A model generated the notes under the pieces. It had not been told where the DNA came from. It saw nothing but the letters and a program-made list of their open reading frames with translations, and did no database searches. 64,000 bases of DNA, from IMG/VR virus record IMGVR_UViG_2906610324_000001, positions 32,001 through 96,000 of that record; one strand, 5' to 3'. A program made the position numbers and the translations under genes. The stretch comes from a virus. Lineage: Duplodnaviria; Caudoviricetes. Numbering within the stretch: position 1 is the stretch's first letter; every line of letters begins with the position of its first letter. Shown piece by piece: positions 1-64,000 of this stretch.

Positions 1-513
1 GCTGCCGAGCTCGGCAATGTCACCCGCAATGCAGTGATCGGAAAGGTCCATCGCCTTGGACTGCCTGGCAGGGCAGACGACCGAAGGGCGAAGGCCATCG
101 AGGCGAAGCGCGCACCGCGATTGGGTTCGCCGATGCCCAAGCGCACTAAGGTTTTGCGGGCTGTTCTTTCCAATCCGAGCTCCGCGGAGGCGAAGCAGCC
201 CGTGGACGACCCCACCGCGGGCTACGCGAGCGCATTCGACGCCAGCGTTGCAGTGGAGCGCCGCAAGGGGTTGCTGGACCTTCGCGACGGCGATTGCAAA
301 TGGCCGATCGGCGATCCCACGACGCCTGACTTCTTCTTTTGCGGTGATCCGGCTGTGTCGGAACTGCCGTACTGCGGTCCCCATTGTCGCGCGGCCTATC
401 AGAGCGCTGGTCAGCGCGAGACCCGCATCACGCCCGAGGAGCGCGCCCGGCGTGTCGCCTTGGGACAGCGTATGGCCGCGATGAACCGCGCGAAGAGGGC
501 GGCAGCATCATGA
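1..513 (+). CDS. gcrA: GcrA-like cell-cycle regulator (5' end outside the window)
   Basis: Frame 1 reads AAELGNVTRNAVIGKVHRLGL (GcrA HTH) and CKWPIGDP..FFFCG....PYC..H (GcrA C-terminal domain). Confidence 0.9.
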   Translation, partial: AAELGNVTRNAVIGKVHRLGLPGRADDRRAKAIEAKRAPRLGSPMPKRTKVLRAVLSNPSSAEAKQPVDDPTAGYASAFDASVAVERRKGLLDLRDGDCKWPIGDPTTPDFFFCGDPAVSELPYCGPHCRAAYQSAGQRETRITPEERARRVALGQRMAAMNRAKRAAAS

Positions 514-749
514 AGCCAGCTGCCTCGACAATCATGAAAGACTACGCCCGCAAGGAATGCGTCGTGTCCTTGATGACGGTCGAGCATGCCGGCGGCAAAG
601 ACGTCGCCGCCATGGTGGTTGATGCACACCTTCAGGCCATCGCCGTCTATCTCATTGGGTCGATCGGCCGTCAGAAGGCCTACAACGTCTTTGCCCGTTA
701 CGCCGATGAGGTGATCAAGCCGACCCTGCCGGCTGGAGGCCCAGAATGA
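510..749 (+). CDS. Hypothetical phage protein
   Basis: ATGA overlap with gcrA stop; MKPAASTIMKDY... Confidence 0.65.
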   Translation: MKPAASTIMKDYARKECVVSLMTVEHAGGKDVAAMVVDAHLQAIAVYLIGSIGRQKAYNVFARYADEVIKPTLPAGGPE

Positions 750-1102
750 TTGGGCTGACCAACGTCCAGGCACAGTGCGTCGAGTTCGTGCGGCACCGGA
801 TCGATGCCTGCGGAGCCTCACCTTCATACCGTGAAATTGCAGACCATCTTGGCATTCGAGGCCGTGGCACGATCTCGCACTTGATCGACAGCATCGTGGA
901 GCGCGGCGCGCTGTTACGGGAGCCCGGGAAGGCGCGAACGCTCAGTGTTCCTGAGCCCGGCATCGGCGACGGCCTTGTTGTCCGCCCGGTGCCGGAGGTT
1001 CGACGGGCAATCCGAGCCTACGCCAAAGAACATCGGATCTCGGAGCGCACGGCGGCCGAGGAAGCGTTGCGCGCATACTTCATGGAGCCGACTGCACCAT
1101 GA
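746..1102 (+). CDS. LexA-type winged-helix DNA-binding protein (no peptidase domain)
   Basis: LTNVQAQC..F......G.SPSYREIADHLG.RGRGTIS....L.ERG.L.REPGKARTL matches the LexA N-terminal domain. Confidence 0.85.
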   Translation: MIGLTNVQAQCVEFVRHRIDACGASPSYREIADHLGIRGRGTISHLIDSIVERGALLREPGKARTLSVPEPGIGDGLVVRPVPEVRRAIRAYAKEHRISERTAAEEALRAYFMEPTAP

Positions 1103-1722
1103 AGGACTTCTTCTTCGACCCGCTGCCGATGTTTGGCTTCGATATCTGCATCGTCGATCCGCCGACGGAATTCGAACTCTATTCCTCAAAGGGGAACAAG
1201 AAGTCGGCGTCCGCTCAGTACGACATCTTGTCGTGGGACGAGCTTGGACAACTGCCGGTTGGTCACCTGGTTCGAAGCAATGGTGTCGTCGGTCTTTGGG
1301 CTTGTCCGCCGACCCTCGACAAGTCGATGTGGCTGCTGAAGCGCTGGGGCGCGCTCTACAAGACCGAGTTGGTTTGGCCGAAGGGGCGTGTCGGTACCGG
1401 GTACCGCGCCCGCGGGATGCACGAGTCCGTGTTGGTCGGGGTCTTCGGAAACGGAGAGCAGATCCATGATCCATTCTGGGGTGTGATCAAGGGCAAGGCC
1501 CGCGGCCATAGCCAGAAGCCTCGCGAATTCTACGAAATGATACGCGAGCGCACGCCTGGACTGGCGCGCTGCGACCTTTTCTCGCGCGAGACGCATGAGG
1601 GGTTTGTCCCCTGGGGCAACGAGGTCGGCAAATACGACGACGGCCGCCGGCCTGAGCGCCGGCAGAAGGAAAAGATAATTGCCCCGACGCCGCTGTTCGA
1701 CATGCTCGAGGTCGCGGCATGA
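1099..1722 (+). CDS. MT-A70 family adenine methyltransferase
   Basis: DICIVDPPT, LWACPP, GTGY..R..HE..LVG, HSQKP.EFY..I, DLFSRE....WGNE. Confidence 0.88.
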   Translation: MKDFFFDPLPMFGFDICIVDPPTEFELYSSKGNKKSASAQYDILSWDELGQLPVGHLVRSNGVVGLWACPPTLDKSMWLLKRWGALYKTELVWPKGRVGTGYRARGMHESVLVGVFGNGEQIHDPFWGVIKGKARGHSQKPREFYEMIRERTPGLARCDLFSRETHEGFVPWGNEVGKYDDGRRPERRQKEKIIAPTPLFDMLEVAA

Positions 1723-2600
1723 GGGCGCGCACTATCGACCACGACCAGGTGAGGGCGCTGCACGCGGAGAACCTGACCGTTCCGCAGATCAAGGCACGCG
1801 TCGGCGGATCGCCAGCCTATCTCCGCCTCATCATCAAGGGGAAGGTCGGCATCAAACCGACGAACATTTCGCGGCAGTCCGCACTGTCGCTGGCCGGTCG
1901 ACCCGCGAGGATCCCAGCGTTTGACACTCCCGCGATCGTGGAGGGGCGGACGGTCTATCGTTCGACCGTGGTCGACCCGGGGTCATACGCTTTTGACGTC
2001 CTCAAGAGCGGCTTCAATAGCTCGAAGATCGGCAAGGTCGTCACCAAGGGCCGCTGGAAAGGCTTCCCGATCTACACCCTGACGCTCGAGGAGCGCGCGA
2101 CGTGCCCGCTATCCTGCCGGCATTGGCGTTCCTGCTACGGCAATTCAATGCAGCACGCGCACCGGCTCGCCCGCGGCGCCGCGCTGGAGGCCCGGCTGGA
2201 GCAGGAGGTCCGAGCGCTCGGCCGCAGGCATCGCCGCGGTTTCGTGGTGCGGCTTCACGTCCTGGGTGACTTCTATTCGGTTGCGTATGTCGCGCTTTGG
2301 CAGCGTCTCCTCGCCGAAGTGCCGCAGTTGCACGTCTTCGGTTTCTCTGCGCGCTGGGATGCCGAGCGCGATCCTATCGCCGCGGCGCTCGTACGCCTGG
2401 TGTTGGCGAAATGGATTCGCTTTGCCATCCGTTTCTCCGATGCCCCGATCGACGAATGCTCGACCGTATCGGTTGAGACGCCGCTGCAGGCACCAGCGGA
2501 AGCGATCGTTTGCCCTCAGCAGCTCGGCCGGACCGAGGCATGCGCGACTTGCGGCCTCTGCTGGCAATCGAAAAGGCCCGTCGCCTTCATCACCCACTGA
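1719..2600 (+). CDS. Phage gp88-like Cys-rich protein with N-terminal HTH-like segment
   Basis: NSSKIG, TCPLSC....SCY, RLHVLGDF, CPQQ.....CATCGLCW. Confidence 0.7.
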   Translation: MRARTIDHDQVRALHAENLTVPQIKARVGGSPAYLRLIIKGKVGIKPTNISRQSALSLAGRPARIPAFDTPAIVEGRTVYRSTVVDPGSYAFDVLKSGFNSSKIGKVVTKGRWKGFPIYTLTLEERATCPLSCRHWRSCYGNSMQHAHRLARGAALEARLEQEVRALGRRHRRGFVVRLHVLGDFYSVAYVALWQRLLAEVPQLHVFGFSARWDAERDPIAAALVRLVLAKWIRFAIRFSDAPIDECSTVSVETPLQAPAEAIVCPQQLGRTEACATCGLCWQSKRPVAFITH

Positions 2601-2617
2601 CAACGAGAGGAACCCCA

Positions 2618-3178
2618 ATGTCGAAGCCCAACGAACCTGCCCAAGCCGCCCTCGATTCCGCGAACCTTTCACGTATTCGCAACGCGCAGGCAGAAGCTGC
2701 CGCGCAGAACGAGGTCAATAACACCGCGAAGAATAAGTTGCGCGGGACATACGCCCAGACCCAGGCGCAAGGCCTGCATAACGAAGCTGCCAAGCTGGCG
2801 CTGGAGCTCGTCGAGGGCGGTGACGAAGCCATCGACGCGTTCTGCGAGAAGGTCAGCAAGGCCGGCGTTTACGTCGGGTACCTCGGCAAGGTGCTCAGCC
2901 CGAGGCAGTTCGAACTGTTCGGCATGGCCGGCGTCGGCCCGACGCCCGAGGACGAGAGGGCAAAGCTGGAGGGCCGCGCCGCCGGCTTCCGTCTCGATAG
3001 CGAGCCCGGCTCCAAGGAAACCGACAACCCGTACGAAATCGGCTCGCTCAAGGGGCAGGCATGGCTTTCCGCGTTCCGCGATGCGCGCTCTGAGCGCGAT
3101 CACGTCCTGTCGATGCCGGCGCCGGTGACCGAAGGCGAGAGAGCCGGAAGCGGCGATGACGAAGAAGGCAAAGCCTAA
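2618..3178 (+). CDS. Hypothetical protein with C-terminal RMF-like motif
   Basis: GAGAGG RBS; EGRAAG...NPY..GS....AWL.AF. Confidence 0.6.
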   Translation: MSKPNEPAQAALDSANLSRIRNAQAEAAAQNEVNNTAKNKLRGTYAQTQAQGLHNEAAKLALELVEGGDEAIDAFCEKVSKAGVYVGYLGKVLSPRQFELFGMAGVGPTPEDERAKLEGRAAGFRLDSEPGSKETDNPYEIGSLKGQAWLSAFRDARSERDHVLSMPAPVTEGERAGSGDDEEGKA

Positions 3179-3223
3179 TCGAGACCCGCAGCAATTCCGC
3201 TGCCGGAAACAAGAGGACAGAGA

Positions 3224-3412
3224 ATGAAGCGCAAACCGTTTCTCTACGAACTGAGCAATGCCGTGAAGATGGTCGAAAGCAACGAAGAGGGCACCGTCAT
3301 CGGCCGTGCCGAGTATCAGGACCACATCAATAGTTACTTGGTCCGGTACCGCGCCGGCGACGGCCGCCAGGTCGAGAACTGGTTCGACGAAACCGCGATC
3401 AAGGCTGCCTGA
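3224..3412 (+). CDS. Small hypothetical phage protein
   Basis: GAGGA RBS; G.VIGRAEY......YLVRY...DG.....WF.E. Confidence 0.7.
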   Translation: MKRKPFLYELSNAVKMVESNEEGTVIGRAEYQDHINSYLVRYRAGDGRQVENWFDETAIKAA

Positions 3413-3417
3413 TCGCG

Positions 3418-3990
3418 ATGAAGATCCTGGGCTTAGATATCGCAACGACAACGGGCATCGCGCTGCTCGACGGCGATCGCTATGTCTTTGCCCGGGCCTT
3501 CCATTGGGAAGGCAAGAATTCGGGGCAGGTGTTCCGGCATTTCCGGAAGACGCTCTACCAGATCATCAAGGACAACGCGGTCAACTACGTGGCCGCGGAG
3601 GAACCGCTCCGCACCGACATCGAGCTCAAGGGCAAGCCGACCGAGGAGAACCCGGAGCCGGAGTCGACCCGGCCGCCGATGAAGACGTTCCTGCGGATCT
3701 ACGGTCTGTGCGCGATCGCCCAGGAGACCTGCGCCGCCCATGACGTCCCGTTCATCTACGTCAATCAGGGGACTTGGCGAAAGGCCTTCACCGGCTCCGG
3801 GCGGGCGACGAAGGACACGTCGCTCGGCTTTGCTCAACTGATCGACAAGACCATCACCTCTTACGACGCTGCCGAAAGCCTCGGTGTGGCCTGGTGGCTT
3901 CGCGGCCACCTCGATCCGCGCTTCGCCGCGCCGCGTGGCGATCTCTTCGAACCGACACTCACCCCATCTCGAAAGGAGACCCCGTTTTGA
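3418..3990 (+). CDS. RuvC-like Holliday junction resolvase
   Basis: ILGLDIATTTGIA, VAAEEP, TWRK.FTG.G.ATK, DAAESLGVA. Confidence 0.85.
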   Translation: MKILGLDIATTTGIALLDGDRYVFARAFHWEGKNSGQVFRHFRKTLYQIIKDNAVNYVAAEEPLRTDIELKGKPTEENPEPESTRPPMKTFLRIYGLCAIAQETCAAHDVPFIYVNQGTWRKAFTGSGRATKDTSLGFAQLIDKTITSYDAAESLGVAWWLRGHLDPRFAAPRGDLFEPTLTPSRKETPF

Positions 3991-5099
3991 AAGCCGTCAT
4001 GGAACAAGCCGCGCTCGCAAAGCTGCTCGGCCGCGTCGCGCGCGCCGTTGAACAGCGCAACACCATTCCAATCTTGAGCAACGTCCTGATCGATATCAGT
4101 CAGGATACGTTGAGCGTCAAGGCCACCGACCTTGACCTCGAGGTCATCGACTCGATCAGTGCCGAGGTGGCTAAGAAAGGCAGCACGACGGTACCGGCCA
4201 GGCTCTTCCATGACATCATCCGGAAGATGCCCTCCGGCTCGCAGGTGGTGCTGGAGCAGACCGGGGACTCTACCGCAGTCGTCAAGTCGGGCCGCTCTCG
4301 GTTCACGCTGCAGACCTTGCCGGTGAGCGATTATCCGAACCTTTCGGCCGATGACCTCAATGTCAGTTTCGCCGTCGCCGGGAAGGATCTGCGGCGGCTG
4401 GTCGATCGGGCAGCGTTCGCGATCTCGACGGAAGAGACCCGCTACTACCTCAACGGCATCTATCTGCATGCCGTGAAACAGGGAAATGTCGCGACACTGC
4501 GAGCGGTCGCCACCGACGGTCATCGCCTCGCCCAGGTCGAGTATCCCTTGCCGGAGGGAGCCGCGGACCTGAAGGGGATCATCGTGCCCCGGAAAACGGT
4601 CGGCGAAATCACGCGTCTCTTTGACGCTGGCGAGAACGAAATCCTCGTCGAGGCCTCCAGCAGCAAGATCCGATTCTCAGCCGGCGACCTGGTGCTGACA
4701 TCGAAGCTGATCGACGGCACTTTCCCGGACTACGGTCGTGTTATCCCGGTCAACAACGACAAGAAGATCGCGGTCGTCTGCAAGGACATGCTCGCCGCCA
4801 CCGATCGCGTCGCAACGATCTCCAGCGAGAAGGGCCGCGCCGTGAAGATGAGCCTCGGCGCCGGTAGGATCACCCTCAGTTGTCAGAACCCGGACGCCGG
4901 CACCGCAACGGACGAGTTGGAAGCGGAGTACAGCGGCGACGCAATGGATATCGGTTTCAACAGCCGATACCTGCACGACATCTTCACGCAGATCCAGGGC
5001 GATACCGTGAAGCTGGATCTCGGCGACCCGGGTTCGCCGGCGCTGCTGTGCGGCACCGACGAGTCGATCCTCTACGTCCTCATGCCGATGAGGGTGTAG
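3987..5099 (+). CDS. dnaN: DNA polymerase III beta sliding clamp (phage copy)
   Basis: RNTIPILSNVL, ATDLDLE, AISTEETRYYLNG, VATDGHRLA, SKLIDGTFPDY, YVLMPMRV; TTG start overlaps the previous stop. Confidence 0.97.
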   Translation: MKAVMEQAALAKLLGRVARAVEQRNTIPILSNVLIDISQDTLSVKATDLDLEVIDSISAEVAKKGSTTVPARLFHDIIRKMPSGSQVVLEQTGDSTAVVKSGRSRFTLQTLPVSDYPNLSADDLNVSFAVAGKDLRRLVDRAAFAISTEETRYYLNGIYLHAVKQGNVATLRAVATDGHRLAQVEYPLPEGAADLKGIIVPRKTVGEITRLFDAGENEILVEASSSKIRFSAGDLVLTSKLIDGTFPDYGRVIPVNNDKKIAVVCKDMLAATDRVATISSEKGRAVKMSLGAGRITLSCQNPDAGTATDELEAEYSGDAMDIGFNSRYLHDIFTQIQGDTVKLDLGDPGSPALLCGTDESILYVLMPMRV

Positions 5100-5102
5100 C
5101 AG

Positions 5103-5330
5103 ATGGCGGTCATCAACCACGATGAGCGCAAGCTGGAAGCCGAACTGCTGCGCATTTTCAGAAGTCACGGCGTGTCGGCGCTGAATATCGAAGGTGTCCA
5201 ACACATTGGCCTCATCTCAGTCCGCCAAGTCGGAGACAAGGGCGGCCCGTATGTGCCGGGCGCGCCCCCGAATTCGGTGGCGATCGCGGTACCGACGTTG
5301 GTGCGGAACATCTTGGAGGCGCTGAGTTGA
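5103..5330 (+). CDS. Hypothetical protein
   Basis: Fills the gap between dnaN and the MTase, with coupled start/stop. Confidence 0.55.
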   Translation: MAVINHDERKLEAELLRIFRSHGVSALNIEGVQHIGLISVRQVGDKGGPYVPGAPPNSVAIAVPTLVRNILEALS

Positions 5331-7252
5331 GCCGCCGCAAGATCCTCGTTGCTGACCTTCTCTGCGGCGCCGGTGGTTCGTCCACCGGGTGCGCGCGGGC
5401 TCTCGCTGAGCTCGGGCTCGAGATGGAATTGGTCTGCGTCAACCATTGGGGCGTCGCGATCGAGACGCACAAGAAGAACCATCCGCTCGCCCGTCATTAT
5501 TGCGAGGATATCGCCGCGGTGCGTCCGCACATCATCGTGCCGGAGGGATATCTCGACCTGCTGATGGCGTCGCCGACGTGCACCCATCACTCCGTCGCGC
5601 GCGGCGGCAAGCCGACTTCTGACCAGCAGCGCTCCGACCCGTGGCACATCATCACCTGGCTGACGGAACTTCGCGTCAAGCGGTTGATCATCGAGAACGT
5701 CTGGGAATTCATCGGTTGGGGTCCGGTCGACGCGCGAACGGGCAAGCCGATCAAAAGCCGGAAAGGCGAGTATTTCGCGCTCTGGATCGACACCATCCGC
5801 CGGCTGGGTTTCGACCCGGAATGGCGGAAGTTGAACGCCGCCAATTACGGTGACGCGACCACCCGGCAGCGGTTCATCCTGAAGGCGCGCAACGACCGCA
5901 AGATGGTCGCCTGGGCGCCGCTGACCCATGCCAAGAGGGCCGAAGATACGTTGCTGTTCCCGGGTATGAAGCCGTGGAAGCCGGCCCGCGAAATCATCGA
6001 TTGGGACATCAAGGGCCGCTCGATCTTCGACCGGAAGAAACCCCTCGCGCCGAAGACGCTGGCCCGCATCTACGCCGGCGCCGTCAAGTTCAATTGGCCT
6101 GAGCCGTTTCTCGTCGTTCTGCGCAATCACATGAGCGGCCGGAGCCTGGACCAGCCGCTGCCGACCGTCGCGGCCAACGGCACTCACATCGCGCTCGCCG
6201 AGCCGATTTTGGTGAAGCAGAACTTCAGGCGGGATGCGCAGTCCGTCAATGACCCGGCGCCGACCGTGATGACACAGGCTCGAATTGGGCTCGCCGAGCC
6301 GCTTGTCCTGGCAACCGGTAGCGGCGCGGCCCGTCCAGCGAACGATCCGTTACCCACAATTACCACGGGCGGCGCTGGATCTGATGACCCAGGCTGCGCG
6401 CGGCCGATGCTGGTCGAGCCGTTCATCCTCAACCGCCACGGCGACGGCTATGCGGAGTCTCGGGCGCATTCGCTGGGCGATCCGGCGCCGACTGCAAACT
6501 GTGACGGTGGCGGGTACCTGGTCGAGCCGTTCATGCTGTCTCGTCATGCCGGCGGAGCGCCGCGATCTATCGACGACCCGACGCCGACCCAGGTCGCGAA
6601 GCAAAGCCACGTCCTGATATCGCCGTACTACGGTTCCGGATCCGGCGAGACCTGCAAGAGCGCCGAGGAGCCGCTGGACACCGTCACCTCCAAAGGGCGG
6701 TTTGGCATGGTGGTGCCGGTCACGCACACCCAGGGCGGCAACGCAACTCGCGATCTTGGCGACCCGCTGCCAACCTTGACCACGGCGAAGGGCGGCGAAT
6801 TCGCCATGGTCATGCCTGTCACTCATCACGATGGTAGCGATCGCGTTCGCGATCTGGGCGAGCCGATCCCGACCGTCACGACAGCCAACCGCGGCGAGCT
6901 CGCGTTCATCGCGGCCCAGTTCGGCGAGCGGCAAGGGCAAGCGCCGCGCGTGCACGACATCGCTGGGCCAACCCCCGCCATCACCGCCACCGGCCACATC
7001 AACCTCGTCGAGGCGACGCCGCAGTACGACATCCTCTTCCGGATGCTGGAGCCGCACGAACTCGCCGCGGCGATGGGCTTCAACGAAGACGAGGCCGAGT
7101 ACGAGTTCGCCGGTACCAAAACCCAGAAGATCAAACAAATTGGCAACGCCGTTTCTGTCTCGCTGATGAAGGCCGAGGTCTCCGCGATCATGTCGGATGC
7201 TGCCGTCATGCCTAAATCCGAGGCGCCGGCGAAACGTCGCGCGAGTGCCTGA
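5327..7252 (+). CDS. DNA cytosine-C5 methyltransferase with repeated variable region
   Basis: Motif I DLLCGAGG, IV ASPTC, VI IIENV, VIII T.R.R, X KQIGNAV. Confidence 0.93.
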   Translation: MSRRKILVADLLCGAGGSSTGCARALAELGLEMELVCVNHWGVAIETHKKNHPLARHYCEDIAAVRPHIIVPEGYLDLLMASPTCTHHSVARGGKPTSDQQRSDPWHIITWLTELRVKRLIIENVWEFIGWGPVDARTGKPIKSRKGEYFALWIDTIRRLGFDPEWRKLNAANYGDATTRQRFILKARNDRKMVAWAPLTHAKRAEDTLLFPGMKPWKPAREIIDWDIKGRSIFDRKKPLAPKTLARIYAGAVKFNWPEPFLVVLRNHMSGRSLDQPLPTVAANGTHIALAEPILVKQNFRRDAQSVNDPAPTVMTQARIGLAEPLVLATGSGAARPANDPLPTITTGGAGSDDPGCARPMLVEPFILNRHGDGYAESRAHSLGDPAPTANCDGGGYLVEPFMLSRHAGGAPRSIDDPTPTQVAKQSHVLISPYYGSGSGETCKSAEEPLDTVTSKGRFGMVVPVTHTQGGNATRDLGDPLPTLTTAKGGEFAMVMPVTHHDGSDRVRDLGEPIPTVTTANRGELAFIAAQFGERQGQAPRVHDIAGPTPAITATGHINLVEATPQYDILFRMLEPHELAAAMGFNEDEAEYEFAGTKTQKIKQIGNAVSVSLMKAEVSAIMSDAAVMPKSEAPAKRRASA

Positions 7253-7253
7253 C

Positions 7254-8060
7254 ATGGCAAAGCCGAAACCATTCGCCACTGAAGTTGATCTGTGCAAGCG
7301 GTTCATCTCCTCGCTGCCCGAGGGATGGACCGCTTACGCCGAGTGCTGTGGCTGGGACATTCTGCTGGTGCGGAATGCTGACGGTTTCCAGATCGGCGTC
7401 GAGGCGAAGCTCCGGCTCAACACCGAGGTGATCAGCCAGGCGCTGGAGGAATACGGCGCCTTCTACGCCGATCACCCTGGCCCGGATTGCCGAGCCGTTC
7501 TCGTGCCGTTCGATTCACAGGGTGGGTTCGACCGCATCTGTCGCTATATCGGCCTGACCATCATCTATGTCCGGTCGGAAGAGCAGGTCAAAGCTGGGAC
7601 GAGTTTCGGGTATCGGCCGAAGTCGTTCGAGCCCGGGCTGCCAGGCGACCAGCACGGCACCAACGCGAAGGAGTGGCACGAGTGGGCGCCGGCGAAGCGG
7701 CACACGCTGCCGGATTACGTGCCCGACGTTGCCGCCGGCGCGCCGTCGCCGGTGCAACTGACCAGCTGGAAGATCGCTGCCATCAAAATCGCGATCATCC
7801 TTGAAAAGCGCGGCTTCCTCGTCCGCGCCGATTTCAAGCACGTCAACATCGACCACCGCCGCTGGCTGCCGTCCGGAGCCAGCTGGCTGGTGCTGGAAAA
7901 CGGCGTTTACCGCGGCGCGCCAAGCTTCCCGGATTTCAAGGCGCAGCACCCGCGCGTCTACGACCAGATCGCGGCCGACTTCGATCGCTGGAAGCCGGCC
8001 GAGCCGCTGGCGCCGTCCGAAGCCGCCGCGTCCGAACCGAAGCAGGAGAGTCTTCTGTGA
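7254..8060 (+). CDS. Putative PD-(D/E)XK nuclease-fold protein
   Basis: E..L...; YAE..GWDILL.....QIGVEAK. Confidence 0.55.
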   Translation: MAKPKPFATEVDLCKRFISSLPEGWTAYAECCGWDILLVRNADGFQIGVEAKLRLNTEVISQALEEYGAFYADHPGPDCRAVLVPFDSQGGFDRICRYIGLTIIYVRSEEQVKAGTSFGYRPKSFEPGLPGDQHGTNAKEWHEWAPAKRHTLPDYVPDVAAGAPSPVQLTSWKIAAIKIAIILEKRGFLVRADFKHVNIDHRRWLPSGASWLVLENGVYRGAPSFPDFKAQHPRVYDQIAADFDRWKPAEPLAPSEAAASEPKQESLL

Positions 8061-8410
8061 CCGATCGTATCGGATGCTGCATTCCGGGGTGTGGCCGCAC
8101 CTTCAAGCGCGAAGCCGGCGACGCCGAGGACGTGATGATCATGTGCGGTCGTCACTGGCGGATGGGCGACGTCGCCATGCGGAGCCGCCACAAGCAGTTG
8201 CGCGCGCGGGCGAGGTGGTTTGATCGCCGGTATGGCAAGCGCGGCAACGCGATCGAGCGGTCGCCGAAACGCACCAAGTTCTTCAGCGCATGGCAGCGGA
8301 CTTGCACTGCCTGCAGCGCGCTTTGGCACCGCATCAAGGACGATGTCGTGATCAAGGCAGCATTCGGCGCCGAAGACGCGCGCCGCAGGCGTCGAAAGGA
8401 AGTGGCGTGA
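8057..8410 (+). CDS. Hypothetical Zn-binding basic protein
   Basis: CCIPGC....MCGRHW; GTGA coupling. Confidence 0.6.
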   Translation: MTDRIGCCIPGCGRTFKREAGDAEDVMIMCGRHWRMGDVAMRSRHKQLRARARWFDRRYGKRGNAIERSPKRTKFFSAWQRTCTACSALWHRIKDDVVIKAAFGAEDARRRRRKEVA

Positions 8411-9090
8411 CGATTCACTATCACGGCACGCCGTTGTCTCCGCGGTCTGAGCTTATGAAGATGGCCGGCAAATGCTTCTGTGTGCCGTTCTCAGATGCGC
8501 GCGATGCAGAGACCTGCGTGGCAATCGGACAGGCGGTGATGTTCGACAACGGTAAGTTCGGCGCGCACACTCGCGGAGCGACGATCGACACGGCGAAGCT
8601 CTATGCCTGGTTGGACCGGTTCCTGGGCCACCCACATTGGGCGGTCGTCGAGGACGAGATCGACGGGACGGTCGAGGAGCAGCGCGCCATGACTGCACGC
8701 TGGCCGTTCCCGAGGCAGTTGTCGGCACCGGTGTGGCATATGGCGCTGCCGATCGAATACCTGCTCGAATTGGCCGACGGATGGCCGCGGATATGCTTCG
8801 GCTCGACGAGCCAATATTGGCAGGTCGGATCGGATCTGTGGTGCCGCCGGGCTGACGAAGCGTTCAACGAGCTCTCGAAGCGTCACCGGCACTTGCCGTG
8901 GGTTCACATGCTGCGTGGGATGTCTCTCGCCGGCGATCGCTGGCCGTTCGCTTCGGTCGACTCGGTCAACGTCGCCCGCAACTTCAAGGATTTCAATCAC
9001 TGCCCAGAGCGGATGGCACGACGCCTCGACGCCGTCCAATGCGGCGGCGTGTGGGTCGTTCAACCTCAGCAGCAGGATATGTTCGCGTGA
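8407..9090 (+). CDS. Conserved phage protein, possible TGT/DpdA-like TIM barrel
   Basis: HYHGTP, MFDNG, DEIDG, PVWH, ICFGS, VHMLRG, ASVDS resemble guanine-transglycosylase-fold motifs. Confidence 0.5.
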   Translation: MTIHYHGTPLSPRSELMKMAGKCFCVPFSDARDAETCVAIGQAVMFDNGKFGAHTRGATIDTAKLYAWLDRFLGHPHWAVVEDEIDGTVEEQRAMTARWPFPRQLSAPVWHMALPIEYLLELADGWPRICFGSTSQYWQVGSDLWCRRADEAFNELSKRHRHLPWVHMLRGMSLAGDRWPFASVDSVNVARNFKDFNHCPERMARRLDAVQCGGVWVVQPQQQDMFA

Positions 9091-9296
9091 GGAACAAGAA
9101 CGGATATCGCGGGGTCCGGAAGAGCAGTGGCGCGTGGCGCTCGAAGCCGTACTTCGCGCGGCTGCGAGTTGACGGCGAATTTGTCTATTCCCCGCGGTGT
9201 GCCACTGCGATTGGAGCGGCCATCGAATACGACACGTTGGCGCGCCAGGCGCACGGTTCCAAAGCTGTCCTCAATTTCGACGGGAGGCGGTCGTGA
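9087..9296 (+). CDS. Stand-alone AP2 DNA-binding domain protein
   Basis: NKNGYRGV......Y.ARL.VDG.......TA..AA..YD..A...HG..A.LNF. Confidence 0.8.
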   Translation: MRNKNGYRGVRKSSGAWRSKPYFARLRVDGEFVYSPRCATAIGAAIEYDTLARQAHGSKAVLNFDGRRS

Positions 9297-10384
9297 CGCG
9301 CGAAGACACCGCCGAGATCAAGAAGCGGCTGAACGAGCAGTTGGAGCGCGTCCTTGACCATTTCTGGAAGGGGTACAAGACGCGCGGCAAGATCGCGTAT
9401 CCCGCTCCCGGCGTCAAAGGCGACCTCGGATCGTTTCAGGTCTATCTGGCGACGGTCGGCAAGTACACGCGCGGCTCATGGGTGCGCAGCTCGGCCGGCA
9501 TTGGCGGCGACGAGATCAATCTCTTCGCCTACGGCCTGACCGGAAGTCACAAGGCCGATGCCGAGGTGTTTGACCGCGCCCGGGAATTCGTCGGGCTCGA
9601 TCGCGCTCGTGAGGAGACGCCGGAGGAGCGGCGACGGCGCGAGGACAGGGCGGCCGAAGCCGCAGCGAAGCGGGCGGCGGACGACCAGCGTGCCGCGGAG
9701 CACGTCCAGGCCCGTCAGCGGAGCGCTGCCGAGATCTGGCAGGAGGCCGTGCCGATCGTCGGCACGCACGCCGAGGCCTATCTCCTCGCCCGCGGCATTC
9801 CTGTGCCGCCCGGCGGCTGGGATGACTGTCTCCGGTTTCACGGGCGCGTGCTGTACGACCTTGATGACCGGTTGGCCTTTCCCACGCTGGTCGCCCGCGT
9901 CGACGACGTCTTCGGGGACCTAACCGCCATCTGGAAAGTCCACCTTGATCCGGCGAAGGCCGCAAAGGCGCCAGTCGATAAGGCCAAGATTGGCGCTGGC
10001 GCGGCCGCTGGCGGTGCCGTGCGGATCGGCGGCGTCGCGGCTCATATAGGTCTCGGGGAGGGGCTGGAAACCTGTCTCGCCGCGCGCGCGCTGATCAAGT
10101 ATCGGCGCCCGGTCTGGGCCGGCCTCAGCACCAGCGGCGTTGCAGGACTCGAGCCGCCGATCGAGGTGGAGAGGATCACGTCTTTCCCGGACGGCGACAA
10201 GCCGTGGCGGCGCCAGGATGGCGACCTGGTTCTAGCCGAGCCCGCCGGCCGCGCCGCGGTGCGCAAGCTTCATGAACGCATGGTCGCGATCGGCAAGCTG
10301 CACGACAGCCAGCCGGAGCCGCGCATGCGGACCGACTATCTCGACATCTGGAATGCGCGGCGACGCGTGGAGGCCTCAGCTTGA
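9293..10384 (+). CDS. Toprim-domain primase-like protein
   Basis: IW.EA.PI.GT.AE.YL..RG, GGAVR, GEGLET.LA, PVWA.LS, FPDGD. Confidence 0.85.
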   Translation: MTREDTAEIKKRLNEQLERVLDHFWKGYKTRGKIAYPAPGVKGDLGSFQVYLATVGKYTRGSWVRSSAGIGGDEINLFAYGLTGSHKADAEVFDRAREFVGLDRAREETPEERRRREDRAAEAAAKRAADDQRAAEHVQARQRSAAEIWQEAVPIVGTHAEAYLLARGIPVPPGGWDDCLRFHGRVLYDLDDRLAFPTLVARVDDVFGDLTAIWKVHLDPAKAAKAPVDKAKIGAGAAAGGAVRIGGVAAHIGLGEGLETCLAARALIKYRRPVWAGLSTSGVAGLEPPIEVERITSFPDGDKPWRRQDGDLVLAEPAGRAAVRKLHERMVAIGKLHDSQPEPRMRTDYLDIWNARRRVEASA

Positions 10385-11700
10385 CGGTTCGAATTCTCAA
10401 TGGTGATTGCCGGGCCGTCGTCCGGCTCCTGCCTTCCAACTCGGTGCACGCCTGCGTCTGCTCGCCGCCGTACTTCCGCCTCCGCGATTACAAGATGGCT
10501 GGCCAGATCGGGCTCGAGAACTCGCCCGAGGCCTATATCACGGAGCTCGTCGACCTCTTCCGGGAGATCCGGCGCGTTCTGCGGGATGACGGCTCGCTCT
10601 GGATCAATATCGGCGACTGCTACGCGGGATCCGGCCGCGGCGGCAATCCTGCCGCGGCGTCCTCGACGCTGCTCGGTACGCTGCAGTCACAGGAAGCGTC
10701 CATGGTGGTGCGCCAGAACTGGGAGATCGGCGCGAGTGCAAGGATCGCGGCGCAGACCGAGCGCGGCAGCCGGTTGCCGGCGGGCAACCATGCGAAGGCC
10801 CAGGGCGACGGAGCGATCGGCCGCGCCTGGGAGCCGCCGCCGGCTGGGCTTAAGCAGAAGGATCTCATTGGAATCCCGTGGATGCTGGCCTTCGCGCTCC
10901 GCGCCGACGGCTGGTGGCTCCGCAAAGACAACATCTGGGCGAAGCCGAACGGTATGCCGGAAAGTACGCGGGATCGGTCGACGAGCGCGCACGAATACGT
11001 CTTCCACCTCGCGAAGTCGGAGACCTACTACCATGGTTATGAAGACGTCAGGCTACCGGCGGCGCCGGAGTCGGTAAGCCGATTGGCGCGCGCGATGCGG
11101 GACAAACTCGGCAGCGAGGGCGCGCTTGTCGTGAGTGGCGACGGCTATGCGCCGGAAGGGCAGCCGCCGCACTCCGGCGCCCGCAAACGCGATCGACGGC
11201 GCGGCCACGGCCGGCGTCATGCCGGCTTCAACGATCGCTGGGACGGAATGTCGGTGGCGGAGCAGCGCGCCAACGGCGCCGCGCTGCGGTCGGTATGGTG
11301 GGTCGCGCCCGGCGGGTTCAACGACGAGTTTTGCATCAAGTGCCGCAGATTCTACCCGAGTGCCGAACTGGGCCGTCTCCGAACCGAAAAGATTGAACGC
11401 GAGGGCCGCAAGCTGACGCTCCGCTATTGCGAATGCGGCTCCCACCATGATTGGCTGAACCATTTTGCCGTGATGCCGCCGGAGGTCGCCGCGGTTTGCA
11501 TCCTGGCCGGCGTGCCGCCGGGTGGAACCGTGCTCGATCCCTTCGCCGGCGCCGGCACCACCGGACTGGTCGCGGACCGGCTCCAACGCGACGCCATCCT
11601 GATCGAATTGAACGCGGACTACGCCGAGATGGCGGCCAAGCGGATCAGCGCCAGCCATCCCATGCTGACGTCGGTCGAGCTCGAGGCGGTGTCGGCATGA
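10381..11700 (+). CDS. DNA N4-cytosine/N6-adenine methyltransferase (beta class)
   Basis: CSPPY, IWAKPN.MPES, HFAVMP, VLDPFAGAGTT. Confidence 0.93.
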   Translation: MTVRILNGDCRAVVRLLPSNSVHACVCSPPYFRLRDYKMAGQIGLENSPEAYITELVDLFREIRRVLRDDGSLWINIGDCYAGSGRGGNPAAASSTLLGTLQSQEASMVVRQNWEIGASARIAAQTERGSRLPAGNHAKAQGDGAIGRAWEPPPAGLKQKDLIGIPWMLAFALRADGWWLRKDNIWAKPNGMPESTRDRSTSAHEYVFHLAKSETYYHGYEDVRLPAAPESVSRLARAMRDKLGSEGALVVSGDGYAPEGQPPHSGARKRDRRRGHGRRHAGFNDRWDGMSVAEQRANGAALRSVWWVAPGGFNDEFCIKCRRFYPSAELGRLRTEKIEREGRKLTLRYCECGSHHDWLNHFAVMPPEVAAVCILAGVPPGGTVLDPFAGAGTTGLVADRLQRDAILIELNADYAEMAAKRISASHPMLTSVELEAVSA

Positions 11701-13124
11701 CCAAGCGTCCCGTCGCCACACCCAATAAGCCGACGCAGAATGTCCGCGCCGAAGAGGCGATCATTGGAAAAATTTTGGGGTCGGCCGAGACATTCTGGGC
11801 CGTCTCGGATCGAGTGTCGGCGGACCAATTCACGCTGCACCACCACCGCCTGATCTTCTCCGCGATCGAGGAATGCTGCCTCAACGGCGCGGGCCCCACA
11901 CTGTCGCTGCTCGAGTCCAAGCTCCCGACCGAGTTTGAAGGCGTCGGCGATACCGAGGCTGTGCTACAGATCCTGATCGAAAAGGCCGCGGACGTCAGCA
12001 GCGCGCTCGATTTTGTCGACGACATCATTCTGGCGTGGCGGGAACGCGCCCGCATACAACTCGGGAAGATCGCCACAGCGCCCGACAAGACCTTCGATCA
12101 AACGCGCCAGGAACTGGACGACATGCTCCGCGTGGTCGACGACCACGATCGAGTGCGACATGCCGTTGCGCTCGGTGACGCTGCCGGCAACGCGATGGCC
12201 AAAGCAGGGGAGGCCTACGAGCATCAGGGCAAGCGCGCGGTCGGCGTGCTCACCAAGATCCCGGAGTTGGACGAGGTTCTCGGGCCGATCGTCGGCGGAA
12301 CGACTGTCACGCTGGCTGCGCCATCTGGCCACGGCAAATCGGCCTTGATGGCGCAGATCCTGCGCGACAACGCCGGTCCTTCGCTGGACGAGACGAGCAT
12401 TTTCCCGGGCTTTTCGCTCAGCCTCGAAATGTCCGCGGAGCAGATCGCCTATCGCGACATCGCTTCGTTGTCCGGCGTCTCGGTCAAGAAGCAGATCAGC
12501 GGCGACTTCAATCAGAAGGAATTTCTCGACATCCGGCGGGCAAAGGAGCAGCTCGAGTCGATCAGGGTTTGGGTCCAAGACCGCAGCCGGATGACGATCA
12601 AGCAGATTGGCAACGAATTCAGGAAGGCAAAGCGCCGGTACGGCGTGAAGCAGTTCTGCATCGACCACTTGAAGCTGGTGGAGCCCGAGCAGGAGCATTG
12701 GAACGTCGTCCGAACCGTCGAATATGCCTCGGCCTATACCAAGGATCTCGCCAAGGAATTGGATGGTGTAGTCTGGCAACTCGCGCAACTGACCCGTGAG
12801 GGACAGCGCGCGCCCAGCTGGAAATTTGGCAGCGGCGATATCTACGGCGGCGGGCTCATCGTCGAGAACAGCGACATCATCGTTGGCCTGACGATCCCCA
12901 AGATCTGGCTCCGCGACAACGAGCCGGAGCCGGCATCGGAAGACAACCCGAAAGGCCGTGAGCAGCGCGATCGATGGCTGAGGGAATACGACATCTGGAA
13001 GGACAAGGCGGCTTTCGCCGTTTTCAAGAACCGCAGCGGCACGGGGTGCAAGTGGAAAAAGATCGACTTCAACGGCCCGCGAATGCTGTTCGGGGGGCTC
13101 GGCGGGGAAGATATACCGTTCTGA
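11697..13124 (+). CDS. dnaB: DnaB-like replicative helicase
   Basis: AEEAIIG, Walker A AAPSGHGKS, SLEMS, IDHLKL, LAQLTR, KNRSG. Confidence 0.9.
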   Translation: MTKRPVATPNKPTQNVRAEEAIIGKILGSAETFWAVSDRVSADQFTLHHHRLIFSAIEECCLNGAGPTLSLLESKLPTEFEGVGDTEAVLQILIEKAADVSSALDFVDDIILAWRERARIQLGKIATAPDKTFDQTRQELDDMLRVVDDHDRVRHAVALGDAAGNAMAKAGEAYEHQGKRAVGVLTKIPELDEVLGPIVGGTTVTLAAPSGHGKSALMAQILRDNAGPSLDETSIFPGFSLSLEMSAEQIAYRDIASLSGVSVKKQISGDFNQKEFLDIRRAKEQLESIRVWVQDRSRMTIKQIGNEFRKAKRRYGVKQFCIDHLKLVEPEQEHWNVVRTVEYASAYTKDLAKELDGVVWQLAQLTREGQRAPSWKFGSGDIYGGGLIVENSDIIVGLTIPKIWLRDNEPEPASEDNPKGREQRDRWLREYDIWKDKAAFAVFKNRSGTGCKWKKIDFNGPRMLFGGLGGEDIPF

Positions 13125-13448
13125 CCTGCGGCACGGGAGGGATTTGGACGGAAGCCGGACTTCGAGTCCTAGGGGCGTACTCATAAACGCCAGCGGTCCG
13201 GCGTCTGCCTCCGGAGAATAAACGGACATCGCGAAGCCACGTCGAAATCGATCGAGAATGACCCAAGCAGTCGTTGTTCGAGCCGGATGATCTCGCATTG
13301 CAGCATCTAGTCGGCGTCTTGTTCCCTCGACGTTGTTGGCCCAGTGCGATCTACTCGCGGTTGCATTAATCAAGACGCCCGTGCAATCATTGGTTGGCAT
13401 CAGGCCGGCAGTGCTCTGACAGGATACTGGTGCGGACGGGAAAGACCC

Positions 13449-14276
13449 ATGGTGGACTACACCAGTCATGATCTGAATCGCGCTGCACACATTCTTCAAG
13501 CCTTGAGGTGGCACGGGGAGGAGGAGCGCCGTCTTTGGGAGACCGAACTCGAGGAGGGACTTTCTATCGCCGACCTCCAGGCGAACGCCGAACAATTCTA
13601 CGATGACGTGGATCTACTCGAGTCTTTCCGCCTCGATTATCCAGCCGTACTCCTCGGTGACAACAGGGTTTTCGTTCCGGTCGCTCTTTCAGAAATCATT
13701 GCACCTAAAGCCTTGCAGGCCACCCTGACGGCTAGCTACCAGCGTCGCTCTCGTCCCGGCCCCTATTGGTTTTTTTTCCGGTATTTGCTCCGTTTCATTC
13801 CCCGCCCTTCTTTGCGCAATATGCTCTCCGAAGCGATAAAGAGAGGAATGGTGCGCTTCGGTGACGGCGCAACGATGTTATCACCTGCCGAGGCGCGGGA
13901 GACGTTCTTTCAGCGAGCGTGCGAGTTTTTGGCTACGCGCATCGCGGGACGGCGCAGCTTTCGCGGGGGGGAGCCTCCGGATGGGCCCGCGCCCGAACTC
14001 TCAATGCGTAAGTTCATCGGCGGTCCGCCAACCAAGGTGGCCGGCTGCATTTTCTCCGTTCACACGAAGTCGCCCGGGCTCTCTGCATATTGGTCTGGCG
14101 CCTACTTGATCTCTTCGAACTATCATGGTGCGCCAACCACGCCGGCAAGGGGCGTACTTCAAGCTGGTACTTACGTTTTCGGCGTAAGCGGCGGCGCTTA
14201 CGGCAACACCGTACAATGGGACCAGAATAAGGTCTGCACTCTTCCAGGAACGTCCAGCGTCACGCTCGACTATTGA
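13449..14276 (+). CDS. Accessory (moron) protein of unknown function
   Basis: 275-aa ORF, less GC-skewed codon usage than flanks, follows a ~320 bp intergenic gap. Confidence 0.7.
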   Translation: MVDYTSHDLNRAAHILQALRWHGEEERRLWETELEEGLSIADLQANAEQFYDDVDLLESFRLDYPAVLLGDNRVFVPVALSEIIAPKALQATLTASYQRRSRPGPYWFFFRYLLRFIPRPSLRNMLSEAIKRGMVRFGDGATMLSPAEARETFFQRACEFLATRIAGRRSFRGGEPPDGPAPELSMRKFIGGPPTKVAGCIFSVHTKSPGLSAYWSGAYLISSNYHGAPTTPARGVLQAGTYVFGVSGGAYGNTVQWDQNKVCTLPGTSSVTLDY

Positions 14277-14285
14277 GGGCACACG

Positions 14286-14948
14286 ATGTTCAGCGGGAAA
14301 TACGGTCTTTTCGCAACCACCATAACAATCGCTGCGACGCTATTTGCGGTTTTCAGCGTTCTTTTGATGAAAGCGGTCGGCAAGGTTTCGCAATGGACGT
14401 TCCTTGCAGATGATTCCCCACCCTTCATGGTCACCGCTGGCGCCCGCGCTCTTGCGATCGCCCTGATTGCTCTAAGCTTTATTTTTATCGACAAGAGCAA
14501 TTACGGTTGGTTCGGGGGCGCGGCAGTGATCTTCGCTTTTCTCATGATCATCTTCATCGCGCGATTCGACCGTATCCGCAGAGCTCACATCTGCAAGGTG
14601 CCTCTGCTTGAAGACGGTCACCAGAAAAGAGGTTGGTTAGGTTCGCTCAAATGGCAGGTGGTAGTGATCGGAAGCGAGATCGATATGAAGCCGCAGGCAG
14701 CCACGCACTACCAAAAATTTGGTGCGGGATCGCTCTGCAAATTCCTCAGCGGCTACGGCCGGAACGAGGTTAACAATCCCGAGGCGATCTGGACCAAACA
14801 AACGCTTGCCAGGATCAGCAGCCACATGACGATCCTGCTGATCGGCATTCTCCTTTGCGGCGTCATGGCGCTTTATCTTGCGGCTTCGGCGGTCGAGGTT
14901 CACCAACGCGTTGCCCCAACTGGCGCCACACCAACGCAAACGCAATAA
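14286..14948 (+). CDS. Accessory 4-TM membrane protein
   Basis: Three N-terminal hydrophobic helices plus one C-terminal; GAGG RBS. Confidence 0.75.
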   Translation: MFSGKYGLFATTITIAATLFAVFSVLLMKAVGKVSQWTFLADDSPPFMVTAGARALAIALIALSFIFIDKSNYGWFGGAAVIFAFLMIIFIARFDRIRRAHICKVPLLEDGHQKRGWLGSLKWQVVVIGSEIDMKPQAATHYQKFGAGSLCKFLSGYGRNEVNNPEAIWTKQTLARISSHMTILLIGILLCGVMALYLAASAVEVHQRVAPTGATPTQTQ

Positions 14949-15205
14949 ATCGACTTGGCGGCGACGCGCCGCCTCAATGGGTGTTGGAGTCCTGTGAGCT
15001 GTGTTTGCGGCCGCTTCTGGCCCCAAACCGACATGCCGTGGTCACCCGGCGGTGTCCGGGGGTAGGGCCGACATGGCGGATTTGTGAGTACGCGCCTAAC
15101 GGAAGGCGTCGCTGTTCGACGGTGGACGGCGCACCAAGTTCCCGCTTGCAATCGTAGACAAATCACCTCCACGAAATCTATTCGTGATTCTGCGTGGAGG
15201 ATGGA

Positions 15206-16105
15206 ATGTCTCAAGCACAGATCACGGATGTCGCGACAGTACACGTCGACAAAGAGCGAGATCGCCGCGCCCGTGCCTTCCAGCGCGATATACGGCGGGC
15301 CAAGCCGATGCGCTCGTACGCCGGTCTCTCGTACGACGCACAGATTGTGCTTGAGGAAGAGCGCGCAAGGGCGCGCCGTATTGGCGAAGCCGGCATCGAA
15401 TGGGCCACAGGCTGCGATACTCCGACAACCCGCCTGGTCACGGAGTATTTCCGGACAAACAAGCTGTTCCAGCAGGGATATCAGCATGCGGCGGCGCGGG
15501 CCGCCGATCTATTGAACATTCTTGGCAAGCCGCTGACGAAGAAGGAGCAGAAGGCGAAGGACGAGGCGGACCGTCTTGCCAGCGGCAAGCGCAAGCACGT
15601 CATCCCGGATCCCCAAAACCCGTCGCTCAACGTGATGGTCGACACCGTCCGCGCATCGCACCTCAATTTGACCGAGTCGAAGAAGCGCGGCGCCGCGGAT
15701 CCTGAAGACAAGCTGCGCCAGAGCGCCGCGGATCGTTTCCGACGCGACTTCGACCTCGCTACCTTCCACGGAGCGCGCGGCTTCGCGCTGCAGGACAAGG
15801 TCGATGGAGGAGGCGGCGGGTCGCCCTCGCACACCATCGCACTCGAGGCCAGCGGGCGTCTCAGGGAGGTCGAACGTCGTCTCGGCGGGCGGCAGTTCGA
15901 TATCCTGCTCGTCAGGATTGGGCTCGAGTGCAGCAGCGAGGACGTCCGGCTGCATGGCGGCGAGGAGCACCGCACCAACAATTCCGACTTCCGGATCGCG
16001 CTGAACGCGCTCGTAAAGCACTACGAGGGCGTCGAGATCATCGACCGGACATGGGACGCGGTGCGGCGGCTGAAGACTGCCGCCGGCATGGGCTTGCGGA
16101 AGTAA
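15206..16105 (+). CDS. Putative late-transcription regulator (Q-like position)
   Basis: Lies between replication and packaging modules; AADRFR.DF, VDGG, C-terminal AL..L..HY. Confidence 0.45.
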   Translation: MSQAQITDVATVHVDKERDRRARAFQRDIRRAKPMRSYAGLSYDAQIVLEEERARARRIGEAGIEWATGCDTPTTRLVTEYFRTNKLFQQGYQHAAARAADLLNILGKPLTKKEQKAKDEADRLASGKRKHVIPDPQNPSLNVMVDTVRASHLNLTESKKRGAADPEDKLRQSAADRFRRDFDLATFHGARGFALQDKVDGGGGGSPSHTIALEASGRLREVERRLGGRQFDILLVRIGLECSSEDVRLHGGEEHRTNNSDFRIALNALVKHYEGVEIIDRTWDAVRRLKTAAGMGLRK

Positions 16106-16117
16106 GGGGCTGAATCG

Positions 16118-16312
16118 ATGTCGCTCGGACGGTTCGCCCCCAACAAGCGGGAAACACCGCTGGAGACCAAGCAACGGGTTTGGCGCGAATACGGTCTCCT
16201 TCTGGTTGACGTCGACAAGGACCAGATGACCTGGGATCAGCGCGAAATGCTTCGCTCGATGGGCCGGAAGATGTTCGGCCCGAGGCGCAACGAGAAAAGG
16301 AGCGGTCGATGA
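16118..16312 (+). CDS. Hypothetical protein
   Basis: AGGGG RBS, coupled to the next ORF. Confidence 0.55.
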   Translation: MSLGRFAPNKRETPLETKQRVWREYGLLLVDVDKDQMTWDQREMLRSMGRKMFGPRRNEKRSGR

Positions 16313-16533
16313 GCCGAGAGAGCAGGCGGGAGCGGGCCTTGAGTTTGTTCGAGGAATGGAAGAGAGATCCGGACGCGTTCAACGAGCGCTATCGAATTCC
16401 TATGACGCTTCAGTGCGGACAGGACCCGAAGGTTGGAGCACTCACCTCGATCGCCAACCATGTGCTCGGCAGCGGTTATGTCGTCCAAGAAGTCATCTGC
16501 GCTGATCCGATCCTGTTCCTGGAGCCGGTATGA
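16309..16533 (+). CDS. Hypothetical protein
   Basis: AGGAG RBS, ATGA overlaps on both sides. Confidence 0.55.
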   Translation: MSRESRRERALSLFEEWKRDPDAFNERYRIPMTLQCGQDPKVGALTSIANHVLGSGYVVQEVICADPILFLEPV

Positions 16534-16883
16534 CCCGCATGACCCGCGCCCGTATCCCGACGCTCGGCCCACGCGTGCCGACGCTCGACACCCGCAAAGT
16601 GAAACCGCCGCCGAAGCTGGCCGACCCGCATTACCAGACCGCCGAACACAAGAACTGGGCCGAGCAGGTAAAGCGGCGCGCCGGCTGGCGCTGCGAATAT
16701 GTCGAGGATGGCGTGCGCTGCGAGCGCAGCCGGGAGTTGGGCGACCAGATGTACGCGGATCACATCGAGGAGGTCCGAGATGCCCCTTCCAAGGCGCTGG
16801 ACTTGTCGAATGGGCATTGCCTTTGCGCCAGTCATCACACTCGAAAAAGCCACCAAGCTAGGGCAGCTAGGATGTCGCGGTGA
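16530..16883 (+). CDS. Packaging-associated HNH endonuclease (HK97 gp74-like)
   Basis: W...V..R.GWRC, ADHI.E.RD....LD.SNG.CLC.SHH..K. Confidence 0.9.
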   Translation: MTRMTRARIPTLGPRVPTLDTRKVKPPPKLADPHYQTAEHKNWAEQVKRRAGWRCEYVEDGVRCERSRELGDQMYADHIEEVRDAPSKALDLSNGHCLCASHHTRKSHQARAARMSR

Positions 16884-17200
16884 GAGCGGACCCATGTGAC
16901 CTGCACGAGATGATTGCGGCCGGCCACATGATTGCCCGCGGCATGTGTGCAATTCACTATCGCAGATGGAGAAAGAAAGGCAGCCAAGAGCCGCGTCGGT
17001 TCCAAATGACACTGGTGATTGTGTGGTGTCGGATTTGGGCGCCCGCGGTCGCCGAGATCGCTCTACTGCGAAATGCGCTACTGCAGGCTTTATTACTCAA
17101 GCTCGCTGGACGGAACGCAGATCAACGCCGCGCGCGGTGTCCACGAACCGCAATCGCCTGGAGTGTCGTTATCATCGCTCAACTCGGCACGGCAGACTGA
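16880..17200 (+). pseudogene. Possible remnant of an HNH homing endonuclease
   Basis: ARGMCAIHYRRWRKKG resembles the N-terminal Zn motif of phage HNH homing endonucleases; the rest is degenerate. Confidence 0.35.
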
Positions 17201-17473
17201 TTTACGTCGTCTGCCGTGAAGGTGATAGCCTGAACGCGAGAGAGCAGCAGGGCTTCTGCGAGGGATTAAACATCGCCAGTGTCCTGTCCCCGGACAAAGA
17301 GCTGGAGACATTAAGTAAGAAAGAGTATGGCGATGAGTAAGTATCAAAATGTGCTGGCGGCCTGGCTTTGACTGCGGCGGTTGTTTGCCGATGGGCGCAG
17401 TATCTGTTCGGGCTCGGCGGTAGCTTTTAGAAAGCAGCCAGCCCTCTCGAAAACAACGGAAGCCGGCTATCTT

Positions 17474-18396
17474 TTAGTGAATTGTGTTGAGGAATGCTAC
17501 TAGACCGTTAGGTACTTCGGATTTCGACGCAAGAGCGCCTATCGTGATCCCGCCGGAATTAACTCCCTTGGGACTGCCGATTTTGGTGAAGTGTTAGATT
17601 TCTCGGCCGCTCGATCGGCAGCGAGAAGATCAAGCCATTTCATGAAGAACAGCAGGTTGAACTTGCCGCGATAGCGCTTTTGTGGATTCAACTTTGGGAA
17701 CTCGGCTTTCAACGTATCGAACTGCTCCAAGCTGACCTGCTCATTGAATATGACGACTTGCTCAGGCCCAACAGCAATAGGACTGACGCTGTCCAGGGCG
17801 ACCAGCGCGACGTTGTTTATCCGCGTAGGCAGATGTTTTTGGAGCGTGAAGCCGTTTTTTCTGGCGATGAATAGGCGAAAGTTTATTGCTTCTGTAGCAG
17901 TTAGAAATTCAGTTAAGCGTTGGTCGAAGACGGCGAGGCAAGCATTGCGGATCTCGGGTTCCGCATGACAGTGGAATTCGTCTTTGAGAAGTTCTTCCAG
18001 AACTTCTCGCGTAACGAGATAGTTTTCGACAGAGTACTGATCTGTCGCGAAGGTTGTGGCAGGGTCAGGATCGAACCCTCGAAAGTCGTCAAAATCTCGG
18101 TCGATGAAGAAATAGACGCGAGCTGCGAGGCCGCCTAAATCGCGCCTCAGCATCTCTCGAAACTCAAGGACTTGCCGCTTTCCACCGCATGGGAACGGCT
18201 CATAGACAAGGTCAGAGCGAAGCCGCTTCACCCACTGAAAATAGGCTCCCTTGTCTAAATCGCCTTCAAACGCAAAGACGAGACAGCCAGGGCTTGAGCT
18301 TCGCACTGATGCGAGTTTCGTCTTCAAGACTGCTGGGCGATCTCGTGCGGCTCTTAGTTTATTGACATAGGCGTCCTGCGAAACGGGAAGTGTCAT
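17474..18396 (-). pseudogene. ariB: DUF4435/TOPRIM AriB-like effector with a 1-bp frameshift near 17592 (annotated frame stops at 17539)
   Basis: FEG.LD..AY, CGGK..VL, FFIDRDFD, YSVENYL, RGKF; a second frame continues FTKIGSPKGVNSGGITIGALASKSEVPNGLVAFLNTIH* to 17474. Confidence 0.75.
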
Positions 18397-19874
18397 GTGT
18401 TGTCAGGCTCGAAATCTTCAGCGACTTGCGATGCCCGCTCAGCATCGACGGCGGATGTAAGCGGCCGAGCAAACGGCTCAAGTGAGTTGTCGAATACAAA
18501 TGGTGAGTGAGTAATTGCCACGACTTGGCGGCACAAAGGAGCCTCAACAATGTCGACAAGTATTTGGCGCTGCCAGTCGAGGGAGAGCGATAACTCCGGC
18601 TCGTCGATCAGTATGATTTTCTCTTTGGGGTATAGATAAAGCTTAGCGAACAGCGAGATCATCTGCTTTTCGCCTGACGAAAGGGAGTTCAGTGGGATTT
18701 TTCTGTGCGCTTCGAGACTGTCGACCGAGATCGTAAGGTCTCGCCTGCTGAGCGTTAGAACCTTGCCGTCTATCTCTCCGCTGGCTGGAGACCCAAGAAG
18801 GTCTCTTCCGTGCATTGTTGTGCTGATGTCGACTGAAGACATGTATTTATTGCAGTTGTCGATGAAATCGCGGACCAACGCTTCAATTTCTCGCGTCGAT
18901 TGGACGACGCTGTTTAGCTTGCCTAAGAAGTACCGAAGGAACTTATTGCTTTCTTGAGATATGCCTCCCGTGCCTGTGTAGATCTGGGCGATGTTAGGAA
19001 TAGACAACTCGAAATGTGGACCATAGTGGCGCCTAGTCCGGTCGTCTTTGAGCCGGGAGAAGAATAGCTCCAGCTCTGCACGATCTGGAATCTCGTCCTG
19101 CATTGGGTCAGCGCGATCGAACTGCCCGCTGATAAGCTCGTTGATGATACTTGCACTGAGTTCCCGGTAACCCAGGCTTGAGTCCGTGACGATGCGTTGA
19201 TTGAGGTCGGATAGCCGGTCAACAACATCCGATAGGCCGAATTGGATATCGCCTGAATATAAGCCTGACCTCTGAGCAGGCAGAACCTGTTTGCGCATGC
19301 GGCCGTAACGGTCGGGGCGAGCAGGTATTGCCAGCTCGATGCGCCTGTAGGTCGGAAGATACACAACCTCGACGTTTTCCATTGCACTGCGCAGGAGCTT
19401 CAATGTGGAAAGTATGGTCGGTACTTCGCTGTGCAGAACTTTCGTTAGCCTATCGCAGAGAGCGCGGACGTTTGCATAGCTATGGCCATGCTTTTGCATG
19501 AGGGTGGAAGTAACTTCATCGTCAAGATATACGCGATCTGTATCCGAATCGTGTTCCTCAAGATGCAAGTACAGCATCGACGTCTCGATTTCGAGCCGAC
19601 GAGATTCTGCCTCGACTACTGCGTTCGACGTATACTTGGAGACTTCTTCACTTGTTAAAACAAGCTCGTCAGACAAGCTTCGTAGCTTGCAGCGGATGCT
19701 GGAGAACTGGAGTTCTTTAAGCCTTGAGAACTGCCCTTTTAGAAACGCATCCAGCGCTGCCAGGAGGGTGGTTTTACCGGAGCCGTTCTTAGCTATTAGA
19801 AGCGTCGCCGCGTAGTCTGACTCTAAAGAAATAGAGCGGTACCCGTGGAGACCCTCAATCTTGAAATATTGCAC
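18393..19874 (-). CDS. ariA: ABC/AAA_21-type ATPase, AriA-like (PARIS)
   Basis: Walker A KNGSGKTT, YLPTYRRIE, signature LSSGEKQ, Walker B LIDEPELSL, THSPF; 4-bp overlap with the DUF4435 gene. Confidence 0.85.
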   Translation of the reverse strand: MQYFKIEGLHGYRSISLESDYAATLLIAKNGSGKTTLLAALDAFLKGQFSRLKELQFSSIRCKLRSLSDELVLTSEEVSKYTSNAVVEAESRRLEIETSMLYLHLEEHDSDTDRVYLDDEVTSTLMQKHGHSYANVRALCDRLTKVLHSEVPTILSTLKLLRSAMENVEVVYLPTYRRIELAIPARPDRYGRMRKQVLPAQRSGLYSGDIQFGLSDVVDRLSDLNQRIVTDSSLGYRELSASIINELISGQFDRADPMQDEIPDRAELELFFSRLKDDRTRRHYGPHFELSIPNIAQIYTGTGGISQESNKFLRYFLGKLNSVVQSTREIEALVRDFIDNCNKYMSSVDISTTMHGRDLLGSPASGEIDGKVLTLSRRDLTISVDSLEAHRKIPLNSLSSGEKQMISLFAKLYLYPKEKIILIDEPELSLSLDWQRQILVDIVEAPLCRQVVAITHSPFVFDNSLEPFARPLTSAVDAERASQVAEDFEPDNT

Positions 19875-20143
19875 GATTGAGGGGGCTGAGGCGCTGGCGG
19901 ATACGGTGCCTACCGTTGGATCTCGATTGGGGGGCTACAACGTAGAGTTAATATTCGGGCACCTTACAAGGAATCGGCCGCTGATCAAGGACACCTAAGT
20001 CGAGTTTCCAAAGGTAAGGAAATGTGCCCACAATGACCAAGAAAAGCGGAGATACGGCGGCGAAGAGGCCTGATGGCCGTCCCGTTGGTACGCTTTAGCG
20101 TAGTCCTAGGAAACCGGCGCACAAGCTGGGAGCTTTACGCGCA

Positions 20144-20482
20144 TCAGTCCTCGAGGTCAGCATCAGCCGGCATCTGCCGAAGCTTCTGGTAGGGGAATTC
20201 GCCGAGCTCGGGGTGCAGCCGATCTTGCTGGATCATTGCCGCGGCCGCCATGCGGGCGGTGCCGAGGCCACCGGGCAGTGTCAGCAACGTCAGCGCGATC
20301 GGCACCCACGTCGGGATATCCTGCACCTGGCCGTCGTCCTTCTTCTTCCCCCATCGGTTCACCGTGACGAGGTTTTGGCAGAACACGCGGGCGAATGATT
20401 TCCGGTTGAGACCTTGGCGCTCGAGCTCGGCATCGAAGTCGGCCGCCGAGATCTTGCGGTGGACAAATCGGGGTGGTGACAT
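20144..20482 (-). CDS. HTH (XRE-like) transcription regulator
   Basis: ISAADFDAELERQGLNRKSFARVF.QN..TVNRW.....IP.WV..AL. Confidence 0.7.
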   Translation of the reverse strand: MSPPRFVHRKISAADFDAELERQGLNRKSFARVFCQNLVTVNRWGKKKDDGQVQDIPTWVPIALTLLTLPGGLGTARMAAAAMIQQDRLHPELGEFPYQKLRQMPADADLED

Positions 20483-20574
20483 CTCAGGATCCTTTCCGGT
20501 TGGGCACATTCGCCCGGAATCGGCTGTAGCCGAGGGGGTAGCACAAAATCGATCGTAGCCGGGAGTCCCGGCGA

Positions 20575-20946
20575 TCAGGTGTAGTCGAGCGGATGGACCT
20601 GGCGCTTGCCGACGGTCATCACCGGCGGGATGACGGCTCCGCGCTTGATCGCAGCCAGCCACTGCGCCTCCGTTCCCGTGAAGCCGGGCGCGGCCTCCAC
20701 ATGGTGGTCGGCCAGCCACTTGGCCAAGGCCTCGGGCGAGGCGCACGGCGGCGAAACCGGTGTGCCGGCGCTGGTGGTCTCGTATAGCTGCCAATGCGTT
20801 CGCTCCGCGGCTGGCCAGGCCGGCATGCTGCGCGCGGGATCGGGCGAGGGCGCATCCGGGCCGGACTCGAGCAGCGGGACATATCGGCCGCCGGAGTTGC
20901 GGGGGTGCTGCCAGTCAGCGGGCACTTGCCTGACGGTTCTTGACAT
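20575..20946 (-). CDS. Conserved hypothetical phage protein
   Basis: R.VR.VP.DWQHP, WQLYETTS.GTP.SP...PE.LA.WL; AAAGG RBS. Confidence 0.75.
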   Translation of the reverse strand: MSRTVRQVPADWQHPRNSGGRYVPLLESGPDAPSPDPARSMPAWPAAERTHWQLYETTSAGTPVSPPCASPEALAKWLADHHVEAAPGFTGTEAQWLAAIKRGAVIPPVMTVGKRQVHPLDYT

Positions 20947-20982
20947 AGCAATCGCCTTTCAAAATAGATCGTATCCGGGGGA

Positions 20983-21255
20983 TCAGAACAGCGAGCCTTG
21001 CGCGGGCGCCGGCGGCTCAGGTTTAAGACGTCCGAGGTGCTCGACCGTCTCGCCTATGATCTGGTCGCGATCATCATCGATCAGCAGCCAACCATCATCG
21101 CCGCCCGCTGGATCGTAAACCACGAAGTCACCGCCCCAACGCTTGAAGATGCGTTCGGCCACCAGGCGCACGGCCGCGGGAACGTCCGTTGCGGCGTCGA
21201 ACCCGGCCCGCGTCACGATCTTGAAGCCGGCCGCCGTCAGTATCTGTTCGGTCAT
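20983..21255 (-). CDS. Hypothetical protein
   Basis: VVYDP....DGWLLI.DD; ends QGSLF (clamp-motif-like). Confidence 0.7.
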   Translation of the reverse strand: MTEQILTAAGFKIVTRAGFDAATDVPAAVRLVAERIFKRWGGDFVVYDPAGGDDGWLLIDDDRDQIIGETVEHLGRLKPEPPAPAQGSLF

Positions 21256-21446
21256 GTTCGCTGGCCCTTCGCTCGTTCAAGGGCCGCTTGCACCTCCCAA
21301 GCCTGATAGATCGCCCCTCGGGCTTCCGTAAGCTTCTCCCGAACCTCTGGCCGCAATCGCTGGTCATTCGAGTCCATGACGCGCGTGAGGCCGTCCAGGA
21401 GCCGGTTATAGGTGTCCCAGTGGAAAGGGTGCTTGCGTGCTGTCAC
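21252..21446 (-). CDS. Hypothetical protein
   Basis: GTG start with GAGGG RBS, coupled to neighbours. Confidence 0.6.
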   Translation of the reverse strand: MTARKHPFHWDTYNRLLDGLTRVMDSNDQRLRPEVREKLTEARGAIYQAWEVQAALERAKGQRT

Positions 21447-21754
21447 CGCCGCGCCCTCGCGGCTGCATGAACCTTGCGGGCGAGCTCGTCGCGGATCGCG
21501 CGGCCAACGTCGGAGTCCTCCATAGCGGTCAGCCAAAGGCGTTCATCGTCCTGGACGACGGCCGCCGCGGCTTCCTCCAGCCTTTTGCCGGCCATGAAGT
21601 GCGGCGCCACGCGGGCAATGAAGGTCTTTTCGTCGTCCGTCAGCTGTCGGCCCGGAGCCGGCGGCGCAGCGAAGGCACCTCCGAGCGCTTCGAGGACGCC
21701 GGCGCGCGCGCCTTCAACGGGACCGGAATAGATTTCAGTCTTCTTGGCCGTCAT
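21443..21754 (-). CDS. Hypothetical protein
   Basis: GGAGG RBS before MTAKKTE. Confidence 0.65.
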   Translation of the reverse strand: MTAKKTEIYSGPVEGARAGVLEALGGAFAAPPAPGRQLTDDEKTFIARVAPHFMAGKRLEEAAAAVVQDDERLWLTAMEDSDVGRAIRDELARKVHAAARARR

Positions 21755-21837
21755 GGGTGAACCTCCGTTCAAATCGGTCGTAGCCGAGGGGGTGATGGGA
21801 AATCGATCGTAGCCGGGGAGGTGGGCGCAGCCGGGGG

Positions 21838-24198
21838 CTATCCCGGCGGCGGCCCATCGATCACGACGAGCGCTGTGTTGACCATGGTACCGGCGGCCTT
21901 GAATGACCCCGCGGGCAGAGGGCGGAATTCCACCGCCATCGGTTCGAGCTTCGCCCGCTGGCGCGGACCGTCGGCGCAGATCGCGACGAGCCGGCCACCA
22001 GGCTTCAAGAACTTCCGGCCATGCGTGATGTGCTTGATGTCGGCGCCGTTCTCAAATGGCGGGTTCATCAAGACAATGTCGAAACGCTCGGCCGGCGGGT
22101 CGAAGTCCAGGAAGTCGCCGCAGTGGACGAACGTGCCGGGGAACGCTGCGCGCAGGTGCTCCGAAAGTTTTGCGTTGATCTCGACCGCCACCACCTGCAG
22201 ACCATCGGCGCAGTTGCGCGCAGCTTCGATCAGTGCGCCCGTTCCGGCGCTCGGCTCCAAGATGCGCTGCCCGGGCCGGATGTCGGCCGCCTCTGCCACG
22301 TCCGCGGCGAGTTCGCCCGATGTCGGGAAGAGCTGAGGCGCAACGACGACTTGCACGCCGCCGCCTTTCAGCATCGCCCGCATGGCCTCGAAACTATCCG
22401 CCGCCGTCGGCGCGGGCAAATCGGCCGTATCCGGGACCGGGGCGAGAACGCGCGGCCGAAGGTCCGCCGGCACGGCCTCGGCCTCGAACGGCACGCCAGC
22501 CAGTCCGCAGAACTGCCGCCAGGCGGTCGCCTCGTCGTCGCACCAATCTGTAACGTGCTGGCCGATGCCAACACGGAATTTGCCGAGTCCGGTGATGATC
22601 TCGGCCCCCGCGCGCTGCGCCTCCGCCTTGGCATCGCCGAGGCGCCGCGGCTCTTCCGCGGGCGCAACCGGGACCAGCGCCGCCACGGCCTCGGGCTCGT
22701 CCTGGGCCTCCCTCTCGCCCGGTGCGCCGATGATCTCGGCGACCGTTGCCAGCATGGCGTCAAGATCAACCGCGGGCGGCGCGACATACTCGGCGACGAA
22801 TTCGGCCGGCTCGGTTGGCTCCGGTGCTGGCGCGATCTTGGGCGGATCGACCCGCTTTGCATCCGTGATGTAAACTTGGACCTTCTTCCAGTATTCACCG
22901 GGCTTCGGCATCTGGCGGACGCGGTGCGCGCTGTGGGTCTCGGTCTCCTTCACTTTGCCGATATAGTGGAAATCCGAGAACTGCGGGCGCGCCTTCCATT
23001 CGGCCTCCGTCATCTCGCGGAATCCTTCGCCGGGATAGTTGCAGATCGGCGGGAGCTTGGCGGCGGACTTCGCCGCGGCGACGTTCTCCGCGCTCGGCGG
23101 CCGATAATCGCTGATGCTCTCCACGCTCCATTGCGCGCGCTTGGAGCGCGAGCCAGTCGGCGCGGTCGTCGTCATGCTGGAAACCGAACCGTTGGCGCCC
23201 TTGTTGACCTTCAGCACGGTAAGCCACTCGTCGCAGCGGCTCGTCTGCACCTGACCGCCGACCGCGAAGGCGAAGCGGTCCGCAAGCGGGTTGGCGGTCG
23301 CCTCCGCTCCGATCTGCTCGGCCAGCATCGCCCGTTCATAGGCCAGCCGGTTGTCATAGTGCGCAATCCAGCGGGCGCGCCGAGGCCCGGAGCGCTCCAG
23401 GCTCGGAATCGCAATCGCGGCGGCCTGCGCGGCGGTGATGACGTTCCCATCAATCGCCGACCAAAGGCCCATTGGCCCCTCATATTGCGAGGCTGGCGGG
23501 TCGCGCGGATAATCGGCCAGCGGAAACGACATCGACCAATAACCGCCGACATTCGCCACGGCCAAGCCGGCCGCGCGCTGCTTCTCGGGGTCATTGATGC
23601 CGGCGACGATTTGCCAGGCCTTCAGCTGCCTTTCGGTCTCCGCTTGCTGGCGCTCCACCTTCCGCTTGTCGGACTCAATGCCCTTGATGCGGCGATGACG
23701 CACCGCCGGCAGTTCCTTGTATTTCGCATGAGCGATTGCGCCGGCCGCGCGCGCAGTCCAATAATTCGAGGTGTCCCAGAGCCTGACCGCCTTGCGCATG
23801 TTGCTGTGTATGCGCTCTTGATCCTTGCGGGCACGCTTCTCGCTGTGGTGCCCAACCAAAATAGGCTGCCCCCCATAGAAGCGCTCGGCGATCTCATCGG
23901 ACACTTTCCGCGCGCTCTCGGCTTCCGCCAAGCGCTTTTCGCTATACCCCTCGAAGCGGTCGGCGCGCTGCTCGGCGCGGTCGGTCAGCGTGGTGTCTTC
24001 GTCGCCGATCTCGCCACACATCTCAATCAGCAAGTCTTCGGCGCCGGGGCTCCAGGTTGGTTTGACGAACAGTTCTTGACGCGGCGCCCACTTGAAGCCG
24101 GCGGCCTTCACGCGCGCGTAATCCTCGGCGTCGAGCCGGTGCGCCGGATAAAGCCGCAGCTTGTTGTCATCGGGCGAATAGGTGGCGGAATGCTGCAT
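21838..24198 (-). CDS. DUF3560-domain protein fused to an N6-adenine methyltransferase
   Basis: ATYSPDDNKLRLY, GFKWAP, GQPILVGHHSEKRARKD (DUF3560); QLFPT, ILEPSAGTG, VLMNPPF (gamma-class MTase). Confidence 0.9.
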   Translation of the reverse strand: MQHSATYSPDDNKLRLYPAHRLDAEDYARVKAAGFKWAPRQELFVKPTWSPGAEDLLIEMCGEIGDEDTTLTDRAEQRADRFEGYSEKRLAEAESARKVSDEIAERFYGGQPILVGHHSEKRARKDQERIHSNMRKAVRLWDTSNYWTARAAGAIAHAKYKELPAVRHRRIKGIESDKRKVERQQAETERQLKAWQIVAGINDPEKQRAAGLAVANVGGYWSMSFPLADYPRDPPASQYEGPMGLWSAIDGNVITAAQAAAIAIPSLERSGPRRARWIAHYDNRLAYERAMLAEQIGAEATANPLADRFAFAVGGQVQTSRCDEWLTVLKVNKGANGSVSSMTTTAPTGSRSKRAQWSVESISDYRPPSAENVAAAKSAAKLPPICNYPGEGFREMTEAEWKARPQFSDFHYIGKVKETETHSAHRVRQMPKPGEYWKKVQVYITDAKRVDPPKIAPAPEPTEPAEFVAEYVAPPAVDLDAMLATVAEIIGAPGEREAQDEPEAVAALVPVAPAEEPRRLGDAKAEAQRAGAEIITGLGKFRVGIGQHVTDWCDDEATAWRQFCGLAGVPFEAEAVPADLRPRVLAPVPDTADLPAPTAADSFEAMRAMLKGGGVQVVVAPQLFPTSGELAADVAEAADIRPGQRILEPSAGTGALIEAARNCADGLQVVAVEINAKLSEHLRAAFPGTFVHCGDFLDFDPPAERFDIVLMNPPFENGADIKHITHGRKFLKPGGRLVAICADGPRQRAKLEPMAVEFRPLPAGSFKAAGTMVNTALVVIDGPPPG

Positions 24199-24243
24199 GT
24201 GTTTTCATCCTTTCAACTTGCGCACAATCGCGCGGGGCTGCTT

Positions 24244-24272
24244 CTCTAATTTGTGTCGGCCGAATCTGTCAA
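24244..24272 (-). promoter_or_regulatory. Putative sigma70 promoter for the DUF3560-MTase operon
   Basis: Minus strand TTGACA-N17-TTAGAG, with GCCGACA in the spacer. Confidence 0.5.
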
Positions 24273-24327
24273 TCGTGTTTGCAAAATCGGCCGTAGCTCG
24301 GGGATGGAAAATCGATCGTAGCCGGGA

Positions 24328-25230
24328 CTAGTGCGCAGTGCCGACGCGCAGGAGTGCCAAGGCGTGATACTCGCTGCCCTCGGCGGCCTTGGCCTTTACG
24401 AATGCCTCGGCCTCGTCGTCGCGGCTCACGCCGTTGCGGACAAATATTGAAGACTCGGCGTCCGCCTGAATCTCAAGCGTGCCGGTGTCGCTGTTCTCGA
24501 ACAGGCCCCATCCTTCCGAGCAAGCGCGGTCATCCTGCCCGATGAATCGCGCCGCGGGCGCAACCGGAAGGCCGGCGGCCGCTCGGCGATAGGCCTCGGC
24601 CGCCTCGTCAGCGTCGGAGACCGCTTCCGCAATCGTGCCGTCCTCGTCGCTGAACATGCCGCGCATCTGGTCAATCTGATGGGTGCAGGCGTCGAGCGCG
24701 CCGGCCAGGTCGCGGGCGATCTGGCGCCAGTCCTGCGCAGGCGCAACCGGGACTGTGCCGCCGACAATCTCCAATTCCTCGACCCGGAAGAAGTCGCCGC
24801 GCATTTCGCCGACGCGCTCAAAATAGGCTTCCGCTAGCTCGTCAGGATCGGCCGGCTTGTCCTCGTCCATCCGTGCGGCCCAATTCTCGGCCGCGATCTC
24901 ACGGCGCCAGGCGCGCGCCGTGTCGCTGTTAGGATAGAGGCGCGTTTCGTCGCCGTGCCGGGTTTCATGGGTAGCCACGGCGAGCGGTGGCAGCGTCACG
25001 GTCCGCTCTTCGATGATGCAGGGGCCGTCAACGGCATCTTCCCATAGCTCGCTGATATTGTCCGCCGTCGCGGCCTCGACCGCGGCCAGGCGCTCGGGGG
25101 TCCGCTTGAGGATGTCGCGCAGGCTCGTGCGGACATATTCCACCGCCTCGGACTGCGTGGCGTGCACCGTGGTTTCGGTCCCGCAGTTGTCGCCCTCAGT
25201 GGTGCAAGTCCAAATCGTGATTGTGCTCAT
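24328..25230 (-). CDS. Acidic hypothetical protein (anti-defence candidate)
   Basis: 300 aa, D/E-rich, AAAGGAG RBS. Confidence 0.75.
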   Translation of the reverse strand: MSTITIWTCTTEGDNCGTETTVHATQSEAVEYVRTSLRDILKRTPERLAAVEAATADNISELWEDAVDGPCIIEERTVTLPPLAVATHETRHGDETRLYPNSDTARAWRREIAAENWAARMDEDKPADPDELAEAYFERVGEMRGDFFRVEELEIVGGTVPVAPAQDWRQIARDLAGALDACTHQIDQMRGMFSDEDGTIAEAVSDADEAAEAYRRAAAGLPVAPAARFIGQDDRACSEGWGLFENSDTGTLEIQADAESSIFVRNGVSRDDEAEAFVKAKAAEGSEYHALALLRVGTAH

Positions 25231-25274
25231 TGTGATGATCTCCTTTCAAAAACAACCGTAGCCAAGGGGCGGAA

Positions 25275-25625
25275 TCAGTCGCGGGCGGGGGGATTGGTGC
25301 GGGTTTCGAGGCCGCGCGCGTGGCGCTCGGCGCCCTCTACGGATTTCAGCGCGCGCGCCACGTAATCCGCTGCATTGTTGGCGTCGGCGATCCGCAGGTG
25401 ATTGCGCGCGGTGCGGATCAACTGCGCGGCAAGCCGGACACGCTCCAGGCGGGAGGCCGGCGGCGTTTCCAATAGCGACAACTGCGCGTCACGCTTCTGC
25501 AGGCGCTCAATCTCGGCCAGCGCCAAGTCAGCTTGTGCGCTCGGGCTGTCGCTGTCCTCGTGCGGAACGTCAACATTCAGCGCGCCAAGAATCGAGTCGG
25601 TAAAGTCGGTGCAGGTGTAAGTCAT
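25275..25625 (-). CDS. Hypothetical protein
   Basis: Repeat A + AAAGG RBS upstream; YVARALKSVEGA.RHA. Confidence 0.75.
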   Translation of the reverse strand: MTYTCTDFTDSILGALNVDVPHEDSDSPSAQADLALAEIERLQKRDAQLSLLETPPASRLERVRLAAQLIRTARNHLRIADANNAADYVARALKSVEGAERHARGLETRTNPPARD

Positions 25626-25765
25626 TTGGCTTTCGTCCTTTCGTTTTGCGCACTATCGCGCAGATGGTGGAGCGACCGCGGCCAGGTGCGCGCGTCATCC
25701 ACCGCGCAAAATCGGCCGTAGTCGGGAGGTGCGCCGCCGGCCGGGAAATCAGCTGGCCCCGGGGG

Positions 25766-26173
25766 TTACTCGGCGAGCTCTTCCAGGGTGACGCCGTCTT
25801 CGGCCGCATACTCGGAAATCAGAGTCAGCGCCCAATCTTCCGCCGCGCCGATCATTTCGCCGTCGCCGCCGCCGTGTTTCGAGTTGACCCTGGCGCATGC
25901 GTCCGCGGTCCATCGTTCAAGGCCGGGAACGTCGCCGAAAAAGTCGCGCGCGCGTTCCAAAACGGATTCCTCCGACAAGCACGCGAGGCCGTAAATCCCG
26001 GCGATGTGCTCGGCGTCGTAAAGCAGCGTCAATCCGTCATCGCGGGTTGAGCGCTGGCGCGCGTAGCGCCAGGCTACGCCGTAGCGTTGCAGCGCGGAGC
26101 GGACGCGCCATCGATACTTTGAAGCCTCGTTAACGAGCGTGGCGAGCGGCGAGCGGGGCAAGGTGAGATGCAT
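25766..26173 (-). CDS. Hypothetical protein
   Basis: AAAGG RBS before MHLTLPRS. Confidence 0.65.
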   Translation of the reverse strand: MHLTLPRSPLATLVNEASKYRWRVRSALQRYGVAWRYARQRSTRDDGLTLLYDAEHIAGIYGLACLSEESVLERARDFFGDVPGLERWTADACARVNSKHGGGDGEMIGAAEDWALTLISEYAAEDGVTLEELAE

Positions 26174-26220
26174 AACGGTTCCTTTGTTCTGTGATGGGAA
26201 ATCGGCCGGCGGCGGGACTG

Positions 26221-26499
26221 TTAGCAATTCACTTCGTGAAAGCCGCGCACACCGTTCAAGACCTTGAAGCCCGGCGGGGAACGATCGCCCTTGCCAATCC
26301 GCATAGTGGCAACCGCCGGCTTTCCCGTTGCCGCCAGGTCCGCGCAGTAGTCCGCGAATGCCTTTTCTGCATCGGCCGCGCGCTTAATCTCGACTTCGCG
26401 CCGTGGGAGCGGGCTTTTGTCCTCTCCGATGCAAAGCGCCACGCTAACGAATGCGCCGTTACGTTCCGCCGCGTAGCTATTCAAGATCAGTTTCGCCAT
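26221..26499 (-). CDS. Hypothetical protein
   Basis: Repeat A + AAAGGAG before MAKLILNS; G.RSPPGF motif. Confidence 0.7.
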   Translation of the reverse strand: MAKLILNSYAAERNGAFVSVALCIGEDKSPLPRREVEIKRAADAEKAFADYCADLAATGKPAVATMRIGKGDRSPPGFKVLNGVRGFHEVNC

Positions 26500-26586
26500 G
26501 TCGTTTAACTCCTTTCGAATTGCGCACCATTGCGCCGAGAAAATCGGCCGCAGCCGAGGGATTGAGGAAATCGGCCGCAACCGGGA

Positions 26587-27000
26587 CTAGGCCGCGGCGG
26601 CTTGCTCGGCCGGCTTTTCGTCGGTCTGCGAAACGTCGAAAACCGGTACCAGGATGAACCGCACCGACTCCGCCGCGGCCTCGGCCGCGGCGCCGTCCGC
26701 GCTCGGCGCCGCTGAGGCCTCGGCCGTTGCGCGCCGGCCGGACGGCGCAAAGATGTAGATTGCGGACTCGCCTTTGCGGACCGCGCGGCCGGCGGCAAGC
26801 CATTGATTGAAGCCGCCCAGCATAGTTGCGCCTTCGCATTGCATCGCCGCCAGCATGTGATTTTTTCCGGATATCGGCCGCGCGTCCGCGGTGAGGATCG
26901 GCGCGCGCTGCAGCCAAAGCGCCTTCTGCTCTTCCGTCATGTTGGCAATCTGGCGCGCCAGTTGCGCGGCCTTTTCTTTGTTGGGATTCGGTTTCCGCAT
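26587..27000 (-). CDS. Stand-alone ArdC N-terminal (ssDNA-binding) domain protein
   Basis: SGKN.ML...Q...AT.LGGFNQWL..GR.VRKGE.AI.IFAP.....F..VPVFDVSQTD. Confidence 0.85.
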   Translation of the reverse strand: MRKPNPNKEKAAQLARQIANMTEEQKALWLQRAPILTADARPISGKNHMLAAMQCEGATMLGGFNQWLAAGRAVRKGESAIYIFAPSGRRATAEASAAPSADGAAAEAAAESVRFILVPVFDVSQTDEKPAEQAAAA

Positions 27001-27070
27001 GGTCTGTTTTCCTTTCCGTTTGCGCACAATCGCGCGTGTTGCATTCCGTGAGGCCGAGGCGCGCCGCGGC

Positions 27071-27268
27071 TTAGTGCAGTTCCCAAGCGCGCAATTCGAC
27101 GCGTGAACGCTTGCCGCGCTTGAATTCGTCGCAGCGGCGCGCGTATTCCTCGGCCTCGGCGGCGGTATCAAACCGCCGAGATAGTTCGCCCCAATTGTTG
27201 AATTCGCAGCGATCAATCAGGCGAAACTTTGCGCCAACGGGCAAGATATCGAATCCATAGGCTCGCAT
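27071..27268 (-). CDS. Hypothetical protein
   Basis: GGAG RBS; F.T.AEAE.YA motif. Confidence 0.55.
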   Translation of the reverse strand: MRAYGFDILPVGAKFRLIDRCEFNNWGELSRRFDTAAEAEEYARRCDEFKRGKRSRVELRAWELH

Positions 27269-27283
27269 TGCTGGCGACTCCGA

Positions 27284-28381
27284 CTAGCTGGCGCGGATCG
27301 CGCAGAAAGGCGCAACCGGGAGGGATGGCCGAGGCGCGCCGAGCGATGACGAGGCCAGGAAGCGCGCGGCGCGGGAAGGCGCAACCGGGATAGGGGCCGC
27401 GGAGTTGGGCGCGGGCGCAACCGGGAGGGCATCGACCGTATCCGGGAGGGAAGCCGCCGCGGTTTCGACGCCGGCGGAATTGTTTGCGACAAGCCGCAAC
27501 CGCGGCGCCTCGGCCTCGGCCTTGGCTGCAGCTGCGCGCGCCTCGGCCTCTTGCTCGGCGCGCCGGCCGGCCTCGGCCTCGGCCTTTGCCGCGGCTTTGG
27601 CCTCGGCCTCGGCCGCGCGAACGACGGCGCGGCGCCGCGCTTCAATTTCCAGCCATGCCATACCGCCGAGGCGCGACCGATAGTCTGCAATCTGCGCGCC
27701 GAGCTCGGCCGCGCGTTCCTCGTCGGCGCCGGCCAAAATCTCGGCCTCGGCCGAGGCAATGAGGTAGTGCCCGCGGTAGAAGTCGGCGCGCGTCAACCCG
27801 CCGGCCTCGGCGGTTTCCGGCAAGGCCGAGGCCTCGGCGGAAAGCGCGACATGATCGAAACGGCCGCGGCGATATTCGGCCGTCCGCGCGTTGCATTCCT
27901 CGGCCGGATATTCGGCGCCGGTAGCGTCACAGATGGCAGAAACGATGGACGGGACCGCGACACAATCGGAACCGATTGCCGAGGCTTTCCCGAATTCCCG
28001 CGCGACCCGCGCGCGGTAGAAGGCGAAGGCAACGCGCAAGCCGCGGCCGATATTGACCGGCTTGCCAGGCAGTGAAACGGCTGGCGCGCGTACCACGGCG
28101 CCGCATACAAACGTCACAACGATGATAGGCGACTTGCCTAGCTTTTTCGTCGCGCTTGCCGGGATGACATAATCCGCCCATGGATCCGCCGCGCCGTCCG
28201 GGATATTGGCCGCGCCGGATCCGGCTTTCTGCGCCGGCAATGCGAGGCGCAGCAAATCGGCAATGCCGCGCCAGTTCGCGCCGTCGGGATTCGCGGTCGC
28301 GTTGTCATAGGCGAGGATCGCCAGCGCGCGCCGTTCCGTTGCCTTTGCGGCCTTGGCCGCGATCAAATCAACCTGTTGCAT
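27284..28381 (-). CDS. Ala-rich hypothetical protein with coiled-coil tail
   Basis: Repeat A + AAAGG before MQQVDLI. Confidence 0.7.
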   Translation of the reverse strand: MQQVDLIAAKAAKATERRALAILAYDNATANPDGANWRGIADLLRLALPAQKAGSGAANIPDGAADPWADYVIPASATKKLGKSPIIVVTFVCGAVVRAPAVSLPGKPVNIGRGLRVAFAFYRARVAREFGKASAIGSDCVAVPSIVSAICDATGAEYPAEECNARTAEYRRGRFDHVALSAEASALPETAEAGGLTRADFYRGHYLIASAEAEILAGADEERAAELGAQIADYRSRLGGMAWLEIEARRRAVVRAAEAEAKAAAKAEAEAGRRAEQEAEARAAAAKAEAEAPRLRLVANNSAGVETAAASLPDTVDALPVAPAPNSAAPIPVAPSRAARFLASSSLGAPRPSLPVAPFCAIRAS

Positions 28382-28476
28382 GGTCCATTGTCCTTTCTGA
28401 TTTGCGCACGATTGCGCCGAGAATTGAGGGAAGGCCGAGGCCAGGTTAGGCCGTAGCTTTGGCGCGGCGCCGCGCG

Positions 28477-28746
28477 TCAATCGCGGCGCGTATCACTTTT
28501 CTTGAACCGCGGCGCATAACGGCCGTTGAATGCACGCAATTCAGAAAAGGCGATATCGGCCGCGGCCTTGGCAATCCGGTATCGCGGATCGAATTTAATT
28601 CGGTCCGGAGTCAGTCCCATCGGACCGCGCGCCGGAATCCCCATTTCGGCCGCAAGGCCTTCTGTCACGGCGCCGAGGCGCGCGCCGGCCTCTTTGATCC
28701 GGTTATCCAACTCGGCCGCGGCGGCTTGGAATGCTGCAAAATCCAT
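28477..28746 (-). CDS. Hypothetical protein
   Basis: GPMGLTPD..K..P.Y..AK......F..LR.FN motif. Confidence 0.7.
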   Translation of the reverse strand: MDFAAFQAAAAELDNRIKEAGARLGAVTEGLAAEMGIPARGPMGLTPDRIKFDPRYRIAKAAADIAFSELRAFNGRYAPRFKKSDTRRD

Positions 28747-28754
28747 CGGTGCAC

Positions 28755-28943
28755 CTAGACGCTTTCGTCAAAGCGCGCGGCCTCAAAGTCGCGGCTTGCC
28801 TGTTCTGCCTCGGCGCCGGTAAGCATGCGGCGGCTTGTCGGATAATAGAACGCGCGCGTTCCGACCGGGATGAAATGCCCGTTGCGGTCATTGGCCGGAT
28901 ATTTGGTAATGATCCATCGCGGATCGCCGCCATAGCGTGCCAT
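28755..28943 (-). CDS. Hypothetical protein
   Basis: Repeat A + AAAGG before MARYGGDPRWI. Confidence 0.7.
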   Translation of the reverse strand: MARYGGDPRWIITKYPANDRNGHFIPVGTRAFYYPTSRRMLTGAEAEQASRDFEAARFDESV

Positions 28944-29008
28944 TGTAGTCTGTCCTTTCCAGTTTGCGCACAATCGCGCGGGAGACAAATTCGACGGCCG
29001 AGGCCGAG

Positions 29009-29149
29009 CTATTCCAGCATGTCCGCAATGAACCGGACCGCGGCCGGATATCGGCAGAAACTGCGCAGCAATGCGACGATTCCGCGCGCCGTGTAGTAAC
29101 CCGCCGGGATACCGTGCAAGTTATCCGGAATGAAGGTTTCGCGGTCCAT
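29009..29149 (-). CDS. Small hypothetical protein
   Basis: AGGA RBS; ends AVRFIADMLE. Confidence 0.55.
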   Translation of the reverse strand: MDRETFIPDNLHGIPAGYYTARGIVALLRSFCRYPAAVRFIADMLE

Positions 29150-29153
29150 TGGC

Positions 29154-29492
29154 CTAGTATCCTGCAGCCTCGGCGGAATAGTCGCGCTGGCCAGTCTCGG
29201 CGGTTTGCCAGTCCGGAAAGCGCGCGCCGTTTTCGGTATCGTTGTAACCCGCCGAAAGCCTATCGGCCGGGCAGGTGCAAACGCCATCGCGGGTTATGCG
29301 TCCAACGCAGTCCGCGCCATCGTTGCACCATTCGTTAGTCACGGTTTGCCCGTCGAAAGAAAAGATATTGGACTCGCGCGTCCATCCTTCGTCCGTTCTG
29401 GCGCCGTGCGAATGGTGCAACGTTTGGCCAGTCCGCAACGCGATACGGACAAGGCCGGATTTGTGATAGTGCCAAAAGCGCGCTGTTTTCAT
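29154..29492 (-). CDS. Hypothetical protein
   Basis: GAGGG RBS; ARFW...TDEGW...DC.GR....QRDYSAEAAGY. Confidence 0.7.
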   Translation of the reverse strand: MKTARFWHYHKSGLVRIALRTGQTLHHSHGARTDEGWTRESNIFSFDGQTVTNEWCNDGADCVGRITRDGVCTCPADRLSAGYNDTENGARFPDWQTAETGQRDYSAEAAGY

Positions 29493-29502
29493 GCGGTATC
29501 CC

Positions 29503-29832
29503 TCACGGAAGGCGGTTAAAGACGGAATGATAGGCCGAGGCCTCGGCGATGCACTCGCGCGCGGCCTCAAGATTGCGAGCGCGCGCCATGGGCGAGTTTT
29601 TCGCGGCGCGCCGATAGTAAGCCGCCCAGTGCAAAGCCTCGGCCGCAAGCGCGCGGCGCGGCCGGCAAGATAGCCGCGACGTCCGCAAGGCAACCGGACC
29701 GGCCGCGCGTTCTGCGCGCGCCGTGAATTCCGTTCCGTTGCAGACAATCCAGAACGTTGCCACATTGTGGCGCCGGCCGCGCGCCTCGGCGCGTAGCGCG
29801 GAAATGGTGCGGCGGAATGCATCGCGGTTCAT
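29503..29832 (-). CDS. Hypothetical basic protein
   Basis: GGAG RBS, ATGA coupling. Confidence 0.55.
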   Translation of the reverse strand: MNRDAFRRTISALRAEARGRRHNVATFWIVCNGTEFTARAERAAGPVALRTSRLSCRPRRALAAEALHWAAYYRRAAKNSPMARARNLEAARECIAEASAYHSVFNRLP

Positions 29833-30233
29833 GCTGCGCGCTCCAGTTCGCAAGCCGCGGTCCATCCGGTTGCGCGATCATAGGAGGCCGCGCGCGCGAT
29901 CATTGGCGGCTTGCGCAATTCGTCATCTGGCGGAATCACGCCATAGCGTTCCGGCGCGGCGTCAAGTTTCGCCATGGCTGCAGCATGCTCGGCCGCGCGC
30001 CACACATTGAAGGCCGCGACGATATGCGCCGGTAGCGGTTCAGCGTATCGGACAAGCATGCCGATTCCGGTTCGCATGGCGCGGCGGACATCATCGCCAT
30101 TTGCTATCGATAGCTCATAGTCTGAAACGGAATGACGGATGCTAACCTCATAGCTCTCGGTTTCATCCGTGACGCGATAGTAGACGGTCCCCATGTAGGA
30201 ACATTTCCAAGTGAATTGCGGCTTGCGTGTCAT
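29829..30233 (-). CDS. Hypothetical protein
   Basis: AAAGG RBS; degenerate repeat A at ~30251. Confidence 0.65.
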   Translation of the reverse strand: MTRKPQFTWKCSYMGTVYYRVTDETESYEVSIRHSVSDYELSIANGDDVRRAMRTGIGMLVRYAEPLPAHIVAAFNVWRAAEHAAAMAKLDAAPERYGVIPPDDELRKPPMIARAASYDRATGWTAACELERAA

Positions 30234-30260
30234 CGTCAAGGCCTTTCGGGTTGCGCGCAG

Positions 30261-30704
30261 TTAGATGACGCGAACGGTTGCGCCGGCCGGCAAATGAACC
30301 GCGCAACCGCCGTGAGAGTCGCGGCGCTTGATCTCCAGATGGACCGGCAGCCATCCGGTTGACTTCCCGACATAGAACCGGGACCGCGCGCCATCTGGCG
30401 CGGTGACTTCTACGCGCTTCCCTTCGAGGCCGATTAGTTGCGGCGCCAGCTGCGCGGGACAACGCGACCTAGTCGCGGCCGCATGATTGGCGCCGGCCTT
30501 CATTGTCGCGCGGTAGACTCGATAATGCTGGATTGTGCCGGGCTTGAATGCGCCGAGGCCTGGAGGGACCGCGGCCGAGGGAAGCCAGGCCGCGACGTCG
30601 CGCGCCCATCTCTCGGCGACACTGAAGCCAACGCAAGTATATCCGGCGCCGGATCGCAGAACATAAAGGCCTTGCTCGGCATTGATGGAATGAAAGTCAC
30701 TCAT
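30261..30704 (-). CDS. Conserved hypothetical phage protein
   Basis: Repeat A upstream; L.PQLIGLEG.RVEV.....RFYVGKSTGW.P.HLEI.RR.S.GG. Confidence 0.75.
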   Translation of the reverse strand: MSDFHSINAEQGLYVLRSGAGYTCVGFSVAERWARDVAAWLPSAAVPPGLGAFKPGTIQHYRVYRATMKAGANHAAATRSRCPAQLAPQLIGLEGKRVEVTAPDGARSRFYVGKSTGWLPVHLEIKRRDSHGGCAVHLPAGATVRVI

Positions 30705-30798
30705 CTCGGTTTGTCCTATTCGGTTTGCGCACAATCGCGCTTTGGTCCGCTTTGGCGTTCCGTTGTGCGGCGCGCCTCGGCGCCGCACCGTCGGAAAG

Positions 30799-31215
30799 TC
30801 AGTTGGAGGGAACGAAATTCATTCCCGTGCGGTCCAATGCCTCAAGTTTGAGGAAAGCGCGGACACGTTCCAAAGCATCCGGCCAAAGAATGACGCCGCC
30901 GCTTGTCGCCGGATCGTCGCTCCAATTGAGTCCGGCCAGAACGAAAGCCGGGCAAAAATCCCAATCGAATTGGACTTGATCGCGCTCGGAGTCCGTAAGG
31001 GATTGCCAAACGGTTTCGCAGTCTGGAGCGAGCCGGATCATGATATGGCGCATTTCGTATGCGCCCCATCCGTCACGGTATTGGTCAACTAGTTCCGCGG
31101 CGGCTTTGATTTCCGCGGGACGATCGTTGCGCCATTCCGGGTTGCTGGCGTCAATACAGGCTTCCCAGAGGCAAAGCGCGGCCTCGGCAATAAGCGGATT
31201 CAACTCGGTTTGCAT
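30799..31215 (-). CDS. Acidic hypothetical protein
   Basis: GAGGAG RBS; EAALCLWEA, FDWDFCP.F. Confidence 0.7.
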   Translation of the reverse strand: MQTELNPLIAEAALCLWEACIDASNPEWRNDRPAEIKAAAELVDQYRDGWGAYEMRHIMIRLAPDCETVWQSLTDSERDQVQFDWDFCPAFVLAGLNWSDDPATSGGVILWPDALERVRAFLKLEALDRTGMNFVPSN

Positions 31216-31227
31216 CTCGGGCGCTCC

Positions 31228-31332
31228 TCAAAGGCACGAATTCAGAAAAGCGCGCTTGCCGTCGCGCACCGCGGCGCGCCGAGTCCGCTTGTCGCTCGGC
31301 CGGCGGTCGGAATCATGCTTGCGATACTTCAT
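31228..31332 (-). CDS. 34-aa basic peptide (absent from ORF track)
   Basis: Repeat A + AAAGG, then MKYRKHDSDRRPSDKRTRRAAVRDGKRAFLNSCL*. Confidence 0.6.
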   Translation of the reverse strand: MKYRKHDSDRRPSDKRTRRAAVRDGKRAFLNSCL

Positions 31333-31424
31333 GGCCTTTTTCCTTTTCGAATTGCGCACAATTGCGCGGTTTCGGCGGTTTGCCGGTTATGCCGTGACGT
31401 GCACGGCATAGGCTGCAAATCGCG

Positions 31425-31664
31425 TTAGTTGATACGCTCGCAAGCGCCGGTTTCAGCGTTCCAGCGTATCAGCATATCGTTAGCTCGGATCGAAAGGCCG
31501 CGGGACATGCGGACGTCGCGCGGCGCCGGCCGGCCGGTTTCGTGAAACCATTGGCCGAGGCGGAATGCAATGTGCGTTGCGCTACTCCACAAGTGCGGAT
31601 TGGCCGAGGCCGGCGCGGCATAGCCGGCCGAGGCATAGGCGGTTAAGTCATCGGGCTTTGCCAT
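31425..31664 (-). CDS. Hypothetical protein
   Basis: GAGGAG RBS before MAKPDDL; NPHLWSS....AF.LG. Confidence 0.65.
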   Translation of the reverse strand: MAKPDDLTAYASAGYAAPASANPHLWSSATHIAFRLGQWFHETGRPAPRDVRMSRGLSIRANDMLIRWNAETGACERIN

Positions 31665-31677
31665 TGCGGCGCGCTCC

Positions 31678-31758
31678 TCAAAGGCAGCATACGAAAATGA
31701 CAAACGTTCCGACTAAAGCCGCCGCGCAGAACAGAACAAAATCAAGTGTATCGTCCAT
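31678..31758 (-). CDS. 26-aa hydrophobic peptide (absent from ORF track)
   Basis: Repeat A + AAAGG, then MDDTLDFVLFCAAALVGTFVIFVCCL*. Confidence 0.55.
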   Translation of the reverse strand: MDDTLDFVLFCAAALVGTFVIFVCCL

Positions 31759-31803
31759 TGGTCTAGCCTTTCGATTTGCGCACAATCGCGCGGTGGAAAA
31801 GTG

Positions 31804-32016
31804 TTAGCGGTTGCTGATGACTCGGAATCGGCTTTCGTGAACGCAAAGCCTTCCGCCATCCGCGAATTTGACGATGTGCCAGCCCGGCTGGATTGGTCCG
31901 CTTGCCGCGGTCCATCGCGCGATTTTCGCGACCTCTGGCGCGACGCTGGGAAAGCCGCCAATCGCTGGCGTGCCATGCAATTCAATGCGCGATCCGGTTT
32001 TGAGGGATTGAGACAT
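31804..32016 (-). CDS. Small SH3-like hypothetical protein
   Basis: GAGG RBS; GWHIVKFADGGRLCVHESRF. Confidence 0.65.
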   Translation of the reverse strand: MSQSLKTGSRIELHGTPAIGGFPSVAPEVAKIARWTAASGPIQPGWHIVKFADGGRLCVHESRFRVISNR

Positions 32017-32026
32017 GCTTGGCCTC

Positions 32027-32191
32027 TTAGCGGCGGTTGAGGCGCGCGCGGCGCCGGATCAGAAGGCGGCGAGGCTTTGCCGGAATGCAGTGGATTGCGA
32101 AGAGGACGAGCCAGCACGCGGAATAGATCGCTGCAAACGTGGCCAGAGTGAAAGCCGGGTTAGCGATGCAAAAGGAAATGAAGTCGTTCAT
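32027..32191 (-). CDS. Small membrane protein
   Basis: Repeat A + AAAGG before MNDFISFC; one TM and a basic tail. Confidence 0.55.
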   Translation of the reverse strand: MNDFISFCIANPAFTLATFAAIYSACWLVLFAIHCIPAKPRRLLIRRRARLNRR

Positions 32192-32238
32192 TTCGCCGGG
32201 CCTTTGAAGTTGCGCACAATCGCGCCGTGGTGACGCGT

Positions 32239-32267
32239 ACATGCGCAGATGTCGGCGCGGCCGTCAA
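32239..32267 (-). promoter_or_regulatory. Putative sigma70 promoter heading the minus-strand cluster
   Basis: Minus strand TTGACG-N17-GCATGT with GCCGACA in the spacer and an AT-rich upstream tract. Confidence 0.45.
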
Positions 32268-32333
32268 TGGGTAAAACGCAAAATTGCGAGAAAAAGTTGT
32301 ATTTGTTCGGCTGAGTATCGCAATATTGAGACG

Positions 32334-32657
32334 TTAGCCGTCTAGTGCAGCATTGATCCGGCCCAGCAATTCGGCGCGCTGGCGCCCGGTATCCGGTCTA
32401 ATTCCTGCAATGATCGCCCAAATCTGCCGTGCGATGTCAGGCCCAGCACCATTGGCCCGATACTGCGCCAGCGTGTTCTCGGACACGTAGAGCAGGCGCG
32501 CAGCTGCGGCATTCGAGAGGCTTGCGCCTTCCTGCCAGGCCCGGAATTCAGCCGCGCTGATTCTGAGTGAAACATCAGCGGAAGAGAAAGCCCGGCTTGC
32601 TGGCTTGCGCTTGGCCATTGGCTTGCTGGTCTTTGTGTCGGTCATTGGACGCCTCAA
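32334..32657 (-). CDS. HTH transcription regulator
   Basis: SAAEFRAWQ....LSNAAAARLL.VSENTLAQY. Confidence 0.75.
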   Translation of the reverse strand: MRRPMTDTKTSKPMAKRKPASRAFSSADVSLRISAAEFRAWQEGASLSNAAAARLLYVSENTLAQYRANGAGPDIARQIWAIIAGIRPDTGRQRAELLGRINAALDG

Positions 32658-32874
32658 GATTGAGTTATGCCGCAGTCATCCAACCCGCAACTATCACGGA
32701 ATTGAGTTGCTGCGGGCGCCGTCCCTGCTGTCATCCACCGTCAAGCGGTGGAACAGCGATTTGACAGCCGACTCAATTTGCGATTCAGAGCAAGCACGGT
32801 GACGCATTGTCGCTGCAATCCAACGCCCGCCAGGTCGCACCGCCTTGGCGGGTTTCGCATGTCAGGGGCACGGC

Positions 32875-33045
32875 ATGGGCGAGGTAGTCGAGCTATCGCC
32901 CGACGCGCCGCGCCGTGCCCGCCGACAGCGGCGCCAGCCTGCAGTCATCATTGTGTTGCCACTGGTTCGGGTCGAGCGCTGCATCAGCGCCGCCGACGCA
33001 TGGGATGCAATGCCAAGCGATAGCGCGCCGCATGGTGCGGCATAG
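32875..33045 (+). CDS. Small hypothetical protein
   Basis: AGGGG RBS; MGEVVEL...AVIIVLP.VRVER. Confidence 0.45.
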   Translation: MGEVVELSPDAPRRARRQRRQPAVIIVLPLVRVERCISAADAWDAMPSDSAPHGAA

Positions 33046-33264
33046 CCGGGCGGATCGGCGTGCGCCTGCCACGACAAGCGGACGTCACCACAAGGCGAGC
33101 TAGTCGAGAGAGAAAGGCGGGCGGTTGCCGCGCGCGGCGCGGCGCCAGCGGCGCCAGCGTATCCGCTGACACTATTCGGCCAGGCTGAACCACGGCCGCA
33201 CCAATCCGCCGCCACCGCAACCGACACGCCAGCCCGCGCCAAGCCAAGCCAGCGCCTCGAGGCC

Positions 33265-33345
33265 AAGGGGTATGGGGTCGGAAAGTCTAGGAACCGACGG
33301 GACCCCCTACCGCACGGGGGCTCATTTGCACAATTTTTTCTGCCG
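33265..33345 (+). other. Putative cos (packaging initiation) region
   Basis: GGGGTATGGGGTCGGAAAGTC...ACCGC...ATTTTTT immediately upstream of the terS start; G-run pattern resembles that of HNH/cos HK97-like phages. Confidence 0.5.
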
Positions 33346-33375
33346 CGACCGAATTTTTCAAGGTGAAGCGTCGAA

Positions 33376-33508
33376 ATGACCGAAAAACCGGAAAACGGCG
33401 GATCTGGAGAAAATCCGGCGGCCAAGCCGAAATCGGCGCCACGGAAAAAGGCCAGGAAGCCAGCGAAGCGGAAGGCGAAGGCCCGCGCAAGCAAGGGGGG
33501 CCGCGGAC
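33376..33508 (+). pseudogene. Terminase small subunit, N-terminal stub
   Basis: AAGG RBS; K/R-rich MTEKPE...KGGRGR, then runs out of frame into terL sequence. Confidence 0.55.
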
Positions 33509-34669
33509 GTGGTCGGCGGCAAGAAAGCCGCCTTCGTCCTGGTCGACGAGCTCTGGATCTTCGGCAAGCGTGCCAACGCCGCTGCGATGTTTCAGGAAGC
33601 GACCGGCGGTCTCGTATCGAGGAAAGAGGGCTTCGTCGTCTATCTCTCGACGCAGTCAGACGCGCCGCCGGCCGGTGTGTTCAAGGAGAAGCTCGACTAT
33701 TTCCGCGACGTCCGTGACGGCACCATTGTGGATCCGACCAGCTTCGGGATGCTCTACGAATTCCCGGAGGCCATAATCAAGGCGAAGGCCTACCTCGACC
33801 CGTCGAACTGGCGGATCACGAACCCGAATCTCGATCTTTCCGTCAGCACCGAATGGCTGCTGAGCGAACTGACCAAGGCCCAGCGCGGCAACGAGGACGC
33901 GCTCCGGACCTTCCTAGCCAAGCATCTCAACGTCGAGATCGGCATGAACCTCCGGGCCAATCGTTGGCCTGGCGCAACGCATTGGCAGAAGCGCGGCGAT
34001 CAGAAGATCACGCTGCGCTACCTGTTCAAGGTCTGCGACGTCATCGTGCCCGGTATAGACGGCGGCGGGCTCGACGACCTCTTTGGGCTCAGCTTGCTGG
34101 GCCGGCACAAGATCACGAAGGACTGGCTCCTCTGGGTGCATGCGTGGTGCCACCGCGGCGTGCTCGATCTGCGGCACTCGATCGCACCGCGCCTGCTGCA
34201 ATTCGAAAAGGAGGGCGATCTCACGATCGTCGATGACGAACTCGAGGACATCTCGAAGATCGTTCGCATCATCAAGTTGGTGAAGAAGAAGCGGCTCCTG
34301 GGCGGTGTTTCGGTCGACCCTGCCGGCCTCGGCGAATTCGTTGACGCCTTGGCCGACAAGGAAATCGACATCACGGTCGAGAACAAGCTGCTCATCGGCG
34401 CCCCGCAGGGCTTCGGCATGATGAACAGCATCAAGACCTGCGAACGCAAGCTGGTCAAAGGAACGCTGCGGCACGCGCCGAGTCCGATGATGGATTGGTG
34501 CGTCAGCAATCTGAAGATCGAGCCGACTGCCACGGCAATCAGGGCAACGAAGCAGACCGCGGGCGATGCCAAGATCGACCCCGCGATTGCGATGTTCAAT
34601 TCAGCCTACCTGATGGCGACCAATCCAAAGGCTCATGGCCACGCGAAGCCGAGGGCCATGGTTCTTTGA
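33500..34669 (+). pseudogene. terL: Terminase large subunit, C-terminal ~2/3 only (Walker A missing)
   Basis: Begins at VVGGKKAAFVLVDEL (Walker B); YLSTQS, ITNPNL, GIDGGGLDDL, KIDP; no upstream in-frame ATPase N-terminus. Confidence 0.85.
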
Positions 34670-34677
34670 GGGTCTGA

Positions 34678-35970
34678 ATGGGCATCTTCGATATCTTCAG
34701 ATCCCGTGGCGGCGTTCCGGTGGAGCAGCGGCGCGAGCCGCGGGTCATGGCCTCCGCCGAGGTTTCGTCGATCGCGGACCTCGATGATCCGCGTATCCAG
34801 GAATATCTGCGCGGCCGCGGTTTCGGCAGCGAGGCCGGCGCGCCGGTGAACCCGCACTCCGCGTTGAAGGTGGCCACCGCTTTTCGGTGCGCGGCCATCA
34901 TCAATGGTGCCATCGCGACGCTGCCGATGGACATCAAGCGGCGGACCGGCAACACCCGCGTCGATGCCAACGATGCCATCATCTGGGACGTGCTGAAGAC
35001 GAAGCCGAACCCCTGGCAGACGCCAAGTGAATTCAAGCGCCTCATGCAGATGATGGTGCTGATGCGCGGCAATGGCTATGCGCTGATCGTGAGAGGAGCG
35101 TTTGGCAAGATCAAGTGGCTGATCCCGCTGGTCGGCGCGATGCAGGTCAAGCAGAACACCGACTTCACGCTGACCTATACGTACACTCGGCCGGATGGTG
35201 CGCAGATCACGATTGCGCAAGAGGACATCCTTCACCTCCGCGGCATGTCGTTGGACGGCATCAACGGGCTTTCGGTTCTCGGTTTCGCTCGCGAGACGAT
35301 CGGCATCTCGATCCAGTCGGAGAAGCACCTGGCCAAGGTGTTCAAGAACGGCACTTCCGTGGGGACCGTTCTCTCAACCGCCGGCGAGGTTGACGATAGG
35401 GAAAGGTTGAAGGCTGATCTTGAGGAGTACCGTGGTGCGGAGAACGCGCACAAGACCCTCATCCTCGAGGGTGGTCTGAAATGGGAGAAGGTCGACCTCA
35501 GCAACCTTGATCTCCAGTTCATCCAGAACCGTGAGATCACGGCGACCGAGATATGCATGTTCTTCGGAGTGCCGCCGTTCATGGTCGGTCTGACCACGAA
35601 GCAAACGTCGTGGGGCTCCGGCGTTGAACAGATGGGCATCGGGTTCGTCGCCTATACGCTTCAGGACTGGTTCACGATGTGGCAGGACGCGATCAAGCGC
35701 GATCTGCAGCCGCCGGATGACCCAACCCTTTACGTGCGGATCAATCCGTCGGGATTGTTGCGGGCCGACATCAAGACGCGAGTGCTGTCGTATGCCGTCG
35801 GTCGCCAATGGGGCTGGTGGTCTGCCGACGACGTGCGCGAGATGGAAGACGCGAACCCGCTGCCCGACGGCATCGGCCAGACATACCTGCAGGCGGTCAA
35901 CATGCAGGACGCCAGCAAGGCGACGGCCGATCTGGCCGCGCACGATCCAAACGCTCCGACATCCAAGTAA
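34678..35970 (+). CDS. HK97-family portal protein
   Basis: PNPWQT..EF, GNGYA, ILHLRG.SLDG..GLS, ILEGGLKW, FGVPP. Confidence 0.95.
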   Translation: MGIFDIFRSRGGVPVEQRREPRVMASAEVSSIADLDDPRIQEYLRGRGFGSEAGAPVNPHSALKVATAFRCAAIINGAIATLPMDIKRRTGNTRVDANDAIIWDVLKTKPNPWQTPSEFKRLMQMMVLMRGNGYALIVRGAFGKIKWLIPLVGAMQVKQNTDFTLTYTYTRPDGAQITIAQEDILHLRGMSLDGINGLSVLGFARETIGISIQSEKHLAKVFKNGTSVGTVLSTAGEVDDRERLKADLEEYRGAENAHKTLILEGGLKWEKVDLSNLDLQFIQNREITATEICMFFGVPPFMVGLTTKQTSWGSGVEQMGIGFVAYTLQDWFTMWQDAIKRDLQPPDDPTLYVRINPSGLLRADIKTRVLSYAVGRQWGWWSADDVREMEDANPLPDGIGQTYLQAVNMQDASKATADLAAHDPNAPTSK

Positions 35971-35985
35971 TTGACGAGAGGGCAC

Positions 35986-37389
35986 ATGGCTGATCTCAAT
36001 CGCGCCGGCCGCGCGTTCGCGCGCGACCTTATCGCCGGTGACAACATCGATCGGGACTCGGCGTGGTCGTTCACTGCCGATGATGGCAATACGCTGCTCG
36101 GCGACGCTGGCTCCGACTGGGCGAATTACGGCAAGCATCATCTCGGTATCGACACGACCGAGAACTTCGACACCAAGGACCATTGGAAGTACCCGTTCGC
36201 CAAAGACGGCAAGATCTATCGGAGCGCCCTGGTCGCGATCCGGCAGCGGTCGAGCTCGCAAAAGGACAAGGTAGTCTATGATGCAGCCGGCGCGCTCCTC
36301 GACGAGATCGACGGCGACACTGACTCGAGCCAGGCCGATGCCGGCAAGGGCCCGAACGCCGGTGGTGGCGTGATCACCGTAGCGAACCGGCCCCCGCGCA
36401 TTGAAGTGCAGCCGCGCTCGGACCTCGCGTCGTCGGCGCCGGCGAGTCCTGATTGCTTCTCGCGCTGGAATCCCGGCATCCGCGCGGCGACCGCAGACGA
36501 ACCGAACGTCATCGAGATGTTCGACGTGATTGGATACGACTTCTGGAGCGGCGGAGGGATCACCGCGGATTCCGTTTCCAGCCAGTTGAAGAGCTTCAGC
36601 GGCCAGCCGGTCGAGGTGCAGATCAACTCGCCCGGCGGCGATATGTTCGAAGGCATCGCGATCTACAACCTGCTGAATCAGTATCCCGGCAAGGTCACGG
36701 TCAAAGTGATGGCGCTCGCGGCAAGTGCGGCCTCGGTGATCGCCATGGCCGGCGATGACGTCCAGATCGGGCAGGGCGCCTTCATCATGATCCACAACTG
36801 CTGGGTCATGGCGATCGGCAACCGCAACGATATGCGTGAAGTCGCGGACTATCTCGAACCGTTTGACCAGGCGCTGCGCGACATCTACGTCGCCCGGACC
36901 AGCATGAAGGCGAACGACGTCGCCACCTATATGGACGACGAGACGTTCATCGGCGCGCAGCAGGCGATCGACGAGGGCTTTGCAGACACCCTCCTGTCGC
37001 AGGAGAAGATCAAGGAAGACAAGAAGGCCGCCGCAACCTCGAAGTCCAAGATTGCTGCCCTTCACATTGAAGCTGCCCTGGTCCGCCGCGGGCACGTCCC
37101 CGCGGCACAGGCGCGCAGCATGATTGTGAATGCGGCCGGTGCCGGCGCCGACGGTACGCCGGCCGTCCGTGAGATCGAGAAGATCCTGACCCGGAACGAT
37201 GGCGAGCATGAAGGCATGTCTCGCGGCACGTTCCGTGCGCTCATCCGAGATTTGAAGAGCGGCACGCCTGCGGCGGCCGCCAATCAAAGTGACGTCATGC
37301 CTGGCGCTGATGTCGGGTCCAAGCCTGGCGCTGGACAAGCCGAACTGCTGACGGCGATCGCCGCCTTCAAGCAGGTCGCGAAGTCGTAA
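35986..37389 (+). CDS. ClpP-type (S14) prohead protease with an extra ~110-aa N-terminal domain
   Basis: INSPGGD.FEG.AIYN, AASAASVIAMAGD, IMIHN, ET...AQ.A..GFAD. Confidence 0.9.
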   Translation: MADLNRAGRAFARDLIAGDNIDRDSAWSFTADDGNTLLGDAGSDWANYGKHHLGIDTTENFDTKDHWKYPFAKDGKIYRSALVAIRQRSSSQKDKVVYDAAGALLDEIDGDTDSSQADAGKGPNAGGGVITVANRPPRIEVQPRSDLASSAPASPDCFSRWNPGIRAATADEPNVIEMFDVIGYDFWSGGGITADSVSSQLKSFSGQPVEVQINSPGGDMFEGIAIYNLLNQYPGKVTVKVMALAASAASVIAMAGDDVQIGQGAFIMIHNCWVMAIGNRNDMREVADYLEPFDQALRDIYVARTSMKANDVATYMDDETFIGAQQAIDEGFADTLLSQEKIKEDKKAAATSKSKIAALHIEAALVRRGHVPAAQARSMIVNAAGAGADGTPAVREIEKILTRNDGEHEGMSRGTFRALIRDLKSGTPAAAANQSDVMPGADVGSKPGAGQAELLTAIAAFKQVAKS

Positions 37390-37425
37390 CGCTCAACGCA
37401 ATCCATCCAATCGGAGAATTTGGCC

Positions 37426-38838
37426 ATGACGCGCCATTTCGCGCCGCGCAGCCTGCTGTCTGCTGCGCCTCGTGCACTCATGCTCCCGGGAGTCCGCGCC
37501 GACGTAAGTCCGGCCGAGCTCGTCCAGGGGCTCACCAAGGATCTGGGCGACTTCAAGTCGGCTCAGGTCGAAGCCATGAAGCAGCTCGAGAAGGTCGTGA
37601 ACGACTTCCGTGCTGCCAACGACACGTCGTTGAAGGCGAAGGTCGACGATGCCGTGATGACCGAGCAGGTCAACCGCATCAACGCCGCGATCGACGAGGG
37701 CGTGAAGCAGCAGAAGGATATCGGCGCCAAGATCGACAAGATCACCGCTGAGATCGAGAAGCTGACCGAGAAGCAGGCGTCCCTGACCGTTCTGGGCAAT
37801 GGCACCAAGGCGAGCAAGGATCCGCGCACGTCGAACCCGAACTTGCCGGAGTACGCGAAGGCGTTCAACCGGTACTTCCGCCGCGGCGAGAATGCCGTGG
37901 AAGGTGGCGCCTCGGCGCTGCGCGACCTCGAGGTGAAGGCCGCGATGTCCGTCGGCTCCGATCCGGATGGTGGCTACACCGTCCTGCCGGAGATCGAGCA
38001 GACCATCGACGAGGTCGTCCAGCAGATCTCGCCGATGCGCGATCTCGCGACCGTCATGACGATCGGCACCTCGGAGTACCGCAAGCTGGTCAACCAGCAC
38101 GGCACCGCCTCGGGCTGGGTCGGTGAGGTGGACTCGCGTCCGCAGACTGCCGGATCGAACCTGAGCGAGCTGAAGTTCCCGATCATGGAGATGTATGCCA
38201 TGCCGGCAGCGTCCCAGAGCCTGCTCGACGACGCGTTCGTCGACATCGGCGCCTGGATCGCCGGTGAGGTGCAGCTCGAGTTCGCCCGCCAGGAAGGCAA
38301 CGCCTTCGTGGTCGGCGACGGCCAGAACAAGCCGAATGGCATCGTCGGTGGCTACCAGACCGTGGCCAACAACGCCTATGCCTGGGGCAAGATCGGCTTC
38401 GTGACCACCGGCGCCGCCGGCGCCTTCGCGAACGCCAACCCGGCTGACTGCTTGGTCGACCTCCTGCACTCGGTGAAGAGCCCGTACCGCATCAATTCGA
38501 CCTTCGTGGCGAACCGCGGCACGCTCGGCGCGATCCGGAAGCTGAAGGACGGCCAGGGCAACTACCTCCTGAACATGGTCCTTCGTCAGGAGGGCTTCAT
38601 CGAGGAGATCCTCGGTCGTCCCGCGGTCGAGATGCCTGACATGCCGGACATGGGCGCGAACTCGCTCTCGGTCGCTTACGGCGATTTCAAGCGCGCCTAT
38701 CTGATCATCGACCGGATCGGCATTCGCGTCCTGCGCGACCCGTACACCGCCAAGCCCTACGTGCTGTTCTACACGACCAAGCGCGTCGGCGGTGGCGTGC
38801 AGAACTTCGAGGCGTTCAAGCTCCTGAAGTTCGCGTAA
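37426..38838 (+). CDS. HK97-fold major capsid protein
   Basis: DGGYTV.PE, WVGE, SQSLLDD, F..GDG..KP.G, GDFKRAY.I.DR.G..VLRDPY. Confidence 0.97.
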   Translation: MTRHFAPRSLLSAAPRALMLPGVRADVSPAELVQGLTKDLGDFKSAQVEAMKQLEKVVNDFRAANDTSLKAKVDDAVMTEQVNRINAAIDEGVKQQKDIGAKIDKITAEIEKLTEKQASLTVLGNGTKASKDPRTSNPNLPEYAKAFNRYFRRGENAVEGGASALRDLEVKAAMSVGSDPDGGYTVLPEIEQTIDEVVQQISPMRDLATVMTIGTSEYRKLVNQHGTASGWVGEVDSRPQTAGSNLSELKFPIMEMYAMPAASQSLLDDAFVDIGAWIAGEVQLEFARQEGNAFVVGDGQNKPNGIVGGYQTVANNAYAWGKIGFVTTGAAGAFANANPADCLVDLLHSVKSPYRINSTFVANRGTLGAIRKLKDGQGNYLLNMVLRQEGFIEEILGRPAVEMPDMPDMGANSLSVAYGDFKRAYLIIDRIGIRVLRDPYTAKPYVLFYTTKRVGGGVQNFEAFKLLKFA

Positions 38839-38934
38839 GCGCGCTCCGAGCCACGTTCGCAAGCGCGGCTCGGCCAACGCCGGGCCGCGGCACCTTCCCC
38901 CCAATTTCCTCAACCTTCAGAAGGGACCTGCGCT

Positions 38935-39330
38935 ATGAAGCGTGATCTCCGGAGCAACGTTGACGTTGCTCAGACTCTTGCGCCGGCGGCCCGTGTGAAC
39001 GGCACCGCAAACGGCGTAACCGTCGACCTCCAGGGCTACGAGAGCGCGATGTTTGCGTTCGAGGCCGGTGCATGGACCGACGGCTCGCACACCCCGTCGA
39101 TCCAGCACAGCGATGACGGCACGACCTTCGTTGCCGCCGCAGCCCCGGACATCCAGGGCGCATTCGCTCCTGTTACCAGCGGCGCCGGCCAGAATGCCGT
39201 GCAGCGCGTCGGCTATGTCGGCAGCAAGCGCTACGTCCGCGGATCGGTCCTCACGTCCGGCGCGACCACCGGCCTGGTGCAGTCGATGGCCGTCGTCCGC
39301 TCGAGGGCCCGTGTGTCGCCGCTTCCGTAA
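38935..39330 (+). CDS. Capsid-associated (decoration-like) protein
   Basis: NG.TVDLQGY, IQHSDDG, VGYVG.KRYVR; directly after the major capsid gene. Confidence 0.65.
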   Translation: MKRDLRSNVDVAQTLAPAARVNGTANGVTVDLQGYESAMFAFEAGAWTDGSHTPSIQHSDDGTTFVAAAAPDIQGAFAPVTSGAGQNAVQRVGYVGSKRYVRGSVLTSGATTGLVQSMAVVRSRARVSPLP

Positions 39331-39417
39331 CCGAATGCGGAGGGATCAGGTGCGGCGCTGTATCCATGACGGCGCCGCAGCCTGTGAGCCGGTGTTCAAC
39401 ATTTAGGGAGACCTGCC

Positions 39418-39921
39418 ATGAGCGCAGTAGTCGTGACGCCGTTTCCTGGCGTCAAGGATGGCGAGACCAATCCAACCCATTTCGTCGAGGGAGACGTGAT
39501 TGATGGGGACCTCGCTGAGACCGCCTTGAGGTATGGCCTCGCGGTCCAGGAGGGTAGCGAAGGGGCCGATACCGCCGGTGCTGGCGATGGCGGCGGAAAG
39601 GTGATCGTCGTCGACGGCCAGGTCGAGATCCCGGAGAACTGGCCGAAACTGAAATGGTTTGCCCTGAAGGCCTTGGCCGAGAAGATCCTCGGCAAGCCCG
39701 TGGCAGGAACCGATGAGGCCCGCAACATCGTGCAGGCGGAGGTCGACCGGCGCGCGAATCCCGAGACGTCGGAAGCGGGCGTGGCTGGTGCTGGCGGCGA
39801 TGTGGCGCCTGTCGGTCAAAAGGAAGGTGGTGAAAGCCAGGCTGGTGCCGGAAGCGCGCAGGCCGATGCCGGTGGCAAGCCTGTCGCCGGCACGGATGCC
39901 GGCGCTGCCACGGCCGGCTGA
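39418..39921 (+). CDS. Head-associated hypothetical protein
   Basis: PF.GV.DGE..P..F..GD; low-complexity tail. Confidence 0.6.
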   Translation: MSAVVVTPFPGVKDGETNPTHFVEGDVIDGDLAETALRYGLAVQEGSEGADTAGAGDGGGKVIVVDGQVEIPENWPKLKWFALKALAEKILGKPVAGTDEARNIVQAEVDRRANPETSEAGVAGAGGDVAPVGQKEGGESQAGAGSAQADAGGKPVAGTDAGAATAG

Positions 39922-39952
39922 TATCTGGATCGGCTGCGACGGCGAGGCGTAG

Positions 39953-40612
39953 ATGCTCAGCACCATCGTTCGCGCCGTCGCGGCGACCACAACAGGCTTG
40001 ACCACGCGAGACCGCGTCAAGAGCGACCTCAAAATCACTGGAACAGCCGAGGACGCATATATTGACGAGGCGATCGCGCGCGTTTCGGCGCTGATCTGCT
40101 CGTACCTCAAGGTGCCGATGGCCGATGACGGATCCCGTACCCTAGCGTCCGAGGATCTCGTCCAGACCTTTCGGTTTCGCCACCACGACCATCATCGGGA
40201 GAGCTTGGTCCTGGCCCGCAAGCCGGTCACCGCGGTGGCGTACGTCAAGATCAACGATGTCGTGATCGACCAGGACGACTATGAACTGATCGGCCGAAGC
40301 GGCATCCTTTATCGGCTTCGCTTCGGACATCCAAGTCATTGGCCGTGCCGCGGCAAGGTCGAGGTACGCAGCACCGCCGGTTGGCTCCTGCCCAACGACA
40401 CCGGACAGTCGACATTGCCGTCGGATATCGAGGGCGTCGCTGTGGACCTGATCAAGGCCGCGCGCGAGGCGCGGACACGGGATCCGATGGTCAAGTCGGT
40501 TGCGGTGGTCGATGTCGACCAAGTCGACTACTGGGTCGGCAATATCGGGCAGGGGCCATTCCCGCCGGATATCGAAGCCAAGCTCGAAGCCTACAGGTAT
40601 CGATCGCTGTGA
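39953..40612 (+). CDS. Head-tail connector (adaptor)
   Basis: LTT...VK.DL, AG......LP.DIE, L..YR; position in neck module. Confidence 0.75.
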   Translation: MLSTIVRAVAATTTGLTTRDRVKSDLKITGTAEDAYIDEAIARVSALICSYLKVPMADDGSRTLASEDLVQTFRFRHHDHHRESLVLARKPVTAVAYVKINDVVIDQDDYELIGRSGILYRLRFGHPSHWPCRGKVEVRSTAGWLLPNDTGQSTLPSDIEGVAVDLIKAAREARTRDPMVKSVAVVDVDQVDYWVGNIGQGPFPPDIEAKLEAYRYRSL

Positions 40613-40989
40613 GCGAATACACCGATCGGCAGGATGCGTCCCTCGCGGCTCGAGGCGAAAACATCCTTTTGCGCCGAACCATCGGCGCGAGTAGGGATGA
40701 GGTCGGGGTTCGAGCGCACGTCCGCAGCTATCGGATGAATGCCGACGAACTCGCCAGGGGAATCTACAAGCAGCCGTACGTCGTCATCATCACGCTGACG
40801 CAGATCACGGCAGCGGGGTGGCCGGAGCATGCATCGGCGGCTGCTGCGGCGCCATTCGATGTCGACCCACGCATTCCAGTGATCGGCGACGTCACCATCA
40901 TCAAGGGCGGCGCCAAAACAGTGAAGGCAGTCGATCCGGTTGCGGTCGACGACGAAGTCGTCCGCGTCAAGATGATCGTCGATGGTTAG
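40609..40989 (+). CDS. Head closure protein
   Basis: GTG start coupled; GE.I.LRR, P..GD...I.G; position. Confidence 0.65.
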   Translation: MSEYTDRQDASLAARGENILLRRTIGASRDEVGVRAHVRSYRMNADELARGIYKQPYVVIITLTQITAAGWPEHASAAAAAPFDVDPRIPVIGDVTIIKGGAKTVKAVDPVAVDDEVVRVKMIVDG

Positions 40990-40991
40990 AG

Positions 40992-41645
40992 ATGGCCCGC
41001 ATCTCGACCTTCGAGCGCGATCTGAAACTCGCCACGGCGGGGATGGCGCCAGAGAACATCGCAAAGGAGTTGGCCGCATTCGCGAGGCAGGAACTGGCGG
41101 CCGTCATTCAATCCGGAGAGGGATCTGAGCGCTACGATCGCTACGTGAACGGAAATCTCGGCGCCGCGGAGGAAACAGTCGTTCCGCCGGGCCCGATCCT
41201 CTACGTCTTCCATTGGTGGCGTGAGATCGTCGAGTTCGCGCTGCAAACCGCGGTCGAGCGGTCGCCTGAGAAGTCGGGCCGTTACAAGCGGGATTGGTTC
41301 ATCATGACGCCAGGTGGCGTCGTGAAGAGCTTCGACGAGATCCCGATCAACTCGACGGTCATCCTGACCAACAACCAGCCCTACAGCCGGAAAATCGACG
41401 TCGGTCACATGCGGATGTCGGTGCCGCCCGGTGTTGTTGAAGATGTCCGCAAGGCGGTTATGGCGAGATTTGGCAACTTCGTCACGGCGAAGCGCACGAT
41501 GATCACGTTGCCAGGTGGCTACATCCTCAAGGGGCACTTTCGCCGCGGCTATCGACCGTTCGCGCGGACAAAGCTGCGGAAAGACACTATGGCGGGAGCG
41601 CAGATGACGTATCCGGCGCTCGTTCTGACGATGAAGGTCTCCTGA
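40992..41645 (+). CDS. Tail completion/neck protein (HK97 gp10-like)
   Basis: SP..SGRY...W, N.QPYSRKI..G. Confidence 0.65.
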   Translation: MARISTFERDLKLATAGMAPENIAKELAAFARQELAAVIQSGEGSERYDRYVNGNLGAAEETVVPPGPILYVFHWWREIVEFALQTAVERSPEKSGRYKRDWFIMTPGGVVKSFDEIPINSTVILTNNQPYSRKIDVGHMRMSVPPGVVEDVRKAVMARFGNFVTAKRTMITLPGGYILKGHFRRGYRPFARTKLRKDTMAGAQMTYPALVLTMKVS

Positions 41646-42118
41646 TGGATCTGCCGTACGACGAGGTATTCGACGCCATTCGTGACTATCTCGGCTACGT
41701 CGATGTCGATACCAACGCTCCGGTCATTGGCAACTGGGATTTCAGCGTTGCGCCGCTGGTCTATGAAAACGAAGGGGACGGCTCTCCCAGCGGAGAGATC
41801 AAGAGCTGGGTCCTCGTCATCCTGAACAGCCAGCTTTACGGCCAGCAGTCGATAGGCGGCGGCATCGACGCCGGCGACAACCGCTGGGATGAAGACGGCA
41901 CCATCTGGTTTCACGTCTTCACGCCTCGCGGCATCGGCTCGCGTGAGGCGCGGCGCATCGCGAAGGGCCTTGCCAATATGTTCCGCGGCAAGACGATGCT
42001 CAATGACCGGCTAGAGTTCTTGGATGCCGACATGGGCGCGGGCGATCCCGGTGCGGAGAACGCGAACTATTACCTGATGTCCGTCAGCATCGAATGGCGC
42101 CTGATCGAGGCGGAATAG
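41645..42118 (+). CDS. Tail terminator-like protein
   Basis: YEN, G.I.FHVFTP.G.G...A...A..L...FRG. Confidence 0.75.
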   Translation: MDLPYDEVFDAIRDYLGYVDVDTNAPVIGNWDFSVAPLVYENEGDGSPSGEIKSWVLVILNSQLYGQQSIGGGIDAGDNRWDEDGTIWFHVFTPRGIGSREARRIAKGLANMFRGKTMLNDRLEFLDADMGAGDPGAENANYYLMSVSIEWRLIEAE

Positions 42119-42127
42119 GAGACTCCA

Positions 42128-42376
42128 ATGGACGAGCACGACGTTCTCAAGCCCTTCAACACCGTGAACCGGCGCTTCAGGCCCGATGACGAGCGCTGTA
42201 ACGTGGTGCGCTCCGATGATCATCTCGAGCCGCACTCGATCGAGACACTGAAGGCCCGCGGCTTCATCAAGGAGCGCGGCGAGGCTGTAGCGCTGCCGAC
42301 GTCCGTGGCGGCGGAGGTGCCCCCGAACAAGCTTGAGGTGAGCCGGCCGGCCACCCCAGCGACCTCCGAGAAGTAA
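42128..42376 (+). CDS. Hypothetical protein
   Basis: AGGAG RBS; VLKPFNT.NRRF. Confidence 0.6.
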   Translation: MDEHDVLKPFNTVNRRFRPDDERCNVVRSDDHLEPHSIETLKARGFIKERGEAVALPTSVAAEVPPNKLEVSRPATPATSEK

Positions 42377-42404
42377 CTCACCCCATCCATCGCTGACCTC
42401 ACGC

Positions 42405-42430
42405 AAGGCGCCCCAACGGGCGCCTTTTTC
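42405..42430 (+). terminator. Rho-independent terminator
   Basis: AAGGCGCCC-CAAC-GGGCGCCTT followed by TTT. Confidence 0.7.
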
Positions 42431-42444
42431 ATTGGGAGAACGCC

Positions 42445-43926
42445 GTGACCTCATCCAACCGCACGCAACTTGCTCTCGTTCGGGAGACCACGCCCGGCGT
42501 CACCCCGACGACGCCGCGCATGCGCAAGGTCAGGATGACCGGGGAGTCCTTGCAGTTCGGTCCGACCTATGTGGACTCGGAAGAGATCCGCGACGACCGT
42601 ATGCTTGGTGACCCGATCAAGACGAACCAGGCGTCGTCCGGCGGAATCAACGGCGAAATCTCGTATCCCGATGACGGCTCGGCGCTGTCCGAGATCCTGA
42701 TGTCGGCGTTTGAGAACGTCTGGGCGAACACGCCGCAGTTCTTCAACGACGGTACCGCGGATAGCGTCATCACGGATGCCGGCACGGTCGCGAGCACCTA
42801 TGCGGTGGCTTCCGGCGGTGCAGCGGTGAAGCTCGGCCATCTCGTCCGTGCCAGCGGCTTCGTCCAGGGCGCCAACAACCAGGTCTTCAGAGCCTCGGCC
42901 TCGACGGGAACCACGGTTGTCGGCGCCGCCGGACTGGTCGCCGAGGTCGCTCCTCCCGGCACGGCCAAGCTCAAGGTGGTGGGCTTCGCCGGCGCCGCCG
43001 GCGACATCACGGCCTTGGTCGACGGCCTCGGCTCGACCGCGCTGGATTTCACGACGCTTGGCTTGGTCGTTGGGCAGTGGATCAAGGTCGGCGGCGCCGC
43101 GGATATCACCCAGTTCGCCTTCCTCGTCACTGCCGGTGCCAAGGCGCGAGCGGCCGCATACGCTCGCGTCACCGCGATCGCGGCGCAGAAGCTCACGCTG
43201 GACAACCTGCCGTCCGGATGGGCGGCCGATCCCGGTACCGGCAAGACGATCTGGGCTTTCTTCGGCGACCAGATCAAGAACGGTGTCGCTCCGAACTCCA
43301 TGACGATCGAGCGCGGCTTCCTCGGCGAGCCGGTGCCGTCCTACATCGTGAACATCGGCATGCAGGCGAACACCTTCAACGTCGACATGCAGAGCGGCGA
43401 CAAGCTGAAGTGGCAGGCGACGTTCACTGGCCTCGGCGGCAGCATCGGGACGGTGACCTTGGACGCGAGCCCGGATCCGGTGACGACCGGCGTCGTCATG
43501 GCCGCGAACGCTAACGTCGGACGCCTCGGCGTCAACCAGGTGCAGTTGGGCTCGCCGAACTGGGCGAAGGGCTTCTCGATCCAGATCAACAACAACCTCC
43601 GGACGCTCGACGCTGTCGACTCCGACGCGCCGGTGGCGATCAATGACGGCGAGTGCACAGTCACCGGCAAGGTGACGACGTATTTCGGCAGCGCGACCGA
43701 GGTGCAGGCCTTCTACAATGGTACGCCGCGGCCGATCAACTCGCGCATCGCGAAGAACGGCCAGGCGCTGATCTTCCAGGTGCCGCGCGCCGTCTACCGT
43801 GGTGGCGGCAACCCGCAGGCCACGGCCAAGAACACCGACGTCATGGCCGATTTCGACTACCAGGCCTCGCAGGACGTCGTGACCAACGCGCACGTCCTTC
43901 TCGATCGGCTCGAATACGTGGAGTAG
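42445..43926 (+). CDS. Major tail tube protein
   Basis: SSNR..L..VRE.T.G.TP, SEEIR.DR, I.INNNL, VTG....YF. Confidence 0.85.
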   Translation: MTSSNRTQLALVRETTPGVTPTTPRMRKVRMTGESLQFGPTYVDSEEIRDDRMLGDPIKTNQASSGGINGEISYPDDGSALSEILMSAFENVWANTPQFFNDGTADSVITDAGTVASTYAVASGGAAVKLGHLVRASGFVQGANNQVFRASASTGTTVVGAAGLVAEVAPPGTAKLKVVGFAGAAGDITALVDGLGSTALDFTTLGLVVGQWIKVGGAADITQFAFLVTAGAKARAAAYARVTAIAAQKLTLDNLPSGWAADPGTGKTIWAFFGDQIKNGVAPNSMTIERGFLGEPVPSYIVNIGMQANTFNVDMQSGDKLKWQATFTGLGGSIGTVTLDASPDPVTTGVVMAANANVGRLGVNQVQLGSPNWAKGFSIQINNNLRTLDAVDSDAPVAINDGECTVTGKVTTYFGSATEVQAFYNGTPRPINSRIAKNGQALIFQVPRAVYRGGGNPQATAKNTDVMADFDYQASQDVVTNAHVLLDRLEYVE

Positions 43927-43973
43927 GCCGGCCGCCAAACTCTGGTCCCATCGCTAAAGACGAGGCTGACGAC

Positions 43974-44345
43974 ATGAAGTGGTTCGTGGCGCTGATCGCT
44001 GCTGCCGGTGTGTTGGGTGCCACCCAGGCGCTCGCCGCGAAGGCACATATTGCCGAGTTCACTGATGTCGGAGTGACCGCGACGAACATTCGGGCGCAGA
44101 TTGCGGCCATGCCGCCGGCGGTCGAGCAACCGATTGTCGACTTCACGTCCGGTCATGCTGAGTCAGCGGCGTTCACGACCGGTACGACGTACATCCGCGT
44201 AAATTGCGACACGAGGTGTGCGGTGAAGATCGGTCCAGCCGGATCGACCACGGCGACAACGGTGAACACGCCGCTCGGGCCGGATGCCCCGGAATATTTC
44301 GGGGTCAAGGCCGGCCAGATCATCTCGATCGTGGCCAACCCATGA
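43974..44345 (+). CDS. Signal-peptide protein 1 (small beta-rich, possibly spike-base-like)
   Basis: MKWFVALIAAAGVLGATQALA|; SAAF...T..IRV.CD..C....G...ATT..TPL....PEYFGV..GQ.IS. Confidence 0.75.
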   Translation: MKWFVALIAAAGVLGATQALAAKAHIAEFTDVGVTATNIRAQIAAMPPAVEQPIVDFTSGHAESAAFTTGTTYIRVNCDTRCAVKIGPAGSTTATTVNTPLGPDAPEYFGVKAGQIISIVANP

Positions 44346-44572
44346 AGCGCGCTACCGCAGCGCTGACGGCCGCCGCTCTGCTGGCCTCCGCCCTCTGGGG
44401 GACGGACGTGCAAGCCCTCGGCCTCGGCAAGCTTGGCGTTGGCTTCGGGAAGATGGGCCGCGTCGTCATGAAGAAGCAGCCCGGTGGCACGCCGCCGGTA
44501 GGCTGCGCCGGGCCCGGCCAGTTGGATTTCTCCGACACCTGCCAAACCGCAATCATTTCAGCTCTGCTCTGA
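44342..44572 (+). CDS. Signal-peptide protein 2 (LGLG motif)
   Basis: MKRATAALTAAALLASALWGTDVQA|LGLGKLGVGFG; ATGA coupled. Confidence 0.65.
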   Translation: MKRATAALTAAALLASALWGTDVQALGLGKLGVGFGKMGRVVMKKQPGGTPPVGCAGPGQLDFSDTCQTAIISALL

Positions 44573-44581
44573 GGTCATATT

Positions 44582-45634
44582 ATGCGCAAGATTTCACTTG
44601 CTCTTGCCCTGGCTGCTGGTCTGATCGGTTCGGCTCAGGCCGACTTCACCAGCAAGAACCAGGCTGGTGTAACGATCACGTTTAAGAGCAGCGGCGACTG
44701 TACCAGCATCGTTTGCGTCGTTCCGCATTATCTGACCGACAGCACCGGCGCCGCGGTTGGTACGGCGGCCAATCCGCTTTCGTTTCAGTTCGGCACCGGT
44801 GTTTTGCTTCCCGCTTTTGCGGCGACGCCGACCTTCAATCTCGGCACGCTGAACGGAGCCGCAACCGCCGCGGCCCAAGCGACTGGCAATACGTCGGTGG
44901 GCAACATCGATACCTCCATCGGCGCCCAGGGCAATACGACATGGGATGGCTCGAGCGCAGCCACATTGATGGCGATCAATCGCTATCAGGGTGTCAAGCT
45001 CGAGGCGATCCGGGCGCTGGTGGCCGGCACGCTTACCGTCGGCTTGCCATCCGGGGCCGCCACGGCCGCCAACCAGACCGGCGGCGGACAGAAAACCCAG
45101 GTCGTCGATGCCTCGGGCAATACGATCGGAGCGGGCTTCGCGGCATACGCGACGGCCTCGATCACTCGCCCGGCCAACACGACGACCTATACCGTCAACA
45201 CCGGCTGGAACAACGCAACGTCGGGCGCTACCAATTTCTTTTCGCTGACTGGCGTGTGCCGCGTGAATGGCGGTCAGGTGCTGATCACGCGGGTGGATGT
45301 CTGGTCGAGCGCCAATCCGACGCTGAAGCTGAGCGGCGTGCTGTGGCTGTTCTCTGCGGTGCCGGGCACCAACGTCAACGACAACGCGGCCTTCAACATC
45401 GCGTCGGCTGACTTCGCCAACCTGACGGCGGGCTTCAACGGCATCGGCTTTACGCTCGGCAGCAATCAATCGTCCGGCTCGAACAGCGGTACGAGCCTAT
45501 CTGGGACGTCCTATCAGGCGCAGTGCGCGTCCGGCGCCACCACCATCACGGGCATGGTTGAGGTCACCAACGCCTACGTTCCGGTGAGCGGCGAGGTACT
45601 GCGCGTCGGAATTGCTACTGTGGGGCTCAACTGA
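44582..45634 (+). CDS. Signal-peptide protein 3 (T/G/A/N-rich, fibre-like)
   Basis: MRKISLALALAAGLIGSAQA|DF; GAATAA.Q repeats. Confidence 0.8.
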   Translation: MRKISLALALAAGLIGSAQADFTSKNQAGVTITFKSSGDCTSIVCVVPHYLTDSTGAAVGTAANPLSFQFGTGVLLPAFAATPTFNLGTLNGAATAAAQATGNTSVGNIDTSIGAQGNTTWDGSSAATLMAINRYQGVKLEAIRALVAGTLTVGLPSGAATAANQTGGGQKTQVVDASGNTIGAGFAAYATASITRPANTTTYTVNTGWNNATSGATNFFSLTGVCRVNGGQVLITRVDVWSSANPTLKLSGVLWLFSAVPGTNVNDNAAFNIASADFANLTAGFNGIGFTLGSNQSSGSNSGTSLSGTSYQAQCASGATTITGMVEVTNAYVPVSGEVLRVGIATVGLN

Positions 45635-46863
45635 TGTATGATCGTCCCAGATGGGCAGCATGGATTGTTCCGATCCTTGCGCTGGTCGCCTTCGTCGCGA
45701 TCTTCATCAACTTCCTGCAGCATGTCACTGAAGCGCACGCTCTTGAACAGCGCACGCGCGCGTCGCTGCTGGCCAAGCCACCGCCGTTCTCGCAATACCT
45801 GGCGTATGACGATTACACGGGCGCAACCAAGTCGCTGAATGGCCGCATCCCGCCGAAGGGGCCGGCGTATCAGGCCAGCGGCACCGGCGCGGCGAACGGC
45901 ATCGCAGGCGGCGGCCGGATGACGCTGCCGGTCGCGAGTCAGGCTCTCTACGCCTTCCAGCAATTCAATCAGGTGCCGCGCCGCATCTCGTGCCTGTGGA
46001 ACTATCCGTCCGGCACGGTGAACACTCCGCCGACCTACGCGTTCACCAACGACACCACAGGGACGCTGCCCTATCTGCACGGCGAGAGTGACGCCTCGTT
46101 CTTCCTCCTGCGTCTCGGCGTGAACGGCGCCAACTTTACCCAGCCCGCATGGTGGGTGTCCGCCAGCTACTCGCTGACATCAGGCGTCGAGTATCAGTCA
46201 GAGCTCAACTACGACGGTGGCACCAACGCGTCCATGGTGATGCGAAACGCCTCGACCGGGGCCGTGCTTGGCAGTGAGACCGTTCATGATCCGCAGCTGG
46301 CGACCTACGCCGGGAAGTTGACGTTCTCGGAGTTTCTCGACAATCTCCTGCAGATCAATCGCTGCACGGTCGAGGCGACCACCAGCTATCCGTTCCCGAC
46401 GCTGAGCCCCTACGTCGAGACGACCTTTCCGACCAGCGCGTCTCCGTTCGTGTCCGATCCGGGCTTCGGCGGCTCGGTGGTCTTCAACGCCGCCGGGTCC
46501 GTCACGATCTCCGGATCGGCCTTCCCGGCTGGCGGCGGCATGACGCTCGGCGCTCTCAATAGTGGCGACACTCTGTGGGCGTCGCTGGACATCACGTCCT
46601 GGACCGGGTGCACGTCAGGCAATCCGTGCGCGTTCAGCATCGTCGCCAATTCCGGCACCACGATCACTGCTATTCAGCCCATCCCGGCCGCGGCGGGACG
46701 ATATCAATTCAACTTTCCGATCAATACCTCGGACTCGAACGCTCGCTTCATCGTCACCGGCCCGCTGAACCCCGGCGGCGTCGCATACTCCGTGACGATC
46801 TCGGGCGCAAACCTGTATCGCAACACTCCGTCGGCGCCTCCGACGCCTCCGCAGCTTCAATAA
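45634..46863 (+). CDS. Signal-peptide/anchored protein 4 (beta-sandwich, lectin-like)
   Basis: MYDRPRWAAWIVPILALVAFVAIFINFLQHVTEAHA|; S/T/G-rich body. Confidence 0.75.
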   Translation: MYDRPRWAAWIVPILALVAFVAIFINFLQHVTEAHALEQRTRASLLAKPPPFSQYLAYDDYTGATKSLNGRIPPKGPAYQASGTGAANGIAGGGRMTLPVASQALYAFQQFNQVPRRISCLWNYPSGTVNTPPTYAFTNDTTGTLPYLHGESDASFFLLRLGVNGANFTQPAWWVSASYSLTSGVEYQSELNYDGGTNASMVMRNASTGAVLGSETVHDPQLATYAGKLTFSEFLDNLLQINRCTVEATTSYPFPTLSPYVETTFPTSASPFVSDPGFGGSVVFNAAGSVTISGSAFPAGGGMTLGALNSGDTLWASLDITSWTGCTSGNPCAFSIVANSGTTITAIQPIPAAAGRYQFNFPINTSDSNARFIVTGPLNPGGVAYSVTISGANLYRNTPSAPPTPPQLQ

Positions 46864-46935
46864 CGAGGCGTTGCCGCTACGCCCATCGCGGACTGCAGGT
46901 CACTCACCCTAGCCCCCATATTTCCCGCCTTTAGG

Positions 46936-47030
46936 ACCGGTTGGTGCCGGTAGAGGATTGGTGTCCTCGTGAAGTGCGGTCTCACCCCCTGGCGCCAGCC
47001 AGGTTCCCTTGTCCACCAAGGTGACACCAA
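46936..47030 (+). ncRNA. Putative structured cis-regulatory RNA leader of the tail assembly chaperone
   Basis: Five tandem hairpins; two carry identical TTGGTG loops complementary to two CACCAA copies flanking the RBS. Confidence 0.55.
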
Positions 47031-47033
47031 ATC

Positions 47034-47480
47034 ATGACTGAATCCCCCGAGAAGACCGTGCGTAAGTTGAAGTTGTCCTCAATGAGGGCCGACAGCCAGA
47101 AGGAGCGAGAAGGCGACTGGGTGCCGGCGATCGATATCGACACCTCCGGCGCCATCCGTTGGTTCGTTCGATCGACGAATTACGCTCCCTTCAAGATCGC
47201 CAGGGACGCCATCAGCGCCAAGCTTGCCCGGAAGCACGGCGACAATGTCCCCGACGACGTTCTCGCCGAAACCCACGGCAGTCTCGCTGTCGAGCACCTT
47301 CTGCTCGGCTGGGAGGGGCTGGTCGACGACGATGAGCAGGACATTCCGTTCTCGCCGGCGAAGGCCACCGAGATCCTGACCGATCCCGAGTACCGCTATG
47401 TCCGCGGCTCAATCTACGGCGCGGCGATGCGGGTTGGCCGCGAAGAGGCCGAATTCGTTGCGGCCAAAGTAAAAAACTGA
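47034..47480 (+). CDS. Tail assembly chaperone (G)
   Basis: E.EG.WV, VRS.NY, LL.GWEGL.D.....PFS...A...L; upstream of the tape measure gene. Confidence 0.85.
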   Translation: MTESPEKTVRKLKLSSMRADSQKEREGDWVPAIDIDTSGAIRWFVRSTNYAPFKIARDAISAKLARKHGDNVPDDVLAETHGSLAVEHLLLGWEGLVDDDEQDIPFSPAKATEILTDPEYRYVRGSIYGAAMRVGREEAEFVAAKVKN

Positions 47481-47914
47481 GGGCTGCCCTTCGCTACGAG
47501 TTCGAGCAGAAGGGCATTGATGACTGGCTTCTCGAATTAGCCGAAGAAGATCCTGACGCCGTAGAGTTTGCGGCAGAGGCGGAGCGGCCTGACGATACCG
47601 TATTGCCGTTCTGGGCTGAAACGTATTGGCGCGCCTGGCATGCCCTTCGGTTCGATCGGCAATACGGCGCCATGGGCGGTCAGTCACCCATCAGCTTCCT
47701 TTCCATCGATACCTACGCGCGGCGCTACGACATTCGTGGCGTCGAGTTCGAGACTTTCTTGGCGTTCGTGAGCGCCATGGATGAGGAATATCTCGAGCAT
47801 GTTCAGCGTGAGGCCGATCGGGAGAAGGAAGCCGAAGAAAACCGCAAGGCATTGAGAGAGGGAGGGCAGGCAAATGGCGAGAGTAGCGCTGTCGTCCCTG
47901 CGAGTCACGTCTGA
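47471..47914 (+). CDS. Tail assembly chaperone GT extension via -1 frameshift
   Basis: Slippery A AAA AAC at 47471-47477; -1 frame open to 47914 (W.AW..L..DRQ.G.MG..PI.F..I..YA). Confidence 0.85.
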   Translation, partial: KKLRAALRYEFEQKGIDDWLLELAEEDPDAVEFAAEAERPDDTVLPFWAETYWRAWHALRFDRQYGAMGGQSPISFLSIDTYARRYDIRGVEFETFLAFVSAMDEEYLEHVQREADREKEAEENRKALREGGQANGESSAVVPASHV

Positions 47915-50900
47915 TTTCGACGCCTCGGGCTATGTCCGGGGCGCCGCTCAGAAGGTGGACGCCGACAACAAGATGATTGCGAGCGACAAGGCTCGCAATG
48001 CGGCACTGGCGCAGTCGGATGCCGCCCTGGCCAAGATCCCGGGCGGGATGACGTCGGTCAGCAAGGCGCTCCTCGACGGCTACGGCGCCGGCGCCCAGTT
48101 CGAGGCGATCATCCGTCGTATCGGCAACGCCGCCGACCGAGGGATGGGGCTGGATCGCGTCAATCTGCTCCTCGACGCGGCTTACCAGAAGTTTGGGCTC
48201 ACCGCTGATGCGGCTTCGTTGGCCGAGAAGGGCTTCGTCTCGATTTCCGGGGCCGTTACCCAGCTCAATGAGCAATATTCCGTCCACGCCGAGGTCGCGA
48301 CGCGCGCGGCGGCTGCAATTGAGCAACTCGCCGCAGCACAGAAGAGCCAAGCCGCGATCAACTCGACACTTGGCATCGGTGGCGACACGACGAAGTCGGC
48401 ACAGGAGAGCGCAGACGCCTTCATGGCGCAGTATGGCGGCTTGGCTGGTGTCGCGCGCGCGCAGGCCGAAGAGGCCGGCAAGGCGTTCTCGCAGGATCTG
48501 GATCAACTGATGATCGCCGGCGCCGCGAAGTCAGCCAAGGATTCCGCCAGCGTCTTCGATCAGAACCTGCGGCAATTGGACGAAATCGCGACGCAACGGG
48601 CGCAGCAGGCCGGCGCCAACTTCCAGCGCAGCCTCACCGAGGCGCTGGGCGGTGGCGGCGCGGCTGCGACGTCGCTCGGCGCGACCTATGAGGCGCTGGC
48701 GGCCGAGATGCAGCGGCTCGACCAAATTGACCAGGCGCGGGCCGCGCACGTCGCGCAGAGCACTCAGCAGGCGATCGCACAGGCCTACGGGTTCGACCAG
48801 GTCACGAAGTCGGCGAGGGCATCGGCTGCCGCATTCATGGAAATCGACGCCGCCGGCGCTGCGTTGGCTGCCGAATTCGACGAGGCGGCCGCCGCGGAAC
48901 AGAAGGCAGTCGCGGCCGCGGAGCAGTTGCGCGCCCAGTTGAATCCTCTCCAGGCCGAGATGATCAACCTCGGCAAGCAAACAGCCGCCTACCGGCAACT
49001 GTTGAACGACGGCGTGATCTCGACTTCCGAATACGAGCAGGCGCAGGTCTTGCTGGCGAAACGGCTGACTGACGTCCAGATGCAGCTGAAGAACACCAGT
49101 TCGACCGGGCGCGTGGCGTCGGGCGAGCTCGTCAACCTGTCCTACCAGCTGAACGACGTCGTGACCGGCCTAGCACTGGGGCAGTCGCCGTTCATGATCC
49201 TGGCGCAGCAGGGTGGCCAGGTATTCCAAATCTTCCAGTCCTCGAAAGCGAGCATCTCCGACTTCGCGTCGACGATCGGGTCGAAGTTCCTTGGCTTGCT
49301 GAGCGTGAGCCGGGTGGCTTGGGGCGGTATCGCGGCCGCGGTCGGCCTGGGCATCGCGGCCTTGATCTCGTATCAGAGCAAGCAGTCGGAGGTCCAGCGG
49401 TCGCTCCTGGGCGCGGGCCGGGCCAGCGGTGCGACCGTGGGCAGCATCAACTCCATTGCGGATGCTGGCGCCTCGCGGACCGGGCTGTCGGTGAACGAAG
49501 CGCGTGAGCTCGCGACGGCATTGGCGCAAACTGGCAAGGTCGCGAACGACAACATCCTGCCCATCGTCAAAATGGGCAAGGATATCGCGACGGTCTACGG
49601 CACGGACGCCGCCGAAGCCGCCAAAATGCTGGCCGACGCCTTCGCCGATCCGGTCAAGGGTGCGGACGACCTCAATCAGCGGCTCGGCTTTCTCGACGGC
49701 GCCACCAAGCAGCTCATCACCAACCTGGTGGCGCAGAACAACGTCTATGCGGCGCAGGTGGTACTCGCGAACGCGGTCAAAACGAGCCTGCTGGACGTTT
49801 CCGCGACGGTGTCGACAACGAAGTCCGCATGGACGGCGCTTGGCAATGCCGTCTCGAATGCGTGGGATTCGATTGGCAAGAGCATCTACAACGTCCTGAA
49901 TCCGCTGCAGGGCCTCGATGCTCAGTTGGATGCGGCAAAGCGCAAACTTGATCTCCTGCAGAAAACAGGAGGACGGACGGTCGACCCCGATACGGGCATG
50001 CTCGGGGCTATTGCTGACCCCGCTGCAATCGCCGCGGCCCAAGCGCAGATCGAGAAGCTCACCGCCGCGCTCCAGCGCCAGAAGACGGCGGCCGATGATG
50101 CCCGAAACGCGCAGCAATCGTTGGCTCAGCAGCAAGCGATCCGGACCGCGCTGCCGCAGATCGCGCAGACGCAGGATCTCCAAAATCAACTGAAGCTGTT
50201 GCAGGACCTCGCCGCGGCCCCTGACGTCGACCAGAAGCTCGCCAAGGTCGGGCAGTCCATGGATCAGCTTCAGCGGTCGATCGTCGCCACAAGCGCCGCG
50301 CTGGCGGCAATCCCAAAGAACGCGCTTGTCGACTTCCTGGGCAACGCGGCGAGTCCAGCGGAACGTCTAGCCGCAGGGCTCGAGCAGATCCGCGCGAAGT
50401 CTGCTCAGATCAACGCCTCGCCGACAGACACCAGCCGCGCGACGTCGGCGCTCCAACTCGATATTGCCTCCAGCGTCCAGTCGGCGCGGATGTCGGCTTT
50501 GGGCCAGTCGGCCGGCGTAGCGGACAGCGTCAAGCAGAAGTTCCTCGAGCTCCAGCGAGCTCAGGAGGCTGGGGCTGGCCTGACGGCGAAGCAGATCCAG
50601 GACCAGCTGGCGCTGGCGCGCGCGCAGGCCGACGGATCGCTGCAGATCAAGGCGCAGGTCGACGCGACCACAATCCAGACCGCCACCATCGGCATGTCCG
50701 CCGGCGCGGCTGCAGAATACACCGCGAAGATGACGGCACTCGCCGATGCCGTCCGCAACCACAAGGAACTGACCGACCAGGACAAGGCGGCGATCGACGC
50801 GCAGGCCAAGGCCCTCGGCGCCGCGGCGCAGGCGAACGCGCTCAAGCAGATCCAGAACGACATCCGGTTCGGTCGCCAGACCGCGCTGCTGTCGCCGGAT

Positions 50901-51704
50901 GACGTCCAGATCGCGCAGCAGTTGAAGTCGGTTTACCCCGACGTCGCCACCGCGCTAGCATCGGTCGAGGCTCAGGCGCTGCGCACCAACGCTGCGATCG
51001 GTCAAGCCTCGTCGACCATTTCGAGCGATCTCGTGACCGGCATCACGGACGCGCTCGATGGGACCAAGAGCTTCGGGCAGGCCTTCAGCGACACCTCGAA
51101 GCTTGTGATCCGAGCGATCGAGGAAATGATCATCAAGCTGCTCGTTGTCGGCCCGCTGATGCGCAGCCTGCAGAGCTCGTTCAGTGGCCTGGGCGACGGC
51201 GCCGACTTCGGTTCGCTCCTCGGTTCCGCCGGCGTCAGTTTCGGCTCGCCTGGCACCGCCGGCAGCAACCTGTTCGGCCCGGTCGCGCCGAGCGCGCTGG
51301 GCAACGCCTTCGCCCGCGGCAACATCATCCCGTTCGCCCGCGGCGGGGTCGTGACGCGGCCGACGCTGTTTCCGATGGCCAACGGCGGTACCGGCCTCAT
51401 GGGAGAGGCTGGAGAGGAGGCGGTGATGCCGCTGCGCCGCGGTCCAGACGGACGCCTGGGCGTCTCGGCCGGCGGCCTCGGTGGTGCCGCCAACGACAAC
51501 TCGGCATCGGGAAATGTCGTCGTGAACATCTACAACGCGCCGTCGGGTTCGGATCCGCAGACCAGCGTCAGTCGGACGAACAACGGCAGCCAGGTGGACA
51601 TCGTGTTCAAGAACGCCGTAACCGGTCTGATGGTCGACGATGCCGCAAAGAATGGCCCGATCTCTCAGGCCATCTCATCCCGTCAGCGCGGCTTCGGGAG
51701 TTAA
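47874..51704 (+). CDS. Tape measure protein
   Basis: 1276 aa, Ala/Gln-rich; NLSYQLNDV.T.L..GQSPF.IL.QQGGQ; C-terminal FA.GG, LMGEAG.EAVMPL. Confidence 0.95.
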   Translation: MARVALSSLRVTSDFDASGYVRGAAQKVDADNKMIASDKARNAALAQSDAALAKIPGGMTSVSKALLDGYGAGAQFEAIIRRIGNAADRGMGLDRVNLLLDAAYQKFGLTADAASLAEKGFVSISGAVTQLNEQYSVHAEVATRAAAAIEQLAAAQKSQAAINSTLGIGGDTTKSAQESADAFMAQYGGLAGVARAQAEEAGKAFSQDLDQLMIAGAAKSAKDSASVFDQNLRQLDEIATQRAQQAGANFQRSLTEALGGGGAAATSLGATYEALAAEMQRLDQIDQARAAHVAQSTQQAIAQAYGFDQVTKSARASAAAFMEIDAAGAALAAEFDEAAAAEQKAVAAAEQLRAQLNPLQAEMINLGKQTAAYRQLLNDGVISTSEYEQAQVLLAKRLTDVQMQLKNTSSTGRVASGELVNLSYQLNDVVTGLALGQSPFMILAQQGGQVFQIFQSSKASISDFASTIGSKFLGLLSVSRVAWGGIAAAVGLGIAALISYQSKQSEVQRSLLGAGRASGATVGSINSIADAGASRTGLSVNEARELATALAQTGKVANDNILPIVKMGKDIATVYGTDAAEAAKMLADAFADPVKGADDLNQRLGFLDGATKQLITNLVAQNNVYAAQVVLANAVKTSLLDVSATVSTTKSAWTALGNAVSNAWDSIGKSIYNVLNPLQGLDAQLDAAKRKLDLLQKTGGRTVDPDTGMLGAIADPAAIAAAQAQIEKLTAALQRQKTAADDARNAQQSLAQQQAIRTALPQIAQTQDLQNQLKLLQDLAAAPDVDQKLAKVGQSMDQLQRSIVATSAALAAIPKNALVDFLGNAASPAERLAAGLEQIRAKSAQINASPTDTSRATSALQLDIASSVQSARMSALGQSAGVADSVKQKFLELQRAQEAGAGLTAKQIQDQLALARAQADGSLQIKAQVDATTIQTATIGMSAGAAAEYTAKMTALADAVRNHKELTDQDKAAIDAQAKALGAAAQANALKQIQNDIRFGRQTALLSPDDVQIAQQLKSVYPDVATALASVEAQALRTNAAIGQASSTISSDLVTGITDALDGTKSFGQAFSDTSKLVIRAIEEMIIKLLVVGPLMRSLQSSFSGLGDGADFGSLLGSAGVSFGSPGTAGSNLFGPVAPSALGNAFARGNIIPFARGGVVTRPTLFPMANGGTGLMGEAGEEAVMPLRRGPDGRLGVSAGGLGGAANDNSASGNVVVNIYNAPSGSDPQTSVSRTNNGSQVDIVFKNAVTGLMVDDAAKNGPISQAISSRQRGFGS

Positions 51705-51707
51705 ACG

Positions 51708-52079
51708 ATGGCTCTCCCAACCTGGCCCGCGGTCAATTATCGACCGCAGAAGAGCGGCTTCCAGATCACGAAGCGGTTTCTTGATCCGATCGCGACCGAC
51801 ATGGAGGGCGGCAATACCCGCGAGCGGCCGCGCCCTGGCGACAATGTCGGAACCGTTGTGCAGACGATCAACCTGACGCTTGCCGAACATGACGTCTTCG
51901 TGGCGTGGGTCCGCGACACGATCGGCAACGGGAGCGGGCGGTTCACGGCGAGCATCTGGCTCGGATCGTCCTACGTCTCGAAGACGTGCAAGTTCGCTAA
52001 GGGCGGCAAGCCATCCTACGTCCCGGTTGGGACAAGGTATGTCGCTGTGTCCATGACGCTGATGGTGTTTAACCTCTGA
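51708..52079 (+). CDS. Distal tail protein
   Basis: TDMEGGN.R.R; position after the tape measure gene. Confidence 0.7.
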   Translation: MALPTWPAVNYRPQKSGFQITKRFLDPIATDMEGGNTRERPRPGDNVGTVVQTINLTLAEHDVFVAWVRDTIGNGSGRFTASIWLGSSYVSKTCKFAKGGKPSYVPVGTRYVAVSMTLMVFNL

Positions 52080-52603
52080 TGGCGAGCCACAGCGAAGCCC
52101 TGCTCGAGGCATACGCGTCTTGCCCGCCGAGCGCGCGCGTCTATCACACGCTCGAGATCTGGCAGTCCTCATTCGATGTTCCGGCGCGTGTCGTCGCAAA
52201 TGTCGGCGATGACATGACTTTCGGGATCGAATTGTCCGGTCCGCGCAATCCCGGCGAGACAGCGACGTTCATCGCTTGCCCGTTCGAGTCGACATATCCG
52301 GAACAGCGGCAAGGCCAACCGCCGCAGACCAACATCAAGATCGACAACGTCAACCGCGATTTGCTGCCGAAGATCCGTGCGGCGCTGGGCTACCGCGAAT
52401 ACATCTCGGTCCTGTACCGAGAATATCTCGCGACGGATCTCACCCAACCGTCATACGGCGCCGTCGAGTTTGAGCTCCGCAACGTGAAGGTGGTTGGCAC
52501 CTCGATCACCGGCACCGTGATGGTGAAGAACCTGCAGAACAAGCGGTTTCCACGCCTCACGAAGAACTACGACTACGTCCAATTCCCGAGCCTATTGCCG
52601 TGA
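52079..52603 (+). CDS. DUF1833-like minor tail protein
   Basis: EAYAS.P.....TLEI, F.ACPF, IDNV, YREYL..DL..P, FP.L. Confidence 0.8.
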   Translation: MASHSEALLEAYASCPPSARVYHTLEIWQSSFDVPARVVANVGDDMTFGIELSGPRNPGETATFIACPFESTYPEQRQGQPPQTNIKIDNVNRDLLPKIRAALGYREYISVLYREYLATDLTQPSYGAVEFELRNVKVVGTSITGTVMVKNLQNKRFPRLTKNYDYVQFPSLLP

Positions 52604-53013
52604 TGAAGCGTTCCGAGTTTTTGGCCCCGCTCATTGGCGAACCATGGGCCTGGCAGACCCGCAATTGCTGGGACTTCGTCTGTCACGTCGAGAAGGAAAT
52701 GTTCGGGCGCGACCTTCCGCGCGTCCCGGTACCGAACGACTTCTCGAAGCGCTGGGTGCTCGAGTCCTTTGAGGGGCATCCGGAACGGGGCTTCTGGCGC
52801 GAGGTGCCGGAGGGGCCCGGCGGTCTCGTCGTTGCCGCGGATGGTGCGCTGGTCCTGATGGCGCATCTCCGCACGCCGGCGCACATCGGCGTCTGGCTGA
52901 AGTCCGAGCAGCGGGTCATCCACTGTGACGAGAAGCAGGGTGTCGCCTGCGAAACTGTTCTGGCCCTGCGTCAAATGGGTTGGAAGAAACTCCGGTTTTT
53001 CGAGCCGAACTGA
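52600..53013 (+). CDS. NlpC/P60 tail-associated protein
   Basis: LIG.PW.....NCW.FV, HIGVW, VIHC. Confidence 0.85.
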   Translation: MMKRSEFLAPLIGEPWAWQTRNCWDFVCHVEKEMFGRDLPRVPVPNDFSKRWVLESFEGHPERGFWREVPEGPGGLVVAADGALVLMAHLRTPAHIGVWLKSEQRVIHCDEKQGVACETVLALRQMGWKKLRFFEPN

Positions 53014-53014
53014 C

Positions 53015-56000
53015 ATGCATGGATCGTTGAAACCAGCACGGGCGCCACGCGCACCGGCGCCGCGGCCGCGTGATCGCCGCCGGCGTGAGCGCGCTGCCCC
53101 CCGCCATCCCGCCCTGCATCTCGTGATGCCGGGGCTCGAGGTTGCGCGCGCTGAGCCGCGCCCGCGCGAGACCGTGACGTCGTTTCTGCGCCGGACGAAC
53201 TGGGCGTGGCGTGATCGCACCTATGGCTGGCAGTTCGCGAAGGGGCTGCCGACCATCCTCGAGATCAACGGCGAGGCGGTGCTGCGGAAGGAATGGCGCC
53301 GTCGCCGGATCAGTTCCGCAGACCAGGTCCGGTTTCTCAGCTTCCCGCGTGGGGGCGGGCAGGGCGGCAACGCCGTCAAGCAGGTCATTGGCATCGTGGC
53401 GCTGGTTGCTGTCTCGGCGTTCGCCTTGTGGGCGCCTGTCGGTCTGTTCGGTCTCACCGCCGGCAGCTTCGGCGCCACGGCGCTTGGTGCCGGTCTCGCG
53501 ATCGGCGGCACGCTGCTCGTCAACGCGCTGATCCTGCCGAAGGCCGGAGCGACCAATTCGCCGAGCGCGACGCCGGACCAGATCTACTCGGTGACGGCAC
53601 AGGGCAACGTCGCGAAGCTGGGGCAGCCGCTGCCGGTTTGGTACGGCCGCTTGAAGGCCTTCCCGGACTTCGCTGCGACACCGTGGGCCGAATTCGTCGG
53701 CAACGATCAATACCTCAACCTGCTGCTGTCGGTCTCGATGGGCAGTATGTCCTACGAGAAGATCTACGTCGAAGACACGGTCTTCTGGGATCCGGTCAAC
53801 GGCGTCTCGGCGGCGTTTGCCGGCGCGCAGGTCGCGTTCTACGCGCCGGGCGCTACGGTCACGCTGTTCCCGACCAACGTCGACCAGTCGACCGAAGTCA
53901 CCGGCCAGCAGCTGCCGTCCGGTTCGGGCACATCTGGCGGTCAATACGATGCCATGGGCGCGCCGTTGCCCCCGTCGGCCAGGACGCCCGGCGCCTGGGT
54001 GGGGCCGTTCGTCGCCAACCCGGCCGGCACGTTGTCCCAGTCGATCGCTGTCGACTTCGCGTTCCCGGCCGGCTGCTTCACCATCAATGGCAAGGACAAT
54101 TCGATTGGGTTTTCGAACGTCGGGCTGACGGCCGAATACGCCACCTGCGATGATGCCGGCGTTCAAACCGGGCCATTTAACCCGCTGTTCTCGACGTCGT
54201 TTCAGTACGCTTCCCAAGCGCCGGTCCGCAACAGCGTGAAGGTCGACGTCTTTCCGGGCCGATACTTGGTCCGCTTCCGGCGCGAAGATGCCGAACTCGC
54301 TGGTACCGGCGGCTCCAACTCCGTGATTTGGGCCGGCTTGCGCTCATTCCTCAAGGGCAGCAACGCGTTTCCGGACGTCTCGACGATCGCAATCCGGATC
54401 AAGGCGTCACAGTCGACGCAGGGTTCCTACAAATTCGGCGTGCTGGCCACGCGAGTGCTGCCGGTTTGGAACGGGGCGGCCTTTGTATCGCAGGCGACGC
54501 GGAGCCCGGGCTGGGCGTTCTTCGATTCCGTAACCAATACCCAGTACGGGTCGGGACTGGGCATCTCGAAGGTCGATTTCAATTCCGTCGTGAACTTCGC
54601 GGCGGGCTGCACAAGCCGCGGCGATACGTTCGATTTCCGCTTCGACTCCGCCGTCGCGGTACCGGACGCCTTCGACAAGATCCTGGCCGTCGCAAGAGCG
54701 AAGCATTTCTGGCTGGGAGACACTGTCTCGATCGTCCGCGACGAATGGCGCGACGTCCCGACAATGCTGCTGACCGACCGCGAGATCGTGCGAGACTCGA
54801 CCGCGATCGATTTCACGATGCTCGGCGAGGAAGACCCGGACGCGGTCATCCTCGAATATGTCGACGAGAACACTTGGCAGGCGGCGCAGGTCCAGTATCC
54901 GCCGAACGGCGACACCTTCACCTCGCTCAATGCTACCACCATCCGTCTCGACGGCGTCGTCAATCGTCAGCAGGCTTTCCGCGAGTGCGGCTTCACCTAT
55001 CTTCAGTCCTTCTACCGCCGCGAGAACGTCACGATCGGCGTCGAGTACGAGGGGGCGATCACGCTCGGCTCCGTGATCCGGGTGCAGTCCGAACTGCCGC
55101 AGGCCTATGGTTATGGTGGTGCGGTGGTTGGCGTTGCCGGCAACGCCTTGACGCTCGATCCGGCACCCAAATGGGATAGCGGGCCGTTCTATATTCGGCT
55201 GCGCCGGCCGAATGGCAAGTTCTTCGGCCCCATCTTGTGCACTCAGGGCGCCAACGCCGCGATCGCGAACCTCGACCCGACCAGCTTGGCGGCTGCACAA
55301 TCGTCGCAATCCACCACGCTCGCAGCAGTCCTGGCGCGCGAGGATGGCGGAGAGCCGCCTTCCTTTGAACTCGGTACCGGCGAAAGCTCGTCACGGCTCT
55401 GTCTCGTCCTGAATGGCACGCCGAATGGCGATACCTGCTCGCTGAGCCTGGTGATTGACGACGAGCGGGTCCACGCAACCGATCTTGGCTCTCCGCCTAT
55501 ACTGCCGAGCCCGCAGTACCCGTCGAATGCCAAGGTGCCGCTGGTTTACGGTCTGAATGCCTACATCAGCCAAGGCACCGCCGAGCCGAGGCTGTTCGCC
55601 AGCTGGTTCCCGACCGAAGGCGCCATCTACTACGTTGCCGGCATCTCCTACGACGACGGCAAGAATTGGACCCAGGTCTACGAGGGTGCTGAAAACCAAT
55701 TCGACGTGATCGTCAGCTTGGCGGCCGCCACGCTGCGCGTGCAGGCCGTCAACGCGACCATGCGTGGCGCGTATTCGACCGTCGCGCTCGACGCGCCAAC
55801 GGTCAAGCTGTCGCCAGGCTTGGTCACGCTCGAGTCGTTCAATGAAGCCCTGAAGAAGCAAGTTGCGGACGTCACCGATCAGAACAACAACGAGATCAAT
55901 GCAGCCCTCCAACTGATCAACGCGACGGTCGCAAATCAGGATGCTCGCAACTGGCTGGACAAGAAGTCGCTGCGCTCCGAACTTTCGGCCCGCGTCGGAG

Positions 56001-56521
56001 CAGCATTCGCGCAGATCGCGACGGTCCAGACCGTTGCCGTTGACGCGCAGCAAGCGGTGGCGGATCTCAGCACGTCAGTCACAGCCCAGTTCGGCGACGT
56101 AAATGCCTCGATCACCGAGCAGTCGACGGCGATCGCCCAACTCGACGGATATGCCGCCGCGGCATGGTCACTGACGCTCAACGTGAACGGCTATATCTCC
56201 GGAATTCAGCTGGTCAACGGCGGGTCCGGCGTATCTTCCTTCACGGTCGTCGCGGATAAGTTTCAGATCCAGCTGCCGGGTTACAATGGCGGAGCGCCGA
56301 AGCCTGTCTTCACCGTCGGCACAATTAGCGGCGTCGCCTCGATCGGGATCACGGGGAATCTGTTTTTGGACGGCGTCCTCACGGCCCGCATGATGAACAT
56401 TGGCGTGTTGAGCGCGATCACGGCCAACATCGGGACGGTGACTGCCGGCGTTATCCAAAGCACTTCGGGCCTGATGGTCATAAACCTGACCGGCGGCACC
56501 ATCACGATTTCCGACTCGTGA
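53015..56521 (+). CDS. Tail tip / host-specificity protein (J-like, DUF1983-like C-terminus)
   Basis: N.AKLGQP.PV.YGR...PD, ATRSP.WA, V..EY.D..TW, LNVNGYISG.....F.V.ADKF. Confidence 0.9.
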   Translation: MHGSLKPARAPRAPAPRPRDRRRRERAAPRHPALHLVMPGLEVARAEPRPRETVTSFLRRTNWAWRDRTYGWQFAKGLPTILEINGEAVLRKEWRRRRISSADQVRFLSFPRGGGQGGNAVKQVIGIVALVAVSAFALWAPVGLFGLTAGSFGATALGAGLAIGGTLLVNALILPKAGATNSPSATPDQIYSVTAQGNVAKLGQPLPVWYGRLKAFPDFAATPWAEFVGNDQYLNLLLSVSMGSMSYEKIYVEDTVFWDPVNGVSAAFAGAQVAFYAPGATVTLFPTNVDQSTEVTGQQLPSGSGTSGGQYDAMGAPLPPSARTPGAWVGPFVANPAGTLSQSIAVDFAFPAGCFTINGKDNSIGFSNVGLTAEYATCDDAGVQTGPFNPLFSTSFQYASQAPVRNSVKVDVFPGRYLVRFRREDAELAGTGGSNSVIWAGLRSFLKGSNAFPDVSTIAIRIKASQSTQGSYKFGVLATRVLPVWNGAAFVSQATRSPGWAFFDSVTNTQYGSGLGISKVDFNSVVNFAAGCTSRGDTFDFRFDSAVAVPDAFDKILAVARAKHFWLGDTVSIVRDEWRDVPTMLLTDREIVRDSTAIDFTMLGEEDPDAVILEYVDENTWQAAQVQYPPNGDTFTSLNATTIRLDGVVNRQQAFRECGFTYLQSFYRRENVTIGVEYEGAITLGSVIRVQSELPQAYGYGGAVVGVAGNALTLDPAPKWDSGPFYIRLRRPNGKFFGPILCTQGANAAIANLDPTSLAAAQSSQSTTLAAVLAREDGGEPPSFELGTGESSSRLCLVLNGTPNGDTCSLSLVIDDERVHATDLGSPPILPSPQYPSNAKVPLVYGLNAYISQGTAEPRLFASWFPTEGAIYYVAGISYDDGKNWTQVYEGAENQFDVIVSLAAATLRVQAVNATMRGAYSTVALDAPTVKLSPGLVTLESFNEALKKQVADVTDQNNNEINAALQLINATVANQDARNWLDKKSLRSELSARVGAAFAQIATVQTVAVDAQQAVADLSTSVTAQFGDVNASITEQSTAIAQLDGYAAAAWSLTLNVNGYISGIQLVNGGSGVSSFTVVADKFQIQLPGYNGGAPKPVFTVGTISGVASIGITGNLFLDGVLTARMMNIGVLSAITANIGTVTAGVIQSTSGLMVINLTGGTITISDS

Positions 56522-56949
56522 CCAAGCGCATCTATATCGCCGCGGATCGCGTCACGGTTTCCAAGCCGGGCTATGACGCCGAAAACCCGCCGGCCGTCGA
56601 CTACAAATATTTGTCGCTGGATTCGCGTTTGAACCAGGGGCGGCCGCTCGAGGTCGGCCTGTTTCCGAGCAACGTGTTTGGCAGCGGCAAGGTCTTTTAC
56701 TCGACGACTTATCCGCATCCGCCGGCCGTCGACATCGTCGCCTATAGCATCCCGTCAGCTGGCGTTGCGTTGTACTCAAAAGCGATGGTTTGCCGGGATG
56801 CGAATTCGAGCATTGCTTACCAGCGCTCGAGCTGGGTGCCGATTCTGTACACGGATGGGTTTTTGATTTCTGACGACTGGCGATATCGGCGCTCGCGCAT
56901 CATGGGGACGGGCGTCAATCTTTACTATATCGCGTGGCAGGTCTGGTGA
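56518..56949 (+). CDS. Tail-tip small protein, paralogue 1
   Basis: VSKPGYDA...DSR. Confidence 0.7.
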   Translation: MTKRIYIAADRVTVSKPGYDAENPPAVDYKYLSLDSRLNQGRPLEVGLFPSNVFGSGKVFYSTTYPHPPAVDIVAYSIPSAGVALYSKAMVCRDANSSIAYQRSSWVPILYTDGFLISDDWRYRRSRIMGTGVNLYYIAWQVW

Positions 56950-56950
56950 G

Positions 56951-57388
56951 ATGACCCGGCGCTTTCACGCGGGCTACAATTCGTTCCTTGGTGCCTATGG
57001 CGTGTGGCTGTCACGGCCGGGCGTCGACGTGCTCGCGACGTCGAGCAACTCCGACTTCCTGCTGCGGGCGGAAACCAAGAATGACCAGATCGTCATGTCG
57101 GGGTCGATCTATCTGCCTATCGGCAGCGGCGACCAGAGCATCCCGTATCCGGCCACGTTCACCAAGACGCCCTACGTCTGGTTTGAGGCGTACATCGACA
57201 GCGGAGTGGTCGCGTACCCTTACAATCAGGGCATGGCTGGACACGATCTCACGATCGGCGGCGTGCTGACCTATGAGGTCGGCATGGGCCTGAGGTTCAT
57301 GAACGATAAGATCACGCTCAACAACCAGAGCGATACTTACAATTTCTACGTGGATTACATGATCTTCCACCGCAGCCTCGGTCTCTGA
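56951..57388 (+). CDS. Tail-tip small protein, paralogue 2
   Basis: LSRPGVDV. Confidence 0.7.
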   Translation: MTRRFHAGYNSFLGAYGVWLSRPGVDVLATSSNSDFLLRAETKNDQIVMSGSIYLPIGSGDQSIPYPATFTKTPYVWFEAYIDSGVVAYPYNQGMAGHDLTIGGVLTYEVGMGLRFMNDKITLNNQSDTYNFYVDYMIFHRSLGL

Positions 57389-57792
57389 TGGTCAAGCGTG
57401 TCTTGATCCAGTCCGGCGCCGGCGCCGCTATGAGCGTGAGCCTGCCAGGCGTCGACGTGACCGCGGCGAACATCGACCAGATGGTTTTCGATTCGCGTTG
57501 GTCGGGGCATCAGTTCTATGCGTCGGGGACTCTGGATAGCTCGCAGAATTCCGTCGCGACGTTTCTCTTTCCGTCGACGCTCGATGCTGTGCCGTTCCTA
57601 GCGGCCTACACGGACACAAACATCACGCTCGCGCCTGGGAGCCAGTATCTGGGCTTTACCAACTTTCGGGGCAACAACTCCGACTATTGGGTTTATGCGC
57701 AGGTCACGACCTCGTCGCTGCAGTTCCGGTTCAAATTCGGCAACGCGGTCGGGCGGCTCTACTACGCGCTTTTCAGGAGGATTGCGGGATGA
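57388..57792 (+). CDS. Tail-tip small protein, paralogue 3
   Basis: VSLPGVDV....FDSR. Confidence 0.7.
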   Translation: MVKRVLIQSGAGAAMSVSLPGVDVTAANIDQMVFDSRWSGHQFYASGTLDSSQNSVATFLFPSTLDAVPFLAAYTDTNITLAPGSQYLGFTNFRGNNSDYWVYAQVTTSSLQFRFKFGNAVGRLYYALFRRIAG

Positions 57793-58343
57793 CGGGGGTA
57801 ATGCTCGACGGGGCATGGGCCGTCGCCGGGTATATGCCGGCCGGCGGCGACGGGCAGGCGCCCGTGTCCGACGGAGAGCCGGCAGCTGTGGAGGAGCCCG
57901 CAGCCGCCAGCAGGCCGAAGGTGATCGTCCGCCACGATGACAATGGCCTCATTACGGCTGTCACGCTCCAGGTCGAGATGGGGATGGATGCACTCTCCGA
58001 GAGGTATGCGGAGATGGGCATCCCGCACATTCTCTATGACGGCGAGGTCGATATCGCGGACGCCTGGGTGAGGGACGGCCAGGTTGTGCCGAAGCTCGAC
58101 GTCGAGATCTCCGGCGAGGTCCGGTCGGTCAAGGCGGACGGCGAGGATCTGCTCGAGCTGACCGTTTCGCCGGCGGAGTTCGATGCGACGGTCGCGTTCG
58201 ACGGTGCGATGGTGCATTTCGAGCATGTGACCGACGGAAAGCTCGAGTTCTCGGTCGATCATCCCGGCAGCTACGCGATTTTTATCGCGCCGGCGCATCC
58301 ATATCGCCTCAAGAGGCTGGACGTCGAGGCGATCGCGCCATGA
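57789..58343 (+). CDS. Tail-associated protein
   Basis: AGGAGG RBS; DG.LEF.VD.PG.Y.I....PY. Confidence 0.65.
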   Translation: MTGVMLDGAWAVAGYMPAGGDGQAPVSDGEPAAVEEPAAASRPKVIVRHDDNGLITAVTLQVEMGMDALSERYAEMGIPHILYDGEVDIADAWVRDGQVVPKLDVEISGEVRSVKADGEDLLELTVSPAEFDATVAFDGAMVHFEHVTDGKLEFSVDHPGSYAIFIAPAHPYRLKRLDVEAIAP

Positions 58344-58711
58344 GGGTGAGTGTAATCGAGGTCAAGCGGAAGCGCGTCGAGGCGCTCGTCAACGAGCGTT
58401 ACATGGTCGACGGTCACGACATCGCGCACGATCGCAAGCGGGCGCTGGCTGCCGCGGTTGCTGCAGGGGGCGAGCCATCGGCCGAGTTCACGGCGGCGGC
58501 GGTGGTCGAGGGCGTCACGCCGCAGGCGCTGGCGCAAACGATCCTCGCCAAGCCGGACGAGCTCATGTCCAAAGAAAACAAGCGGCGCTCATTCGTCGTT
58601 CGGACGCGCGCGGCCAAGACAGTCGCGGAGCTCGAGGCGATCCAGGCCGAAGCTGACGCGACCGCAGCGCCGCCGCTGACGTCTCGCATCTTTTTGCAGG
58701 AAGGACCGTAG
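58340..58711 (+). CDS. Tail fibre assembly-like protein
   Basis: G.TP.ALA..IL.K......E..R.......AA.T..EL.AI. Confidence 0.6.
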   Translation: MRVSVIEVKRKRVEALVNERYMVDGHDIAHDRKRALAAAVAAGGEPSAEFTAAAVVEGVTPQALAQTILAKPDELMSKENKRRSFVVRTRAAKTVAELEAIQAEADATAAPPLTSRIFLQEGP

Positions 58712-58714
58712 CCA

Positions 58715-60571
58715 ATGACGGCGCTCTCGAGCTACTCGACAGGAACGATCTCGGTCGCGGCAAACGGAACGACAGTCACGGGAGTCGGGGCGATCTGGTC
58801 CGAGACCAATGTTCGGCCTGGCGATATCCTGCAGATCGGCAACTTTCAGACGATCATCGCTGACGTCACCGACCCGACGAACCTCGTCATTCCACCTTGG
58901 GGCGGTGGCGCGCAGGCCGGTGTCGCCTATGTGATCTGGAAAGTATCGTCGCAGCGCATTGCCGGCGCGCAGGCGATGGCTGACGTTTCGACGCTGGTCG
59001 CGGCGCTCAACACGTCGGGTTTCTTTTGGTTTGTGGACGCATCACTCACCGTACCTGATCCCTCGCTCGGTTCGGACGGTCAGTACGCGCTGCAGCCTTC
59101 AACCGGAAAGATGTGGTTCCATGCCGGCGGCGCGTGGTCCTACCTTGGGATCTACAGGGGGTTCAACTTTCGAGGTGTCTACGACAACGCTGCGACCTAT
59201 GCCGTGGGCGATGTCCAGACGACGGCCGGCACGTCATATGTTTGGATCAACCCGACGCCAGGATCCGGCCATCCCGCTCCGGATGGGACATACTGGCAGG
59301 TGCTGGCGGCCAAGGGCGACAAGGGTGATACCGGCGCAGTGCCGTGGAGCAACACAACGAGTTGGGCAACGGCTACGAATTACGTTGCCGCACCGCCTGC
59401 GTCGGTCGTCGTGCATCCGATTAACAAGAACATCTATCTGTGCATCGTCGCGCATCTGTCAGGAAGCTTCGCAACAGACCTGGCGGCCGGCAAATGGCTG
59501 CTTATCGGTCAGAGTGCAACGGAGGCAACGAGCGCGACGGCGCTGCTGATCGGCACGGGAACGAAAGTGTTCTCGGCGGTCACAGGGTTTTCGTATCAGA
59601 ACGGCGTCCGGCTGCGCGCATCGTCGAATGCCTCGCCGACCAATTGGATGGAGGGCGTTTGTCTCTACGATCCCCTTGCGCAGATCATCACGATGACGGT
59701 CGACAAGGTGAACGGCGTCGGCACGTTCAGTGACTGGAATTTCAATCACGTCGGGCAACCCGGCGCGGGCGACCTGACGTCGAGCCTCAATCTTGCCGAG
59801 CTGACAAACAAGCCGGTTGCGGTGGTCAATCTCGGTATTCCTGCATTGCTGCTGGGAAATTTGGCAGGATTGAAAATCACGGCGAGCGGTGTTGCAAGTT
59901 TCATCGTGTCTCCCGGTGTAGCGTGTGATCGCAATCAACTCGATATGATTGCGCTTAGCGCGTCGATCGCGAAGACGTCTGCCGCTTGGAGCACTGGCAA
60001 CGGCAACGGTGCTTTGGACACCGGAACAATCGCGGCCGGCTTCTATCATGTATTCGTAATCAGGAATCCAGTCGGTAGCGGCAACACCGATATTCTCATT
60101 TCATTGAGTGCGACGACGCCGACGCTTCCATCTGGTTACACGCTTTGCAGGCGCATCGGTGCGGTTTGGTGGTCAACGGCATCCAGCACTTTCATACCGA
60201 TCCTTCAGCGCGGCAAAGAGTTTTGGTGGACCGGAAGTTCCTTTGACGTCAACACCACAATCGGAACGACGCTGCAAACATTCGCACTGGGCAGCATTCC
60301 GCCCGGCGTGCAAGTGCAAGCAATTCTGACGGTTATCGCCTGGAACGCAGTGCAGAATACGGTCTGGTGGGTTCACGACACCGCTCTGGTCGACAACGCG
60401 CCGGGCTACGGTACCGGCGGCACTGGTGTTGAGGCATCAACTGCAACCAGCGGCAACATGACCGAAGTCCGCGTTTGGACGGACACCGCACGACAGGTTG
60501 CAGCGCGGTCGTCTGCTGCAAACACGACATTTCGGCTCGTTACGCGCGGTTGGTACGATCCGTTCGAATAG
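58715..60571 (+). CDS. Tail fibre / receptor-binding protein
   Basis: YSTGTISV......VTG.G..W, RG.YD....Y..GD, KGDKGDTG, GALDTG.IA...YHVF.I, LPSGY...RRIG. Confidence 0.85.
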   Translation: MTALSSYSTGTISVAANGTTVTGVGAIWSETNVRPGDILQIGNFQTIIADVTDPTNLVIPPWGGGAQAGVAYVIWKVSSQRIAGAQAMADVSTLVAALNTSGFFWFVDASLTVPDPSLGSDGQYALQPSTGKMWFHAGGAWSYLGIYRGFNFRGVYDNAATYAVGDVQTTAGTSYVWINPTPGSGHPAPDGTYWQVLAAKGDKGDTGAVPWSNTTSWATATNYVAAPPASVVVHPINKNIYLCIVAHLSGSFATDLAAGKWLLIGQSATEATSATALLIGTGTKVFSAVTGFSYQNGVRLRASSNASPTNWMEGVCLYDPLAQIITMTVDKVNGVGTFSDWNFNHVGQPGAGDLTSSLNLAELTNKPVAVVNLGIPALLLGNLAGLKITASGVASFIVSPGVACDRNQLDMIALSASIAKTSAAWSTGNGNGALDTGTIAAGFYHVFVIRNPVGSGNTDILISLSATTPTLPSGYTLCRRIGAVWWSTASSTFIPILQRGKEFWWTGSSFDVNTTIGTTLQTFALGSIPPGVQVQAILTVIAWNAVQNTVWWVHDTALVDNAPGYGTGGTGVEASTATSGNMTEVRVWTDTARQVAARSSAANTTFRLVTRGWYDPFE

Positions 60572-60582
60572 GAGAGGGCAGC

Positions 60583-60945
60583 ATGGGATTTGTAGTACGA
60601 AACAGCGATGGCGCCATCGTTGGATGGTTCGCCTGTCAGCAGCCGGCGCCGATCGTGACCGAGCAGATCGCGGATGACGACCCGGCTGTCATGGCGTTTT
60701 TGAATCCGCCGGCGCCGGTGCCGGCCTCCTGCACCAAGCTCGGCCTGAAACGAGCTTTCGACGAGCTCGGCACATGGGCGGCGGTCAAGGCCGCGATTGC
60801 GGCGGACGCAAATGTCCAGGAGGAGTGGGATCTCGCGACCGAGATCCGGCGGGCTGATCCTTTGGTTCAACACATGATCACGACGATAAGCCTGACGGAT
60901 CAGCAGGTCGACAATTTGCTGAGACGAGCGAATGCGCTCGTCTAG
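60583..60945 (+). CDS. Tail fibre chaperone-like protein
   Basis: DDP....FL.P, W..A.EI.R.DPLV......L...QVD.L...A. Confidence 0.65.
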   Translation: MGFVVRNSDGAIVGWFACQQPAPIVTEQIADDDPAVMAFLNPPAPVPASCTKLGLKRAFDELGTWAAVKAAIAADANVQEEWDLATEIRRADPLVQHMITTISLTDQQVDNLLRRANALV

Positions 60946-60971
60946 GCCGGCTGACTAGCCGCTCCACCGAG

Positions 60972-60993
60972 GCCGCTTCCGAGCGGCTTTTTT
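60972..60993 (+). terminator. Rho-independent terminator
   Basis: GCCGCT-TCCG-AGCGGC-TTTTTT. Confidence 0.75.
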
Positions 60994-61014
60994 CATGAGC
61001 AAAGGAGAACTGGG

Positions 61015-61800
61015 ATGACGATCGCAGCCCTCGTGGCGGCGAAACCCTTGCGCATGGGCGCATCGGGCGACGCTGTCAAACAGGTCCAACTCGCGCTGAA
61101 ATCCGTCGGATATGCTCTTACCGGCACGGGTTGGTTTGGTCCGGCGACCGATACGGCGGTCGAGACGTTCCAGAAGCGCGCCGGGCTCTATGTCGATGGC
61201 GAGGTCGGGCCGCTCACCGGCGCGGCGCTCGATTTGGCAGTAGCGGGGAGGGCTCCCGTTCCGGCTCCAGCGAAGGAGATCGGCCGACCGCTTTGGCTCG
61301 AAGCCGGCATCAAGCTGATCGGAACGAAGGAGGGGACTGGTTCGAAGGACAACCCGGTCATCATTGATTGGGCAAAGGACGAGGGCGGCGACATCGCGGC
61401 TGAGTACACCCATGACTCGATCCCATGGTGCGCTCTCTTCGCCAACCACATCCTGACCAAAGTTGGCCTCAAGGGCACCAAGACGCTGTGGGCGCTGGAT
61501 TTCGCCGGCAACTGGCCGGCCATGAAGCTTGCCGGTCCGGCGGTCGGCGCCTTCGCTCCGATGAAGCGGACCGGCGGTGGACACATCACGGTCGTGGTCG
61601 GCAAAGATCAGCATGGTAACGTCATGGGGCTCGGTGGCAACCAGTCGGACGCCGTCAATATCGAGCCCTTCGCGACGTCGCGCCTCAACCAGGGCTTTTG
61701 GTGGCCGAAGGATGTGCCGTCGCCGCCGGCCAGCCAGATCGGCTTCAATCATCTTCCGGTCGTTCGCAGTGACGGCCGCGTGTCCACGAATGAGGCCTGA
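61015..61800 (+). CDS. Endolysin: PG-binding domain + TIGR02594/NlpC-P60-like catalytic domain
   Basis: LR.G.SG.AVK.VQ..L, FQ...GL.VDG.VGP.T; D.IPWCA.F, GGHI..V, LGGNQ.D.V. Confidence 0.9.
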   Translation: MTIAALVAAKPLRMGASGDAVKQVQLALKSVGYALTGTGWFGPATDTAVETFQKRAGLYVDGEVGPLTGAALDLAVAGRAPVPAPAKEIGRPLWLEAGIKLIGTKEGTGSKDNPVIIDWAKDEGGDIAAEYTHDSIPWCALFANHILTKVGLKGTKTLWALDFAGNWPAMKLAGPAVGAFAPMKRTGGGHITVVVGKDQHGNVMGLGGNQSDAVNIEPFATSRLNQGFWWPKDVPSPPASQIGFNHLPVVRSDGRVSTNEA

Positions 61801-61881
61801 CGGATCTCGCTGATCCGTTTGAGGTCGCATAGCCCGCCGCGCGACGGACCTCGCGCATTTCCACATCCAAAAAGGTGAAAA

Positions 61882-62571
61882 ATGAACCGCATCTACAGCG
61901 CGGCTTTTGCCGCGCCGCTTTTGCTTGCGCCGAGCCTGGCGCTGGCAGGCTCCAAGTCGCCCTTCGCTGCCGTGGGGCAAGCCTTCGATCCGACCGGCAC
62001 CCTGATCGTCGTGCTGCTCGGCTTGGTGCTGGCCGCCATCGTCCTGCCGCGGAGTGTGCGGCCGTTCGCGCTCGTATTTGCTGTGCTTGTCGGCGCATCC
62101 CTTGCGATCGACGTTGCCTTCGCGGCCGATGCCACGGCTCCCGAGACCGTCGCTCAGGCAACCAGCGACACCACCAAGGTGACGTGGGCATATGGAGCCG
62201 CGATCTCGCAGTGGGCCAGCGCCATCGGAACGCTGATCCTCGCCTTCGTGACCTGGCTGCTCCGGAAGCTCCCCGCGCAGATCTACGCCGTCATCGTCTC
62301 CATGCGCGCCGATCAGCTCATCTCGAAGGGGATCGACTACGCCATCAACATGGTGAAGGACGCCACGAAGGATAAGGCACTGACCGTCGACGTGCATAAC
62401 CAGGTGCTGGCACAGGCTCTGCAGTACGTCCTTGACCACTCGCCGGATTGGTTGACCTCCTGGATGGGTGGCCCGGACGCCATCGCTGAGAAGATCATCG
62501 CCCGCCTGAACCTTGCGCCGGATGCCGTCCCGAACGTCACCGCCGCGGTCTCGAGCGTCTCCAAAACGTAA
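61882..62571 (+). CDS. Holin-like membrane protein
   Basis: Several TM segments; follows the endolysin. Confidence 0.55.
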   Translation: MNRIYSAAFAAPLLLAPSLALAGSKSPFAAVGQAFDPTGTLIVVLLGLVLAAIVLPRSVRPFALVFAVLVGASLAIDVAFAADATAPETVAQATSDTTKVTWAYGAAISQWASAIGTLILAFVTWLLRKLPAQIYAVIVSMRADQLISKGIDYAINMVKDATKDKALTVDVHNQVLAQALQYVLDHSPDWLTSWMGGPDAIAEKIIARLNLAPDAVPNVTAAVSSVSKT

Positions 62572-62580
62572 GGGGGCTTC

Positions 62581-62847
62581 ATGTTCAGCGGGGCAACGTT
62601 AGCCGCCGTCCTGACCGCTCTGCAGCCGCTCCTGGAGGCGTTCTTCAGCGCCTTCGGGAGCTCGCTGAACGACTTCTTGGCGCGGCAGCGGGCCGACCAA
62701 AACGCCAAGGATCTCGGCGCGGCTCAGGCCACCGTCCAACAGCAGAATGCCACGATTGATGCGCAACAGGCCGAGCTCGAGGCGCGAACGAACGCCCCTA
62801 AGTCTGTCGACGACGCCATCAAGCGGCTCGAGGAGGGCTCAGCTTGA
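62581..62847 (+). CDS. Putative i-spanin (Rz-like)
   Basis: N-terminal hydrophobic segment, coiled coil, ends P..VDD...RL..G. Confidence 0.5.
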   Translation: MFSGATLAAVLTALQPLLEAFFSAFGSSLNDFLARQRADQNAKDLGAAQATVQQQNATIDAQQAELEARTNAPKSVDDAIKRLEEGSA

Positions 62848-63086
62848 CCTTCACCTGCACCGGCTGGGCCTTCATCGCGGTCCAGCTTACTTGCATCATG
62901 CCAGATCAGGCGCCCGCGGTTGTTTGTCCGCCGGTTCGGGCCTGGTCCCAGGACTTCCAGAAGCAGGTTGCCGCCGAAATGAGAGCGGCGCCGAATAGCG
63001 CGCTCGCCGCGGTCGCCGTGCAGGCGATCGGTGACCGCGACGTCGCCCGCGCCTGCGCTCGGCACAAGAATGCGGGGAAGCGATGA
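62844..63086 (+). CDS. Putative o-spanin (Rz1-like)
   Basis: VCPPV..WS..FQ...A.E......RD.ARAC; overlaps the end of the putative i-spanin. Confidence 0.45.
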   Translation: MTFTCTGWAFIAVQLTCIMPDQAPAVVCPPVRAWSQDFQKQVAAEMRAAPNSALAAVAVQAIGDRDVARACARHKNAGKR

Positions 63087-63610
63087 TGGGCGCCGCCGGC
63101 ACGCCGGAGATCGTGACCCAAACGCTCGCCGGCATGGGCTTTGCCGGCGCCGTCATTACCGTGCTTCTGAGCACGATCGCAGCGCTCGTCACTGGCCTCG
63201 TCGTCCTCTTCCGGATCAACAACCGGCTACACGCGGAGCGGAAGACGGAGCTCGCCACATTCAGCAAGTTGGTCGAGGCCAACAATGCGGCGCTGACCAA
63301 GGTCGCGGAAGCGACCGAGGAGCGAAACCGCGTCACGGAAGCGCTCGCCGAAGCCATCAAGGTGCAGGCCACAGCGTTCGAGATGGTGAACCAGCGCATA
63401 GAATTCTACCACGGCAACAACATCGAGAAGTTGAAGGACCTGATCAGCGCATTTGCCGCTCACGCTGAAGCCGTCCGAGTGCTCACCGGCTCCGTGACGG
63501 TCTCGAGGGATAGCAGCGCAGCGGCGGCGGCCGCGGCCAATGAATTGAAGGTGAAGATAGATAGTATCGCGTCAAAAATTGATGGGGCCCTTTTGCGGAG
63601 GCCGCGATGA
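63083..63610 (+). CDS. Membrane-anchored coiled-coil protein
   Basis: One long TM segment, then heptad repeats. Confidence 0.65.
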   Translation: MMGAAGTPEIVTQTLAGMGFAGAVITVLLSTIAALVTGLVVLFRINNRLHAERKTELATFSKLVEANNAALTKVAEATEERNRVTEALAEAIKVQATAFEMVNQRIEFYHGNNIEKLKDLISAFAAHAEAVRVLTGSVTVSRDSSAAAAAAANELKVKIDSIASKIDGALLRRPR

Positions 63611-63906
63611 GCCTCTACCGGAAAATGTTGCGCCAGATTTACATCATTCGACACCACTTCATTCGGCCGTTCGATGACGAGGAAATCGAAAAGGCATCAG
63701 TCGAAAATGCATTGCATGACCACAACGCCACAATGCGCCGCCTCGATACCGCCGATCGAGAGATCAGCCAGGCGCAGGGTAGGCTTCGTGAAGCAGTAAG
63801 CCTTTCGCGTTCGTCGAGCGAGTCCGCGCACACATCGCCCCGGCACGACGAAATTGCGCAACTCGTTCATGACATGCGGTCGTTCGGACATAGGCAAGGG
63901 AATTGA
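63607..63906 (+). CDS. Hypothetical protein
   Basis: GGAGG RBS, ATGA coupling. Confidence 0.6.
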   Translation: MSLYRKMLRQIYIIRHHFIRPFDDEEIEKASVENALHDHNATMRRLDTADREISQAQGRLREAVSLSRSSSESAHTSPRHDEIAQLVHDMRSFGHRQGN

Positions 63907-63907
63907 A

Positions 63908-64000
63908 ATGCTAAAGTTTCTGGAGGGAGCTAACGGTACGCTGGCGTTTCTGCTTATCTTTGCCTGCTTCATGTTCGGCGTCTACATGGTCCGCGAGATC
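63908..64000 (+). CDS. Membrane protein (3' end outside the window)
   Basis: MLKFLEGANGTLAFLLIFACFMFGVYMVREI... Confidence 0.5.
   Translation, partial: MLKFLEGANGTLAFLLIFACFMFGVYMVREI

What the first reader, a model, noticed from the sequence alone, without database searches (positions are those of the whole stretch)
20144..33345. A temperate-phage 'leading region': first-injected, repeat-punctuated anti-defence array next to cos
Seen: ~26 co-oriented minus-strand genes start ~0.6 kb left of the putative cos and read away from it. They include a DUF3560-MTase and ArdC-N (families known from conjugative-plasmid leading regions) and many tiny or acidic orphans. The block is bracketed by two HTH genes, punctuated by two repeat families, and has distinct word usage. 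Known: in lambda the end packaged last (left of cos in this orientation) is ejected first, and T7/T5 place anti-defence genes in first-entering DNA. Inference: a pre-early module expressed during entry, with its own cis-regulatory code. The orphans are candidate new anti-RM/anti-CRISPR/anti-defence proteins.
Basis: partly seen in the sequence, partly recalled or inferred. Interest (0 to 1): 0.9.

Follow-up and report, generated by a model that had tools for sequence, protein, structure and literature searches.

The report
Repeat-punctuated accessory gene array beside phage terminase
A Bradyrhizobium prophage carries about 25 small same-direction genes next to its DNA-packaging genes, most preceded by the same 16-base hairpin motif and two related to plasmid anti-restriction genes; a first-entering counter-defence role is plausible but untested, and this copy has lost part of its packaging genes.

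Summary
The array is real. There are 25 minus-strand genes (20144-32645), including a DUF3560-methyltransferase and an ArdC-N protein. Two repeat families occur only in this block of the 121-kb record.

Motif A (GCGCGATTGTGCGCAA) lies 15-22 nt before the start codon of 11 genes. Five Bradyrhizobium prophage relatives carry co-oriented arrays of 9-12 copies, 67 copies in all. The core genes are conserved and other cassettes vary.

The block is not an independent insertion. In every relative it lies between the HNH gene and TerS, reading away from TerS.

TerS and TerL codons 1-174 are deleted, so a working cos cannot be assumed here.

Anti-defence function has homology support for two genes only. 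Entry order and expression timing could not be tested.

Motif A most resembles the start-associated sequences of Cluster K mycobacteriophages, whose function is unknown. It probably forms an RNA hairpin, but covariation is thin and its folding energy is no better than shuffled sequence.

Verdict: a new variant of known kinds, with the interpretation partly supported. First-stage readers of this scan had already noted both repeats and the module on this same DNA.

The parts
32334..32645 (-). Gene 1, 103 aa, HTH-like, promoter-proximal
   Evidence: HTH_17 E 0.0087, below cut-off. Weak paralogue of the last gene. Orthologues in all 5 relatives at 39-53% identity.
32262..32267 (-). TTGACG, -35-like box of a candidate internal promoter upstream of the first motif A
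   Evidence: Read by eye. The surrounding segment is conserved in all 6 genomes. Inference only.
32210..32225 (-). Motif A copy
32027..32191 (-). 54-aa hydrophobic protein
31776..31791 (-). Motif A copy
31678..31758 (-). 26-aa hydrophobic micro-ORF after motif A
   Evidence: A 26-codon ORF follows the equivalent motif in G005.
31425..31664 (-). 79-aa orphan
31352..31367 (-). Motif A copy (GCGCAATTGTGCGCAA)
31228..31332 (-). 34-aa basic micro-protein, conserved in all 6 genomes
30799..31215 (-). 138-aa acidic orphan (pI 4.2), found only in this genome among the six
30725..30740 (-). Motif A copy
30261..30704 (-). 147-aa protein, phrog_10759 (unknown function), variable cassette
   Evidence: PHROG E 1.9e-44. 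Homologues on 151 plasmids. Present only in G004 among relatives.
29829..30233 (-). 134-aa orphan
29503..29832 (-). 109-aa orphan
29154..29492 (-). 112-aa orphan
29009..29149 (-). 46-aa ORF, doubtful, this genome only
28964..28979 (-). Motif A copy
28755..28943 (-). 62-aa basic protein, the most conserved gene of the array (84-100% identity)
   Evidence: Only 21 protein clusters known.
28477..28746 (-). 89-aa protein, phrog_7560 (unknown function)
28402..28417 (-). Motif A copy (GCGCAATCGTGCGCAA)
27284..28381 (-). 365-aa core protein: globular domain plus a long coiled coil, fold not assigned
   Evidence: 38 homologues, those with a source name all Bradyrhizobium/Nitrobacteraceae. AlphaFold pLDDT 81. 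No PDB match apart from the coiled coil.
27020..27035 (-). Motif A copy
26587..27000 (-). 137-aa ArdC-N (ssDNA-binding domain only)
   Evidence: Pfam E 2.3e-6, phrog_7245, plasmid ArdC-like hits
26520..26535 (-). Motif A copy (GCGCAATGGTGCGCAA)
26541..26583 (-). Two tandem motif B copies
26221..26499 (-). 92-aa orphan
26199..26214 (-). Motif B copy (degenerate)
25766..26173 (-). 135-aa orphan, variable
25709..25724 (-). Motif B copy
25646..25661 (-). Motif A copy (GCGCGATAGTGCGCAA)
25275..25625 (-). 116-aa orphan, variable
25238..25273 (-). Degenerate motif B directly before the SD of the 300-aa gene
24328..25230 (-). 300-aa acidic protein (pI 4.4), variable
   Evidence: Weak phrog_38215 hit.
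24284..24324 (-). Two tandem motif B copies
24244..24272 (-). Candidate sigma-70-type promoter, TTGACA-N17-TTAGAG
   Evidence: Sequence read. Conserved in G003 and G005. Inference only.
24218..24233 (-). Motif A copy
21838..24198 (-). 786-aa DUF3560 plus class I SAM methyltransferase
   Evidence: About 50% identical, 80%-coverage homologues on conjugative plasmids.
22418..22433 (-). Motif B copy inside the methyltransferase gene, just before the methyltransferase domain
   Evidence: Present at the same place in G003, G001 and G005.
21771..21815 (-). Two tandem motif B copies
21443..21754 (-). 103-aa orphan
21252..21446 (-). 64-aa orphan
20983..21255 (-). 90-aa acidic orphan (pI 4.5), core gene
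20951..20981 (-). Degenerate motif B before the SD of the 123-aa gene
20575..20946 (-). 123-aa core protein with relatives in many viral contigs
20517..20561 (-). Two tandem motif B copies
20500..20515 (-). Motif A variant GGGCGAATGTGCCC, with both sides of one stem pair swapped
20144..20482 (-). Last gene, 112 aa, XRE-type HTH-like
32646..33360 (.). Non-coding region upstream of gene 1. The part 33049-33360 resembles the TerS-proximal intergenic DNA of intact relatives and is a possible cos remnant.
33361..33505 (+). 145-bp junction filler replacing TerS and TerL codons 1-174
33509..34669 (+). 5'-truncated TerL, equivalent to residues 175-561 of the intact relative

Best explanation
Shown:
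- The block is the accessory gene module of a family of HK97-like Bradyrhizobium prophages.
- In every relative it lies between the packaging HNH gene (plus a variable cargo hotspot) and TerS. It reads away from TerS across a 0.3-0.6 kb intergenic region.
- It is built from small cassettes. About a dozen core genes are kept and the others are swapped in and out.
- 11 of the 25 genes are preceded by motif A, GCGC[G/A]-A[T/C/A]NG-TGCGC-AA. A Shine-Dalgarno sequence follows 4-7 nt later and the start codon 15-22 nt later. Several inner-half genes have motif B, CGGCTACGRYCGATTT, at the equivalent place.
- In this window the prophage has lost TerS and the first 174 codons of TerL, so this copy cannot package DNA.

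Inferred:
- cos lies in the intergenic region next to TerS. If so, the array forms one end of the virion DNA and is transcribed inward from that end.
- The module serves establishment and counter-restriction. The orphan DUF3560-methyltransferase would modify phage DNA, and ArdC-N would bind single-stranded DNA as in plasmid ArdC. The orphans may include further counter-defence or host-takeover proteins.
- Motif A acts in the mRNA as a 5-bp, 4-nt-loop hairpin just 5' of the ribosome-binding site. It would be read by a phage-specific factor that sets translation or stability of each cassette together.
- The shared motifs also act as joints for cassette exchange.
For: Synteny:
- Five proviruses carry 9-12 co-oriented motif A copies.
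- In each, the array lies next to an intact TerL of 561-586 aa, whose remnant-matching part is 43-96% identical to the window's. Each also carries the DUF3560-methyltransferase.
- The window is collinear with G003 at 95-97% on both sides of the deletion.
- A distant array in L101 (GC 52%) abuts the HNH gene with a 17-nt gap at one end. A TerS-like gene starts 308 bp from its other end. That leaves the TerS side as the only room for cos there.
- Between G003 and G005, the TerS-proximal ~250 bp of the intergenic region changes with the terminase type. The ~340 bp next to gene 1 stays with the array.

Cassettes:
- Ends of homology blocks fall within 35 nt of motif A or B 3.3 times more often than expected, 242 against 73.

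Motif A:
- 67 copies, every one followed by a Shine-Dalgarno sequence and an ORF of 25 codons or more. 63 of 67 start with ATG.
- The distance from the upstream stop codon varies from 3 to 116 nt, so the motif belongs to the downstream start site.
- All 300 stem cells pair. There is one compensatory C:G to G:C swap, and G.U alternates with A-U 46:14.
- The motif is identical across genomes whose TerL is only 43% identical.
- It is absent from the rest of the record, and multi-copy arrays turned up only in Bradyrhizobium genomes.

Function:
- ArdC-N and the methyltransferase are supported.
- ArdC counters type I restriction during conjugation (PMC7213743).
- Methyltransferases and anti-defence genes cluster in plasmid leading regions (PMC11541004).
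Against: - No termini, polarity or RNA data exist for this phage family, so 'virion end' and 'early expression' are inference.
- 23 of 25 genes have no functional homology. A confident model of the 365-aa core protein matched no known fold.
- The ArdC-like protein lacks the metalloprotease domain of ArdC.
- Hairpin evidence is thin. Only one compensatory event was seen, in one orthologous position.
- Loop and stem sequences are almost invariant, which fits a DNA site as well as an RNA site.
- Predicted folding energies (-7 to -9 kcal/mol) are no better than shuffled sequence, z -1.3 to +1.3.
- Block ends cluster at gene boundaries in any mosaic genome, so the joint enrichment does not prove motif-mediated recombination. 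The pairs counted are also not independent.
- No integrase or repressor was found, so the lysogeny circuit that would control the array is unknown.
Confidence: 0.55

Rival explanations
1. Motif A is a DNA operator of the stoperator kind. One of the array's HTH proteins, or the unknown immunity repressor, binds the 10-12 co-oriented sites. This blocks transcription through the array in the lysogen.
For: - The sites are asymmetric, all in one orientation relative to transcription, and lie in short intergenic spaces. L5 stoperators have these properties (PMC9283540; PMC3203893 contrasts the two motif types).
- The motif is nearly invariant, including the would-be loop.
- It has partial dyad symmetry, GCGC-N6-GCGC. 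The double swap to GGGC...GCCC keeps that symmetry.
- HTH-like genes bracket the array.
- Hairpin energy is not above shuffles.
Against: - The spacing to the Shine-Dalgarno sequence and the start codon is fixed at 15-22 nt in 67 of 67 copies. A transcription block does not need that.
- Position 5 is G in 46 of the 60 distinct copies, opposite T. That is a G.U pair in RNA but a broken palindrome in DNA.
- The sites are confined to one module, not spread over the genome as stoperators are.
- Distant relatives have hairpins of unrelated sequence at the same pre-SD place, which points to structure rather than one protein's site.
Confidence: 0.2
2. Motif A is a compact promoter for a phage-specific transcription factor or polymerase, so that each cassette is its own transcription unit starting just before its Shine-Dalgarno sequence.
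For: - The motif can sit only 3 nt after the previous stop codon, leaving no room for a standard promoter, yet every copy precedes a gene.
- The sequence is invariant across diverged genomes.
- From my own knowledge of phage N4: it uses small DNA hairpins as early promoters.
Against: - No phage RNA polymerase-sized ORF other than tail proteins was seen in the record, and no polymerase or sigma factor appeared among the proteins sent to Pfam.
- Sigma-70-like TTGAC(A/G) boxes with 17-nt spacing lie upstream of two motif copies, which places the motif in the 5' untranslated region.
- 16 nt is too short for a two-part sigma promoter.
Confidence: 0.08
3. The array is prophage cargo. It would be expressed from the lysogen for superinfection exclusion, host fitness or self-methylation, not an entry-phase counter-defence module.
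For: - The array is kept at 97% identity to G003 in a prophage that has lost packaging, which is compatible with host-level selection.
- It lies beside a hotspot that holds a PARIS defence pair in this genome.
- It contains hydrophobic micro-proteins.
- Its word usage differs from the rest of the phage.
Against: - The same core is kept in all intact relatives, next to the terminase genes.
- ArdC-N and orphan methyltransferases are establishment functions on plasmids (PMC7213743, PMC11541004).
- The deletion may simply be recent.
Confidence: 0.15
4. The block is an independent mobile element, such as a fragment of a plasmid or ICE leading region, that inserted into the terminase region and truncated TerL.
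For: - TerL is truncated exactly at the block's edge.
- The block carries plasmid-type genes.
- Its tetranucleotide usage deviates from the rest of the phage.
Against: - Intact relatives have the same block at the same place with a complete TerS and TerL.
- The truncation is a 1.2-kb deletion or replacement relative to G003, not an insertion.
- No recombinase or relaxase appeared among the 24 block ORFs sent to Pfam, and direct-repeat ends were not looked for.
- An ancient capture of plasmid genes is still possible.
Confidence: 0.03

Closest known systems
Start-associated sequences (SAS) of Cluster K mycobacteriophages (PMC3203893)
   Same: A short asymmetric conserved sequence with symmetric outer bases. 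It lies a fixed few nt before start codons and in one orientation. It is restricted to the non-structural genes and has a strong ATG bias. It is conserved in front of unrelated genes, is absent from the host genome, and its function is unknown.
   Different: SAS (GGGATAGGAGCCC) contains the Shine-Dalgarno sequence itself. Motif A ends 4-7 nt before it and can form a 5-bp hairpin. The host phylum and the motif sequence also differ. Here the motif is confined to one 12-kb module beside the terminase genes.
Anti-defence islands in the leading region of conjugative plasmids (PMC11541004)
   Same: Co-oriented small genes in a region inferred to enter first. Orphan methyltransferases and ArdC-type genes are present. 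Full-length DUF3560-methyltransferase homologues sit next to ssb and DUF932 on a MOBF conjugative plasmid.
   Different: The phage DNA is double-stranded, with no oriT. By eye, no Frpo-like single-strand promoter with a -35/-10 mimic was seen. Entry order is unproven.
PeSL promoter-early/stem-loop cassettes of T4-type phages (PMC2839356, PMC4122927)
   Same: Repeated regulatory motifs flank small, variable, mostly unknown genes. They coincide with the ends of insertions, deletions and replacements between relatives.
   Different: PeSLs are a terminator stem-loop plus an early promoter. Motif A has no promoter between the hairpin and the ribosome-binding site.
Stoperators of mycobacteriophage L5 and Cluster A (PMC9283540)
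   Same: Many copies of an asymmetric 13-16-bp site in intergenic DNA, oriented with transcription.
   Different: Stoperators are spread over the whole genome and are not tied to start codons. Repressor binding is shown for them and untested here.
Early regions of T7 (gene 0.3, Ocr) and T5 (pre-early first-step-transfer DNA)
   Same: The idea that counter-defence genes lie in the DNA that enters first and are read in the direction of entry.
   Different: For T7 and T5 the stepwise entry has been shown experimentally (my own knowledge of these phages). Here neither termini nor entry mode is known, and cos phages such as lambda inject quickly and then circularise.
acr-aca anti-CRISPR operons
   Same: A small HTH gene closes the operon. 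The top, non-significant, fold match of the last gene is Aca1.
   Different: No Acr homologue was found. The HTH assignment is weak, and the operon is far longer.

Membership tests
Plasmid leading-region anti-defence island | Lies in the DNA that enters the recipient first (next to oriT) | not testable with these tools
   There is no oriT. Position at a virion end is inferred from synteny with TerS only.
Plasmid leading-region anti-defence island | Enriched in anti-restriction, SSB and orphan methyltransferase genes | tested here: inconclusive
   2 of 25 genes qualify: ArdC-N and the DUF3560-methyltransferase. The rest are orphans.
Plasmid leading-region anti-defence island | Frpo/ssi single-strand promoters (long hairpins that mimic -35/-10) | not tested
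   No dedicated Frpo search was run. By eye, the repeats are 16-nt motifs next to the ribosome-binding site, and Rfam gave no hit.
ArdC (R388-type anti-restriction protein) | N-terminal ssDNA-binding domain (PF08401) | tested here: met
   28.3 bits against a cut-off of 22.6
ArdC (R388-type anti-restriction protein) | C-terminal metalloprotease domain | tested here: not met
   The protein is 137 aa and has the N-terminal domain only.
DUF3560-methyltransferase of conjugative plasmids | DUF3560 domain plus a C-terminal class I SAM methyltransferase, collinear over the full length | tested here: met
   DUF3560 at 113 bits, Methyltransf_25/11 and MTS domains. 80% coverage at about 50% identity to plasmid proteins.
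Start-associated sequences (Cluster K type) | Conserved asymmetric motif at a fixed short distance before start codons, in one orientation, in non-structural genes only | tested here: met
   67 of 67 copies lie 15-22 nt before a start codon. All are on the gene strand. None occurs outside the block.
Start-associated sequences (Cluster K type) | The motif itself contains the Shine-Dalgarno core | tested here: not met
   The Shine-Dalgarno sequence lies 4-7 nt downstream of the motif.
L5-type stoperators | Sites dispersed across the genome and bound by the immunity repressor | tested here: not met
   The sites are confined to the 12-kb block. Binding cannot be tested with these tools.
T4-type PeSL | Stem-loop followed by an early promoter, at the ends of indels between relatives | tested here: inconclusive
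   Block ends are enriched 3.3-fold near motifs A and B. No promoter lies between the hairpin and the Shine-Dalgarno sequence.
HK97-like cos packaging module | HNH, TerS, full TerL (ATPase plus nuclease), portal, ClpP-type protease, HK97 capsid | tested here: not met
   HNH scores 20.8 bits. Portal, protease and capsid are present. TerS is absent and TerL lacks residues 1-174 in this copy. The relative G003 has both.
PARIS (AriA/AriB), neighbouring cargo | AriA ABC-type ATPase plus AriB DUF4435/Toprim protein, adjacent | tested here: met
   PADLOC AriA E 2.3e-23 and AriB E 3e-16. Pfam AAA_15/21 and DUF4435.

The most novel reading that the evidence does not exclude
Motif A is the RNA target of a dedicated phage-encoded factor. 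The 62-aa basic protein is a candidate, because it is as conserved as the motif. This factor would switch on, or process, about ten cassettes at once. The result would be a translational regulon for the first-entering end of a cos phage, loaded with undescribed counter-defence proteins and exchanging cassettes through the shared motif.
Probability: 0.2. Interest if true: 0.8.

Novelty: new variant of a known kind. Interest (0 to 1): 0.55.

Why it matters
- If the array is the first DNA to enter and is read inward from cos, temperate cos phages would share the 'leading region' logic of conjugative plasmids and of T7 and T5. The 20-odd conserved orphans would then be a focused list of candidate counter-defence proteins for rhizobia, which matters for soybean inoculant ecology.
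- Start-associated sequences have been unexplained since 2011. A second, unrelated example has a clear hairpin form, 67 copies and a natural compensatory variant. That makes the question testable with a simple reporter.

Tried and rejected
- Megablast of the block against isolated phages found no match.
- Rfam at E up to 1 gave only a chance snoRNA hit.
- Sequencing runs: no RNA holder listed. Read laying was not used because only contigs were on offer.
- The sigma-70 and terminator consensus scan was no better than shuffles.
- No tyrosine integrase was found in the record. Pfam on proteins from the record ends showed recombination and ATPase genes and an IS66 transposase, but no lysogeny switch.
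- ESM Atlas gave no usable hit for the 365-aa protein and only unnamed viral clusters for the 123-aa protein.
- Fold search of the 365-aa model found nothing beyond coiled coils.
- PDB sequence searches for both HTH-like proteins and for ArdC-N found nothing.
- Distant relatives found through the 123-aa protein lack a PF20441-type TerL, so they say nothing about terminase adjacency.
- The 15-mer repeat in L084 is a pentapeptide-repeat coding region, not a regulatory motif.
- The first 615 nt of contig L100 showed no homology that could mark a cos end.
- The plasmid context of the phrog_10759 homologue was uninformative.
- The 87-aa ORF at 31713-31976 was dropped as a gene because motif A and a micro-ORF lie inside it.
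- The reading 'independent inserted element' was rejected.

Full report
**Where the window lies.** It is bases 32001-96000 of a 121-kb IMG/VR 'provirus' record. GC is about 63%, with a 52% trough at 17-20 kb.

Gene order along the window:
- A plus-strand replication module: beta clamp, C5 methyltransferase, Toprim primase, N6/N4 methyltransferase and DnaB.
- A DUF6456 gene, then an HNH endonuclease at 16530-16883, which scores 20.8 bits, just under the Pfam cut-off.
- A low-GC PARIS pair on the minus strand.
- The block under study, on the minus strand.
- On the plus strand, a TerL fragment, portal, ClpP-type protease and HK97-type capsid.

**The observation.**
- Refining the start codons gives 25 co-oriented genes from 32645 down to 20144.
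- Pfam recognises only the DUF3560-methyltransferase, ArdC-N and a sub-threshold HTH.
- PHROGs adds 'anti-restriction protein' for ArdC-N and three families of unknown function.
- Motif A (GCGCGATTGTGCGCAA) has 10 copies plus one variant, all on the gene strand. None of 100 shuffles reached that count.
- Motif B (CGGCTACGRYCGATTT) has at least 11 copies, often as tandem pairs, in the inner half of the block.
- Neither motif occurs elsewhere in the record beyond single chance-level near-matches.
- The block's tetranucleotide usage correlates at only 0.56-0.75 with the other phage modules. Those correlate at 0.86-0.93 with each other.

The 'terminase' ORF at 33509-34669 matches only the nuclease domain.
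- It aligns to residues 219-596 of a 610-aa TerL from an isolated phage.
- It aligns to residues 175-561 of the closest relative's TerL at 96% identity.
- The missing N-terminal part and TerS are nowhere in the 121 kb.
- Compared with relative G003, a 1.2-kb segment holding TerS and the start of TerL is replaced by 145 bp at 33361-33505.
- This prophage copy is therefore packaging-defective, and a working cos cannot be assumed here.

**Relatives.**
- The exact 16-mer picks out IMG/VR proviruses with many copies. Five of them carry 9-12 co-oriented copies each.
- With the ribosome-binding site added to the pattern, multi-copy arrays turned up only in Bradyrhizobium genomes; other taxa gave single scattered hits.
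- All five relatives have the DUF3560-methyltransferase and a full-length TerL beside the array. In G003, TerS and an ATPase-plus-nuclease TerL are present.
- The order HNH, variable hotspot, array on the opposite strand, 0.3-0.6 kb gap, then TerS and TerL, holds in all of them.
- The PARIS pair is found only in this genome's hotspot.
- A distant array in L101 (GC 52%) was found through the 62-aa protein. It abuts the HNH gene with a 17-nt gap, and its first gene is 308 bp from a TerS-like gene.
- Between G003 and G005 the TerS-proximal ~250 bp of the gap changes with the terminase type, while the rest stays with the array.
- Both observations place cos on the TerS side. That is inference, not mapping.
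- By analogy with lambda (my own knowledge), where the end packaged last leaves first, the array would enter first and be read in the direction of entry. Nothing here tests that.

**Cassettes.** About a dozen genes are present in all six genomes. Others are present or absent in patches, and the 138-aa acidic protein is unique to this genome among the six compared. Ends of homology blocks lie within 35 nt of a motif 3.3 times more often than expected. Gene boundaries attract such ends in any mosaic genome, and the pairs are not independent.

**Motif A.**
- Across six genomes there are 67 copies.
- Each is followed 4-7 nt later by an AAGG-type Shine-Dalgarno sequence and 15-22 nt later by a start codon. 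63 of these are ATG. Each opens an ORF of at least 25 codons.
- The distance to the upstream stop codon ranges from 3 to 116 nt, so the motif belongs to the downstream start.
- A 5-bp stem with a 4-nt loop pairs in all 300 cells. There is one compensatory C:G to G:C swap, at the last gene in all six genomes, and G.U alternates with A-U 46:14.
- The hairpin appears in 10 of 11 minimum-energy folds and leaves the Shine-Dalgarno sequence mostly open. Its energy is no better than shuffled sequence.
- The loop is almost invariant. This argues for sequence-specific recognition rather than bare structure.
- In more distant arrays, hairpins of unrelated sequence, or sigma-70-like promoters, occupy the same pre-SD place.
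- Two motif A copies lie downstream of conserved TTGAC(A/G)-N17 boxes, which puts the motif in the 5' untranslated region.
- My ranking is an RNA element (about 0.55), a DNA operator of the stoperator kind (0.2), then a compact promoter (0.08).

**Motif B.**
- About 79 near-matches occur across the six genomes.
- One subtype forms a UACG-loop hairpin followed by a run of T. The other subtype does not fold, yet keeps the same conserved letters. It is therefore a sequence motif, possibly a protein site.
- One copy lies inside the methyltransferase gene, just before the methyltransferase domain, at the same place in G003, G001 and G005. This suggests an old gene junction.

**Function.**
- Full-length DUF3560-methyltransferase homologues (about 50% identity) lie mostly on conjugative plasmids. 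On the one plasmid whose neighbourhood was inspected, the gene sits beside ssb and DUF932.
- ArdC-like hits occur on actinobacterial and other plasmids.
- ArdC counters type I restriction in the recipient (PMC7213743). Leading regions are enriched in methyltransferases and anti-defence genes (PMC11541004).
- The ArdC-like protein here lacks the protease domain.
- The 365-aa core protein is confined to 38 protein clusters; those with a source name are all Bradyrhizobium or Nitrobacteraceae. It folds confidently but matches no solved fold beyond a coiled coil.
- The last gene's model is weak, and XRE-type HTH proteins, Aca1 first, head a non-significant list.
- A counter-defence role is reasonable for two genes and open for the rest.

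**Comparison with known systems.**
- The closest match for motif A is the start-associated sequence of Cluster K mycobacteriophages. That is a 13-bp asymmetric motif before start codons of non-structural genes, with an ATG bias and unknown function (PMC3203893).
- L5 stoperators (PMC9283540) and T4 PeSLs (PMC2839356, PMC4122927) share other features.
- The gene content and geometry recall plasmid leading regions, though no Frpo-like promoter was evident by eye.
- A study of spontaneously produced Bradyrhizobium phages predicted cos packaging for two prophages from TerL phylogeny (PMC10127595). Whether those prophages belong to this family was not checked.

**Verdict.** The module is a real, conserved and unusual feature of a Bradyrhizobium phage family. 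The 'first-injected anti-defence' reading is coherent and partly supported by synteny and two gene families, but it is unproven. This copy is a packaging-defective prophage. Novelty: a new variant of known kinds. Interest: 0.55.

Noticed in passing
window 17539-19874 (-): A PARIS defence pair: AriA at 18393-19874 and AriB at 17539-18396. GC is 52% against 63% for the phage. It is present only in this genome, in the hotspot between the HNH gene and the array. PARIS is known to be triggered by the anti-restriction protein Ocr, so its position beside a putative anti-restriction array is curious.
   Followed up: partly
window 33361-34669 (+): TerS and TerL codons 1-174 are deleted and replaced by 145 bp that open a Lys/Arg-rich reading frame. 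The prophage copy is packaging-defective, although the array is 97% identical to that of an intact relative.
   Followed up: yes
window 22418-22433 (-): A motif B copy lies inside the DUF3560-methyltransferase gene, just before the methyltransferase domain, at the same place in G003, G001 and G005. It may be a fossil junction of two formerly separate genes. Some plasmids annotate the two halves as separate proteins.
   Followed up: no
window 5327-7252, 10381-11700, 21838-24198: The phage carries three DNA methyltransferases: a C5 type, an N6/N4 type and the DUF3560-linked one. That is a heavy investment in self-modification.
   Followed up: no
L101 (NCBI JAWVGW010008182.1), L102, L103: These contigs hold distant arrays of small co-oriented genes that contain the 62-aa protein. 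Each gene is preceded by a hairpin of different sequence, such as GGGC-N4-6-GCCC directly before the Shine-Dalgarno sequence in L103, or by a TTGACA-N17-TATAAT promoter in L101.
   Followed up: partly
L087 8936-12843; L082 9935-19716: Other viral contigs found through the 123-aa protein have their own intergenic repeats. L087 has CTAACGTTCGAGCTAA six times. L082 has a TTGACAAATTTGT promoter-like box four times.
   Followed up: no
window 27284-28381 (-): The 365-aa core protein gives a confident AlphaFold model (pLDDT 81) with a globular domain that matches no solved structure, followed by a 60-residue coiled coil.
   Followed up: partly
window 32027-32191 and 31678-31758 (-): The two genes after the leading HTH gene encode hydrophobic micro-proteins of 54 and 26 aa, each behind a motif A copy.
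   Followed up: no
L072 1632-3203 (record bases 97632-99203, beyond the window): An IS66-family transposase lies in the right part of the provirus record. No tyrosine integrase was found anywhere in the record.
   Followed up: no

Follow-up and report, generated by a model that had tools for sequence, protein, structure and literature searches.

What is the short inverted repeat that stands ahead of one gene after another in the minus-strand array of this phage, and is it read as DNA or as RNA? The host element is a siphovirus-type (pro)phage of ~95-130 kb and of Bradyrhizobium type. The window, that is, the whole 64-kb stretch of record IMGVR_UViG_2906610324_000001 that was analysed, has ten sites that match GCGCRATNGTGCGC exactly, every one of them on the minus strand and followed by AA, 4-5 nt, an AAAGG-type Shine-Dalgarno sequence (SD) and ATG (Table 1). 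An earlier note on this DNA had listed ten start-associated copies, and the same ten are recovered as GCGCRATNGTGCGC-AA. When up to one mismatch is allowed, shuffled sequences yield a mean of 1.88 matches and a maximum of 5, and none of 100 shuffles reaches 10. In the ten copies the ATG follows the 3' end of the stem by 19-22 nt; the offsets of 18-21 nt given earlier describe the same spacing with one base fewer counted. As had been reported, the third loop base takes all four nucleotides among the ten copies, and the position denoted R is G in seven of them and A in three.

The count of ten holds for exact matches but misses an eleventh, covarying copy, GGGCGAATGTGCCCAA, which lies on the minus strand with the layout AA-N4-AAAGGA-N7-ATG found in the other ten. 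A covariance model of the hairpin finds all eleven, at 33.3 bits for this copy and 31.8-41.5 bits for the others, with the next-best match in the window at 17.5 bits; Rfam contains no match. Likewise, the statement that the motif is absent elsewhere in the window is true of exact copies, none of which occurs outside the ten sites, be it in the window or anywhere in the 121,323-bp provirus record, but not of variants, since copy 11 and a half-motif remnant, GCGCGCAA, exist. The eleven copies fall within a single module, on its coding strand, with none elsewhere in the 121-kb record, and in ten related loci a general hairpin pattern gives 92 matches on the array strand versus 1 on the opposite strand. 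Within the array the element heads transcription units: it precedes the first gene of each unit only, and the remaining array genes lack it. The array adjoins the terminase gene and encodes an ArdC-N-like protein, a DUF3560 plus methyltransferase protein and several microproteins, and the eleven genes that the hairpin marks are early and of anti-defence (anti-restriction) type. None of the array proteins has a recognisable RNA-binding domain.

Table 1. Hairpin copies and associated features of the array, in window coordinates.
Feature	Position	Strand	Exact GCGCRATNGTGCGC match	Model score (bits)	Gene that follows, and remarks
103-aa weak-HTH protein, head of array	32334..32645	-			no hairpin ahead; candidate DNA-binding factor if the repeat were an operator
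Copy 1, GCGCG-ATTG-TGCGC-AA	32210..32225	-	32212-32225	36.5	ORF 32027-32191 (54 aa, hydrophobic, Arg-rich tail); TTGACG hexamer ~42 nt upstream of hairpin
Copy 2	31776..31791	-	31778-31791	41.5	ORF 31678-31758 (26-aa hydrophobic peptide, kept in relatives)
Copy 3, A-U closing pair	31352..31367	-	31354-31367	40.2	Arg-rich microprotein gene
34-aa Arg-rich microprotein gene, MKYRKHDSDRRPSDKRTRRAAVRDGKRAFLNSCL	31228..31332	-			candidate trans-acting partner
Copy 4	30725..30740	-	30727-30740	31.8	ORF 30261-30704 (147 aa, phrog_10759)
Half-motif GCGCGCAA	30251..30258	-		16	SD and ATG of ORF 29829-30233
Copy 5	28964..28979	-	28966-28979	36.9	ORF 28755-28943 (62 aa)
Copy 6	28402..28417	-	28404-28417	32.8	ORF 27284-28381 (365 aa; no family match)
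Copy 7	27020..27035	-	27022-27035	40.7	ORF 26587-27000 (137 aa; ArdC N-terminal domain, anti-restriction type)
Copy 8	26520..26535	-	26522-26535	34	ORF 26221-26499 (92 aa); motif B 5 nt upstream of hairpin
Copy 9	25646..25661	-	25648-25661	34.8	ORF 25275-25625 (116 aa), then ORF 24328-25230
Copy 10	24218..24233	-	24220-24233	36.8	ORF 21838-24198 (786 aa; DUF3560 plus methyltransferase); conserved TTGACA ~39 nt upstream of hairpin
Copy 11, GGGCG-AATG-TGCCC-AA	20500..20515	-		33.3	ORF 20144-20482 (112 aa; Cro/XRE-like by eye, no Pfam match); C2G/G13C compensatory

A search of related phages reveals the same element at the same location in at least 15 (pro)phages. In an alignment of 108 distinct copies, drawn from 14 of these (pro)phages, the stem cells are paired in 97.6% of cases. 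Pair 2/13 is CG in 87 copies and GC in 21, pair 3/12 is GC in 102, CG in 3 and UA in 3, and neither is ever broken; pair 1/14 is GC in 94 copies, UA in 3, GU in 2 and UG in 2. Compensatory changes are seen at three of the five stem pairs in the related phages. Cells changed on both sides number 33, compared to 5.5 ± 2.0 in shuffled data, and 0 of 500 shuffles reach 33, a count that is partly inflated by the four most distant contigs, whose copies were picked with at least four of five pairs required. The covariation score is 0.303 and drops to 0.002-0.082 when the 3' partner is shifted by one to three columns, and a scan with no pairing requirement finds all four outer pairs in 84 of 89 matches. 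Approximately 52 cells are G-U or U-G, which pair on the mRNA-sense strand only, the antisense equivalent being A-C. Hairpin variants of 12 and 13 nt, which differ in loop length, retain the stem as well: the ortholog of copy 3 in relative G002 reads GCGC-AATT-GCGC, and relative G004 has GCGCA-TAC-TGCGC and GCGC-ATACG-GCGC. The covariation, the sense-only G-U pairing and the stem-keeping variants support an RNA hairpin rather than a double-stranded DNA operator or a promoter, which places the structural claim of the earlier note, a 5-bp stem with an AUNG loop in RNA, on stronger evidence than it had. Its corollary that R always pairs with U is borne out by all ten copies but is a strong tendency and not an absolute rule, because position 5 is C or T in 6 of the 108 copies, all in relatives. 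The isolated hairpin is predicted to fold at -5.3 to -6.0 kcal/mol, and its pair probability is 0.6-0.98 in most native contexts. The GCGC stem hardly varies within the Bradyrhizobium-type clade, which leaves room for sequence-specific DNA recognition or recombinational homogenisation.

The loop core C-R-AUNG-U-G is conserved and the stems vary between phages, with GGGCA/TGCCC, GGCCA/TGGCC, GGTCA/TGACC, GCTCA/TGAGC, TGCCA/TGGCA and TCGCA/TGCGA among distant relatives. A6 is invariant in 109 of 109 aligned copies, G9 and T10 are each present in at least 90%, and the AA that usually follows the hairpin on its 3' side is conserved across phages whose terminases share only 40% identity. A conserved loop on variable stems suggests recognition by a trans-acting factor; a loop held constant while the stem is free to change is the hallmark of an RNA hairpin that a protein reads. 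Judging from sequence, the best candidate for such a partner is the Arg-rich microprotein of 30-34 aa. Every one of the 15 genomes or contigs that bear the motif encodes it, as against 0 of 226 other phage loci (2.35 Mb), a co-occurrence within one phage lineage that any lineage-specific gene would show equally. Its codons vary synonymously, and it forms only about 10 clusters among 1.8 billion representative proteins. Four contigs were found via the microprotein alone, and in these, hairpins of the same design again precede array genes. Its Arg-rich core is predicted, at low confidence, to be helical, and includes KRTRRAA, which we take to resemble N-type arginine-rich motifs.

On balance, we consider it probable, if by no means assured, that the hairpin is a post-transcriptional operator read by a trans-acting factor, with the microprotein as the best candidate. 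The motif would be transcribed as an mRNA-sense hairpin in the 5' untranslated region, with a 4-5 bp stem of free sequence, an A-U or G-U closing pair and the conserved AUNG loop. It would lie 4-7 nt upstream of an extended SD with its 3' end ~19-22 nt from the start codon, presumably near the 5' edge of the 30S footprint. Marking the first cistron of approximately eleven units in an early anti-restriction-type array beside the terminase gene, it would act in cis, and the factor would read the loop whatever the stem and set the translation and/or mRNA lifetime of the whole gene set together. Should the factor be the microprotein encoded within the array, it would be autoregulated, since its gene has a hairpin of its own. 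Precedents for such control are the T4 RegA regulon, the coat-protein operators of RNA phages and N-boxB. The sequences show the copies, their constant placement, the covariation, the strand asymmetry, the confinement to one module and one phage clade and the company of the microprotein; we infer from these patterns the transcription of the element, the binding of a factor, the identity of that factor and the direction of its effect. Given the recurrence in at least 15 phages, the compensating stem changes and the constant company of the microprotein, this looks like an undescribed post-transcriptional regulon; a literature search on the exact motif found no description of it, in keeping with the earlier view that the motif was new.

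A hairpin ahead of an SD could also act without a dedicated binding protein, as a purely cis-acting, ompA-like stability or processing element a few nucleotides from the 5' end of each primary or processed mRNA that guards the downstream cistron from 5'-end-dependent decay, with an upstream repeat, motif B (CTACGRYCGATTT), as an RNase E-type cut site. Hairpins that have a motif B next to them carry it 5-8 nt upstream, without exception on their own strand and in the order stop-B-(B)-A-SD-ATG, and the GAUUU within motif B fits the RNase E preference RN↓WUU. Sigma-70-like TTGACR-N16-18 sequences, called by eye and flagged by a consensus scanner at neither copy 1 nor copy 10, would start transcription ~3-10 nt upstream of copy 10 and of the first copies of several arrays, copy 1 included, and the freedom of stem sequence in distant relatives would suit this role. 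It leaves unexplained, however, why A6, G9, U10 and the 3' AA are kept across phages with such divergent terminases and why the stem is held at only 4-5 bp; moreover, many copies have no motif B beside them, and cleavage of motif B is hypothetical. We regard this explanation as unlikely. The 5-bp stem, the small conserved loop and the co-occurring arginine-rich peptide would equally be expected of a boxB in N/nut-like antitermination, with the microprotein binding nascent hairpins and RNA polymerase reading through weak terminators between units. Short terminator-like hairpins with U-tracts do separate units (those at 26544-26557 and 31250-31267 are examples), but a scan finds 18 such elements versus 15.4 ± 3.9 in shuffles, which is no enrichment. 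Processive antitermination does not require eleven sites that all keep a set distance from the SD, no boxA-like conserved flank was found beside the hairpins, the loop differs from the GNRA-like boxB pentaloop, the 30-34-aa peptide lacks counterparts of the NusA- and RNAP-binding regions of N, and Pfam gives no N family match, all of which make antitermination quite improbable.

A stoperator-type double-stranded DNA operator would have the 14-bp inverted repeat bound by the 103-aa HTH protein or the 112-aa Cro-like protein, silencing the array in the lysogen or shutting it off late in infection. The half-site centres are ~10 bp apart, which is typical HTH-dimer spacing, HTH-like genes flank the array, and mycobacteriophage L5, with many oriented, intergenic repressor sites, offers a precedent (as cited in PMC3203893). 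DNA-sequence readout, however, does not select for arms that change together to new complementary bases, and about half of the copies have a G-T asymmetry. The 12- and 13-nt variants alter the half-site spacing yet persist at orthologous positions, and it is the asymmetric centre and flanks that are conserved and the arms that differ from phage to phage, the opposite of what a normal operator shows. The HTH protein at the array head is 36-53% identical in most relatives that share an identical motif and is undetected in G009, and the fixed SD distance would have no rationale; we hold an operator of this type to be as improbable as antitermination, or slightly more so. A phage-class-specific promoter, with RATNGT as a -10-like hexamer, a GC-rich discriminator and a start just before the SD, would account for a repeated, oriented motif that heads units and stands ~30 nt before start codons, and in our reading A6, T7 and T10 match A2, T3 and T6 of the -10 hexamer. 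But no conserved sequence is found from -60 to -9 of the hairpin, whether a -35 or another upstream element, and no sigma factor or T7-type single-subunit RNA polymerase is detected in the record. Stem covariation would have no reason, the 12-nt variant breaks the putative hexamer yet is kept, and sigma-70-like promoters seem to sit upstream of some copies. On sequence grounds the hairpin itself is probably no promoter, and we allow this possibility only a very slight chance. The same slight chance is all that we allow a recombination joint, another suggestion of the earlier note, in which the repeat would be a short shared sequence for cassette exchange between phages, PeSL-like and remotely integron attC-like. 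Mosaic breakpoints at the motif do give it some support as a side effect: homology is one-sided at the motif in 10 copy pairs between genomes versus 54 pairs in which both sides are shared, the same upstream context plus hairpin is fused to four different genes in four phages, and the half-motif at 30251-30258 is a footprint of cassette gain or loss because the L130 ortholog of ORF 29829-30233 carries a full hairpin. A length of 16 nt is nevertheless short for homologous exchange, phage mosaic joints fall at gene boundaries anyway, and an exchange function would not explain the covariation, the fixed SD spacing or the way in which one loop is kept on divergent stems; a recombination role is most likely the by-product of another function. 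The functional options first put forward, an initiation or processing element, a protein-binding site or a recombination joint, thus appear to be narrowed, and that interpretation as a whole is partly supported.

Several known systems resemble the proposed post-transcriptional operator in part. The PeSL cassettes of T4-like phages combine a sigma-70 early promoter with a terminator stem-loop (Comeau et al. 2014, PMC4122927). Like PeSLs, the present elements are composites that recur between the small, variable early genes of hyperplastic regions and lie at mosaic junctions, but the repeat has no promoter consensus and the hairpin no U-tract. Stabilising stem-loops of the ompA 5' untranslated region type need no particular loop sequence and are not known to form a repeated family with conserved loops, whereas the hairpin family described here is repeated and its loop conserved. 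Cluster K mycobacteriophages carry start-associated sequences (SAS): the 13-bp GGGATAGGAGCCC is asymmetric, has the SD within it and sits 3-7 bp from the start codon. The function of SAS is unknown, although a role in translation has been proposed; the inverted repeats of extended SAS (ESAS) span 17 bp (Pope et al. 2011, PMC3203893). SAS and the hairpin are alike in being short repeats of uniform orientation that occur 11-19 times, only in the non-structural portion of the genome of a temperate siphovirus and just upstream of the starts of genes of unrelated families, and in being conserved across subclusters. Unlike SAS, the hairpin is separate from the SD and 19-22 nt from the ATG. For ESAS, DNA-binding sites are favoured by the authors because departures from the repeat do not support RNA pairing (PMC3203893), whereas the changes in the hairpin are compensatory and do support it. 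The hairpin has no sequence similarity to either SAS or ESAS.

Lambdoid boxB has a variable 5-bp stem and a small conserved loop and is read in early transcripts by the arginine-rich N, a protein of ~100 aa with NusA and RNAP contact regions. It has a GNRA-like pentaloop, a boxA partner and no fixed relation to the SD, and it occurs twice per genome (the two nut sites of lambda). The hairpin likewise has a variable 5-bp stem, a small conserved loop and an arginine-rich microprotein that co-occurs with it, but it differs in its AUNG loop, its 11 SD-tied copies, the lack of boxA and a peptide of only 30-34 aa. RNA phages such as MS2 and PP7 have one operator each, which takes in the start codon and to which a capsid protein dimer binds; a few of its loop bases are essential, and its stem sequence is free. 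The present element is also a small hairpin beside a ribosome-binding site with a few conserved loop bases and a free stem, but it occurs in many copies, in a double-stranded DNA phage, and clear of the SD and AUG. In T4, one small phage protein, RegA, binds ~30 prereplicative mRNAs at their translation-initiation regions and so represses their translation (Uzan and Miller 2010, PMC3014915). A search for a RegA homolog matched nothing in the record, a result of little weight given that it also matched nothing in control genomes. The sites of RegA are A+U-rich stretches that lack structure and overlap the AUG, whereas here a structured hairpin stands upstream of the SD; the RegA regulon is the closest working analogy for the coordinate control of many early genes.

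A pattern search of the window with GCGCRATNGTGCGC returned exactly ten matches, all on the minus strand, and this confirmed the ten copies and their coordinates in the earlier note. Allowing one mismatch added no match in the window, the whole 121,323-bp provirus record holds no further exact copy, and dinucleotide-preserving shuffles gave a mean of 1.9 matches and a maximum of 5. Each copy has the same layout on the minus strand: the hairpin (a 5-bp stem with an AUNG loop), AA, 4-5 variable bases, an AAAGG(A) Shine-Dalgarno (SD) sequence, ~7 bases, and ATG. The motif is separate from the SD (GCGCRATNGTGCGCAA), and the 3' end of its stem lies 19-22 nt from the ATG in the window copies and 18-23 nt from it in 82 of 89 copies across relatives. 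The motif had also been described as absent elsewhere in the window. This is correct for exact copies, but a search by design alone (paired arms, A6, G9, and AA; hairpin positions are numbered 1-14) found an eleventh copy, GGGCGAATGTGCCCAA, at 20500-20515 (-), with AAAGGA and ATG at the usual distances. A covariance model of the family scores the eleven copies at 31.8-41.5 bits and everything else in the window at no more than 17.5 bits. The half-motif GCGCGCAA, followed by an SD, precedes the ORF at 29829-30233. The eleven copies, all of them minus-strand, span 20.5-32.2 kb, and the genes downstream of them share no family. Each hairpin heads the first gene of a unit, the closely spaced downstream genes of which have none.

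The window belongs to a siphovirus-type provirus, the main features of which are collected in the table. By their profile matches, the AriA-like and AriB-like genes of the prophage make up an anti-phage defence pair of the PARIS type; at the far end of the minus-strand cluster, they sit in an island of low G+C content (0.52-0.57; window, 0.63). The 112-aa protein encoded after copy 11, at 20144-20482 (-) (MSPPRF...), has a Cro/XRE-type HTH look by eye and is conserved in most relatives; it has no Pfam match. The terminase ORF at 33509-34669 (+), 386 aa as called, matches the nuclease domain only, and the open frame in relatives is 559-588 aa. The ATPase part may start further upstream in the window (32700-33500), or the gene may be interrupted. 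An identical ArdC-N protein is encoded on the 8.4-Mb chromosome CP083721.1, and the covariance model has two strong matches in Bradyrhizobium embrapense SEMIA 6208; on these two grounds, the host is probably Bradyrhizobium.

Features of the window and microprotein genes in loci of relatives (positions are those of the window unless a locus is named)
Feature	Position	Strand	Remarks
Terminase nuclease domain, portal, ClpP-type protease, HK97-type capsid, tail tube, tape measure, tail tip	from 33.5 kb	+	
DnaB, primase-like protein, beta clamp, methyltransferases	1-16 kb	+	
Hairpin-bearing gene cluster	~32.6 down to 17.5 kb	-	between the two plus-strand blocks; transcription away from terminase gene
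103-aa protein, weak HTH	head of minus-strand cluster	-	
Several peptides of 26-62 aa	minus-strand cluster	-	
phrog_10759 protein	minus-strand cluster	-	
ArdC N-terminal-domain protein	minus-strand cluster	-	anti-restriction type
786-aa DUF3560 + methyltransferase protein	minus-strand cluster	-	
AriA-like ABC ATPase, 493 aa	within 17539-19874	-	AAA_15/AAA_21; PADLOC AriA E=2e-23
AriB-like DUF4435 protein, 285 aa	within 17539-19874	-	PADLOC AriB E=3e-16
Repeat B, consensus CTACGRYCGATTT after C-rich run	21771-26578	-	e.g. 26541-26551, 26568-26578, 25709-25719, 24284-24294, 22418-22428, 21771-21781
Microprotein gene, window	31228-31332	-	
Microprotein gene, relative	L128:6164-6265		
Microprotein gene, relative	L131:1898-1993		
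Microprotein gene, relative	L379:3311-3400		

Comparison with relatives upholds the proposal that the motif is an RNA-type hairpin rather than a dsDNA operator, since compensatory changes occur at three pairs and G-U pairs fit the sense strand only. Within the close clade, the stem is near-fixed and its few changes respect pairing: C14 becomes U, giving G-U, twice; G1/C14 becomes U/G twice; U10 becomes C only together with G5; and C2/G13 becomes G/C. A pairing-blind scan found the four outer pairs all formed in 84 of 89 matches, with three near-misses in which the terminal pair alone is lost. More distant contigs were reached by searching 1.8 billion representative proteins with a profile of the microprotein, a 30-34-aa Arg-rich peptide encoded behind copy 3, and four contigs were fetched from the clusters found. 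These four have the same hairpin design before array genes with different stems (GGGCA/TGCCC, GGCCA/TGGCC, GGTCA/TGACC, TGGCA/TGCCA, TCGCA/TGCGA, TGCCA/TGGCA, and GCTCA/TGAGC), and they retain the A-U-N-G loop and the closing A-U despite this. Copies from the distant contigs were admitted only with at least four of five pairs, and across the resulting 108 distinct copies 97.6% of stem cells are paired. Pair 4/11 is CG throughout, and no copy is broken at pair 2/13 (CG 87, GC 21) or pair 3/12 (GC 102, CG 3, UA 3); pair 1/14 is GC in 94, UA in 3, GU in 2, UG in 2, and other in 7, and pair 5/10 is AU in 53, GU in 48, GC in 1, and other in 6. Both-sided changes amount to 33 cells, compared with 5.5 ± 2.0 in shuffles, none of 500 of which reached 33. 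The covariation score of 0.303, likewise reached in 0 of 500 shuffles, drops to 0.002-0.082 if the 3' partner is shifted by 1-3 columns. Some 52 G-U cells pair on the mRNA-sense strand only, and on the four distant contigs the gene strand has 25 14-mers with A6, G9, T10, and all five pairs, versus 6 for the opposite strand. Variants spanning 12 or 13 nt at orthologous sites retain the GCGC arms, and the isolated hairpin has a predicted energy of -5.3 to -6.0 kcal/mol, with a formation probability of 0.6-0.98 in most native contexts. Taken together, the covariation, the sense-only G-U pairs, the span variants, and the predicted fold favour a sense-strand hairpin under selection for structure, which in a dsDNA phage would most simply be RNA. 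Compensatory substitutions maintain its base pairs, as in structured cis-regulatory RNAs.

A duplex DNA operator is very unlikely given these data, because the pattern is the inverse of the one it calls for: between phages the two arms change together, and conservation, which is asymmetric, lies in the centre and in the flanks (CC on the 5' side, AA on the 3' side). Furthermore, in most relatives with an identical motif the HTH protein that heads the array shows only 36-53% identity, and none was detected in G009, a motif-bearing relative. A phage-class-specific promoter containing a -10-like hexamer is scarcely credible. There is no conservation from -60 to -9 relative to the motif, where information content is near zero; the upstream flank shows only a preference for CC at -2 and -1, with AA after the motif; and the 12-nt variant loses the putative -10 hexamer. 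Neither a phage sigma factor nor a single-subunit, T7-type RNA polymerase was found in the record by searches with PF04542, PF08281, and PF00940, the last of which is weak evidence in that its control matched nothing anywhere. By eye, TTGACR is seen ~36-43 nt upstream of the first copy in several genomes and upstream of copy 10, the one before the DUF3560-methyltransferase ORF; it is unflagged by a consensus scanner, and a promoter there would start transcription a few nt before the hairpin. Two further candidates were rejected. A methylation or restriction site, suggested by the two GCGC sites and the several phage methyltransferases, fails since distant relatives replace GCGC with GGGC, GGCC, GGTC, GCTC, or TGCC stems, and the hairpin is far too small for an integron attC-like site and lacks core and inverse-core boxes.

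The strongest competing model is an element that acts purely in cis in 5'-end protection and processing, in which the second repeat of the array, repeat B, would be the cut site. Copies of B all lie on the same strand and just past stop codons; many form tandem pairs with a spacing of 23-37 nt, and many precede the hairpin by 5-8 nt (the others lie directly upstream of an SD). The model leaves the conserved loop unexplained, and we consider it unlikely. Repeat B contains GAUUU, is kept in all relatives (as TTACGGCTGATT in two of them, G004 and G009), and also occurs outside the stretch that holds the hairpins. Its copies do not fold consistently, and we rejected the reading of B as a conserved hairpin or terminator: a fold (TCGGC-TGCG-GCCGA plus a U-tract) is available to some copies only, the closing pair is missing from most, and no upstream complement is found in G004 or G009, indicating that the sequence of B is conserved and a structure is not. 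One B copy lies in frame within the 786-aa DUF3560-methyltransferase ORF, between its two domains, and may be the trace of a gene fusion.

Clusters of the exact 16-mer occur in IMG/VR proviruses 94-132 kb in length, invariably on the coding strand of the corresponding array. The motif-bearing genomes include some with terminases only 54% (G002) or 40% (G004) identical to that of the window, as well as G009, which is 94,146 bp with direct terminal repeats. No convincing covariance-model match was found in ~100 loci (1.15 Mb) of other phages with related terminases, where the best score was 18.6 bits, and megablast of 21000-33000 against 50,697 phage records returned no match. As for known phages, the capsid protein likewise finds only relatives below 46% identity. 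Across 185,579 species genomes, the matches listed for the exact 16-mer are single copies scattered over phyla, and such lone matches in unrelated bacteria are probably due to chance. Convincing double matches of the covariance model occur only in B. embrapense SEMIA 6208. Thus, the alternative that the motif is a common host repeat, raised in the earlier note as a possible refutation, fails.

Given the conserved loop, the free stem, the constrained spacing to the SD, and the presence before about eleven units of one temporal module, the hairpin is, by analogy, most likely an RNA operator for a trans-acting factor. Such a factor would read the conserved loop on whatever stem carries it. The best candidate ligand is the microprotein, the one array protein common to every motif-bearing genome: it is encoded in 15 of 15 motif-bearing genomes or contigs and in 0 of 226 other phage loci (2.35 Mb), and its profile finds ~10 small clusters among the 1.8 billion representative proteins, all from this phage group. 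Its gene is preceded by the hairpin in 13 of 14 genomes checked and likewise in L118, a locus examined later. Its codons change synonymously, which points to constraint at the protein level; R18, R19, G25, K26, and L30 are invariant, N31 nearly so, and the RR lies within the Arg-rich core. The codons of the conserved C-terminus are overlapped by a hairpin at 31250-31267 that is terminator-like and has a U-tract. The link to the hairpin is circumstantial, because all of these phages belong to one lineage and Pfam searches of the microprotein and the small array proteins found no recognisable RNA-binding domain. AlphaFold predicts two short helices with low confidence (pLDDT 69), the Arg-rich core being helical in this prediction, and gives no evidence of RNA binding, and look-alikes of the microprotein in the atlas (scores of at most 0.80) are uninformative. 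A possible, though on balance doubtful, extension is a minimal peptide-RNA regulon, in which the microprotein would read the AUNG loop of about ten identical 5'-UTR hairpins, including that of its own gene, and so time or boost anti-defence genes. These would probably be the genes that enter the cell first, and the microprotein could adapt their mRNAs to the ribosome, RNA polymerase, or an RNase via its conserved C-terminal AFLNS tail. If so, no smaller dedicated translational regulator would be known from a dsDNA phage, and the microprotein would form half of a new RNA-peptide recognition pair.

The earlier note had also suggested a recombination joint, and this has some support as an incidental role only. 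The half hairpin before the gene for a protein starting MTRKPQF (29829-30258 (-)) is a full copy in the ortholog of G003, a related phage (L130:5236 onward), and in four phages the same upstream context and hairpin are followed by four different genes. Such mosaic junctions suggest cassette exchange at the motif, incidental to its other role.

To our knowledge, repeated start-associated motifs of phages, SAS/ESAS being the most familiar case, have been known for more than a decade without a mechanism; the comparative data here favour a structured RNA with a protein-type recognition pattern, namely a conserved loop on a free stem. The set of genes marked by the hairpin is an anti-restriction-type array beside the packaging site, in a large temperate phage from a lineage of nitrogen-fixing symbionts, and with its ArdC-N and DUF3560-methyltransferase genes it resembles the leading regions that serve anti-defence in conjugative plasmids. 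Should the hairpin be an operator, it would offer direct access to the way in which a phage times its counter-defence genes, as well as a small and portable expression tag of 16 nt for which there is a candidate ligand of 34 aa.

As to known systems, no Rfam family matches the motif, which the earlier note had not recognised as described: none reaches gathering score in the 64-kb window, and at E<=1 the region 20000-33000 gives two sub-threshold snoRNA-model matches (21053-21102) unrelated to it. A search of some 8.4 million papers and preprints for the exact motif found none. In T4, the small protein RegA represses ~30 early mRNAs through operators that are unstructured, A+U-rich, and overlap the AUG (PMC3014915), whereas the hairpin is G+C-rich, structured, and upstream of the SD; RegA itself (Translat_reg, PF01818) has no match in the 121-kb record, in a search that also matched nothing in control genomes. 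The stem length fits lambdoid boxB. However, the loop is AUNG (4 nt), or RAUNGU with the fifth pair open, rather than a GNRA-like pentaloop, there is no conserved boxA upstream, and there are 11 sites per genome instead of one per early operon. The Arg-rich core of the microprotein resembles N by eye only, and neither the microprotein nor any other small array protein matches a Pfam family, N-type antiterminators included, even at E<=5. Unlike PeSL elements, which combine a sigma-70 early promoter with a terminator stem-loop, the repeat contains no conserved -35/-10 and has no U-tract after the hairpin. The hairpin belongs to none of the T4 RegA, RNA-phage coat-protein operator, or N-boxB families, which serve as working analogies only. 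The SAS of Cluster K mycobacteriophages is a 13-bp sequence, GGGATAGGAGCCC, that contains the SD core and lies 3-7 bp upstream of the start codon, and variation among SAS/ESAS repeats argues against RNA structure (PMC3203893). Like SAS, the hairpin is present in many copies (11 here) in a single orientation, in a non-structural module, before genes of unrelated families; unlike SAS, it has another sequence, is separate from the SD, and ends 19-22 nt from the ATG. Repeats of the ESAS or L5-type stoperator kind are taken as protein-binding sites on duplex DNA, in which variation between copies is not expected to preserve pairing, whereas here pairing is kept by two-sided changes at three pairs. 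Of the described phenomena, SAS/ESAS is the closest; it differs in sequence, in position, and above all in lacking the support for RNA pairing seen here. We rate the hairpin as a real, conserved, structured cis-element of a new family among 5'-UTR protein-operator hairpins, with a putative function and a candidate partner.
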